The notes under the pieces: generated by a model
What the model was told of the DNA's origin: nothing
Database searches by the model: none
The model's input: only the letters and a program-made list of their open reading frames with translations
Origin: a virus
Lineage: Duplodnaviria > Heunggongvirae > Uroviricota > Caudoviricetes > Ackermannviridae
Direction: 5' to 3' (one strand)
Virus record (IMG/VR): IMGVR_UViG_2974499353_000001
Coordinates: 1-40,720 of that record
DNA: 40,720 nt
Position numbers and translations under genes: made by a program
Part shown: one piece after another, positions 1 to 40,720 of the stretch
Layout: each line of letters opens with the position of its first letter
How positions within the stretch are numbered: position 1 is the stretch's first letter

Positions 1-2742
1 ATGAAAATGCGCAAGTCCGAGCATTTCGTGCGCTCTTCTTCTACCATCGTCGGACAGACATTCAATGTCAAGATGACGGATAAATTATTTGAAACATTAT
101 TCTCAAGTCTCTACAAATATAAAGAGGCGGCGTCTTTACGTGAGACGTTGTGTAATGGTATAGACTCGCATAATATGCGTGATCGCCAACAACGCTGGAT
201 GACATCGTATTATGCTCCTCTCACCCCTATGCCTCAACGATACAGCAAACATCTTGCCCCCAAGGGAACTCCTGTTGTTGTACATTTACCGGATGTTATG
301 GAACCCTGGCTGGAAATTAAAGATTATGGGGTTGGTCTTCCATTAGAAATGATCATCGGCGAGCCTATTACAGCGCGTGAAGATGAAGTGCTGGTTGAAG
401 GTAATATCGTCGTGAAGGAAGACGAAATCCCTGATAGCACTGCTGTTATTGGTACACCTGGTTATTATAATGGGGTACTGGTATTCCGCGCTGAGGATGG
501 CGAGATCATTCGTGGTCCTGGTTTGTATACAACACTCTTCCATAGTACAAAAGAGGACGACGACGGGCAAATAGGGGCGTTTGGGCTAGGTTCTAAATCC
601 CCATTTGCGGTATCTGATTCATTTACAGTAGAAAGTCGCTATGAAGGGAAACTGTATCGCTTCCTGATGTATCTGAATGCGGACAGAATCCCAACTGTAG
701 ATCTCATTACCAAGGATTTAGATACCCGTGATCCTAAACCGGAAGACACTGATGAGTTCAACGGCCTGACTGTTAAAGTTCCTGTAAAGAATCAGCGTTT
801 TACCGCCTTTGAACAAGAGTTGGTCCGTTTGGGTCGAGTGATGCGACCTTCAATGCGACCGAAGGTTGAAAACGCCAGTTATTCTTTCCGTTGGTCTGAC
901 ATCAACTTCGAAAACCGTGTAGGCAACACGTATATTCAGCCGAAGTCTGATTCTGATAATACCCACTATGCTGTTATGGGCGGGGTTTCTTATCCGATAG
1001 ATCTTGAGCAATTGGATTCTGAAATACGTTCGGTGCTGGAGAAATTCCCGAGTTCCTATACCTTCTTCGAACTTGGAGAATTGAATGTTCCTCCATCACG
1101 TGAAGACTTGTCATATGACGAGTTCACCCGTGAAAGCCTGAACCGAGTGTTCAAATATGTGGCTGACAATATTATGCAGGCGAAGATGTATGAACTTCGC
1201 CAGGCCGAATCTATGGGTCCTCTTATGCTTTATATGAAGAAGGCTCAATTGACCGATATGTTCGGTAGCGGTTTCCGTAAATTGGTCGAACGGGAATTTC
1301 CTGCAGATAACCGTTTCTACAAAGGCACGTTCCGTTATATCGGAGCGCCGGACGTCGTGCGCGATTACTCTTTGGATGCACCTTTCCGGTCTATTGGTAG
1401 TCCTTACGAAATTGAAGTACACGACAACGGTGTAGTACACGACAGCATTTATGTGAACTCTGTCGGAAATTGGTTGAAATCTAAATCAAAAATTGCTGTT
1501 ATTATTGATAACTCGAATCGTGCTCGAAACCTGAAGATACAAACAGCACGCAATAACTTCAATGTCGTTATCGTCGTCAAACCGAATGAAAATTATTTCA
1601 GTAATCGGAATCAGCTGGCGGCACATAAAGAATCATTTACCAACCATGAGGAATTGAAGTCTTATTTTGAATCATGGATCGGTGTACAAGAAACAACGCC
1701 GGACTACCTGGTCTTTGCCGATAAACTGATCGAGGTTTTTGGCGATTTATTCAATCCGGATGAAGTCTATTTCATGCATGAAATGGAATATGTTCGCCCG
1801 ACCGTTGAAAAAGATCCTGGGATGTTTAGTTTCCATTACAATTCATTTAACTTCGACAGCGTTTATGAATTAGATGGAAAAACCGTTTCAGATATTATTG
1901 ATTCGGGCAAAAAGATCGTATATATCGAAGTATCTGGCCGAGAAGGTATCCATAAAATTCATGGTATTACCTTACGACAATCCACGGCTGGACATTTGCG
2001 TGAAGCGATGGAAAGAACGAAGTTCGGCGAGAATGGAAACGAAAACCTGTTTGATTTGCTGGGAGCACATCCAACAATCGTTCTTGCGCGTCGTAAATCT
2101 GTTCCGATGATGAAGAAATTCCCAGAAGTATTCATCCCCATTGACGCAGTGTTTGATATGTTGCTTGAGCATTATAAAGATGAATTTCAAGCACTTGAAT
2201 CCAAGAAACTTCTGACACTTCGCAAGGGCATAAACATCATGTCTCATCGCATCGATTATGGTGCCAAGCTGTTGATTGATTCCCATGGAAAAGTTACGGA
2301 TGGCTATGCCCATCATCAGCACAGGGCAAAAGCAATCATCAGTTATGCGAAACAACAAATCACTGAAGAAGAATGGAAGATTGTTCGTATGCTGGCCAAA
2401 CGAAATCCGTCTGGATCGGGGTACGGTTATTTCCGCAAGGCTGTTGAGGAATTACATTATCATATAGAAATGCCTTTCTCAACTACGAGATTTTTCCGCG
2501 CCTGTAACCAGTTAACTCAAGTTGTTGATTTATTGAATGAAAAATTAACTGCTGAAGGATTTGATGAGATAAAGGTCACTAGCACTATATCTCAAAAGCA
2601 AAAGGCCAAAAACCGATACCGAGTTGAATGTCATCGTTTGGTGAAATTCATGATGTCAACATATCAGCCTTCGGCACACAACGCGATTGAAGATGCCACT
2701 AGATTTGTGAAGGCTATTTCAAAACGTATTCTCGGGGCATAA
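1..2742 (+). CDS. rIIA: rIIA protein (N-terminal GHKL/HATPase-like domain)
   Basis: 913-aa ORF. Motifs RETLCNGIDSH, IKDYGVGL and STKEDDDGQIGAFGLGSKSPFA are typical of RIIA; directly followed by rIIB. Confidence 0.92.
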   Translation: MKMRKSEHFVRSSSTIVGQTFNVKMTDKLFETLFSSLYKYKEAASLRETLCNGIDSHNMRDRQQRWMTSYYAPLTPMPQRYSKHLAPKGTPVVVHLPDVMEPWLEIKDYGVGLPLEMIIGEPITAREDEVLVEGNIVVKEDEIPDSTAVIGTPGYYNGVLVFRAEDGEIIRGPGLYTTLFHSTKEDDDGQIGAFGLGSKSPFAVSDSFTVESRYEGKLYRFLMYLNADRIPTVDLITKDLDTRDPKPEDTDEFNGLTVKVPVKNQRFTAFEQELVRLGRVMRPSMRPKVENASYSFRWSDINFENRVGNTYIQPKSDSDNTHYAVMGGVSYPIDLEQLDSEIRSVLEKFPSSYTFFELGELNVPPSREDLSYDEFTRESLNRVFKYVADNIMQAKMYELRQAESMGPLMLYMKKAQLTDMFGSGFRKLVEREFPADNRFYKGTFRYIGAPDVVRDYSLDAPFRSIGSPYEIEVHDNGVVHDSIYVNSVGNWLKSKSKIAVIIDNSNRARNLKIQTARNNFNVVIVVKPNENYFSNRNQLAAHKESFTNHEELKSYFESWIGVQETTPDYLVFADKLIEVFGDLFNPDEVYFMHEMEYVRPTVEKDPGMFSFHYNSFNFDSVYELDGKTVSDIIDSGKKIVYIEVSGREGIHKIHGITLRQSTAGHLREAMERTKFGENGNENLFDLLGAHPTIVLARRKSVPMMKKFPEVFIPIDAVFDMLLEHYKDEFQALESKKLLTLRKGINIMSHRIDYGAKLLIDSHGKVTDGYAHHQHRAKAIISYAKQQITEEEWKIVRMLAKRNPSGSGYGYFRKAVEELHYHIEMPFSTTRFFRACNQLTQVVDLLNEKLTAEGFDEIKVTSTISQKQKAKNRYRVECHRLVKFMMSTYQPSAHNAIEDATRFVKAISKRILGA

Positions 2743-2749
2743 TAGCCCC
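2718..2749 (+). promoter_or_regulatory. Putative promoter TTCAAA-N14-CATAAT with the -10 across the stem/loop of GGGGC-ATAATA-GCCCC
   Basis: TTCAAA 2718-2723, CATAAT 2738-2743; stem 2734-2738/2745-2749 spans the rIIA stop codon, upstream of rIIB. Confidence 0.45.
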
Positions 2750-2774
2750 ATTACCCCACAGTGAGAACTACAAG

Positions 2775-4358
2775 ATGAATGCTATAGAAAAACGTATTCT
2801 CAAGCTGTTGAATGAGAACAGAAGTCAAAGTTCAATAGCCAGTGAATTGGGCGTACCGCGCTCAATGATACAACGCGTGTCGGATAAAGAACTGGGAGTG
2901 GATCCAGCTTCGATTAAGTCTCTGACCACTGAACAGATTCAAGAAATACAAACCAAGAGCAGCAAAGGTGAAAGCAATTCTTCTCTGGCATCAGTTTATG
3001 GCGTCAGTGCCAAAACAATTGCCCGCGCCCTGATGGTTCGTATCATCAAAGAATCTAATAACGTGGTCGTGATTTCGCCAATTAAAGAATTGACTGAAGA
3101 AGGGAAAATCCCCGACACCTATGAAGTTCTGGAAGGTTCGGTGTCTGTCGATTCTGAAGGCGAAGAATGGTATGTTGGCCGTTTCCTGGAAAACCAAACA
3201 GTGTTTATCTGTATGCGTTACGATAGCTCTGCTGCTATTCAGGCCAAACTTTTCAGAAGCGAAGAACTGAAACCGTTAGAAACTCGGTCAAGCCGCTTCA
3301 ATGAAGAAAATATTTCGCCGTTGGCCGAATTGGCGACAGCACTGGTTGATGGCGTTACCAAAGTCAATGATGGCGTGGTAATCAGTGTACAACATGACGG
3401 CGAAACATACCCGATGCGCGGTTCCCTTGATGCCCGTCGGCGCGTGGGTTACTTTGATGTAATTTTAGGCCGTACACTTCGTCTGGCATTGTCATCCGTA
3501 TTATTCGTGGTCAAGACTGTTGCAGTTGTTGGAGAAACAGGCGACAAGCAAACTCAGAATTCATTTAATGAAAAAGATCTGTCTGTGTTCCTGAACGAAC
3601 ACCAGATCATGATTTTGCCGGAAAGTATCGTGATCGTGGTTGATGGTAAACCGGAAACGATCACAACGAGCCACCAGGCGTATGACCGTATTGTTGAAGC
3701 GATTAAAAATCGTGACGTCAAAACAGCGTACACTCTGATGAAACCGCGTGAAGCCATCAAACAATTCACCACAGGCATGGTTGACCTTTCAGACAATCGT
3801 GTTCGCTGGGGTGGCTATGATATCACCGGAACTTCCGTTGCCAAACGCATTTTGGCTTTGGCATTAAAAGGCGATTATCCGAACTTGGAACGCTTGGGTC
3901 GTTTCCTGGACAAAATGTTCCAAAACCCGAGCGCCGCGCTGGTTCAGTCCGGTCGAATCTATGAATTCATGGCATATTCGGATATCGAAATTCATGAAGA
4001 CGGTGATATCATCCTGTATAAATCCGTTCGCGGTAACTACATGGACAAGCGCACAGGAAAAGTTAGTAATGCTCCTGGCACCATTGTTCGGATGGCTCGC
4101 TCATTCGTGAACGATAACAACAAAGATCTGTGCTCTTACGGTCTTCACGTTTGTTCTCTGGCTTATCTGAAACAATGTTTTGGTAGCCTGGGACAACGCG
4201 TTGTCCGTTGCAAACTGAACCCGAAAGATATCGTGTCTATCACTGATGATTATGGCTCCAGTAAAATCCGCTGCTGTGAATATCTGGTATTAGACGATTA
4301 CACCACGGAATACAACCGCCAACATAAATCCATTGATGTTGAAGGTCTATACAAGTAA
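2775..4358 (+). CDS. rIIB: rIIB protein with N-terminal HTH repeats
   Basis: 527 aa. The C-terminal domain is RIIB-like (LYKSV, N.PG..V.M.R..V.D...DLCSYGLHV, KLNPKDIVSI..DY...K.RCCEY); N-terminal HTH-like SQSSIASELGVPRSMI and SNSSLASVYGVSAKTI. Confidence 0.9.
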   Translation: MNAIEKRILKLLNENRSQSSIASELGVPRSMIQRVSDKELGVDPASIKSLTTEQIQEIQTKSSKGESNSSLASVYGVSAKTIARALMVRIIKESNNVVVISPIKELTEEGKIPDTYEVLEGSVSVDSEGEEWYVGRFLENQTVFICMRYDSSAAIQAKLFRSEELKPLETRSSRFNEENISPLAELATALVDGVTKVNDGVVISVQHDGETYPMRGSLDARRRVGYFDVILGRTLRLALSSVLFVVKTVAVVGETGDKQTQNSFNEKDLSVFLNEHQIMILPESIVIVVDGKPETITTSHQAYDRIVEAIKNRDVKTAYTLMKPREAIKQFTTGMVDLSDNRVRWGGYDITGTSVAKRILALALKGDYPNLERLGRFLDKMFQNPSAALVQSGRIYEFMAYSDIEIHEDGDIILYKSVRGNYMDKRTGKVSNAPGTIVRMARSFVNDNNKDLCSYGLHVCSLAYLKQCFGSLGQRVVRCKLNPKDIVSITDDYGSSKIRCCEYLVLDDYTTEYNRQHKSIDVEGLYK

Positions 4359-4372
4359 CCGCGAACTGACAT

Positions 4373-4398
4373 AAAAGAGGGGGCTTCGGCCTCCTTTT
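4373..4398 (+). terminator. Rho-independent terminator with cUUCGg loop
   Basis: AAAAGAGGGGGC-TTCG-GCCTCCTTTT just after the rIIB stop. Confidence 0.85.
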
Positions 4399-4411
4399 CT
4401 TTGAGGTCGAT

Positions 4412-4711
4412 ATGGAAACCAGAGATGTTTACTTCGTGTATGAGCAACAGGCATTTGGATCACTGCGCCGAAAAACAAAGTTCCTTGTTGATTCATTCCA
4501 ATTTGATGGAGAACTCAAGGAATACTCGTTCAGGAATTTTCCTCCGAGAGAAGTCATAGGCGACCAGTTCGTGAAATTATTTTGTCGTTGTGGCGGCTGT
4601 GACTTTAACGACGACGGATATTCCATGCATGTTTATTGCTGCAATTGTTGTGGTAAATATATTACAGTCTATAGGAGAACTGATCATGGCGAAGACACAA
4701 AAGAAAATTGA
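4412..4711 (+). CDS. Hypothetical protein with C-terminal Cys-rich (Zn-ribbon-like) motif
   Basis: GAGG SD before ATG; CRCGGC...CCNCCG. Confidence 0.75.
   Translation: METRDVYFVYEQQAFGSLRRKTKFLVDSFQFDGELKEYSFRNFPPREVIGDQFVKLFCRCGGCDFNDDGYSMHVYCCNCCGKYITVYRRTDHGEDTKEN
4653..4659 (+). promoter_or_regulatory. Possible late promoter core (GTAAATA)
   Basis: TAAATA core of the T4 late promoter TATAAATA, about 27 nt before the ATG at 4686, which has an AGGAG SD. Confidence 0.35.
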
Positions 4712-5099
4712 AAACACCCAAACCATTCAAGAAATCACTGCACAGGAAGAAAATAAACTTCCCAGTTATCTGCAACGCGTGGTGGATAACGTGCCTCAGG
4801 GCGGCGACGGCGGTATTGTCTACGCTGGTGACTACGGTTGGGTGTGTGAATATAAAGACGGCTCTAAGGAGCTTCTAGAGGAACTCACCGGACTTGCCGG
4901 AACTTTGCGCCGTTATGGGTTAGATAAATTCGGTAAGCCGATGAAACCAGGTACTGTGGTATCAACCGATATTACAGTTGAAGTTCTTCTTTTGCTCGAT
5001 ATCAATGATCTTAAAACACTTGCGGAACCCCTGGGTATCGACGCGACTGACCGTAATGAAATAATCTCGCAATTGGCTGAAAAACTGCAGATTAAATAA
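4686..5099 (+). CDS. Hypothetical protein, C-terminal helix-extension-helix/Rho-N-like motif
   Basis: Start moved to ATG 4686 (AGGAG SD). C-terminus INDLKTLAEPLGIDATDRNEIISQL resembles HeH/Rho_N motifs. Confidence 0.7.
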   Translation: MAKTQKKIENTQTIQEITAQEENKLPSYLQRVVDNVPQGGDGGIVYAGDYGWVCEYKDGSKELLEELTGLAGTLRRYGLDKFGKPMKPGTVVSTDITVEVLLLLDINDLKTLAEPLGIDATDRNEIISQLAEKLQIK

Positions 5100-5131
5100 T
5101 CCCAGTGTATAACTGCTGATTATAATTCAAT

Positions 5132-5524
5132 ATGGCTATCGTTGACGAAAGCAATTTGATGGAGTACGCTCTAAGACATTATATCACCCCTGGTGTCTCA
5201 AGAGATGATTTGATGGTAGACATTCAGCGAATTTCGCTAATTAATCAATCATTGAAAAGATTTGTGCCAGGGAAAAGTCCTCGAGTACTTATCAATCAAT
5301 TGATTATTCTTTTCAATACCTTTGAAACCGAAGCCGTGTGCCGAATGTTGGTGTTGAAAACGGATAAGAACCAACATCCTCGTCTTAAAGCAGCGCTGTT
5401 GACGTTAGGAGTTTGGCGAGATGATTTATGTTCCGGTTCATACGAACCAGATAATGAGCTGATGATGGCTCTGAACAACGATTTGGATGAGTGGAGGAAA
5501 CCATGCCAACAATCACAGTATTAG
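5132..5524 (+). CDS. Conserved T4-like myovirus hypothetical protein
   Basis: Pattern ESNLMEYALRHY..P...DD..DIQR...R.LINQLIILFNTF matches a widespread uncharacterised T4-superfamily protein. Confidence 0.7.
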   Translation: MAIVDESNLMEYALRHYITPGVSRDDLMVDIQRISLINQSLKRFVPGKSPRVLINQLIILFNTFETEAVCRMLVLKTDKNQHPRLKAALLTLGVWRDDLCSGSYEPDNELMMALNNDLDEWRKPCQQSQY

Positions 5525-6312
5525 TCGCACCGGAAGTTGTCCGCAACAAACCCGAAACCGAACGCAATCATGTCGTGACGGGTGTTGCAAAGGGTTGGCA
5601 AAAGACCAGCCTCAACCAAGATCCTGATGAGATCCTGACCGAATGTAAAGGTCTTGACGCTCTGCTCACCAAGAGCAATTTACAAGCGGACGGTGTCACC
5701 AAAGTGGATCCCACCAAGCCTATCGGCTTTCAAGTATCTTATGAAATCCACGATCCGAATGCTATTTTAACCACCGGACTTGTGATTACTCCAGCTACAG
5801 CCAGCGGAGAGATCGGACAATTTGTTGAATTGCTAGCGACGGTATCCCCTGCCAATGCCACATATCAAGGCATTAATTGGTATTCTGGTGATATTACGAA
5901 AGCTGTACATGTCGGTGGTGGTAAATTCAAATTGCTGGCTTCAGGAACTGTAACGGTTTATGGTGTCACGGTTGAAGGGAATCACACAGATTCTACGGTT
6001 ATTACAGTTGCAGGCGCTCTATCGCTGTCGACTGATTTACCTGCCACCAAAGACGTGACTTCTGGACAAGACGGAACCTTTAGTGTTGTTGCTGCGGGCG
6101 GTACAACTCCATACACTTATGTGTGGCATTTCTCTGATACTCCTGGGGGTGCGGGGTCAGTTATCGATGCTGGCACTAATGCCACCGCCGCCACTGCTAA
6201 CCTGGTTATCACAGCAGTTGAAGCCGCAAATGAAGGCGAATATTGGTGTGTTGTTTCTGATGCAGATGGCCATTCTGTCACGTCTACTCGTTGTGAAATG
6301 GCTGTGGTGTAA
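5503..6312 (+). CDS. Ig-like domain virion protein (Big_2 + I-set-like domains; Hoc-like/decoration candidate)
   Basis: GGAGGA SD before ATG 5503. LATVSPANATYQGINWYS (Big_2) and YTYVW...L.I.AV.AANEGEYWCVVSD (Ig I-set). Confidence 0.8.
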   Translation: MPTITVLVAPEVVRNKPETERNHVVTGVAKGWQKTSLNQDPDEILTECKGLDALLTKSNLQADGVTKVDPTKPIGFQVSYEIHDPNAILTTGLVITPATASGEIGQFVELLATVSPANATYQGINWYSGDITKAVHVGGGKFKLLASGTVTVYGVTVEGNHTDSTVITVAGALSLSTDLPATKDVTSGQDGTFSVVAAGGTTPYTYVWHFSDTPGGAGSVIDAGTNATAATANLVITAVEAANEGEYWCVVSDADGHSVTSTRCEMAVV

Positions 6313-6315
6313 TTT

Positions 6316-6537
6316 ATGAAGAGCTTCCAGGATTTCCTTGAAGACTCTTCTGCTCCGGCAACCACGACCGCCGATGTGGGGAAACCCGAAGGCGGTATGG
6401 TTAAGGAGCCTGTCAAAAAACCAAAAGATCTTGAAGAAGAGTCTGATTTTAAAAAGATCTTTGGCAACATTTTCAAAGATTTGGATTTATCCAAGGCGCG
6501 AAAATGGAATTTCAGGACAGGCCAATACGACGATTAA
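6316..6537 (+). CDS. Small protein with T4 internal-protein-like N-terminus (MKSFQDFLE)
   Basis: 73 aa; N-terminus resembles the T4 capsid-targeting sequence MKTYQEFIAE. Confidence 0.7.
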   Translation: MKSFQDFLEDSSAPATTTADVGKPEGGMVKEPVKKPKDLEEESDFKKIFGNIFKDLDLSKARKWNFRTGQYDD

Positions 6538-6557
6538 AGAGGCTTCGGCCTCTTTTT
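6536..6557 (+). terminator. Rho-independent terminator with cUUCGg loop
   Basis: AAAGAGGC-TTCG-GCCTCTTTTT. Confidence 0.88.
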
Positions 6558-6581
6558 CATTTCCAGCATTGGGTGTATAAT
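6556..6581 (+). promoter_or_regulatory. Putative promoter TTCATT-N14-TATAAT
   Basis: Perfect TATAAT 6576-6581 right after the terminator; weak GGGT/ACCC stem around the -10; GAGGA SD before 6625. Confidence 0.55.
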
Positions 6582-6624
6582 GGACCCGTTCCCCATGAGC
6601 GGAACCTAACTGAGGATATACCAA

Positions 6625-7134
6625 ATGCAATCTATGATCAAACGTAAAATAGAAATCTCCATGAATGCCCATGTCGATATGATCCAGCAGCTTGTGGCAG
6701 ATGCGTATGAGATACAAAAGGAACGTCAAATTAGGGGAGTGATAGACCCTATTTGCTCCGGCAACATGCTCTACTACAGAATGCTCCGCCAGACCGGACA
6801 TACAGCCGCTCTGAAGAAACTACTTTCTAAAAAGTTTCAGGTCGAAAACGACGCATATGTGTTTGGCGTCTTCCATACTTCTCGTGAACGTGATGCATTC
6901 TTCTATCCTTCCCGCAACCCTCAGACGGGCGAAGAATTACTTATCCCTGATGTCGACAAGAAAGAGAGCACGACGACAATCACCCATTTCATGGGGACCA
7001 GGATCGATAAGGCTAACATAATCGTGTTCTCTGACACTCTACATGATGTAAAACGTTTAGCCGCTGCCCGTGAAATGTTGCAGGATGCTCGGACCAGTCT
7101 CACAAATTTGACTTTAGTAGTGTTTCTGGGCTAG
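6625..7134 (+). CDS. Hypothetical protein, degenerate P-loop-like fold
   Basis: RQTGHT (Walker-A-like, K to H), IIVFSD (Walker-B-like), terminal LVVFLG strand. Confidence 0.7.
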   Translation: MQSMIKRKIEISMNAHVDMIQQLVADAYEIQKERQIRGVIDPICSGNMLYYRMLRQTGHTAALKKLLSKKFQVENDAYVFGVFHTSRERDAFFYPSRNPQTGEELLIPDVDKKESTTTITHFMGTRIDKANIIVFSDTLHDVKRLAAAREMLQDARTSLTNLTLVVFLG

Positions 7135-7143
7135 ATATCTGTG

Positions 7144-7165
7144 TGGGGAGAGAACTCCCCATTTG
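7144..7165 (+). terminator. Intergenic hairpin (weak terminator or processing site)
   Basis: TGGGGAG-AGAA-CTCCCCA followed by TTTG. Confidence 0.5.
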
Positions 7166-7180
7166 AATCGGAGGTGATTT

Positions 7181-7372
7181 ATGCTACGTTGCAAAAGAGG
7201 TTCCAACTCCTTTAAGTTGGGCATGCTGACTGGAGTAACGTTCATGATTGCTTTAGACAGCCTTGTGGGACTGCTTTCCCTTCCTGATTTTAGGATGGAA
7301 CGATTCATATTGTTAGTTCTATTTGGCGGCGTCTCGGTTATTAGTGCTTTGAAAGCGTACAAAAAGATCTGA
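7181..7372 (+). CDS. Small two-TM membrane protein
   Basis: GGAGGT SD; two hydrophobic stretches and a basic C-terminus (KAYKKI). Confidence 0.7.
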   Translation: MLRCKRGSNSFKLGMLTGVTFMIALDSLVGLLSLPDFRMERFILLVLFGGVSVISALKAYKKI

Positions 7373-7413
7373 TTTAACTCACACACAGCAATTTTGATTT
7401 GAGACCCTATATC

Positions 7414-7899
7414 ATGCTCCCATTACTCAATGTTCCAAAAGAACGTATGACGCCGGATAGTGAAGGCAAGACCCATTACAACATATACAGTCGAAGCCGC
7501 ACAGAACTAGGCAGATTCCTTTCCCATTTTGCATACCATCCCATGGATACTGTTGATGGTAATTTCAATTCGTTAGAAGGCTACTGGTATTGGCTAAAAT
7601 ATCGCCACGACGACTTGCGTAGTCTTTACGGGAACGACGCCAAGCAATTTGGACAAACCCTGGCCAAGTCACGCATCGTTGTATTGTCCCCTGATGATCC
7701 CAAATTTAAACGAGACATTATCGCAGCGACGAGTCAAAAATTGCTGACAATGCCATCCAAGTTGAGATTCCAATTGGCCCACAGCCGTCTTCCCCTTATT
7801 CATGCATATGAGCATCAGGGGAAATACAGTTTTCAAAACTCTATGGATTTTATCATACAGCATATTAACCGCTTCCGTCTAGAAGGATATTTGAAATGA
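7414..7899 (+). CDS. NADAR-like protein (T4 gp30.3-like ADP-ribosyl hydrolase fold)
   Basis: LSHFAYHP...G.F.SLEGYWYWLK...LYG..AKQFG parallels the T4 gp30.3 pattern LSNFA..P...G..F..LEGF...K...L.G..A...G. Start codon uncertain. Confidence 0.6.
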   Translation: MLPLLNVPKERMTPDSEGKTHYNIYSRSRTELGRFLSHFAYHPMDTVDGNFNSLEGYWYWLKYRHDDLRSLYGNDAKQFGQTLAKSRIVVLSPDDPKFKRDIIAATSQKLLTMPSKLRFQLAHSRLPLIHAYEHQGKYSFQNSMDFIIQHINRFRLEGYLK

Positions 7900-8474
7900 A
7901 TTTTCTAAAAACTATCTTCAACACATCATATGAACTCAGCCAGCGCGATCCTAATCGTTCTCCTGTGTTTGTATATTGCAAACTCGTGGAAGAGTCTTGT
8001 GAACTATCAGATGTGCTTTATGGAATCGCTGCATCCGAACCCCTGAACGGTGAAGTGGCGGACGTTATCATCTCGGCTCTGGATCTATTATATGTTGTGG
8101 ATTATCAACAAGTTCAACAACATGGGTCTATGTCCAAAGAAGAAATCTTTGACTCCATGGTGTTTGCTTTGGCTATGGCCAATCACACAACTGATCTCAG
8201 TCAACATACGTTGGAGGATTATTGGTTCTACAGTGGTGTTGAAACTATAGACAAATATCTTGCGATGGTTAATCATTACAAAGGCCGCATCACTCGTTTA
8301 CTGAACCAACCTCAACGTTCAGAAGATAATATGGTAGACCTGGTTTCAAATCTGATACGCAATACTGCCAAATTGGCGTGTGGGTATAATCAAAACCATA
8401 TCAACACGATCGTTAAAGTAGAACATGCTATAGAACACAAAGTTGAAAAGTGGCGCACTAAATTTGGTCTATAA
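7896..8474 (+). CDS. MazG-like NTP pyrophosphohydrolase
   Basis: KLVEESCEL...GEVADV acidic metal-binding motif of all-alpha NTP-PPases. Confidence 0.65.
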   Translation: MNFLKTIFNTSYELSQRDPNRSPVFVYCKLVEESCELSDVLYGIAASEPLNGEVADVIISALDLLYVVDYQQVQQHGSMSKEEIFDSMVFALAMANHTTDLSQHTLEDYWFYSGVETIDKYLAMVNHYKGRITRLLNQPQRSEDNMVDLVSNLIRNTAKLACGYNQNHINTIVKVEHAIEHKVEKWRTKFGL

Positions 8475-8500
8475 GCCAACCCCATACATAATCTTGTGTG
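8467..8500 (+). promoter_or_regulatory. Possible promoter GTCTAT-N14-CATAAT with stem-loop CATACA-TAATCT-TGTGTG
   Basis: CATAAT 8487-8492 overlaps a 6-bp stem with one sense-strand U-G pair; upstream of topoisomerase. Confidence 0.35.
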
Positions 8501-8523
8501 TTTACCATTGACGGGATAGGCCG

Positions 8524-10437
8524 ATGTCCAACAAAATTGATATTGAACGCAAATACAAAAAGCTCACTCACATAGAGCATATCCTACTTCGCCCAGAGCG
8601 TCATCTGGGCAGTATCCGTTCGTCTGTGGGGACGGTGTGGGTGTATGACCCAACCAAAGACAAAGTCATCTTCCGTGACAACTTTGAGTACTCCCCTGCG
8701 CTGATCAAACAGTTTGATGAAATCATCACCAACTGTGTTGACCACAGCAAGACCTCTGAGGGTAAAGGCTTGACGGAAATCACCGTCACGGTCTCCCCTA
8801 TGAACGGTCAAATCATCGTTTCTGACAACGGGGGTATCCCTGTGGTCAAGCATGGCGTCACCAATGAGTGGCTCCCTGAGATGTTGTTTGGCTCGCTCTA
8901 TGCGGGCAGCAACTTCAACGATGAGGACGAGGAGTACAACAACCAGAAGTCCGGCGGCCAGAACGGTGAAGGGGCTTCGCTCGTCAACGTGTTCTCAAAG
9001 TGGTTCCGCGTTGCTACCAGTGACGGCAAGAAGTCTTATACTCAGCTGTTTGAAGACAACATGAGCAAGAAGTCCAATCCGGTCATCGGCAATACACCGA
9101 AAGAGTTCGGCACCACTATTGCCTGGATCCCTGATTATGCGCGCCTGGGTGTTAAGGGGCTTGACCAGAACAACCTGCTCATGATTTACCGTCGTGCATT
9201 CGAAGTGGCAGCATGCAACCCGCGCCTGAAGGTTGTTCTCAACGGCAAGCAAATCCGCATTGATCGATTTGGTCATTTCGTTGATTACTTCTACGCTGGC
9301 TCGGCTGTTGATGAAACGGATGATTGGTCTGTTGCTATCACTCCCTCATCTGGTGCGTTCATGCATGCATCATACGTGAACTCAATCGCCACGCACATCG
9401 GTGGACCTCACGTTGATTATGTTGCTGACCAGATCGTGGCGGCTATACGCCCTCAGCTGGTTAAGAAGTTCAAGACCGAACTGAAGCCAGCGATGATCAA
9501 GAACCACATGTCATTGTTCATCGCCGCCGACATCAACAACCCTCGCTTTGACAGCCAGACCAAGGAGCGCATGACGACTCCTGTGAGCCAGTTTGGTACG
9601 TCCTACAAGCCCAGCGATAAACTGATTCGCAAGGCGCTTGAGTTCGTGACAGCAGGGCTGAGTAAAGAACTGGCTTCATTACGCAATGAACAAGAAGATG
9701 CCGAATTTGAAAAGGCGAAGAAGGATATCAGCAAACGGGATTATCGTGAGATTGAGAAGTATTATCCGGCGACCGCCAGAGGCGACCGCAGTGGGTGTTC
9801 TCTGCTACTGACAGAAGGTGACAGCGCATCCAACCCTATCCTGAACGCTCGTGATACCAAGAAAATTGGTTTGTTCCCGCTTCGTGGTAAGTTTATCAAC
9901 TGCTTGAACGCCCCGCGCTCAAAAGTGATGGCGAACGAAGAGTTCAAGAACCTGTGCACAATCCACGGCGGTGCAGTACCAGGTCAGCCGCTTGACATCA
10001 GCCGCTACCCACAGACCGTCGTGGCAACAGACGCGGATGACGACGGCATTCATATCCGTGGGTTGTTAATAACTCTGTATTGTACGTTCTGGCCTGAATA
10101 CGTTCGTCAGGGTAGGCTGAAGCTCCTTCGTACTCCATACATGCGCGTGTGGTGTGGTAATATAATGCACGAATTCATGAACAATGCCGAATATGAGGAG
10201 TTCCTGAAGACACCCGACGCCAAGAAGATCACGAAGAAGAAATATCTGAAAGGTCTTGGCGGTAACAGCACTGAAGACTTCAAGCGTATTCTAAACAACT
10301 TGGATGCGTATACTACGACGGTCACGCTGGACGATGGATACAAGCAGTCACTGAAGAATGGCTTCGGTGATGAGGCCGCCGATTACCGCAAAACCTGGTT
10401 TAGCGATGTTTGCCTATTTGAAACCGAGGATGAATAA
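8524..10437 (+). CDS. gp39: Type II DNA topoisomerase large subunit (T4 gp39+gp60 equivalent, uninterrupted)
   Basis: EHILLRP, DNGGIP, GGQNGEGA (GHKL ATPase); LLLTEGDSA, PLRGK, TDADDDGIHI (TOPRIM); KYLKGLG. Confidence 0.95.
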   Translation: MSNKIDIERKYKKLTHIEHILLRPERHLGSIRSSVGTVWVYDPTKDKVIFRDNFEYSPALIKQFDEIITNCVDHSKTSEGKGLTEITVTVSPMNGQIIVSDNGGIPVVKHGVTNEWLPEMLFGSLYAGSNFNDEDEEYNNQKSGGQNGEGASLVNVFSKWFRVATSDGKKSYTQLFEDNMSKKSNPVIGNTPKEFGTTIAWIPDYARLGVKGLDQNNLLMIYRRAFEVAACNPRLKVVLNGKQIRIDRFGHFVDYFYAGSAVDETDDWSVAITPSSGAFMHASYVNSIATHIGGPHVDYVADQIVAAIRPQLVKKFKTELKPAMIKNHMSLFIAADINNPRFDSQTKERMTTPVSQFGTSYKPSDKLIRKALEFVTAGLSKELASLRNEQEDAEFEKAKKDISKRDYREIEKYYPATARGDRSGCSLLLTEGDSASNPILNARDTKKIGLFPLRGKFINCLNAPRSKVMANEEFKNLCTIHGGAVPGQPLDISRYPQTVVATDADDDGIHIRGLLITLYCTFWPEYVRQGRLKLLRTPYMRVWCGNIMHEFMNNAEYEEFLKTPDAKKITKKKYLKGLGGNSTEDFKRILNNLDAYTTTVTLDDGYKQSLKNGFGDEAADYRKTWFSDVCLFETEDE

Positions 10438-10438
10438 G

Positions 10439-11770
10439 ATGGTTGCCAAGAGCATTACTGTAACGGACTTTGTCAACACTGACCACAAGGAGTTTTCCGT
10501 GGTCAACAGCATCCGTCAAATCCCTCAGCTGATTGACAGCCTGAAGCCAAGCCAGCGCAAGATCCTCTTCGCTGCTCTTGAATACAACAAGGAGGAGATT
10601 GTTGACCGCCTTGGCATGTTCGCCGCCGCTCGCACGAATTACAAATCCGGTGGTGAGAACATGAGCGGTACGATCGTGAACATGGCTCAGGGGTTCCCAG
10701 GTACGAATAACATCCCATACTTTGACCGCGACGGACAGTTTGGTTCAATCATGGGGCGCGAAGCGTCTTCCGCTCGTTATATTTCAGTAGCAGTGTCTGA
10801 AGTTATCCGTAAAATCTTCCGAAAGGAGGACGATGGGATATTGGAATACAATTATCTTGGGGAAGAGAAACTGGAGCCGAAATTCTTTTTACCCATCCTG
10901 CCCATGTTTCTCGTGAATGGTATCAATGGTATCGGCTCGGGTTATGCCACCGACACCCCATGTCACTGCGTTAAGTCCGTGCTCAGTGCCCTGAGAGCAC
11001 TTCTCCGTGGCGAAGACCCGAAGGACTTAAAACCGTACTGGAATGGTTTCAAAGGAGAGACAGGCTATACTGAGGAAGGAAGAGCATACAGTCGTGGTTT
11101 GTTCACCCGCGTCAATGCAACCACTCTGAACATCACCGAGGTTCCTATTGGTTGGTTCTCTAAAACCTATGAGACCAAAGTGTTGTTGCCGTTGTACAAA
11201 TCCGGCATACTCACTGAATATGCTAACGATACGACCGAAGATGGTTGGGATATCACTGTTGTATTCAAGCGGGGTGAATTGTCTAAGTTGAATGACGAAC
11301 AGGTTGAACAAATGTTCCGCCTCTACTCAGCTAATAAGCCCGTGTGGACAGCTTGGGATGAAGATGGTGTTATTCACCGTTACGATGGTTGGAAAGATAT
11401 GTTGCTTCCATTTTTCAATTATCGCCTGAGTCGCTATGAAGATAGACGTCAGTATCTTATCAAGGAATTGACCGACAAAATACACCGTTTGAACAATCGT
11501 GCCATATTCATTGGGTGGGCTGTCGTTACAGATATGCGCCGGAGCCTCACGGAACTGAAAGCGTTATTCCAGACAGACTATCCTGATTTTGATGGCGATC
11601 TCGATGATTTATTCAAGATGTCTTTATCATCAATTACACTAGATGCCCGTGAACGTTTGTTGAACCAGATAAAGAATTTAGAAGTTCAACGAGAAGAATT
11701 AAATAATAAGCAAGACATCGATCTTTATACTGAAGATTTAGATGATCTTGAAAAGGCATTGGGCCTATAA
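10439..11770 (+). CDS. gp52: Type II DNA topoisomerase medium subunit
   Basis: RQIPQLIDSLKPSQRKIL, GQFGS, SARYI (active-site Tyr), GINGIGSGYAT; start moved to ATG 10439 (GAGGA SD). Confidence 0.95.
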   Translation: MVAKSITVTDFVNTDHKEFSVVNSIRQIPQLIDSLKPSQRKILFAALEYNKEEIVDRLGMFAAARTNYKSGGENMSGTIVNMAQGFPGTNNIPYFDRDGQFGSIMGREASSARYISVAVSEVIRKIFRKEDDGILEYNYLGEEKLEPKFFLPILPMFLVNGINGIGSGYATDTPCHCVKSVLSALRALLRGEDPKDLKPYWNGFKGETGYTEEGRAYSRGLFTRVNATTLNITEVPIGWFSKTYETKVLLPLYKSGILTEYANDTTEDGWDITVVFKRGELSKLNDEQVEQMFRLYSANKPVWTAWDEDGVIHRYDGWKDMLLPFFNYRLSRYEDRRQYLIKELTDKIHRLNNRAIFIGWAVVTDMRRSLTELKALFQTDYPDFDGDLDDLFKMSLSSITLDARERLLNQIKNLEVQREELNNKQDIDLYTEDLDDLEKALGL

Positions 11771-11774
11771 ATCC

Positions 11775-11792
11775 GGAGGGTGAATTCCCTCC
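11775..11792 (+). terminator. Intergenic hairpin after gp52
   Basis: GGAGGG-TGAATT-CCCTCC; no U-tract, so function uncertain. Confidence 0.35.
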
Positions 11793-11812
11793 AAACAAGC
11801 AAGGGGTTCACC

Positions 11813-12091
11813 ATGTTTGTATATTTCCGCAGTCTCTCATTGCTGACTTTCTTCTATTGGTTGTTCGATATCTTATGCCCTCGTTTTATTAAAGAGGAAG
11901 TTGCTTTTGTCAATCATGAAGGCCAACAAGATTTATGGATACCTCTTTGCGCTCTTTCTGATGTAACCGAATCGGATGAAGTGGGTATGGTTGGCACCAT
12001 GCGTTCATTTAATTTATTTGGATTCGCATTATTCCCTAAGTTAATTGGAGAATTACACCCATACAATCCTGATGAAGAAGTGGAGGCGTGA
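11813..12091 (+). CDS. Hypothetical protein
   Basis: AAGGGG SD before ATG 11813; tightly packed with next gene. Confidence 0.65.
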   Translation: MFVYFRSLSLLTFFYWLFDILCPRFIKEEVAFVNHEGQQDLWIPLCALSDVTESDEVGMVGTMRSFNLFGFALFPKLIGELHPYNPDEEVEA

Positions 12092-12092
12092 T

Positions 12093-12404
12093 ATGTCAAA
12101 ATTATTGACTCCAAAATTATTATCAATGGGTGGTTCCATATATTTTCATTGTCCTGGATGTAATATGCTTCATCCTTATCGCATTTCAGGGCAAATGCCT
12201 GGCCCAATATGGCAATGGAATCACGATCTCGAATCACCGACTTTCACTCCTAGTCTGTTGGTGAATCATTCTCATCCGGCGAGTCGTTGTCATTTGTTCT
12301 TGACTGATGGTAAATTACAATTCCTTGGTGACTGTTTCCACGAATTAAAGAATCAAACGGTGGAGATGGTTGATATCCCCGAACCTGAAATATGGATAGA
12401 TTAG
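12093..12404 (+). CDS. DUF6527-like Cys/His Zn-binding protein
   Basis: HCPGC..H...W.WN.D...PTFTPSLLV...RCH.F..DG..QFLGDC.H; GGAGG SD before 12093. Confidence 0.65.
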   Translation: MSKLLTPKLLSMGGSIYFHCPGCNMLHPYRISGQMPGPIWQWNHDLESPTFTPSLLVNHSHPASRCHLFLTDGKLQFLGDCFHELKNQTVEMVDIPEPEIWID

Positions 12405-12407
12405 ATT

Positions 12408-12821
12408 ATGAAATTACTTGGATATTTTCGTTCTTTACCTACTGGATCTCCTAATGGGTGTCAGTTATATTCTGAGGTGAAAGGGGACGTGGACGACACT
12501 CACATCGCCTTGTATACTCGTGATATACCTGACCCAACCAAGTTTGATCGGCGTGTTGTGGCTGCTGCCAACAAATATGGTGATGTGATCGTTGTAAGCG
12601 CCCGACATCACGACAAATTGATGAACACGCAACTCAAACGATTGAAGGAAGCAGGTATTATCGAAACCACCCACACTCGTGAACAAGGGTTTATTGATAA
12701 CTATGGGCAATGGATGTCCCGTGAAGAGGCCGCTGTGGTCGCTCGTGAAGCCGGACAAACTAATCAGGTCCGTTTGAAGAACACTCCTTTCAAAGAACTC
12801 TTTTCCGAAGACCTCTATTGA
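12408..12821 (+). CDS. Conserved phage hypothetical protein
   Basis: Family pattern VVAAA...RH.D...QGFID..G.W.SREEA...A..AGQ...LFSEDLY. Confidence 0.7.
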   Translation: MKLLGYFRSLPTGSPNGCQLYSEVKGDVDDTHIALYTRDIPDPTKFDRRVVAAANKYGDVIVVSARHHDKLMNTQLKRLKEAGIIETTHTREQGFIDNYGQWMSREEAAVVAREAGQTNQVRLKNTPFKELFSEDLY

Positions 12822-12846
12822 ATAAATTGGCGGTATAATTGCCGCC
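12813..12846 (+). promoter_or_regulatory. Box-type promoter CTCTATTGAA-N11-TATAAT with -10 in a stem-loop
   Basis: Box 12813-12822; TATAAT 12834-12839; stem GGCGGTA-TAAT-TGCCGCC 12829-12846. Confidence 0.7.
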
Positions 12847-12870
12847 TAACCCCATAATGAGACAAATAAC

Positions 12871-13095
12871 ATGGCAAATGAAATTGGTGATATTGCCCAG
12901 TTCCGTGCTATTTCACGCCGCCTGAAATCGTATGGACTCGTCATCGAAGAAATAGATGAAGATGTTCAGGGTGTATTGGAAGGGATGTTTGGGAGTACCG
13001 TTGGAACGGAATTATTTGAACTTTTAAAGATGGCAGCTGATAACCAATTCGTTGAATATATTTCTGAACACGCTATTGATGGTCTGAATAAATGA
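12871..13095 (+). CDS. Hypothetical protein
   Basis: 74-aa ORF downstream of the promoter; stop overlaps next start (ATGA). Confidence 0.7.
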   Translation: MANEIGDIAQFRAISRRLKSYGLVIEEIDEDVQGVLEGMFGSTVGTELFELLKMAADNQFVEYISEHAIDGLNK

Positions 13096-13328
13096 ACGAG
13101 TTATATGAATTTGAACGCGTGTATGAGTCCGCTTCAGTTTCAGGATACATGAAACGATTATATCAAGAAATCTGTGTTCGTTTGATAATGCGAGGAATAT
13201 CCGTCAATTGTGTTATGGCACAGACAGACAGTTTTATTATGACACTCACTGACCATCGCCAGAATATGTGTATCATCCAGGTTAGCTGTGTCAACAACGA
13301 AATTATACAATGGAGACGTTACGCATGA
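13092..13328 (+). CDS. Hypothetical protein
   Basis: ATGA coupling at both ends. Confidence 0.65.
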   Translation: MNELYEFERVYESASVSGYMKRLYQEICVRLIMRGISVNCVMAQTDSFIMTLTDHRQNMCIIQVSCVNNEIIQWRRYA

Positions 13329-13930
13329 CCACATATGTTATCACAAACGGCGATTTACTGAAAGCCGCTACGAGTTTTAATCTCATCAATGCTTTCGCTC
13401 ATGGAGCAAATTGTTGGTCTGTGATGGGCGCAGGTATCGCCAACCATGTTCGATTAGATTTCCCAGAAATTTACCGAGCCGACCAATTAGATGAACGTGG
13501 TCCGGAACAACGTTTGGGGAACATGTCCTATGCGTTTGATCATGACACTGGTGTCTGGGGATTCAATTTGTACACTCAGTTCTACCCTGGTCCTAACGCA
13601 CGCATGCCTTCCATTATCAGTTCAGTTCAGATTATGTTTGAACAAGTTCACGATATCATTGAGGCAAAAACTGACGAAACAGTCTATGTTGGTTTACCCG
13701 CCATCGGCTGTGGCATCGGTGGATTGAAACTGTTTCATGTGGTGAGCCAGATTAATAAAATCGCGGATACTATCTTCGAAGATACCAGGCGTCGTGTCGT
13801 ACCCGTCTTTTATATCCGACAGGGTGACGGGTTTGAACAAGATTTACAAGAACTTTCCCAGATGGTGGACTACGGAATCTCTGTCGTAGCTAGTGAAGAA
13901 GATATCATCGAAGAGGAAGGTATTGGATGA
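13325..13930 (+). CDS. Macrodomain protein (T4 Tk.4-like; Poa1/TARG1/DarG class)
   Basis: GDLL...HGANC..VMGAGIA...FNLYTQ...LPAIGCGIGGL; GGAG SD before ATG 13325. Confidence 0.85.
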   Translation: MTTYVITNGDLLKAATSFNLINAFAHGANCWSVMGAGIANHVRLDFPEIYRADQLDERGPEQRLGNMSYAFDHDTGVWGFNLYTQFYPGPNARMPSIISSVQIMFEQVHDIIEAKTDETVYVGLPAIGCGIGGLKLFHVVSQINKIADTIFEDTRRRVVPVFYIRQGDGFEQDLQELSQMVDYGISVVASEEDIIEEEGIG

Positions 13931-14271
13931 AGCGTGAAATAACAGAAGAGATGCTCGCCAAAGCCGTTCTTCATCCCAAGGTGCGTTTTGCATTTATCCC
14001 TACACGTTTACACGACGGAAATTGGGTATGGCTGGAGCATTACGTTCGCGCTCCTATCGGCCTATATGCCCAACTCCGTTATGGCGGCGAAGTCGAGTTG
14101 AAACAATATCGCGTCGGCGGGGGATTAGGCGGGTTGGATGACGGGGAATATTTCCCACATCGCAATTTCGCCATGAACGATAATTCATATTTCAAAGTCG
14201 AGTATGCCACCGCTTGTGGGACATATCCTTTGAAACTCCTTTTAGAGAAAGCAGGGGAAACTGATGTATAA
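13927..14271 (+). CDS. Hypothetical protein
   Basis: Translationally coupled 114-aa ORF with GGAAGG SD. Confidence 0.7.
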   Translation: MKREITEEMLAKAVLHPKVRFAFIPTRLHDGNWVWLEHYVRAPIGLYAQLRYGGEVELKQYRVGGGLGGLDDGEYFPHRNFAMNDNSYFKVEYATACGTYPLKLLLEKAGETDV

Positions 14272-14896
14272 ATCTAATTTCTTGGCCGTCGCTGATAGCG
14301 AAACTCTCGGTCGTTGGGATGATGCTGTCATGTTGTCTTGGGCACAGACTATCGCCGACCTGACCAAGCGTTATACTCTTCAGCAGCTTGTTGTAGAGCG
14401 CACGACATTTATCAAACTGAATGTCAAAGAACAGATTGAACTTGGCCGTGTGAAAGACCAGGGCACTGTGGAATGGTGGCTGGGTACAGGTAAACGCAAC
14501 CCGTGCGACGCCGCCCGAACTATCAGTCTATATCCGACCGACAAGGATATTTCTATTTTCAAATTGGCCGATGAAATTCGCAGGGGATGCCATCGCCTTG
14601 GGATCGACCCGCGATCGGTTGACTGGTGTGATAGGAATCTGTTTGACCTACGCAAGGCTCAGCACATCATTGAGGTGACGTGTAAGCAAGATTCCAACGA
14701 ACCTTGGGACTATCACCACACATTTGACATCGTAAGCTGGCTGAAGGGTGTTGGGCAGCAGGATCGATATGCTGGTATCAAGGCGTGGGAACTGGAAGGC
14801 ATGGTCTATCATGATCCTCGTTATGATGCGGCGCTTGACTGGCTACGCATTCAGAAAACCATGGAAGACCTGATGGGGCTGAAGGTAGAAGGATGA
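14264..14896 (+). CDS. dexA: DexA-like 3'-5' exonuclease (DEDDh)
   Basis: ADSETLG, TVEWW, WC.RN.FD, H.FDI, YHDPRYDAALD align with T4 DexA motifs. Confidence 0.85.
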   Translation: MYKSNFLAVADSETLGRWDDAVMLSWAQTIADLTKRYTLQQLVVERTTFIKLNVKEQIELGRVKDQGTVEWWLGTGKRNPCDAARTISLYPTDKDISIFKLADEIRRGCHRLGIDPRSVDWCDRNLFDLRKAQHIIEVTCKQDSNEPWDYHHTFDIVSWLKGVGQQDRYAGIKAWELEGMVYHDPRYDAALDWLRIQKTMEDLMGLKVEG

Positions 14897-14973
14897 TTCT
14901 TTCCTTGTTTTCATGGTTGTTTACAATCATAGTTTTCTTCATAGTCTGTGTTCAATATTTTGGAGGTTCTTAA
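14893..14973 (+). CDS. 26-aa single-TM micropeptide (below ORF-track cutoff)
   Basis: MILSLFSWLFTIIVFFIVCVQYFGGS; ATGA overlap with the dexA stop, and its TAA abuts the next ATG; AGAAGG SD. Confidence 0.55.
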   Translation: MILSLFSWLFTIIVFFIVCVQYFGGS

Positions 14974-15264
14974 ATGTTCTTTCAAATTGTCGGGGTGATC
15001 ACGACCATTGTTTTTGTTACCATAACGCTTTGGATATTGTATTCTTCATTTATCCATCCGATTTTTCAGGCTCTCAGTATTACGCGTTGGCTCACAGCGT
15101 GTTCTCTGAAATCCGGAAGCGAATGTCCTTCTTTATCGTCCAAATGGAAATTCTTCAAATGGGCGTATGAAGTCGGAGGAGTCCGAACAACCAGATATTC
15201 AAATAATGTGGGGGAATGGTTTAGCATCGGCAATTGGCGTTTGTACGAATCTGAAGACAAATAA
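14974..15264 (+). CDS. Membrane-anchored hypothetical protein
   Basis: GGAGG SD; N-terminal hydrophobic segment. Confidence 0.7.
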   Translation: MFFQIVGVITTIVFVTITLWILYSSFIHPIFQALSITRWLTACSLKSGSECPSLSSKWKFFKWAYEVGGVRTTRYSNNVGEWFSIGNWRLYESEDK

Positions 15265-15282
15265 GCCCCTTTCGGGGCTTTT
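15263..15282 (+). terminator. Rho-independent terminator
   Basis: AAGCCCC-TTTC-GGGGCTTTT. Confidence 0.85.
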
Positions 15283-15336
15283 CTATTTGTATAATGTATT
15301 ATCATTGTACCATCATATCTTTATGGCGCACAACAA

Positions 15337-15633
15337 ATGAAAGAGCAAGAAATTATCCAGCATTGTATTCGCTTAGGAACATTAAAACCTCTCTATCAGG
15401 CTTTGCGTTTCAATGCCATTAAATTCAAACCTTTATCAAGAACTATCGCAACGTTCTTTGCCATGCGTTCTGTTGGAAAAACGATTTTCTTTGAGCATGA
15501 CATTTATTTTTATACAAAGATTAATGGCGAAGATTTAGATAAAATGATTTTCGTGAACGACGATAAAAATATGAAGATAAAAGTGGAAAACGAATTGCGC
15601 AGGATAAATGATTCTTTAAGAGGAATATTTTAA
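15337..15633 (+). CDS. Hypothetical protein (AT-rich)
   Basis: 98-aa ORF after TATAAT at 15290-15295; coupled to the QueC-like gene. Confidence 0.6.
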   Translation: MKEQEIIQHCIRLGTLKPLYQALRFNAIKFKPLSRTIATFFAMRSVGKTIFFEHDIYFYTKINGEDLDKMIFVNDDKNMKIKVENELRRINDSLRGIF

Positions 15634-16295
15634 TGGAAATTGTTGTCTCAATATCTGATTGTGATTTTGTATACCGTGTTCTTCAAGGGGATGCTCCATT
15701 ACCGGAGAATAATCAAGAAGTGACGTTGTTCTGGTCTGGTGGGGTGGATAGCACATACATGTTGATTTGGTTGTTATCGAAAGGATATTCAGTTCATACT
15801 GTGTATTGCCACCTCGAAAATAATAAATTTAAATCTAAGCGCGAAAATTGGGCGAGGAATAAAATACACAACTGGATTAATAAAAATGCCCCACTTCTCA
15901 TGTATCGTTGGACACATCATCAAGAACCTATCAGTAGCATCAACGTCCCGAACGGTGGTTTTCGCTCTTGTTTAGCACAAGCCCCGATATGGTTATTAAA
16001 CACGCAATTTAAAGGCAGGAGCTTGCCTTCCACGTATATATTGGCATATGTTAACGGCGATGACGCAATACACTGGATACCCGCCTTTAATAAAGTCATT
16101 GAAGGGTACAACATGATGACCAGAGACGGGGAAAGACCTATTGAAATTTTATATCCATTGATTAGTCTCAAGAAATCTTGGTTCTATCATCACATGTCCC
16201 CAATACATGACTTAATGACATGGTGTGAATTGCCAATTTTGAAAAAGAATTGTGATTGCCCTGCGTGTGTTCGACATCGCCATGAGTTATCATAG
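15633..16295 (+). CDS. QueC-like PP-loop ATPase (7-cyano-7-deazaguanine synthase family)
   Basis: LFWSGGVDST PP-loop; YPLISLKK; C-terminal TWC...NCDCPAC Zn site. Confidence 0.75.
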   Translation: MEIVVSISDCDFVYRVLQGDAPLPENNQEVTLFWSGGVDSTYMLIWLLSKGYSVHTVYCHLENNKFKSKRENWARNKIHNWINKNAPLLMYRWTHHQEPISSINVPNGGFRSCLAQAPIWLLNTQFKGRSLPSTYILAYVNGDDAIHWIPAFNKVIEGYNMMTRDGERPIEILYPLISLKKSWFYHHMSPIHDLMTWCELPILKKNCDCPACVRHRHELS

Positions 16296-16297
16296 AG

Positions 16298-16639
16298 ATG
16301 AAACGTTCAGTTGTTGTAAATGACATCACGAGATTGATAAATCTTATCAAAGACGTCTTCCCACAACAGGTGGATGTTGAGTATGTTGGGAAGAACGGAA
16401 AGTGCTATCAGGTTGCTCTGGTTCTGAAGCACGTATATCCCCAAGCAGAGATCCATTATAGCCAGATTGAAGGTCATGTATACACCCTGATTGATGGGAA
16501 TTATTATGACATTGAAGGCATTCACTTCAGTGTTCCTCCCGATACGTGCTTATTGGAACATAACAGAGGCCACAAACCACATCGCTGGCATAAAGGGTTT
16601 GTGAACGTGCCGATTTTAGAATGGCTGAGGAGGCCATAA
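16298..16639 (+). CDS. Hypothetical protein
   Basis: 113 aa; G.CYQVAL.LK...[15 protein letters not shown] pattern; coupled to next gene. Confidence 0.7.
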
Positions 16640-17199
16640 TGGCAGGAATTGTTAAGCACCTGGGTGACACCCACCTTGGACACAAGAAGATCTTCAAGCT
16701 CCGTGGGTTCGATACACAAGAAGCCCATGACGCTGCGGTTATAGACAGCATATTTCAAGGGCTGAAATCTCGGGATGTCCTTGAACTGGCGGGGGACATC
16801 TGCTTTATCGGCGCTGAGGGCTTCATCCGTCTGATGCGAGAGGGTGCCAAGCGGAACCTTGATGAGTTCAAGCGTCACCCTGTCCCCGATGACTGGCGTC
16901 CGAACTTTATCATCAGGGTGGCACAGGGCAACCATGACAGTTTCAAAATGTTAATGCGGTTGTATCTAGAGGGCTGGATTACCTCGTTTGGTGCCATGTA
17001 CGAGCGGGATACTTCTGTCGGTCCGGTTTTGACTACACACGTTCCGTATCAATTAGATCGTTGGGCGTATAATATCCATGGACATCTTCACGAAAAGATC
17101 CGCGAAGAACGTGAATATCTGAACTGTAGCTGGGAACAATTCAAACGACCTGTTACTCTGGCTGAATTGTTATACACAAATTTAGGAATCATAATATGA
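16639..17199 (+). CDS. Calcineurin-like metallophosphoesterase
   Basis: GDTHLGH, LAGDI, GNHD, THVP, NIHGHLH; GAGGAGG SD before ATG 16639. Confidence 0.85.
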
Positions 17200-17528
17200 G
17201 AATATTCTTTCCTGGACAAAAGGTTCCCGAAGAAATAGAAAAGGTCGAGCTATTCGGTTATAAAAGTGGCGACCCGTTCTTGCGATTTTCTTCACCATGT
17301 ATTGTAAAACGCAATAATGAAGGACATTATGTACGTCCAATCATTCTTATGGGTGCTGTCATGACGTTGAGAGCTAAAACGGATTCGACTGTCATTACCG
17401 GAAGTCCTAACATACCCAATGGGAAGACGACGATCAATTGTAAGCCTATCATTTCGTCTTGGGCATTAATAGGATTTCTATCTGTAGTCCTGTCTTATCG
17501 TTACCTTACTGATTTGGGGATCTTATGA
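17196..17528 (+). CDS. Hypothetical protein with C-terminal TM segment
   Basis: ATGA coupled; hydrophobic C-terminus [13 protein letters not shown]. Confidence 0.65.
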
Positions 17529-17875
17529 AAAAGCCACGTATCACAGGACATCAACTCTGTGTCCTTCTGGGAATGTTGAATTTTGAAACCCATGATGACA
17601 GACGCCTTTGTCATTGGTATTTCAATCCGAAGTCTTGGACAAATGAAAAGGGCAAGACAGTATGGACATTCCATGTCCCTCCGATTGCGGGTGGGTTTCG
17701 TTCTGTAAAAGGTGATCCGTGGGATACACGTTCGGGGCAATCATTATTATCTAAAGGTCTGATCGAACCTTCATTCACTATGGTTCATGATGATTCTGAA
17801 GAGTATAAGCATTGGCCGAAATCAGAAGTAACATTCTACCGCCTGACTGAACTTGGTCGAGCTTGTACTGAATAA
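17525..17875 (+). CDS. Hypothetical protein, possible winged-helix
   Basis: SLLSKGLIE...FYRLTELGR resembles a wHTH wing. Confidence 0.6.
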   Translation: MKKPRITGHQLCVLLGMLNFETHDDRRLCHWYFNPKSWTNEKGKTVWTFHVPPIAGGFRSVKGDPWDTRSGQSLLSKGLIEPSFTMVHDDSEEYKHWPKSEVTFYRLTELGRACTE

Positions 17876-17882
17876 TAATTTA

Positions 17883-17921
17883 TTTTATTGAAGAAGGGGA
17901 AGGTATACTTCCCCTTGTTTT
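17883..17921 (+). promoter_or_regulatory. Box-type promoter TTTTATTGAA-N11-TATACT; -10 in a terminator-like hairpin
   Basis: Box 17883-17892; TATACT 17904-17909; stem AAGGGGAAG-GTATA-CTTCCCCTT 17894-17916, then GTTTT. Confidence 0.7.
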
Positions 17922-17937
17922 ATTGGGAGAGACAAAC

Positions 17938-18255
17938 ATGATTTCATTAAAAGAAATGTACGAACGCCTCGAAGAACTGAAATCTAAAGAACGCTTGTAT
18001 TCTGAAGAGAACGCAGAGATGTCAGATCTTATCGAAAAAATTGCGTTGCGTGAAAAGTATCTTCAACGTTATATCAATCATCCACCTCATATGGTTGAGC
18101 GCATGTCTACAATTCTCGAACTGGACAACAGCGGTGCAACAGGAAAAGAACTGATTGTCAAAGAGGTTCATTCCATGGTATCCCTCGGTCAGATCTTTGG
18201 CCGTGCCGACCAGGATGACATGATCTTCTTCCTTGAAAAGGCTCTGGTGAAATGA
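17938..18255 (+). CDS. Hypothetical protein
   Basis: GGGAG SD before ATG 17938. Confidence 0.7.
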   Translation: MISLKEMYERLEELKSKERLYSEENAEMSDLIEKIALREKYLQRYINHPPHMVERMSTILELDNSGATGKELIVKEVHSMVSLGQIFGRADQDDMIFFLEKALVK

Positions 18256-18656
18256 AACAATACCATTTGAATTATTCTCTCGTCCGTTCTGAAGACCGGA
18301 AAGAGTTGTGGCGTCGGCAGTTTGTGTACACACTAGGGGATAAAAATCAGAACCTTGGACTAAGACTTGCATTGGGTGTGTTAGTCACCGACGTGATTGA
18401 AATTTTTGAAAAGGATGTCGTAGGTCCATTATCGTTCGGGCACCAAAGGGTGGTGGACTTGGTCGGTTCTTCTCTAGATTCCGTCGATAGGGCTTTAACG
18501 ATGTATCCGCTGCCTGGTGAACGGAAAATCATCACAAAGTCCGATTGCGATTTTTCTACAAACTACACACTGACCATTACGGTAGAAGACATCGTTCCTG
18601 AGAAGCCGCGCAATCGCATTGTTGAACGCTTCGCTCGTCTTCTGAGAGGTGAATAA
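18252..18656 (+). CDS. Hypothetical protein
   Basis: Coupled at both ends. Confidence 0.7.
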   Translation: MKQYHLNYSLVRSEDRKELWRRQFVYTLGDKNQNLGLRLALGVLVTDVIEIFEKDVVGPLSFGHQRVVDLVGSSLDSVDRALTMYPLPGERKIITKSDCDFSTNYTLTITVEDIVPEKPRNRIVERFARLLRGE

Positions 18657-19177
18657 TGGCTATCAAACCACGTATGATGTTTGCTCATATGCGATCAGCT
18701 GCGGCATATGGTGTAACCAGTTATGCTCGGCGTCTGCAAGTCGGTTGTGTTATCGTAAACCCTGAAACTGATCAGCCTGTGGCTATCGGGTGGAACGGAA
18801 CGCCTCCTGGCATGCCGAATGTTTGTGAGATGGAACAACACGGGCAAATTGTTACAAACCCGTGTGTCGTTCATGCGGAGGAAAATGCTCTAATGCGTAT
18901 CCCCGAAAATGCAGATGATTTCACAGGGTTGGTTATGTTTGTGACACATAGTCCTTGCCCTAATTGCACTCAAAAGATAATAGATAGCGGTAAAATCGAT
19001 AAAGTATATTATCGTGAGCCATATCGTATTATGGATGGAATCAAAAAATTGATGAACGCTGGAATTGAAGTTTATCGGATGGTGGACGATATGGCGATTC
19101 TCCAGCACGTTTTCGACTATCAAGGAGAAGTCGGATACGAACAAATCTTATCTAACCCTGACAAAGTAAGGAATTAA
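18656..19177 (+). CDS. cd: dCMP deaminase
   Basis: VGCVIV, IGWNGTPPG, HAEENAL, THSPCPNC. Confidence 0.93.
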   Translation: MAIKPRMMFAHMRSAAAYGVTSYARRLQVGCVIVNPETDQPVAIGWNGTPPGMPNVCEMEQHGQIVTNPCVVHAEENALMRIPENADDFTGLVMFVTHSPCPNCTQKIIDSGKIDKVYYREPYRIMDGIKKLMNAGIEVYRMVDDMAILQHVFDYQGEVGYEQILSNPDKVRN

Positions 19178-19178
19178 A

Positions 19179-19586
19179 ATGCGTTACGTCGATCGTATGC
19201 TGGGCGAAAATGAACATGTGGTTGCCTTTACCCGTCCTACTTGGTGGAGCGGCTTCTGGATTTATGTTCTCGTCGCTTTAACAATTATTCCAACATTTGG
19301 TTTCAGTTTGTTATTCCTGATCCCAACTATCTTGAATGTGATGACCACGGAATTCGCAGTCACCAACAAACGGGTTATCGTAAAACGAGGATTTATCCGT
19401 CGTGATGCTGATGAACTTCGCCTGGGCAAAGTTGAGACCATCAAAGTGGATCAGTCCATCACAGGTCGTATTTTCAGATTTTCAACGATCAGCGTTATCG
19501 GGACAGGCGGTACTCGTTTGCTGGCAACAGGTTGTGCAAAAGGGAATGAGTTCCGTCAAAAAATTTACGAACGCCTGGCAGATTAA
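19179..19586 (+). CDS. Membrane protein with bacterial PH domain (bPH_2/YdbS-like)
   Basis: Hydrophobic N-terminal segment, then EFAVTNKRVIVKRGFI...KVETIKVDQSI.GRIF.FSTISV.G.GG. Confidence 0.8.
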   Translation: MRYVDRMLGENEHVVAFTRPTWWSGFWIYVLVALTIIPTFGFSLLFLIPTILNVMTTEFAVTNKRVIVKRGFIRRDADELRLGKVETIKVDQSITGRIFRFSTISVIGTGGTRLLATGCAKGNEFRQKIYERLAD

Positions 19587-19805
19587 ATGATTACCGCAGG
19601 ATACACATTAGATTTGTATTGTGAATGCGTGGAATGCAAATCTTGTGATTGGGCATGGCAAGAGCACCACCCCAGATGCGGGATGAAAACTTATGCTGGT
19701 GAAACTTGGGCTGATTGTGCTAGACAAGCCCGTTCGGAAGGATGGGTGATATGCAGGGACAAACAAACTTGTTTTGCCCCTGGACATCCAAGGAAATCAG
19801 GGTAA
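19587..19805 (+). CDS. Small Cys-rich hypothetical protein
   Basis: CECVEC...C...C...GW...CFAP; ends convergently with gp4. Confidence 0.65.
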   Translation: MITAGYTLDLYCECVECKSCDWAWQEHHPRCGMKTYAGETWADCARQARSEGWVICRDKQTCFAPGHPRKSG

Positions 19806-20417
19806 CAACAAACCGTCATCTTCAGGGTTTGTCGTTTGTTTGTTCGAAGTTTCCTTTTTCATCTGCTCTTTCAACGCATTAATTCTTTGAGCGCGACGTC
19901 GATCTTCTATTTCGACCTCGCGCTTTTTCTTAGAACGTAGTGCAAACTGTTTTTTAACTTCAGGATCTTCTCCTGGTACCAAATGCTCTTCCGTCCAAAT
20001 AATGAATTTCCAACCAACTTTAGCACAATGCTCTTTGGTGGCGGTCCATTTCGCTTGGTTCACCAACCATGTACGCATCGAATTATTGAACGTTGATTCC
20101 TTCATCGTTTTAGTTTTGCGAGGTTCTTTAATCTGGTCTTTGGGTTTTATTTCAATAAGAGTAATTTGTAATTCATCGGAATCCTGCCGACGAGTCCAAA
20201 CCTTCAAATCCATGAAATAACGATGGGCGCGGCCATCAACCGGAGATATGTAAGGGATTACAGTTTCTTCGTTTTCCCAAAAAATGATGGCGGGATTCAT
20301 ATCACAAAATTTAAAGGCGACAAGTTCTAGCGAAGAACGAAATACTATTTTGTTCACGTCGCCTTTATATTTCTTGGGATTTACGGGAACATACTTCCCC
20401 TGCAAATACATAGCCAT
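19797..20417 (-). CDS. gp4: Head completion protein (TnsA-like nuclease fold)
   Basis: G.Y.P.NP.KY.GD...I..RSS.E, IPYISPVDGR.HRYFMD, LIEIKP..Q, VNQAKW.A. Confidence 0.92.
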   Translation of the reverse strand: MAMYLQGKYVPVNPKKYKGDVNKIVFRSSLELVAFKFCDMNPAIIFWENEETVIPYISPVDGRAHRYFMDLKVWTRRQDSDELQITLIEIKPKDQIKEPRKTKTMKESTFNNSMRTWLVNQAKWTATKEHCAKVGWKFIIWTEEHLVPGEDPEVKKQFALRSKKKREVEIEDRRRAQRINALKEQMKKETSNKQTTNPEDDGLLLP

Positions 20418-20426
20418 ATTCTAGTC

Positions 20427-20433
20427 CTAAATA
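20427..20433 (+). promoter_or_regulatory. Late promoter core CTAAATA
   Basis: TAAATA core in the gp4/gp48 divergent gap, about 38 nt before the baseplate operon. Confidence 0.6.
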
Positions 20434-20470
20434 GTGTCATCACTCTATTCTAATTAAAGGGCTTCAGACC

Positions 20471-21439
20471 ATGGCGAATTTCAAGTCGACCATCGATAAG
20501 ATCAAAGTTCTGAACACAAAAGGCTTGGCCAAGTCTCAGAAGCAATTGGTCTATCCATTAGACATAACAGGGGGTAAAACCCTCGGCCATTATGTTCTAT
20601 TCAACATCAACCGAATATCTGGTTCTTCATATGGGGACACCACAACCCAAACCGTCGAAAATCCGATACAAAATCCATTGGGTAAGACTCCTGTGGTTTA
20701 CGGTTCTAAATCGGGTTCTATTAGCAAATATGCTTGGGCGCGTCATGTCCGCTCTAACGAGTCAATTGTGTTGTGTATGCCCGAATCCATTACAACCAAC
20801 TATGGCGTTGGCTGGAACGGCTCCGAGTTGGGATTAGCAGGTATGGGTGCCCAATTCTTATCACGCGCCGCCCAAGATATGAGTCAATTCAAACTTGGGG
20901 ATGCTTTGAATGTTGGGAAAGAAATGGGGAGATTTGCGGCGACAAAGGCCATCCAATCTGCTTCGGAAGCAATTCCTTTCTTGCCGACAATTAATGCTCA
21001 TGATACATTAGAATTGTTTACAGGTACGATGACCAACCCGTATGTGGAAATGATTTTCCAAGGGGTGCGCAACCGAGAAATCCCGTTCACATTCAAATTC
21101 ACTCCAAGATCGCAAAAAGAGGCGAAAATGGTGCGGGAGATTATCCGTTTATTCAAGATGCACATGTATCCAGAATACAAATACAACAAGAATTCCAGCG
21201 CATTCTATCTTCATCCATCCACGTTTGATATCACGTTCATGGTCCAGGGAGAACGCAACAAATGGTTGCATCGGATATCGACTTGCGTCCTATCAAATAT
21301 GTTTGTCAACGAGACGCCTGACTCTTCATATGCCGTACACAAAGATGACAGCATCGTGTCGACACAAATCGACATGACGTTTATAGAACTAGAACCGTTG
21401 CACAAAGGCCGCTTTGATACCGAAGGCGACAGCTTCTAA
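20471..21439 (+). CDS. gp48: Baseplate tail-tube cap
   Basis: NPY.EMIFQG...R.FTFKFTPRS.KEA..VREII..FK..MYP, CVLSNM.VN.TP. Confidence 0.88.
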   Translation: MANFKSTIDKIKVLNTKGLAKSQKQLVYPLDITGGKTLGHYVLFNINRISGSSYGDTTTQTVENPIQNPLGKTPVVYGSKSGSISKYAWARHVRSNESIVLCMPESITTNYGVGWNGSELGLAGMGAQFLSRAAQDMSQFKLGDALNVGKEMGRFAATKAIQSASEAIPFLPTINAHDTLELFTGTMTNPYVEMIFQGVRNREIPFTFKFTPRSQKEAKMVREIIRLFKMHMYPEYKYNKNSSAFYLHPSTFDITFMVQGERNKWLHRISTCVLSNMFVNETPDSSYAVHKDDSIVSTQIDMTFIELEPLHKGRFDTEGDSF

Positions 21440-21452
21440 GGAGAAAGATGCC

Positions 21453-22010
21453 ATGAAATATTTTGAGAAATTTCCACTCGTGTGGCATCAATTAATTGGT
21501 GTCAAAGAGGATGACCAAGTCCTGTTGCAGAACTTAACACGACGGGTTATGGTTGTTAAGAAAATTAGGGACATAGAAGGGCTTCTCCTGCCGTATACTG
21601 TTTTTGATGGGGAAACCCCAAGGTCTTTTGCCGAACGCGTCTACGGTTCCTTCGAGCTGTTTTGGATCCCATGTCTTATCAATGGTATCATGGACATCAC
21701 AGAGGACTGGCCAAAACCAGAGCGCCGTATCATTGAAGAACTGACGGCTCGATACGGCCTTGACGGAATGTGGGATGTGAAATACTACGTTGACGAATTC
21801 GGTCATGAAACAGATCCTAGAGCAATACGTTTAGCATATGGCCTTGGTTCTATGGATGATTCCACGATTATCGCCAACTATGGTCTGACAGGTATTACAT
21901 ATCATGATGATGCTATAAACAAAAACGAAGCCAAACGGAATATTCAGGTTCTAGACCCAGATTATGTTTCTTCCTTTGTTAATCAGCTGGAACAGGAGCT
22001 GACCAAATGA
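21453..22010 (+). CDS. gp53: Baseplate wedge subunit
   Basis: MKYFEKFP, Y.V.DGETP..FAERVYGS...W...LINGI.D...DWP, NEAKRNI.VL.P.Y. Confidence 0.88.
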   Translation: MKYFEKFPLVWHQLIGVKEDDQVLLQNLTRRVMVVKKIRDIEGLLLPYTVFDGETPRSFAERVYGSFELFWIPCLINGIMDITEDWPKPERRIIEELTARYGLDGMWDVKYYVDEFGHETDPRAIRLAYGLGSMDDSTIIANYGLTGITYHDDAINKNEAKRNIQVLDPDYVSSFVNQLEQELTK

Positions 22011-23395
22011 TCGAAAATAAAGAATCCCAGGACGGAATTTTAACTCCGTCCACAACATTTGATTTGAAATATATGGCGATATTACCGCACACACCTGAAG
22101 GCGGTACTCCCAAGCCTTATGACCTTTCATCGTTGTTTCAAGAATTCAACGTATATCAGGATCTTGGTCTGGAAGGGAATGCTTCACCGTCGCTGACAGC
22201 TAATATTCTGATCAAAGAAGGCTGGGATATATTGGATACAATGCCAATCCTCGGAGGTGAGGAAGTAGTGGTATCGTTCAAATCACCTGCGGCTTCCGAC
22301 TACACTACGCTTTCATTGCGAGTCAGTCGGGTGGGGAGAGTTGCTGACGAATCGAACTCTTCTTCGAAAAAGGCATTCTGGTTGCACTTGGTGACAACAG
22401 ACGCGTATCGAGATAGCATGTTGCGTAAATCTGTTGGATTAAGCGGTTCTTATTCTGAGATGGCAGCTAAAATCTTTGAGCAACTGAATTCACGCACCAA
22501 ATTTGAAGACATAGATCCTTCATATGGGATACAAGAAAGGTTCGCTACCCCTCTTTGGCCTGTACTCCGCTCCATAGATTATATGGCCAGCCGTGCATAT
22601 GACGAATTATTCATGCCATTCGTTTTCTATGAAGACTTTACGGGTTATCACTTCAAAAGCATGACGACGTTGTTCAACCAGGGCAACCAGTCTATGACTG
22701 CTGAAGAGAAGCAAGAGGCTTCTATTGAAAAGAAATTCTTCCGAGACCCTCAAGACGCGCCGTTGATGCAGGATAACAATTTCAACTCAGAACGTTTCAT
22801 GCGGACTATAATCAAGGCTGAAAAGAAACTGGCGCGTGATCAGTACATGGCGAATTATCGGGATATCTTGGCAGTGAACGAGCGCGTGTATGACTTTAGT
22901 ACAAAATCCACGACAGCGACCCAACGCATTTATTCAGAATGGTTTGACAGCACTGCTCACCTTGATCCGTTCCCTTTGTTCTCTGATCAATTCGACCGCG
23001 AGAACGTTAGGTACATTGAAGCGCAACCGGATGGTGCCGAACAAATAGATTACGCACGACGCGTTATAGAATTCAGCCTCGCGTCAACGGTTATGCGTTT
23101 GCTGGTCGTGGGGGATAACCGCCTGAATGTTGGGCAGGTTTATTATATTGAAGATTTGTCGAACCGCCCGAAATCTAATGAAAACATTGCCGAGTTAAGT
23201 AAGTTATCAACAGGCCATTATATCGTCACAAAGATACGCCACAAGATTTCACGCCTGACAAATGATTATCAATGCGTCGCCGAGATTGCCAAAGATAGTA
23301 TGATCCAGAAGGTCTTACCACCTCAGACTGGTCAAACTGTGGCTTCTACACCAACCCCGACGCCAATAGAGAAAGGACAAGCCCAGAAGGTCTGA
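22007..23395 (+). CDS. Baseplate hub protein (gp27-like)
   Basis: FNVYQDL...L.GGEEVVVSF, FVFYED..G.HF.S, V.GDNRL.VG, TG.YIVT.IRH; located between gp53 and gp29. Confidence 0.75.
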   Translation: MIENKESQDGILTPSTTFDLKYMAILPHTPEGGTPKPYDLSSLFQEFNVYQDLGLEGNASPSLTANILIKEGWDILDTMPILGGEEVVVSFKSPAASDYTTLSLRVSRVGRVADESNSSSKKAFWLHLVTTDAYRDSMLRKSVGLSGSYSEMAAKIFEQLNSRTKFEDIDPSYGIQERFATPLWPVLRSIDYMASRAYDELFMPFVFYEDFTGYHFKSMTTLFNQGNQSMTAEEKQEASIEKKFFRDPQDAPLMQDNNFNSERFMRTIIKAEKKLARDQYMANYRDILAVNERVYDFSTKSTTATQRIYSEWFDSTAHLDPFPLFSDQFDRENVRYIEAQPDGAEQIDYARRVIEFSLASTVMRLLVVGDNRLNVGQVYYIEDLSNRPKSNENIAELSKLSTGHYIVTKIRHKISRLTNDYQCVAEIAKDSMIQKVLPPQTGQTVASTPTPTPIEKGQAQKV

Positions 23396-23405
23396 GAGGT
23401 GACAA

Positions 23406-25346
23406 ATGGCAGATAACAATCAACCGACACCAGGGCAGCAAGACATCGTCAAGGTTTTGGATAAAATCAAAAAAGAAATGATGGAGCGCAAGCAATTGCG
23501 CGCCCAATCCGAGACGAATAAACAGCTCGCAGATGTCAACAAACAACTGCAATCTCTGAAGACACGCCAGGCGTCTAATCAGGAGCAGAAAGTCCCGCCA
23601 ATTAAATTCCCATCGGTGAATGATATTGTTGGTGGGTTTGTCCGCGTCAGTCCTATTTTCACAAGGGATTACAGCACTTGGATGAAAGACACCGTCAGCC
23701 TTTCCAAGGACGGAAATGAAGAACTGATGCGAATCGCAACCAAAATAGAAAAATTTGGCGAAGCGGCGAATGGTCCTGTTGATGATATGTCTGTTGAATA
23801 TCTTGACATGATATCAGATCAATTGGGCGCGGCCAACGAAGATAGTCTTGAACGCCTTGATGGATTAAAGGATAAGCTGGCGTTGGTCGGAGGGGAGATC
23901 GTAAACCTGACTGACATAATGCTTCAAACGCATAAGGACACGCTGGATTTCAATAAAGATGCCAGTAACGAAACTGTTACCCGCCTCGACAGCATTGATG
24001 ACAAATTGGGATACATGAACGAAGATCTTAATGATACTCTGACACGTATCTATGAAAGTGATCAAAAATATAGAGAAGAAGAGAAATTCCGTCGTGGCGA
24101 AGAAGGTAAGGAAAACAAGAACAACCCAGAGGCTGGTTCTATCCCTCCGTCTGAGCCTAAACAAGATGGTCAATCTTCTGGGTTAGGCGCGGCGCTGGGG
24201 GCACTCCTTGGACTGGGTGCGTTAAAACTCCTGATGTCCCCATTAAAACTTGTTGGTGGCTTCATTAAATTATTCATGGGGTTTGGTGCTGGGATCGGCG
24301 GGTTACTTGCGCCTCTGAAAGCAGCAACCAAGATGCTTCGAGTTGGACCTCTGGCGTTAATAACATCTGTATTTGAATTCGGTAAAGGTTTCTTTAATGC
24401 TAAAGAAATCCTTGGTAAAGCGCAAGTATCGATCGTTGATCGGGTTCAGGCAGGGATAACAGAGCTGGTCGGTAGTTTCGGGGATCTCGCTGATTGGGTT
24501 GCTGAAATATTCGGATGGAACAATGCTGGGTTTGGAAAGGCGTTCCGTGAACAAGTGCTGAAAATGACCGAAGCGCCCGTGCGTTGGTTGAACTCGATTG
24601 TTGATTGGGTCACCAACGATTTGTTTGCGGGTATCGGGAAGAGTACATCACTGACCGAAATCCCTGGTAAACTTGCAGACAACTTACAAGGCCAATTGAT
24701 AAAATTGGTTGATTGGGTAACGGGCGGGATATCGGGATTGATTGATGATGGCATGGCGGCTGCAAATAAAGTCGTTGAAGATATGAAGAAAGGATTTGCG
24801 GAAAACGTGAAGAAACCATTCTTTAATATGTTGAATGCCATAACCAATGCCATGTTTGATATCGTGGATAAATTCGTGAGTATCATACCTGATGCTCTGG
24901 GTGGTGAAGCAGCCAGGAACAAAATGGCGGAAGCAAGACAGTCTATGCTAATCAGCCAAGACGATAAGGCTCCTGAGAATGCGTCTACGCCGCCAAGCAG
25001 CCAATCACCAGCACAACCCAATGCCAATATCAGCACGTTAACTCCAATGCCTTCTGGGGTGTCCTCAGACGCTGTCAACGTTACGGATAGAACTTCACAA
25101 TTGAAAGACGCATACGCAGGGATTGGGGGAGGTACTCTGGGCGGGGCTTATCCGGTTCAAGGAAGAGCAGCCAATAACATCGAAGAAGTTAAATCCGCCT
25201 ATGCTAACCCGCCAGCCAGTGTTGTGGTTCCAGTACAACAAAATGTGGACAACTCGAAGAAAGTCAGTACGACGAACAACTTCAATAGTTCACAGTTGGA
25301 GCCGTCCAACCGTACTGATACAGGGCGCATTCTCTGGGATTGGTAA
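23406..25346 (+). CDS. gp29: Baseplate hub / tail length determinator (gp29-like tape measure)
   Basis: 646-aa helical/coiled-coil protein with a Gly-rich hydrophobic segment; syntenic. Confidence 0.7.
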   Translation: MADNNQPTPGQQDIVKVLDKIKKEMMERKQLRAQSETNKQLADVNKQLQSLKTRQASNQEQKVPPIKFPSVNDIVGGFVRVSPIFTRDYSTWMKDTVSLSKDGNEELMRIATKIEKFGEAANGPVDDMSVEYLDMISDQLGAANEDSLERLDGLKDKLALVGGEIVNLTDIMLQTHKDTLDFNKDASNETVTRLDSIDDKLGYMNEDLNDTLTRIYESDQKYREEEKFRRGEEGKENKNNPEAGSIPPSEPKQDGQSSGLGAALGALLGLGALKLLMSPLKLVGGFIKLFMGFGAGIGGLLAPLKAATKMLRVGPLALITSVFEFGKGFFNAKEILGKAQVSIVDRVQAGITELVGSFGDLADWVAEIFGWNNAGFGKAFREQVLKMTEAPVRWLNSIVDWVTNDLFAGIGKSTSLTEIPGKLADNLQGQLIKLVDWVTGGISGLIDDGMAAANKVVEDMKKGFAENVKKPFFNMLNAITNAMFDIVDKFVSIIPDALGGEAARNKMAEARQSMLISQDDKAPENASTPPSSQSPAQPNANISTLTPMPSGVSSDAVNVTDRTSQLKDAYAGIGGGTLGGAYPVQGRAANNIEEVKSAYANPPASVVVPVQQNVDNSKKVSTTNNFNSSQLEPSNRTDTGRILWDW

Positions 25347-26009
25347 TCAAATTCCGTGGGCAAGGATTAGCTCACGGAGTTTTCCTTTTGTGTATTCTGT
25401 GTTTTCATCAGGAACAACTGAATTGGTTTTCTTTAATAAAAAGGACTCAGAGTTCCAATAGATGTCATCCTTGAGTATTGTATCATATAAATGGATGAAC
25501 CCCACTACTTTATTCAATCCAACTAGAAACCAAATTGGATAGCGTTTAACAATAATATCTGTCAGTAAAGGTGGATGCCCATTACCATTTCCTTTGATAT
25601 ATTGGATAAAATTCACGCCTCTTTCTTTTATCTCAGGGATCATATATCTCTCAAAATGTTCAAGAAAATTATATGAGAAGTTGTCATACAGGCGGCGATA
25701 TTCATTATAATTTTCTTGAGCCTGACGGGTGAGTAATGTTGTCACCCATGTTTTTGGTGATTTAACAAAGTTGGCGATGATATAATTTTCCACCACTTCA
25801 CCCTGGGAAGATTCAAACCGACGAGCAAGTTTGGCAAATTGTTTGGCCACACCCTGTTTAGAATAGAACGTTTCAAACTTGTAATTGTTCATCGGCCCAT
25901 ACAGGCCATAATCAAAATCTTTGGTGGTGAAATGCAACTTGATCGCCATATATATGCAATAAACGTTAAATGCACGTTCGTATTGCATTTTCTCCCACTC
26001 AGTTATCAT
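25347..26009 (-). CDS. gp59: Helicase loader
   Basis: Y.IYMAIKLHFTT..FD..Y.G, F.KLAR.F, NYNEY.R; aromatic-rich T4 gp59 pattern. Confidence 0.85.
   Translation of the reverse strand: MITEWEKMQYERAFNVYCIYMAIKLHFTTKDFDYGLYGPMNNYKFETFYSKQGVAKQFAKLARRFESSQGEVVENYIIANFVKSPKTWVTTLLTRQAQENYNEYRRLYDNFSYNFLEHFERYMIPEIKERGVNFIQYIKGNGNGHPPLLTDIIVKRYPIWFLVGLNKVVGFIHLYDTILKDDIYWNSESFLLKKTNSVVPDENTEYTKGKLRELILAHGI
25350..25384 (+). terminator. Terminator of the baseplate operon, inside the antisense gp59 3' end
   Basis: TCCGTGGGC-AAGGATTA-GCTCACGGA then GTTTT; G-T pairs fold on the + transcript. Confidence 0.6.
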
Positions 26010-26163
26010 GGCGTTTCTCCCTGCTTTTCTGTTTCTGTAATCTGCGGCGTTCAGAACAGAACTGATTGAACTCCGTCACCAAGCCTTTCTCCTTTATAAA
26101 GAGAATGGCGTTTCGAAAAGCAATTCCAATCTTGGCATATGACGGCGGATTTTTACCAACCAC
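25999..26163 (-). CDS. 54-aa basic protein, paralog-like of the adjacent HTH protein C-terminus
   Basis: GAGGAG SD then GTG at 26163; shares A..FI...G...EF..F with the 26153..26416 product. Confidence 0.55.
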   Translation of the reverse strand: MVGKNPPSYAKIGIAFRNAILFIKEKGLVTEFNQFCSERRRLQKQKSREKRHDN

Positions 26164-26416
26164 GTGATCTCTCCTCTGTGCGAACGAAACGTTGAAACTC
26201 TTCTGTCTTCCCTTGTCGGTGAATAAAAACCAACGCCAGAATAAAACGCCGAAAAGATTTTGGGATAAGACGATAACCGTTTGTCCAATTATAGACAACG
26301 TCAGAACAATTCATCATCTTCATCATCTGTAATTCAGAAACTCCCAATTCCCTCATAATGTTTATGAGATTAAGAGAATCATTGTCTTTCCTTGGTTTCT
26401 TATCAATAAGTTTCAT
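26153..26416 (-). CDS. Putative HTH (XRE/Cro-like) regulator
   Basis: IMRELGVSELQMMKMMNCSDVVYNWTNG.R.IP fits an HTH_XRE pattern; has its own promoter. Confidence 0.65.
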   Translation of the reverse strand: MKLIDKKPRKDNDSLNLINIMRELGVSELQMMKMMNCSDVVYNWTNGYRLIPKSFRRFILALVFIHRQGKTEEFQRFVRTEERSRGW

Positions 26417-26443
26417 AATAACACCTGGTAATGATTTCTTGGA

Positions 26444-26469
26444 ATTATACTGCTACTGTCTTTATTGAA
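26444..26469 (-). promoter_or_regulatory. Box-type promoter TTCAATAAAG-N10-TATAAT
   Basis: On - strand TTCAAT-N14-TATAAT (plus ATTATA 26444-26449, ATTGAA 26464-26469), upstream of the HTH gene. Confidence 0.7.
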
Positions 26470-26470
26470 T

Positions 26471-26488
26471 GGGGTTCCGAAGAACCCC
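26471..26488 (-). terminator. cUUCGg hairpin after ligase
   Basis: GGGGTTC-TTCG-GAACCCC on the - strand; poor U-tract. Confidence 0.65.
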
Positions 26489-26493
26489 GATTT

Positions 26494-27921
26494 TCATGCC
26501 GCTTCCAACAACACCAAAATATTTTCGATATATGCTTTCTGGATAGCATAGACTTCAGCCAGTGTATTAGCGACTTTCTTGTCTGTGCGTACTTCAACGA
26601 GACGTGGAAGGAATAGAGACTTCATGGCGTCATCGGTTTTATCCTGTACGCCATTAGAGAGCACGGCGGCAATCTTACCAATGAAGTCCTCTTGGTTTTC
26701 CCACATTCGTAGTCTCAACTCATCTGAGATCCCCGATACGCCAACAACTAAGAGGCTATCAGAGGTCTTGCAGAGGAGAGATCCAAATGTCTTGGCGTGC
26801 TTCCCTTTCTTATCGGCCTCGTTGAAGCCAACGATTTCAAGGTCACATTCTACTTCCATTTTTAGCTTTAACCCTTCAGATGATGTTCCATCTTCCCAAG
26901 GCATATCTGCGGCCTTACAAATCGTGCCTTCTTCCCGACGAGCCAAAGCGTCTTTGAAGTGTTCGACAGCTTCTTCAAATGAATGAACAACACGGGTTTC
27001 TTGAACCTGAACCAGTCCGTCATCCCCTTCGAACAACTGTTGTATGATATCAAAACGGCGCTCATATGGGGTGTCCACACGCTGAGCATTGAACCAATTA
27101 TCATACGGCACAACGTCCCATACCCGATAGATCACCTTGTAACGATCTTCCAGGGGTTCACCCGTTTGGATAACACTGTTGAGCTTACCATTGCCGATAG
27201 CCCGAGGCAACACTGTATTCGTTTTCAGATCAATGACGAGCAGTTCACCATGGAAGACGCTTTCACCAATCCCCGCATCGTAGATCAGGTCTTTGAAAAC
27301 CAATGATAGGTTATCAACGGAACCACCCGCAATAAGAGAACCGGAACGAGAACGAATCTCTGGGTCTCTTCCATAACGACAGATGATGTTGGCAAACATG
27401 CCATCTGACTTCAGCTGGCTGAAGACGCCGCGCTTGAAGTCCATCTTCTTCAGCAAGTCAATCGTCATGTTATCATAACGGTGATATGGAAGGATATTAA
27501 TCAGACGCCCTGTACCACCTGCTGCGTTGAATGCTGCGTTTATACCTTTCTCGGCAATTCCCGCTTTGATGTCTCTGTCGAGTATAATTTGTATCAGGGT
27601 ATGGTAATCCGGATGGATGTTGGTCGCGGCCTTCGCAAGTTCTTGATCTGCCTTCATCCCACCGATCTTGCGTTCGGCCATCATATCAAGAACGTCATAA
27701 ACCTGATCCCAGCTACCGACAACGCCGCGCGAGAGCATGCGAGGGAATGCGTTTAGATTGAATTGAGTGCGGTAATAAGAACGCATCGGATCGTAGACGT
27801 ATTGAAGGAAATCAACCAATTCTGGGTTGTTTCTGAACGCCTCGGTCAGCACAGCTTTCTTGGCGTTGGTGCCTTTGGTATCGCGAAGATTTTGAATTAT
27901 TTCTAAAAGAGGAAGCATCAT
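26494..27921 (-). CDS. gp30: ATP-dependent DNA ligase
   Basis: QLKSDGMFA (KxDG), FHGEL, VWDVV, EEGTICK, LKLKME, SLFLPR.VE.R.DK. Confidence 0.95.
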   Translation of the reverse strand: MMLPLLEIIQNLRDTKGTNAKKAVLTEAFRNNPELVDFLQYVYDPMRSYYRTQFNLNAFPRMLSRGVVGSWDQVYDVLDMMAERKIGGMKADQELAKAATNIHPDYHTLIQIILDRDIKAGIAEKGINAAFNAAGGTGRLINILPYHRYDNMTIDLLKKMDFKRGVFSQLKSDGMFANIICRYGRDPEIRSRSGSLIAGGSVDNLSLVFKDLIYDAGIGESVFHGELLVIDLKTNTVLPRAIGNGKLNSVIQTGEPLEDRYKVIYRVWDVVPYDNWFNAQRVDTPYERRFDIIQQLFEGDDGLVQVQETRVVHSFEEAVEHFKDALARREEGTICKAADMPWEDGTSSEGLKLKMEVECDLEIVGFNEADKKGKHAKTFGSLLCKTSDSLLVVGVSGISDELRLRMWENQEDFIGKIAAVLSNGVQDKTDDAMKSLFLPRLVEVRTDKKVANTLAEVYAIQKAYIENILVLLEAA

Positions 27922-27923
27922 GT

Positions 27924-27974
27924 GTCTCCAGGGTTATTCGTCATGCTATTATAACCCTAGAGACTTCAATAGAA
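27924..27974 (-). promoter_or_regulatory. Box-type promoter TTCTATTGAA-N11-TATAAT plus a 14-bp mRNA stem covering the ligase SD
   Basis: mRNA GUCUCUAGGGUUAU-13 nt-AUAACCCUGGAGAC; -10 at plus 27948-27953; SD GGAG at plus 27926-27929 lies in the 3' arm. Confidence 0.75.
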
Positions 27975-27979
27975 TTATT

Positions 27980-28318
27980 CTAACTCCTTTCCTTGACAGA
28001 CGTAAAAGATTCTTTCCATCCTTTGAATTGTTCAGTCAGGGTTTCTTTCCCCATTTTCCCATTGGAAACGCTATGGATATATGCAAATGCGTCATAACCA
28101 TAACCAGGCATTGCTTCACAAATGCGAAGAGAGACTAATGTTTCACCCACAGAAACCAGATAATGATCACGGCGATGGCTCAGGGGATAGTGGTTGTCAT
28201 GGAACTTGTCGATAACAACACAGTTCTGGGGTTCGGCGTCAATTGCCAGCCCGTTGGCTTCGCTACCGCCGCGCCCAAGGGTGCATCCTGGGAATAATGT
28301 TTCTACGAGTGTGGTCAT
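27980..28318 (-). CDS. Hypothetical protein
   Basis: GAGGA SD; packed in the operon. Confidence 0.65.
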   Translation of the reverse strand: MTTLVETLFPGCTLGRGGSEANGLAIDAEPQNCVVIDKFHDNHYPLSHRRDHYLVSVGETLVSLRICEAMPGYGYDAFAYIHSVSNGKMGKETLTEQFKGWKESFTSVKERS

Positions 28319-28319
28319 A

Positions 28320-28529
28320 TTACTTCCTCATCATATTCAATAAATTAATTTTGCCCTTTGCTTCTGGGGCATACCAAACGTCCTGAGAGTGCCTCTTACA
28401 GCACGGGCAATCCTTAATGGCAATTACACAGGGAGCCTTGTCCACGGCATATCCAGCGTCTTCGGCTTCCTTGACGGTGTTAAATGGCAAGTGCGCACTT
28501 GTGCCTTGCCCTCCGCATGAACATTCCAT
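28320..28529 (-). CDS. Small Cys-rich hypothetical protein
   Basis: CSC...C...CPCC; GGAGGA SD. Confidence 0.65.
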   Translation of the reverse strand: MECSCGGQGTSAHLPFNTVKEAEDAGYAVDKAPCVIAIKDCPCCKRHSQDVWYAPEAKGKINLLNMMRK

Positions 28530-28729
28530 TAAAAATCCTCCTGAGGTGAATAGAATATATCGATTTTCAACGCAAGGCGCTTAACACGGCGAGCGTGACG
28601 ATGTTCTTTCTTTATCCCCTCGGAACGTTTAGCCACAGAACGACGATTTTTATACTTTTCTGAAGGATATTTGTCGTGTCCTGGGCAACAAGATCCAGGA
28701 TCATACACATCCTTAATTTCGCGCTTCAT
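28529..28729 (-). CDS. Small basic hypothetical protein
   Basis: GAGGA SD; coupled. Confidence 0.6.
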   Translation of the reverse strand: MKREIKDVYDPGSCCPGHDKYPSEKYKNRRSVAKRSEGIKKEHRHARRVKRLALKIDIFYSPQEDF

Positions 28730-28846
28730 TCATTTCTTCCTCTTAAAGGGGATGATCAGGGCTATGATTAACAGCATAGCTGTGATCACTCCGCATGCGA
28801 TAAGACCGAATGCAAATGCTTTCAAAACAAATTGTAAAAGAATCAT
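28730..28846 (-). CDS. 38-aa single-TM micropeptide (below ORF-track cutoff)
   Basis: MILLQFVLKAFAFGLIACGVITAMLLIIALIIPFKRKK; GAGGA SD, ATGA overlap upstream, TGA abuts the next ATG. Confidence 0.65.
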   Translation of the reverse strand: MILLQFVLKAFAFGLIACGVITAMLLIIALIIPFKRKK

Positions 28847-30036
28847 AATTTCCTCAGTTTTGCCCTTGTTACCTGAGTTTGTTTAACACCTTTGAATTCG
28901 GTCAATTCTTTAACACGACCACGGATAATCATATCACCTTCCAGGAATTCGGTTTCCATATAAGAAGTCTTCCATGTAATGGTATTGCCTTCTTTGGTTT
29001 TGAAAGTATACAGATACGTGTCACCATAATCAGATGAATACAGGAAAATCCTTGCTTCGAATCTGACTTGCATTTCTAACATTTCACCGACTTCTCCCAC
29101 CCAATTTGATACGGAACGCATTTGGCGCGGGGTGTGAATATAATCATAATACTTTGCTGCTCCCCAACGAACTGTCGTGGAGTCCTTAACGAGATGATAT
29201 CCAGGTTCACACATGCGTTTCAGACGAACGTTGAAATCATTGTTCTCAGACAACGCGGCGATGAAAAGCATCATATGGTACATCTCTGATTGAGCATCTT
29301 CACGGGCTTTAACTGCCTTGTTATAGAATATCTCAATGTCAGAACCTTTCTCCGGACGAGTCCCGCTAGAAATATGACCAAGAACTCGACCAAAATCATC
29401 GCTCTTCATACTCATACCAGACAGCAGAACCTGAAAGCAATTCCGCAAATAACCTTCAGTGTCAACGTAATCAGGTTCGTTCACTCTATAAATGCCTTCA
29501 GGGTCATCTTCATCAGGTGAGAACATTTCATGTATTGACATATAATAAGACATCACAGCATCAAGTGATTTCTGATGAGGAACGTAATGATGCATACAGC
29601 TACTACCGACCAGCATTTGAGCGCCGGATTGTTCGTTACGAACAACATATGTGTTATGACGACGCACAGATTTATTACAATGCTCACACCAAGACACGTT
29701 TTCGGCTTCGAATCTTTGAATGAAATTAGGATGGATGTCATCTGCTAATTTATTCAAGATGACTTTTGGATATTGGTGATTGAATTGTCCAATAATACCC
29801 CACCCGCCGTATGAAACGGGGCGATCGATGCCTTCACCAGTGAGTGTGCAATCCTGCCACCACCGATAGAATTTTCCACCAGTGATAGAATCGCGATGCT
29901 GGGTTTTGTATGGTTCGCTGTATTCGACAAGAGGGAACTCGAGATTCAGGCGCTTGGCCGTTCTTTCAAGTTTGGCCAGACGTTCCTTGACACGACCAAT
30001 ATTGTCGATAGGAATACTGAAGGTCTTGGCTTTCAT
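28843..30036 (-). CDS. Conserved phage protein with Zn-finger and C-terminal OB-fold-like domain
   Basis: CEHC...R...VGSSC..H; C-terminal VG.VGE.L.M.V...YG...LY.F...GN...W.....I.G.VKE..EFKG.KQT...RAK. Confidence 0.7.
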   Translation of the reverse strand: MKAKTFSIPIDNIGRVKERLAKLERTAKRLNLEFPLVEYSEPYKTQHRDSITGGKFYRWWQDCTLTGEGIDRPVSYGGWGIIGQFNHQYPKVILNKLADDIHPNFIQRFEAENVSWCEHCNKSVRRHNTYVVRNEQSGAQMLVGSSCMHHYVPHQKSLDAVMSYYMSIHEMFSPDEDDPEGIYRVNEPDYVDTEGYLRNCFQVLLSGMSMKSDDFGRVLGHISSGTRPEKGSDIEIFYNKAVKAREDAQSEMYHMMLFIAALSENNDFNVRLKRMCEPGYHLVKDSTTVRWGAAKYYDYIHTPRQMRSVSNWVGEVGEMLEMQVRFEARIFLYSSDYGDTYLYTFKTKEGNTITWKTSYMETEFLEGDMIIRGRVKELTEFKGVKQTQVTRAKLRKL

Positions 30037-30079
30037 ATCTGCCTCTCATGATGTAGTGAAACTTTTCAAAGTAGGTTAA

Positions 30080-30103
30080 ATGATAGCCGTATGTTTTATT
30101 GAA
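30080..30103 (-). promoter_or_regulatory. Possible promoter TTCAATAAAA-N8-TATCAT
   Basis: Box at plus 30094-30103 right after a terminator; spacing shorter than at other sites. Confidence 0.4.
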
Positions 30104-30114
30104 GTAAAGGTTTC

Positions 30115-30145
30115 AAATAAAAAGCCCAACAAATTGTTGGGCTTT
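30115..30145 (-). terminator. Rho-independent terminator (11-bp stem)
   Basis: AAAGCCCAACA-ATT-TGTTGGGCTTT followed by TTATTT on the - strand. Confidence 0.85.
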
Positions 30146-30154
30146 CTTGGGAAT

Positions 30155-30466
30155 TTACGGCTGAGGATCGTCTGTACGATCAGGCGCTGCATTAGGATAC
30201 AGAGACTCATAGAGATCTTGGTATTTGGCGCTGGTCTCGATGGTCTTGGTGTATGTTCCGCCAGCGCGGTCAGTAACGACTTTGCGCAGATCAACGGCTT
30301 TGATGCCTGTTTCTTTTGCCAATTCGGCCAGAGCTTCGGTAACAAATGTCTGTTCAGACTTGATACGGATCTGGGCGGCGCGGCAATTTTCCAATGTCTG
30401 CATCATCTTTTGACGCAGTTTAGGATCAGAAGGAAGTTGGTAAAACCCGATTTGTTCAACTGACAT
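30155..30466 (-). CDS. T4 DsbA-like double-stranded DNA-binding protein
   Basis: Helical pattern I.SE...V.E...ELAKE.GI....LRKVV....Y.DLYE resembles T4 DsbA; GAGGA SD. Confidence 0.55.
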   Translation of the reverse strand: MSVEQIGFYQLPSDPKLRQKMMQTLENCRAAQIRIKSEQTFVTEALAELAKETGIKAVDLRKVVTDRAGGTYTKTIETSAKYQDLYESLYPNAAPDRTDDPQP

Positions 30467-30478
30467 AACATATCCTCA

Positions 30479-30811
30479 TTAATGACGAGAACCGAGTGGG
30501 CCAATACTGGTCCCCAAACGGCGCAGGAAGAAATAAACGATACTGTGGAAACCAAACTTAGGAATAATGTCGACGCCTTCGACTTTATAATATTCCTGAG
30601 TATTGGTCTGCACTGGCAACGGGAAAGACGGAAGATCAAGCTGAACCAATTCCCCTGGTTCGCAATGTATCTTGACTGCTTTACCCCAATGCCGACGATT
30701 CTTATAAAATTCCAATGTCTGCTCTGTAGAGAGACTGAGACTGGTTTGTCCAGACTGGCACACCTGTTGTGCCGCCTGAATCAGGTCAGCTATAAATGCA
30801 ACATCCGACAT
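30479..30811 (-). CDS. Hypothetical protein
   Basis: AGGAG SD; downstream of a box promoter. Confidence 0.7.
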   Translation of the reverse strand: MSDVAFIADLIQAAQQVCQSGQTSLSLSTEQTLEFYKNRRHWGKAVKIHCEPGELVQLDLPSFPLPVQTNTQEYYKVEGVDIIPKFGFHSIVYFFLRRLGTSIGPLGSRH

Positions 30812-30835
30812 GATGTGCTCCTGGGTTAATATTCA

Positions 30836-30873
30836 GATCATAGAGATTATACCCTATGACCGCCATTATTGAA
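30836..30873 (-). promoter_or_regulatory. Box-type promoter TTCAATAATG-N12-TATAAT; -10 forms the exact loop of a 10-bp stem
   Basis: On - strand GGTCATAGGG-TATAAT-CTCTATGATC (two sense-strand G-U pairs). Confidence 0.7.
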
Positions 30874-30874
30874 G

Positions 30875-32299
30875 TTAACCGAAATTCCAACTATTGACGG
30901 TCTCGGCTTTTTTAACATCATTTGAGTCACCTGTTTTATTCAAATCATGCTTGATATGAACGTTTTCAACATAACGGGCTTCTTCATCAGTCAGGTCTCG
31001 TTTGACTTCATTCCAGTCCAAGTCGAACAAGATCTGCTTATCTTGATCCATACCAAACAAGAATGATTTGAGTTTCTGCTTGTTGGCATAACGATTTTTC
31101 AAGATTGATGCTCTGGCTTTCTTAACAGCCGCCAGTTCGTCTGGGGCATAAAATGCCATGATAAAGTCAGCGACCTTCGGGATACCGATAGCATCTGCCA
31201 AGTCACTGATATCACCATCAGTTGCTGATTGCTTTTCACGGTTAAACTGCATACCTGTCCAAACAGGGCAATCAAACTCAAACCCAAGAGCACGGAATTC
31301 ACGCGCCACAGATGTATAATACACGTTGGTGTTTTGCATCAAGTGGGCGGGTAAACGAGAAGACGCCGATTCGCCCAAGTAGTCAATGATGATAACATCA
31401 GGTGTAATTCCTGTTGCAGTCGCATAATCAAGAATATCGCGGCGATACAAACCTGTATGCCCCGCGCCCGAAGGATATTCCTTGATAACAATATCACCCT
31501 TCATAGAACCGTCTTGACGGGTTCTCAGTTTTTGTATGGTGGCAATATACTCGTGCCGTGAGAGCTTCTCTAAGGACTCGAAGTCCCTGCGCATCATACG
31601 GGCATCAAGGCGGTGACGCCAGACGTTCTCGGCCACTTCGAGGGTGAATACGAACACATTCAGTCCCTGCTCGGCATAACCCGCAGCCAAATCAATCAGA
31701 GTCGTTGTCTTACCTGCGTTAATTGCGCCTGTAACGATGTTCAATGTTTTCTTACCAACACCACCACGAGTTGCTTTGTTGAATATCTCTACAGCGAAAG
31801 GGATCTTCGCTTCATTAGAGTTCATGTGGTCGTATTGTTGCTCAGCCATTTCCCAATAGATATGGCCAAGATAAGAATCAAAACTTATCGCCAACGCCTC
31901 TTGTAGGAGAGTTGGAATCGTGTTCATCTCATCTTTACGTTTCTCATCACCATAGATGTTGACGGCGTGTTTGATCGCATTATGAACAGCTTTCTGCCGC
32001 GCCCAACTTTCTGTTTCTTTTACAAGCCATTCCTGATGGAATGTGTTGTCATTGATATTCTCAAGAGCAGAAATAGCTTGTTCAAATACGTGTTCGTTGA
32101 GCGAAGTCTTTTCCAGCATAATAGACAACGCTTCAACCGAAGGACGAGCATTATATTCGCAAGTGTAATGGTCAATGAGACCGAATATAATTTTCTCGCC
32201 TTCGTTATCGAAATAATCGGCTTTCAAATACGGCTGGATCTTTCTTTGATATTCTTCGTTATAGATTAATTGGGAAAGCACGACAGATTCGAGTAACAT
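30875..32299 (-). CDS. gp41: Replicative DNA helicase
   Basis: GAINAGKTT Walker A, FTLEVAE, IVIKEYPSG, IIIDYLG, WTGMQFNR, ILKNRY. Confidence 0.95.
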   Translation of the reverse strand: MLLESVVLSQLIYNEEYQRKIQPYLKADYFDNEGEKIIFGLIDHYTCEYNARPSVEALSIMLEKTSLNEHVFEQAISALENINDNTFHQEWLVKETESWARQKAVHNAIKHAVNIYGDEKRKDEMNTIPTLLQEALAISFDSYLGHIYWEMAEQQYDHMNSNEAKIPFAVEIFNKATRGGVGKKTLNIVTGAINAGKTTTLIDLAAGYAEQGLNVFVFTLEVAENVWRHRLDARMMRRDFESLEKLSRHEYIATIQKLRTRQDGSMKGDIVIKEYPSGAGHTGLYRRDILDYATATGITPDVIIIDYLGESASSRLPAHLMQNTNVYYTSVAREFRALGFEFDCPVWTGMQFNREKQSATDGDISDLADAIGIPKVADFIMAFYAPDELAAVKKARASILKNRYANKQKLKSFLFGMDQDKQILFDLDWNEVKRDLTDEEARYVENVHIKHDLNKTGDSNDVKKAETVNSWNFG

Positions 32300-32305
32300 T
32301 GGCAA

Positions 32306-32635
32306 CTACCCCACCAAAATTTTGTTGTAATCCTGAGCATTTTGCTGTATCAGATCAACTAAGATATCCCCAGACACCACAGTGAACAAGTCATTTTCTT
32401 TCAAATTAACAAATAACAAACGCCATGGTTTCTTCAATATATCTGTTGTAAAGGATAACCGAGGCTCTCCATTATCTAAATGGACACCCACTTTCCCTAT
32501 ACGAAATTGAACGCCACGGAATTTGCCTTCCGTTATTTCGATTATTGCTAACTGATCAGAACCAGGGTCGATGATTTTGTAATTAACGGGGGAGTCTCCT
32601 CCCCCTGCAATATTACTCGGTTGTTTTGATGACAT
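32306..32635 (-). CDS. Conserved T4-like hypothetical protein in the gp40 position
   Basis: I.EG.F.GV..R.GKV...LSF...F...GDILVDL; lies between uvsX and gp41. Confidence 0.65.
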   Translation of the reverse strand: MSSKQPSNIAGGGDSPVNYKIIDPGSDQLAIIEITEGKFRGVQFRIGKVGVHLDNGEPRLSFTTDILKKPWRLLFVNLKENDLFTVVSGDILVDLIQQNAQDYNKILVG

Positions 32636-33698
32636 TATCGAGGCGCTCCAGCATATCTGCAGGCATAACCGAACTCTGAGAGATACCGAACATGTTGTTC
32701 ACATCGTCAACAAAGTCTGGGTTTTCCAGCAGCGGATACCAGAAGTCATCCCCCAGCTCTGCCTTACGATATTTCTTTTCTTTTTCTGGATCAAACCCGC
32801 CTTTGGCAGTGCGTTGATACCAAGAACCACTCACCAAATCCACATACCCCAGCATGCGCGCAATTTCTAACATACCGGACCAACGGTCAATACCGCCTTC
32901 ATACAACACAGTGACAGGGAACTTGGCTTTTTCACGGACAAAGCGGCCTTTCATAATGTTGACTGTAAACTGCCATCCCAAAAGGTCTTTGTCTTCTTTA
33001 ACTTGAGAACGCGTGATGAACCACAATTGGTTAGAAGACAGGAACCCCTGTTTACCGCCTTTGATGTTCGGCTCGGCGTATTGGTTCCCGATTTCATCAT
33101 AGTACGAGTTGATCCATACCAAAACGAATTTCTTTTCAGTGACCAACGGGGTGATAACACGCCAAAAACTATTGAGAGCGCGAGCGCGGGTCATATCTTG
33201 TGTGTCTTTGCCCGCGATGGCATCATCAACTTCTTTGGTAGACGGCAACTGGCTGATTGAGTCAATGAATACGATGATCTTGTCACCTTTCTGAGCATCA
33301 TTCAGAAGCTGTGTCAGTTTGATCTTCGTCTTTTCAACGTTTTCAATCGGCAGATACAAGACACGGTCCATGTCAATACCCATAGATGTCCAGTAGTTTT
33401 CATTCGCACCGCCTTCTGAATCCGCGAAGATACAAATTGCATCAGGAAACTTATCCATGTAAGCCTTAACATCCACCAGCCCAAACATGGTTTTGAATGT
33501 ACGAGAATCCCCCACCAACTGTTTGATGCCTGATATCAGACCACCATCAATACGACCGGACCAGGCCAAATTCAGAATAGGAATACCCGTACTGCAAATA
33601 ATGTCAGGCTTCAGCGCATCGGTCTTTGACAGCACTTCGGCATTCGGGTCCAGTTTCTTTGCTGTCTTGAGCATGCGAGCCATCAATGAATCGGCCAT
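32613..33698 (-). CDS. uvsX: UvsX RecA-like recombinase
   Basis: STGIPILNLAWSG, GDSRTFKT, FADSEGG, VFIDSI, DMTRARALNS, KGGKQG. Confidence 0.95.
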   Translation of the reverse strand: MADSLMARMLKTAKKLDPNAEVLSKTDALKPDIICSTGIPILNLAWSGRIDGGLISGIKQLVGDSRTFKTMFGLVDVKAYMDKFPDAICIFADSEGGANENYWTSMGIDMDRVLYLPIENVEKTKIKLTQLLNDAQKGDKIIVFIDSISQLPSTKEVDDAIAGKDTQDMTRARALNSFWRVITPLVTEKKFVLVWINSYYDEIGNQYAEPNIKGGKQGFLSSNQLWFITRSQVKEDKDLLGWQFTVNIMKGRFVREKAKFPVTVLYEGGIDRWSGMLEIARMLGYVDLVSGSWYQRTAKGGFDPEKEKKYRKAELGDDFWYPLLENPDFVDDVNNMFGISQSSVMPADMLERLDNVIKTTE

Positions 33699-34213
33699 TT
33701 CGTTTCCTCTTGCTTGTTGATCGTAATTAATAAATCGGTGCCCAAGACTTTCTTGGACAATATATTGATTGCTTCGTGAATCGCCATTATTGACGGGAGT
33801 TTTTCATCGTTAATTTCGGAACCCCCGCGTTCTGTTAAATACATATTACGCAGACGATTGTGCTGTGCCCTGTTGACACAAGAAACATTCAATGCGATAT
33901 TCAGGATATACATCATTTGTTCAGTTGTAACATCCTTTGGAATAGCATGAACATAATATATCGCATCTTCAAAATAGATATGCTGCAATGACTCTGGAAT
34001 TTCTTCCCCGCCAAAAGCAAAATCTTCAATGCGTTTGAAAAGGGTTTCCGGCTCTGGAGTTGTAATATGTTGCGTTACAGTAGCCGCACCATCCGGTTCT
34101 TTGTTGAATTTGGTCGCGATAACGACATGTCTGCCAGGTTTAATAAACTCAGCAAAGTTCTCTGCCATTTGCGGGGCATGTTCCGCATAATATGATACGA
34201 CAACTGTAAACAT
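33683..34213 (-). CDS. Hypothetical protein
   Basis: 176-aa ORF coupled to dUTPase (TAATG). Confidence 0.7.
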   Translation of the reverse strand: MFTVVVSYYAEHAPQMAENFAEFIKPGRHVVIATKFNKEPDGAATVTQHITTPEPETLFKRIEDFAFGGEEIPESLQHIYFEDAIYYVHAIPKDVTTEQMMYILNIALNVSCVNRAQHNRLRNMYLTERGGSEINDEKLPSIMAIHEAINILSKKVLGTDLLITINKQEETKWPIH

Positions 34214-34770
34214 TAGAACTCCAGGGTCAGAGGGGTTTCTGCGGACTTATCATAGTTCGCACCGCCAGCAGCACGTAGACGATTGCGATCATTTTTGCGT
34301 TTGTGTGCCAGCATGTAAGTTTCGGCGTCCAGCCCCACGTAAGAGCAAGACGCGCTCAGGAAATACATCAGGGAACGAACGCAAGGATCGCCCATGAACT
34401 GTCCAAAGCGGTAGGTCACCCCGCCGTGGGCAACTATGCCGTTAACGATAGACATGGCATAACTATCCTTAGACATTTCCTCTAATTCTTCCTCGATCTC
34501 TCCTTTGGTGCGATCGACGAGGATGAAACACAGCATGAAGTGAACCACGTCCACCAGTTCATAGACCGCCTTCGTGCGGTCGAAGCCGATATCGTTACCA
34601 TAGACCTTCCAGTCGGCGGTCGTTTCGTCAAGAAACTCTGCCCACTCACGATATATGGAGTTGACGACGGCGTTCTGACTCCATACATTCTTCCACTCTT
34701 CCCCAAAATAGGCCACGTTGGTGGCCTTTTGGAGTTCGAGCAGACTTTTAATATGCTCTGCTGTGATCAT
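34213..34770 (-). CDS. Dimeric (all-alpha) dUTPase / dCTPase-dUTPase
   Basis: REWAEFLDE...WKVY...ELVDVVHF...Y..K...N..R acidic motifs. Confidence 0.85.
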   Translation of the reverse strand: MITAEHIKSLLELQKATNVAYFGEEWKNVWSQNAVVNSIYREWAEFLDETTADWKVYGNDIGFDRTKAVYELVDVVHFMLCFILVDRTKGEIEEELEEMSKDSYAMSIVNGIVAHGGVTYRFGQFMGDPCVRSLMYFLSASCSYVGLDAETYMLAHKRKNDRNRLRAAGGANYDKSAETPLTLEF

Positions 34771-35336
34771 TTCCGATCCCTATAAAATTTGACGAACGGT
34801 TGCCAACCTTCAAACGGATTGACAAATTCATAATCAACTTCCATCTTATCAATGAAAGCCTCAATGTCATCCTCTATGATACCACCGCGATCCGCCTTTG
34901 AAATGCGGGTGATGGGACATTTAGTGCTCAGCGCCCATTCATATTCCTGAGGGGTACGCAAATCACTCACGATATAATGAACGTGTGGGTTCTGCTCCAC
35001 CAAAGGAAGTTGATATCGTTTAAAGAATGACAGGAACAGGTCTGGTTGTACATAACGCAAGCCCGTATCGCTGCCCAGATGAAGCCAGATCTGCCGTGGG
35101 GTTAAGCCCTTGGGGTTATCAGGGTGTACGAATGGAACGTCCTTCACAGCATCCTCCACCTCCGCTGGTAGCCATGGGTAGATGAAATTGGCGACACGTC
35201 GCAGTTCATCTGAGAAAGACAGACGACGAATATCCTTATCACCCTGAATATGATGAAAACTGATCAGGGACTCCAAACAGAAGTCCTTGCCGGAGCGCTT
35301 GCGCCCCGTGAAGAATTCAAGGTTCTGGTACATCAT
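34767..35336 (-). CDS. gp1: Deoxynucleoside monophosphate kinase
   Basis: TGRKRSGKD P-loop, SFSDELR, TPRQIW..LG...R, IVSDLR.PQE. Confidence 0.88.
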   Translation of the reverse strand: MMYQNLEFFTGRKRSGKDFCLESLISFHHIQGDKDIRRLSFSDELRRVANFIYPWLPAEVEDAVKDVPFVHPDNPKGLTPRQIWLHLGSDTGLRYVQPDLFLSFFKRYQLPLVEQNPHVHYIVSDLRTPQEYEWALSTKCPITRISKADRGGIIEDDIEAFIDKMEVDYEFVNPFEGWQPFVKFYRDRK

Positions 35337-36376
35337 TCGCCATACCCCCACATAAATTTCTGATCAACAGGGGAATGCAGTAATGCAGTACGAAGACCGT
35401 CATCAGCGATACGGCGTTTGTCAATTTTGGTATCATTGAGGCGACACCACAGGCAATATGACATATCCATCATCAATCCCGTGTCTGCTTGATATCCTTT
35501 CAGATGTTCTCTGATTTTACCAAAATCACTGCCGATGTCACAGTGTTGTAACACGCCGAGGAATAGATTACAAATATCTTTTTGGGACTTCACTTTTTCT
35601 GAAGAGAATTCCAGCAAAGAATTATACATCCCAGAAGAAGTTTTGGTCTTCTTAGTGATACCCCCGAGTTGTTTCCGACTAACTTCATTGTTGTAATAAT
35701 GAAGATTGTTAGAAAACAGTTTGTAATACCCAACTTCGACATTCAGCACTTTCGCCAGAACTTCTTGCAGGATAGAGAATTCAATGAAATTGATTGAACT
35801 CATGCCCCACAAGACATCTTGGCTGCGGTTAATGACAGTGATATTCAATCGCCCTTCTGTTATACTGAACAATAGAGCAAGATTACAGATCATGTCCTTG
35901 GTCTTGGCTTCTCCAGTTTCACTATGGGCGGCCAAACCTTCATCTGAGTCCAGCGCCGGATCATAGATGGTGAGATACGCCTGACGGGTGTTGGGATTAT
36001 TACGCAGACGGCTGATGACACTATCCAACTGGCCATTATTGTACAGACGTGGGCCATACGCGCCTCGCCAGGTTACACCGTCATCAGAGAAGTTGGCGGC
36101 GCGGGGTAAGACTTTCGAAAGGAAACGGATATCATTACGTCCGGACAACACCCAGAATGTCTCACCGATGGCAGCAATTGCCGACGAGTTGCGGCCTTCA
36201 ACGGAAAGCCAACGATCACGTGGATCTGATACTGTAATTGTTACACCATCAATGAAACGAGTGCCGTCAGTGTTAATCTCTGCGTTGCCAGGATCTGACT
36301 CAATGCCGTGTTCACGGATGGCCAACACAGCCTTCTTCAGCATATCATTATTGTTTAAAGCAAAAATTTCCATCAA
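35333..36376 (-). CDS. Thymidylate-synthase-family dUMP hydroxymethylase
   Basis: YGPR, NPNTRQAY..IYDP, DMICN, NRSQDVLWG..SIN (Asn as in dUMP-specific enzymes), NLHYY. Confidence 0.85.
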   Translation of the reverse strand: MMEIFALNNNDMLKKAVLAIREHGIESDPGNAEINTDGTRFIDGVTITVSDPRDRWLSVEGRNSSAIAAIGETFWVLSGRNDIRFLSKVLPRAANFSDDGVTWRGAYGPRLYNNGQLDSVISRLRNNPNTRQAYLTIYDPALDSDEGLAAHSETGEAKTKDMICNLALLFSITEGRLNITVINRSQDVLWGMSSINFIEFSILQEVLAKVLNVEVGYYKLFSNNLHYYNNEVSRKQLGGITKKTKTSSGMYNSLLEFSSEKVKSQKDICNLFLGVLQHCDIGSDFGKIREHLKGYQADTGLMMDMSYCLWCRLNDTKIDKRRIADDGLRTALLHSPVDQKFMWGYGE

Positions 36377-37035
36377 TCAATACTCCCAAAATCACGATTG
36401 AGAAACGCAAAAACAGCCTGCTCTATAGTCAGGCCATTGGACTTCATCATACCTGCGGGAACGGTAGGGAACAAGCCTTTATGCCGTTGGCGGTGGTCAT
36501 GAACTCTCTCCCACTTTTCGACAACCAGGCTTTCATTGAAGTCTGCGCCGCCGTTGCGTGATTTCACACGGGAAACACAGGTTTCAAGCGGGGTGTCCAT
36601 GAAGAGCACGACTAATTCGCGCGGTGGGCGCGTCAGGCGGGGAATCCATGAGCTGAGCAAAGTTGAAGGGATGATTCCTTCAAACAACACGTCATATTTC
36701 AGATATTCCGGCTGATCAGCAATGGACAAGGCGAACAACATCTGCTCGGTATCTTTCAGGGAATCAACACCTTTAGACTTAGACTTGTCATATTTACCAA
36801 TACAGATAATGTTATAGGAAGGGCAAACTGTGAGCATGATCTTGCCATTGTAGGTCACGACATACGCCTGAGGATCATTCTCCGCCAGATAGGAAGGGAC
36901 AGTGGACTTGCCGCTACCGTTGGAGCCTTTAACGTAATACAACTCTCCTCGTGCCGGATATTCCCCTTCGACAGCAGGTGGTTTTACAAACAGATGTACG
37001 GGGCGCTTCAACAACCCTTTGAGCGAATACGACAT
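36373..37035 (-). CDS. P-loop kinase, probable 5-hydroxymethyluracil DNA kinase
   Basis: KGSNGSGKST, GVDSL, LFEGI, TPLETC.SRV..RNGG; adjacent to the dUMP hydroxymethylase; GGAG SD before ATG 37035. Confidence 0.65.
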   Translation of the reverse strand: MSYSLKGLLKRPVHLFVKPPAVEGEYPARGELYYVKGSNGSGKSTVPSYLAENDPQAYVVTYNGKIMLTVCPSYNIICIGKYDKSKSKGVDSLKDTEQMLFALSIADQPEYLKYDVLFEGIIPSTLLSSWIPRLTRPPRELVVLFMDTPLETCVSRVKSRNGGADFNESLVVEKWERVHDHRQRHKGLFPTVPAGMMKSNGLTIEQAVFAFLNRDFGSID

Positions 37036-37048
37036 GGTGTGCTCCAAT

Positions 37049-37092
37049 AAACAAAAGGAGCTGCTATTATAGCAGCTCCTTCATCTATTGAA
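37049..37092 (-). promoter_or_regulatory. Box-type promoter TTCAATAGAT-N11-TATAAT; -10 at the centre of a perfect 11-bp inverted repeat followed by a U-tract
   Basis: AGGAGCTGCTA-TAA-TAGCAGCTCCT (37056-37080) then TTTGTTT on the - strand. Confidence 0.75.
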
Positions 37093-37107
37093 TGCTTCTG
37101 AGTTAAA

Positions 37108-38067
37108 TTACGCAGCAGCTTTCGCTTCGGCTAACGCCTGAGGTAGCCATTCGTTGATAGCCTTTACCAGAGATTCAGCGTCAGTTTCTTTGATTTTCTG
37201 ACGCTTGGTGAATGACTTACCATTCACATACAGACTGAAACCCCAGCCGCCGGAAACGATAGGTGCCAGATCAACATAGGTGTTAGTGCGGGCATGCGGA
37301 TTGGCTTCGTCTGCCAATTCAGTGACAGGGAACTGGAACCAGCGCATATCAGGGTTCACATAACTCAAATATACTTCAGGAGTAACCCCTGCTTCAACCG
37401 CCGCCAGGATTGGACCATAGTTAGAAGCACGAGCGGCTTCAACCATTTCTTCACGTTTGTTATGACGACGCTTGCGTTCTTCAGTAGAAGACGCAGGACG
37501 CATTTCAGAAGATTTCTTGGCCAGAACCGCCTTCGCGTTCGCTAAAGCCTGATCATCCTTCGGATTTTCAACGTCGGCGATTGCTTCAGCAACGGTTGTG
37601 CCCAGCATACGACGGCGAACTTCTTCAGCACGGGCTTGCGCTTCTTCGTCAAGAACTTCTTCGCCTTCAACTACCAGGGAAATGGAGCCGTCTTTGTTGA
37701 CTTCAAGAGAACCGTCTTCGACGGTCTGGGAATTTTGATCACCGACAGGTTGCCCAACCGTTTCTTCGGCGTCAATCACCGGATTTGATTCACCGTCGCC
37801 CTGTTTAACCCCCGCATCTTCGGTCGGTTTAACTTTTTCGGCTTCAGCGCGGTCAAGAGCTTCGAGAGTCTCTTCTTTCTCTTCCTGGCTCAGACCTTCA
37901 ATGAGTTCAAAGCCGTTGGCTGACTGGAGGACGCCTTCCATCATACGGCGTAACGTGACGTTGCCGATGATAAGGTCTGCACCTTTGATTTCTGCTTGAA
38001 GATCAGCAGCGGTTTTACCATCAATTTCAAATTTCAGGCCGGACTCGATATGAAGAATATAGGACAT
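37108..38067 (-). CDS. Hypothetical protein with acidic low-complexity linker
   Basis: 319 aa; N-terminal NUMOD1-like pattern, E/A-rich middle, basic stretch EERKRRHNKRE. Confidence 0.75.
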   Translation of the reverse strand: MSYILHIESGLKFEIDGKTAADLQAEIKGADLIIGNVTLRRMMEGVLQSANGFELIEGLSQEEKEETLEALDRAEAEKVKPTEDAGVKQGDGESNPVIDAEETVGQPVGDQNSQTVEDGSLEVNKDGSISLVVEGEEVLDEEAQARAEEVRRRMLGTTVAEAIADVENPKDDQALANAKAVLAKKSSEMRPASSTEERKRRHNKREEMVEAARASNYGPILAAVEAGVTPEVYLSYVNPDMRWFQFPVTELADEANPHARTNTYVDLAPIVSGGWGFSLYVNGKSFTKRQKIKETDAESLVKAINEWLPQALAEAKAAA

Positions 38068-38134
38068 AATAAAAACCCTTTTGTGTAGTAACCTTCTTTG
38101 GCAGTTTAATGTTCAACTGTGCGTCTGGAACATT

Positions 38135-38177
38135 AATATACTGCCTTTTTAGAAGATGTAAACCACTTTTTATTGAA
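38135..38177 (-). promoter_or_regulatory. Sigma70-like early promoter TTTACA-N16-TATATT with an upstream TTCAATAAAA box
   Basis: Plus-strand AATATA 38135-38140, TGTAAA 38157-38162, TTTTATTGAA 38168-38177. Confidence 0.65.
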
Positions 38178-38240
38178 AAGTTGGTTAACACTTCTGTGTT
38201 AGACAACGGAACGCTGGTACAGCGCGGACTGACGTGAATA

Positions 38241-38528
38241 TTAACTTTGTATATCAATATTGAAAACTGTTTTAGGTGGCCACATGGCAGATAACTCGAT
38301 CTGTGTGAACTTCGGTTGAACATACTGATCTAACACTTCATCCCAGAGAGCATGCTCAACATTGGCAATCAACAATTCGTCATCCACTATTTCGACGGAA
38401 TGAACCACTATCCGGTGATCATAAGTCAGAGCGTCGCCCACGTGTTCATTTTCTGCTCTGAGGTGCTGCATTATGAAATATTCTATAACTGATTCAAGTA
38501 CAGTGTTCAGACGAACATATTTCTTCAT
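38241..38528 (-). CDS. Hypothetical protein
   Basis: AGGGGG SD; 95 aa. Confidence 0.7.
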   Translation of the reverse strand: MKKYVRLNTVLESVIEYFIMQHLRAENEHVGDALTYDHRIVVHSVEIVDDELLIANVEHALWDEVLDQYVQPKFTQIELSAMWPPKTVFNIDIQS

Positions 38529-38545
38529 ACAGCCCCCTGATATCT

Positions 38546-39277
38546 TTACATGTAGAAGTTTGGAATCTCACCAGACGCGCAATGGAATCCATTAAAATTC
38601 TGCTCAACATGTAAGCGAATTTTGTTGACAACAACTTGGCGATGCTCTTCTTCCATACAGCGTTCGATCAATGAATATGAAGTGTACGCCAGGCTGTTAA
38701 ACAATCTGGAAATGATCAGACACGTCTCTTCATCGTATACAACATCCGGATGAATACCAAAAACATGTTCTTCATCAATCAGAATTTTACATCCCTTCAC
38801 GATAAACGGTTGACTAAAGAAATGACGAGCGGAAGAAGTGCCGGATTCTTCTGTCAATAGGAAATCGCCAGTCTCTCCGAAAACTGCTTTCAAGTTTTCT
38901 TCACTGAATTCGGCTTCCATTTGAATACGCTTGTCGGCAAGGTATTTCACAGCAAAATGAAATTTACCAACAGCATCATTGGCGGCGCGACGATTGTTAG
39001 CGGCATGGGTATAACCTGTCACGAAGTCTTCAACAAATTCTAAGACTTCAGGCTTACCAAAACGAACCTCATCCCCCAGATCTAAAGCAGCCTCGGATTC
39101 AAATTCAATACCCATAGCTGTGAAAAGAGTTTGTTCACTCAGGCGGCGCTCTTCAGTATACCCCAAACGAGATCCAAGTTCGTAACCAGTCTTGCCGCCG
39201 GAGTCTTTGTGAGTGCGGTCATAACGAACGCTGTTGGAACTGAATTCAATACCAAAAATTCTGTGTAGATATGACAT
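38546..39277 (-). CDS. Hypothetical protein
   Basis: 243-aa ORF (GAGG SD; alternative ATG at 39283). Confidence 0.75.
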   Translation of the reverse strand: MSYLHRIFGIEFSSNSVRYDRTHKDSGGKTGYELGSRLGYTEERRLSEQTLFTAMGIEFESEAALDLGDEVRFGKPEVLEFVEDFVTGYTHAANNRRAANDAVGKFHFAVKYLADKRIQMEAEFSEENLKAVFGETGDFLLTEESGTSSARHFFSQPFIVKGCKILIDEEHVFGIHPDVVYDEETCLIISRLFNSLAYTSYSLIERCMEEEHRQVVVNKIRLHVEQNFNGFHCASGEIPNFYM

Positions 39278-39299
39278 ATGTGGAACCTCATGTTTATAG

Positions 39300-39334
39300 A
39301 AAGCCGTTCGCGAATTATCACGTAGAACGGCTTT
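39300..39334 (-). promoter_or_regulatory. 10-bp hairpin with a -10-like GATAAT in its loop (terminator/promoter)
   Basis: AAAGCCGTTC/GAACGGCTTT stem; plus ATTATC 39314-39319 in the loop; lies between gp2 and the next gene. Confidence 0.5.
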
Positions 39335-39339
39335 TAGAA

Positions 39340-40044
39340 CTAACCATTTTTGTGTTTACGACGTGCGTCCTTCCAAACAGACATCTGACTCTGTTTCTGG
39401 AATCGAGCAGTACGCATAAACAAAACGACCTCCCAATATTGCGGTTCAATTTCATAAAGTTGTGAACGAAATTGATCTGCGCGGTATAATTTGACACAAT
39501 GATTGTACAAAGGGTGATTCGCAAACCGCTTTAGCGCATCCCAGGTAAGTCTCAAACGTGTTTTAGAACGATATGCCCGTTCATTTCTCAATTTAATGAG
39601 ATCTTCAAATACCAACAATCTGAGTTTAGGCGGTAAATAATGGAGGTTTAGGCCATAAAGATAGGTTACACCACGTTCACCGAATTTCACCCCATCCCCC
39701 TTCACAAAATTGAAGAAGAACACCAGAGGATACATATCCCAATACGGGAGTTCATCTTTGGTCAGCGCATCATATTTGAAATAGTACATGCGACCAACAA
39801 TATAGCGCACACCCTGGACAGGACGTTTATTTTCAGCAAACGCTTTCATCATGTGGTTGGGGGATAAATTGGCATCTTTCGATACGCGTTCCATAAACCA
39901 CACGTGAGACCGACGGATATTACGTTTCGCTTCTGGTCCAAAATGTTGACGATATTTGCGGATGTAACGCTTGACCAATTCTGGGGCGTCCATCTCGGCA
40001 GGAAGCAACAACGGGTCTTCTTCACCCATAGCGTTCTTGGCCAT
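39340..40044 (-). CDS. gp2: DNA end protector protein
   Basis: G.MY.F.YD..TKD.LPYWD.YPL, G.NLHYLPP..R, CVK.Y...QFRS....I.P..W. Confidence 0.92.
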   Translation of the reverse strand: MAKNAMGEEDPLLLPAEMDAPELVKRYIRKYRQHFGPEAKRNIRRSHVWFMERVSKDANLSPNHMMKAFAENKRPVQGVRYIVGRMYYFKYDALTKDELPYWDMYPLVFFFNFVKGDGVKFGERGVTYLYGLNLHYLPPKLRLLVFEDLIKLRNERAYRSKTRLRLTWDALKRFANHPLYNHCVKLYRADQFRSQLYEIEPQYWEVVLFMRTARFQKQSQMSVWKDARRKHKNG

Positions 40045-40056
40045 TTGTCAACTCCT

Positions 40057-40084
40057 TATAAATATCAGCAGATATATTATTTAA
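40057..40084. promoter_or_regulatory. Back-to-back late promoters
   Basis: TATAAATA (+, 40057-40064) toward gp54 and TTAAATA (-, 40078-40084) toward gp2. Confidence 0.65.
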
Positions 40085-40098
40085 ATGGAGTCCTCATC

Positions 40099-40720
40099 GT
40101 GGAAGACTATCGCAATTTTCTAACGCAACTGCTTCAGCGGGGGATTTCCCGCAAGAACAGATTTCGTGTTACAATTCCATTGCCGCCTGGGATATTTGAT
40201 TCCAATGCAACACTAGCAAATGATGGGAACGCGTATCCTTCATCTTCATTCGGCGATTTATTTAAACAAAGCGCCCGTATTGTAAACGCATTCTTTGGAG
40301 GGACAAACCAAACATCTCGTTCCCTGCAAATGATGTGTATGGTCGCATCTTTACCTGGTACAGGGATTGACACTACTCCCATGACCAACAACGGCAACCA
40401 CATTAAAATGCCGAACAACAAGACGAACATTGATCTGGAGTTGTCGTTCCTCCTCGCCAACGATTATTATGAAAAGTCGGTCATGGACAAATGGAAGAAT
40501 CTGATATTCGACCCATACACAACCAAGATGGGTTATTATGAAGATTTCGTGACCGATATTTGTATAGAACAAATGGATACAGAAGATCAGGTTGTTCATC
40601 GCGTTTATGTGACTGAGGCTCACCCCATCAACTTCAGTTCTATAGACCTGGATAAAAGCGCCGCCGATCAATTTAATCAGTACAACATTTCCTTTTCTTA
40701 TAACAAAGTATTATCGGAGA
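40099..40720 (+). CDS. gp54: Baseplate tail-tube initiator (3' truncated by the window edge)
   Basis: GGAG SD + GTG; GISRKNRF.V, C..ASLPG, F......YEKS.MD.W...I.DP.....GYYEDFV.DI, EAHPI.FS. Missing from the ORF track because it is open at the edge. Confidence 0.88.
   Translation, partial: MEDYRNFLTQLLQRGISRKNRFRVTIPLPPGIFDSNATLANDGNAYPSSSFGDLFKQSARIVNAFFGGTNQTSRSLQMMCMVASLPGTGIDTTPMTNNGNHIKMPNNKTNIDLELSFLLANDYYEKSVMDKWKNLIFDPYTTKMGYYEDFVTDICIEQMDTEDQVVHRVYVTEAHPINFSSIDLDKSAADQFNQYNISFSYNKVLSE

Follow-up and report, generated by a model that had tools for sequence, protein, structure and literature searches.

Nine inverted repeats in the first 40.7 kb of a Kuttervirus genome

The window, by which we mean the whole 40,720-nt stretch of DNA analysed here, comprises the first 40.7 kb of the genome of a Kuttervirus (Ackermannviridae), a Salmonella phage of the CBA120/Vi01 type. 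Genes were called manually in the window and taken from a gap-filled automatic map for the rest of the genome; the automatic and manual calls agreed for 57 of 60 genes, and genome-wide counts therefore carry some error in the definition of spacers. A preliminary description of the window had reported stem-loops built around -10 hexamers at nine sites (S1 to S9), and all nine inverted repeats were located where it had placed them. Upon folding of the sense strand eight of the nine stems were stable (about -9 to -27 kcal/mol), S2 being weak. A perfect TATAAT was present in or at the loop of S3, S5, S6 and S7, with the variants TATACT at S4, TATATT at S8, CATAAT at S1 and S2, and GATAAT at S9. 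Since a scan of the whole window against Rfam gave no match at gathering thresholds, the stems do not belong to known structured RNA families or ribozymes.

On the plus strand, the S1 hairpin (2734-2749, -10.9 kcal/mol) lies between rIIA and rIIB and consists of a 5-bp GC stem and the loop ATAATA, which includes the rIIA stop codon (2740-2742) and CATAAT (2738-2743); a box-like TTCAAAAC (2718-2725) is found N12 from the hexamer within coding sequence. The same N12 distance separates the box-like GTCTATAA (8467-8474) at S2 from CATAAT (8487-8492), which is surrounded by a 6-bp stem with two G·U pairs (8483-8500, -5.6 kcal/mol). The S3 cassette (12815-12846) begins with an inverted box, CTATTGAA (12815-22), containing the stop codon of the upstream gene, and continues with a stem (12829-12846, -12.7 kcal/mol) made of the arms GGCGGTA (5') and TGCCGCC (3'), with TATAAT (12834-39) spanning the loop. 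In the S4 cassette (17885-17924) the inverted box TTATTGAA (17885-92) precedes a 9-bp stem (17894-17916, -18.0 kcal/mol; 17894-17902 paired with 17908-17916), TATACT (17904-09) extends across the loop and the 3' arm, and a U-rich tail, GTTTTATT, leads to the SD GGGAG.

The remaining five sites are located on the minus strand. The S5 cassette (27924-27972) combines the inverted box CTATTGAA (27965-72) with a 14-bp stem (27924-27964, -21.7 kcal/mol; 27951-64 paired with 27924-37) in which TATAAT (27948-53) sits where the 5' arm passes into the loop; the SD of the ligase gene, GGAG, is contained in the 3' arm, which stops 2 nt upstream of the ATG (27921). At S6 (30836-30873) the box TTCAATAA (30866-73) is followed by a 10-bp stem with two G·U pairs (30836-30861, -13.1 kcal/mol; 30852-61 paired with 30836-45), the loop of which is exactly TATAAT (30846-51). 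The S7 cassette (37046-37092) contains the box TTCAATAG (37085-92), a 12-bp stem (37055-37081, -26.5 kcal/mol) with a 3-nt loop in the middle of TATAAT (37066-71), and the U-tract TTGTTTATT (37046-54), which runs into the SD GGAG; it is the best terminator among the nine and was recovered independently by a terminator scan. A canonical T4-early-like promoter, GTTTAC (38158-63), N17 and TATATT (38135-40), also readable as TTTACA-16-TATATT, is present at S8 (38100-38163) and was the best sigma-70 match of the region in a consensus scan; here the -10 is part of the 5' arm of a 15-bp stem with a bulge (38100-38145, -19.0 kcal/mol; 38128-45 paired with 38100-14). The S9 cassette (39300-39340) has a box-like GTTCTAAA (39333-40), which overlaps the stop codon of the upstream gene, and a 10-bp stem (39300-39334, -17.4 kcal/mol; 39325-34 paired with 39300-09) enclosing a 15-nt loop with an invariant GATAAT (39314-19).

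When a GC-rich stem directly followed by at least five T in 8 nt was taken as the criterion for an intrinsic terminator, S7 and S4 (by its tail GTTTTATT) conformed, and the U-tracts and similar leaders noticed earlier after 17894 and 37056 were both seen. S1, S3 and S6 are followed by no U-tract, and S5 and S9 by none of this kind.

Genome-wide occurrence, conservation and box spacing

Among 82 strong sense-strand hairpins in spacers of the whole genome, 13 were of the loop type, that is, with a -10-like hexamer in the loop, and longer spacers use a separate terminator placed upstream of the promoter, so that the overlap is not the genome-wide rule it had been taken for. The median spacer measured 63 nt for the loop type versus about 105 nt (105.5) for a separate hairpin and promoter (P=0.0007). 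Median distances are 14 nt from the stop codon to the beginning of the stem and 24 nt from its end to the ATG, and the 3' arm reaches 7-16 nt past the hexamer. An automated count, which absorbs some tail bases into extended stems, found at least five T in the 8-nt tail of 4 of the 13 loop-type hairpins (74891, 81458, 87058 and 155306, all outside the window) and at least four T in 7 of the 13. With a usable U-tract in only 4 to 7 of the 13, the termination proposed in the preliminary description is no more than plausible, and this for some of the hairpins.

Separate layouts occur on both strands. At 26444-26488 (minus) a UUCG-loop hairpin (26471-88) is directly followed by TTCAATAA (26462-69), N12 and TATAAT (26444-49); in relatives this position is taken by a hairpin of different sequence, and the upstream gene varies between phages, with homology restarting at the box or the hairpin. 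A classical terminator (30121-45) at 30080-30145 (minus) precedes CTTTAC (30104-09) and TATCAT (30080-85), with TTCAATAA in the spacer. On the plus strand, a UUCG-loop terminator (6536-55) is followed 20 nt 3' by TATAAT (6576-81) and then by a conserved 5'-leader hairpin (6587-6606), together spanning 6536-6606, and at 15263-15295 TATAAT (15290-95) lies 9 nt past the stem of a terminator (15263-80).

Perfect TATAAT hexamers were found over the loops of the 82 hairpins in 6 sense and 0 antisense cases (null 0.6-1.0, P<=0.001), and 5-of-6 TAnnnT matches at the loop in 13 sense and 6 antisense cases across the whole genome (null 2.8-4.7, P<=0.0005). In related genera the arms at 2734, 12829, 17894, 30836 and 39300 covary while box and -10 stay fixed, a pattern drawn from few independent lineages. 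S1 is kept in three genus-level groups, with one double change from G-C to A-U and G·U variants, and is absent from Erwinia-phage-like loci. S3 shows double compensatory changes at two pairs in two Erwinia-phage-like loci (L037 and L038) with TATAAT and box unchanged, and the S4 arms change from GGGGAAG to GGAGAG in relatives with pairing and TATACT preserved. Double changes at three pairs were observed at S6, where the closing G·U is invariant and 97% of cells are paired; none of 500 shuffles attained the pairing or the covariation score of the real alignment. At S9 a double change has turned one G-C pair into C-G, and the loop sequence is kept in three genus-level groups. Compensatory changes between genera thus mark the stems as selected structures. 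In the S5 alignment (12 sequences) 97.6% of cells are paired and changes are one-sided (wobble) only; the S7 arms are near-invariant across genera, again with wobble changes only, and the S8 stem is partly preserved in Agtrevirus-like loci and could not be made out in the Taipeivirus-like ones. The S2 spacer is nearly invariant over its whole length across genera, with no covariation and with the stem shortened by a 2-nt deletion in two loci (L028 and L033); together with its low stability this leaves the proposed stem-loop at 8483 without support as a structure, a promoter being possible there. Cassettes travel with the downstream gene where the upstream gene is replaced, as at S5, where the upstream gene varies among phages and homology restarts at the box. 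The breakpoints between the window and CBA120 (18253/18652 and 28319/28378) do not fall at any of the listed stems. Taken together, these data show that the overlap of hairpin and promoter-like hexamer is a real feature under selection.

Genome-wide, 18 of 40 copies of TTCAATAA lie in sense-strand noncoding DNA, which makes up 6.7% of the genome, and the modal distance from TTCAATAA to a -10-like hexamer is 12 nt. Most loop TATAAT hexamers are located 10-14 nt 3' of this enriched box or its inverse, the -10 is 32-41 nt from the ATG in 11 of 13 cases, and about 13 box-type promoters include 9 with the -10 in a loop. A consensus scan of 25300-40720 detected no canonical -35 at 16-18 nt for S5, S6, S7 or S9, and the only canonical -35/-10 pairs in that interval were S8 and 30108-30080; a canonical sigma-70 reading of the loop-type sites was therefore ruled out. 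Because of the box spacing and the start-codon distance, the loop hexamers are nevertheless plausible candidate promoters. Hairpin or single-strand promoters of the N4 type were also considered and set aside, the window giving no hint of a virion RNA polymerase.

Resemblance to known terminator-promoter composites

There is precedent for the arrangement: terminator/promoter composites termed PeSL (promoter-early stem-loop) are known from the T4-type phages RB49/phi1, T4/PST and KVP40/nt-1 (Arbiol et al., 2010, PMC2839356; Comeau et al., 2014, PMC4122927), and their stem-loops, with G-T pairs marked, are most commonly located between -35 and -10 or overlap the -10 box (PMC2839356). We found the same geometry in RB49, where 7 of the 23 perfect-consensus promoters listed have -10-in-loop hairpins, one of them a -20.7 kcal/mol stem with a U-tract. 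Similar to PeSLs, the cassettes described here place a stable stem-loop within or beside a putative promoter, commonly over the -10, and remain attached to the gene downstream of them when adjacent genes are exchanged. In contrast to PeSLs, the loop-type cassettes have no sigma-70 -35 and instead carry, at 10-14 nt from the -10, the TTCAATAA box in one orientation or the other; they occur in the Ackermannviridae; several precede core replication genes and not only small ORFans; and their arms are unrelated between copies, so that little homology is offered for recombination. The compact design of stopping one unit and starting the next is therefore one already described in T4-type phages, and what is new is the TTCAATAA box variant in Ackermannviridae. 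No new kind of regulatory device is revealed, but the PeSL design principle is extended to a second family of large myoviruses, and the box-N12-TATAAT-hairpin unit provides concrete promoter and terminator candidates for a group used in the biocontrol of Salmonella and E. coli O157.

The box recalls the PmSL (promoter-middle stem-loop) of vibriophage nt-1 (PMC4122927), in which an activator-type box likewise takes the place of the -35, its distance to a -10-like hexamer being short and constant, and is combined with a stem-loop. The box there is a MotA-type TGCTT rather than TTCAATAA, and TGCTT was not present about 12 nt upstream of the -10 in the listed upstream regions of loop-type sites. 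Our literature search returned nothing relevant on the TTCAATAA box and no transcription start site (TSS), RNA 3'-end or transcriptome data for any Ackermannviridae or Kuttervirus phage. In bacterial promoter-coupled terminators, the terminator of one tandem unit and the promoter of its neighbour occupy common DNA, overlap of the two goes with shorter intergenic regions, and a bound promoter complex has been reported to raise termination efficiency (Fletcher et al., 2026, bioRxiv 10.64898/2026.08.19.745784). The sharing of DNA between tandem units and the shorter spacers are found here as well. The layout differs, however: in promoter-coupled terminators the -35 is part of the stem-loop DNA, the T-tract comes immediately before the -10, and transcription ends about 10 bp short of the TSS, whereas in the loop-type cassettes the -10 precedes the T-tract and, being inside the loop, would have its TSS 5' of the U-tract. 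The separate cassettes at 6536-6581 and 15263-15295, on the other hand, match the bacterial arrangement.

Functional readings of the cassettes

With a probability of roughly 0.6, we infer that the stems are compact terminator- or attenuator-plus-promoter cassettes of the PeSL type. A short spacer between tandem genes would accommodate a 3'-end hairpin for the upstream message, the promoter of the gene that follows and some 25 nt of leader including a ribosome site. The promoter would consist of two fixed pieces, the -10 and, upstream of it, the TTCAATAA box or its inverse, leaving the 10-14 nt between them and the bases past the -10 free in sequence; because the arms would be built from these free positions, the fixed AT-rich -10 would end up in the loop. 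RNA reading through from upstream would hold both arms and fold, which may lead to termination if the stem is backed by a U-tract (17894, 37056 and roughly half the genome-wide set) and to attenuation or a protected 3' end if it is not, and at 27924 the fold would also bury the ligase ribosome site. Transcription by sigma-70 promoters starts 6-8 nt downstream of the -10, and this position was assumed for the TSS. An RNA begun about 7 nt past the -10 would start in or after the 3' arm and be unable to fold, so that the absence of the 5' arm from local transcripts, as previously suggested, follows from geometry.

It is possible, though unlikely, that the hairpins act only after transcription on read-through RNA, as protectors or processing sites of 3' ends following Rho-dependent or distant termination or as translational gates of the T4 gene e type, RNA polymerase not being stopped and the promoter overlap being a space-saving by-product. 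Such a role would accord with the absence of a U-tract in over half of the loop-type hairpins and with conserved, covarying hairpins that have neither U-tract nor promoter, such as 11775-11792. There is also a precedent in T4 genes e, soc, 49 and I-TevI, where a promoter resides in the DNA coding for the 5' strand of an inhibitory RNA helix (PMC3014915); as here, the helix forms only in upstream transcripts and local-promoter transcripts lack the 5' strand. The ligase SD is buried in exactly that manner by the 3' strand of S5, which stops 2 nt short of the ATG, and at S7 the helix, when extended, reaches the SD in part. In T4 the internal promoter is a late one (TATAAATA) and the purpose translational silencing, unlike the TATAAT-like hexamers found here. 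Against a purely post-transcriptional role, most stems stay clear of the SD (10-40 nt beyond the stem at S1, S3, S4, S6, S8 and S9, six of the nine sites), and S4, S7 and several sites outside the window have canonical terminator shapes.

A stronger version of the cassette reading, which we regard as rather improbable, makes the overlap a working switch: a phage factor reading the TTCAATAA box in either orientation would load RNA polymerase onto the -10 in the terminator loop, and promoter occupancy and read-through would control each other. If so, a roadblock would raise termination and read-through would occlude the promoter, resulting in a timed hand-over between transcription units. This switch would be set in a family without defined early or middle promoters: in CBA120-type phages such promoters could not be identified, and MotA and AsiA homologues are lacking (Kutter et al., 2011, PMC3184105).

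There is little likelihood that the loop hexamers are not promoters at all, UAUAAU being instead an RNA loop motif for a protein or nuclease, or a typical AT-rich palindromic centre, and the box part of a terminator A-tract. The missing canonical -35, the near-palindromic nature of TAT-A-ATA itself, the antisense near-matches (6 versus 13 sense) and the ability of the A-rich half of the S7 box to pair with the U-tract would all be compatible with this explanation. Arguments against it are provided by the restriction of perfect hexamers to the sense strand, by the narrow distance to the ATG, by box-N12-TATAAT units that no hairpin encloses (26449 and genome position 134091), and by the loops of non-promoter hairpins, which vary freely between genera whereas loop-type loops do not.

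A device at the DNA level, in which a supercoiling-extruded cruciform presents or pre-melts the -10, is very improbable, even though the loop is centred on the -10 and arms can be long and free of mismatches, as at S7. Several arms measure only 5-7 bp and loops reach 13-15 nt. Moreover, in line with the argument made in the preliminary description from coding-strand G·U pairs, 11 of the 13 loop-type hairpins have such pairs on the sense strand, the invariant closing pair of S6 included, and on the opposite strand these would turn into A·C mismatches; all 13 hairpins fold more stably as the sense strand. The strand placement of G·U thus points to RNA structure rather than DNA cruciforms. In ViI-like DNA about 40% of thymidines carry a bulky cationic modification (PMC5889632).

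The flanks of -10-like hexamers paired at -10 kcal/mol or better in 15% of cases, versus 3.4% for shuffled flanks and 7.9% for other all-AT hexamers, an excess over controls in the tail of the distribution. Tests of the whole distribution against shuffles or other AT hexamers were not significant, and the effect is therefore confined to a subset of sites. Although these whole-distribution results and the 7.9% of other AT hexamers found in stems would suit a chance overlap of AT-rich loops with AT-rich hexamers, this is the least probable explanation of all, since loop randomisation, strand bias, conservation and covariation all oppose it.

Promoter-like hexamers in hairpin loops

The nine inverted repeats that the preliminary description had placed around -10 hexamers were all found at their positions, and folding on the sense strand gave stable stems for eight of them (-10.9 to -26.5 kcal/mol); only the stem at 8483 (S2; 8483-8500, + strand) was marginal (-5.6 kcal/mol), and its structure was not confirmed. 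A perfect TATAAT lies in or at the loop of S3 (12829-12846, + strand; hexamer at 12834) and, on the - strand, of S5 (27924-27964; 27948-53), S6 (30836-30861; 30846-51) and S7 (37055-37081; 37066-71). The corresponding hexamers are TATACT in S4 (17894-17916, + strand; 17904) and TATATT in S8 (38100-38145, - strand; 38135-40), and only CATAAT in S1 (2734-2749, + strand; 2738) and S2 (8487) and GATAAT in S9 (39300-39334, - strand; 39314-19). The leaders 3' of S1 (2751-2767, +) and S3 (12847-12863, +) share the motif ACCCCA(C/T)A(G/A)TGAGA(A/C), a sequence similar to that of the CCCCATGAG loop (6592-6600).

The gene map of the window comprises 60 genes with 22 spacers of at least 15 nt, all of which were folded on the sense strand, and the whole Kuttervirus (Ackermannviridae) genome of 157,013 bp, whose first 40.7 kb make up the window, contains 82 strong sense-strand spacer hairpins. 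The window shares 98-99% identity with Salmonella phage barely and with CBA120, and its gene order is colinear with CBA120 starting from rIIA; relative to CBA120 it carries an extra 134-aa gene at 18252-18656, and the block upstream of the ligase region is replaced at 28319-28378, where CBA120 27923-28792 is missing.

When the loops of the 82 hairpins were randomised with their arms kept fixed, 0.6-1.0 perfect TATAAT hexamers overlapping a loop were expected, compared to six observed on the sense and none on the antisense strand (P<=0.001). Likewise, matches at five of six positions numbered 13 sense versus six antisense, with 2.8-4.7 expected (P<=0.0005). The proposed control with shuffled flanks and other AT hexamers bore this out in the tail, flank pairing of -10 kcal/mol or below being found at 15% of -10-like hexamers versus 3.4% with shuffled flanks and 7.9% at other all-AT hexamers, but not in whole-distribution tests, which were not significant. 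Since the difference is limited to the tail, the placement of the -10 in the loop is a real effect confined to a subset of sites. Ordinary loops, often UUCG or GNRA, were present in 69 of the 82 hairpins, and longer spacers have a separate terminator 5' of the promoter (6536-81, 15263-95, 26444-88 and 30080-145).

Spacers of the 13 loop-type hairpins, i.e. strong sense-strand spacer hairpins with a -10-like hexamer in the loop, had a median length of 63 nt versus 105.5 nt for spacers whose hairpin and promoter do not overlap (P=0.0007). In such spacers a conserved 8-nt upstream box and the -10 are fixed, while the intervening sequence and the bases at the transcript start are free; because GC-rich arms could be built only from these free positions, the AT-rich -10 would be left as the loop. 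The 3' arm reaches 7-16 nt past the hexamer. As transcripts usually start 6-8 nt past the -10, a local transcript should begin inside or past this arm and could not fold the full stem, in agreement with what had been proposed from the sequence.

Compensatory changes and folding at the RNA level

Conservation of the stems was analyzed in 60 IMG/VR loci around the ligase, the topoisomerase and the gene at 37108-38067, which represent Kuttervirus and Agtrevirus-, Taipeivirus-, Limestonevirus- and Erwinia-phage-like genomes. In S6 double compensatory changes occurred in three pairs and 97% of cells were paired, and none of 500 shuffles attained its score for pairing or covariation; its box, TATAAT and closing G·U pair were invariant, the last across genera. 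In S3 two double changes were found in Erwinia-phage-like loci, where the arms were essentially swapped out and TATAAT and box retained. S1 showed one double change, S4 at least one, and S9 one exchange of G-C for C-G around a loop GATAAT unchanged throughout, whereas S5 and S7 had only one-sided wobble-type changes and S8 was only partially conserved. These events, which come from few lineages, support selection on the stems as structures without proving it site by site. For S2 no covariation was found among related loci, and two relatives have lost 2 nt of the stem. The surrounding MazG-to-topoisomerase spacer (8475-8523, +), with its weak stem, is nearly invariant in three genus-level groups, suggesting a sequence-specific site, for example a protein operator or promoter, rather than a structure.

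G·U pairs were present on the sense strand of 11 of the 13 loop-type hairpins, and in all 13 the sense fold was more stable than that of the opposite strand. A cruciform, which would form at the DNA level, is thus disfavoured, because the sense G·U pairs become A·C mismatches on the complementary strand. In ViI-type DNA about 40% of thymidines are replaced by 5-NeOmdU (PMC5889632).

Two further hairpins were conserved. One, 3' of the topoisomerase medium subunit gene (11775-11792, +), lacks both a U-tract and a promoter hexamer; its arms covary from GGAGGG to GGGGGC and its loop is free to vary between genera, which makes it a helpful counterpart to the TATAAT loops with their fixed sequence. 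The other (6587-6606, +) lies in the 5' leader just 3' of the TATAAT at 6576, before a gene for a histone-like protein of the HU family; the loop sequence CCCATGAG does not vary, and the stem covaries from GTTCC/GGAAC to GTCTC/GAGAC, Erwinia-phage-like loci included. This hairpin may have a regulatory or stabilising role in the leader. Between the ligase and the gene downstream of it, one related IMG/VR contig (L011) shows more than 20 consecutive G and then TTACCCC in place of the short GC hairpin of its relatives; this probably arose as an artefact of assembly or sequencing at a hairpin.

Box-type promoters lacking a -35

Most loop hexamers are preceded by the box at a distance of 10-14 nt, either in the direct form TTCAATA(A/G) (S6, S7 and the 26444-88 cassette) or in the inverse form (C/T)TATTGAA (S3, S4 and S5), and weaker variants precede S1, S2 and S9 at 12-13 nt. 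In the window the direct TTCAATAA box occurs at 26462-69, 30096-103, 30866-73, 37085-92 and 38170-77, and the inverse box at 12815-22, 17885-92 and 27965-72. Genome-wide, TTCAATAA shows strong enrichment in the noncoding DNA of the sense strand, which makes up 6.7% of the genome and holds 18 of the 40 copies. Its spacing to a -10-like hexamer peaks at exactly 12 nt, and distances are alike in both box orientations. In CTTTAC-N17 promoters the box is instead placed within the spacer. The hexamer starts 32-41 nt upstream of the start codon in 11 of the 13 loop-type cases. Since a consensus sigma-70 scan gave a proper -35 only at S8 and at the promoter 30108-30080, we infer that the loop-type sites are putative box-type promoters without a -35; nine of about 13 box-type promoters have the -10 in a loop. 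CBA120 was reported to be without MotA or AsiA, and attempts to find its early promoters were unsuccessful (Kutter et al., PMC3184105); no study of TSSs or transcriptomes in Ackermannviridae came up in our literature search.

Termination and known stem-loop cassettes

S4 and S7, with U-tracts at 17917-24 and 37046-54, respectively, are predicted canonical intrinsic terminators, S4 having six T in the 8 nt 3' of its 9-bp stem and S7 being picked up independently by a terminator scan. An automated count over 8-nt tails gave at least five T in four and at least four T in seven of the 13 loop-type hairpins, values too low for S4 and S7, whose stems the folding program ran into the tail; these proportions were no worse than in other hairpins.

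Composite early-promoter/stem-loop cassettes (PeSLs), in which the stem-loop acts as terminator/attenuator and is most commonly situated in the -35/-10 interval or overlapping the -10 box, were described by Arbiol et al. (2010; PMC2839356), and Mot-box versions (PmSLs) were added by Comeau et al. (2014; PMC4122927). In RB49, which we checked directly, the -10 lies in a hairpin loop at seven of the 23 perfect-consensus promoters printed, one such stem (-20.7 kcal/mol) being followed by a U-tract. The loop-type cassettes would work alike, but are set apart from PeSLs proper because the sigma-70 -35 is missing and the box differs; they may best be described as a PeSL-like variant with its own box. 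The genome-wide terminator/promoter hand-over put forward in the preliminary description is supported in part, with both functions inferred, and its design is already known. In bacterial promoter-coupled terminators, where a bound promoter was reported to raise termination, the -10 follows the T-tract (Fletcher et al., 2026, bioRxiv 10.64898/2026.08.19.745784), a register different from that of the loop-type cassettes.

The remaining loop-type hairpins may serve in transcription attenuation or 3'-end protection. In S5 the stem, ending 2 nt upstream of the ATG, buries the ligase Shine-Dalgarno sequence, the same mechanism as in T4 gene e, soc, 49 and I-TevI (PMC3014915).
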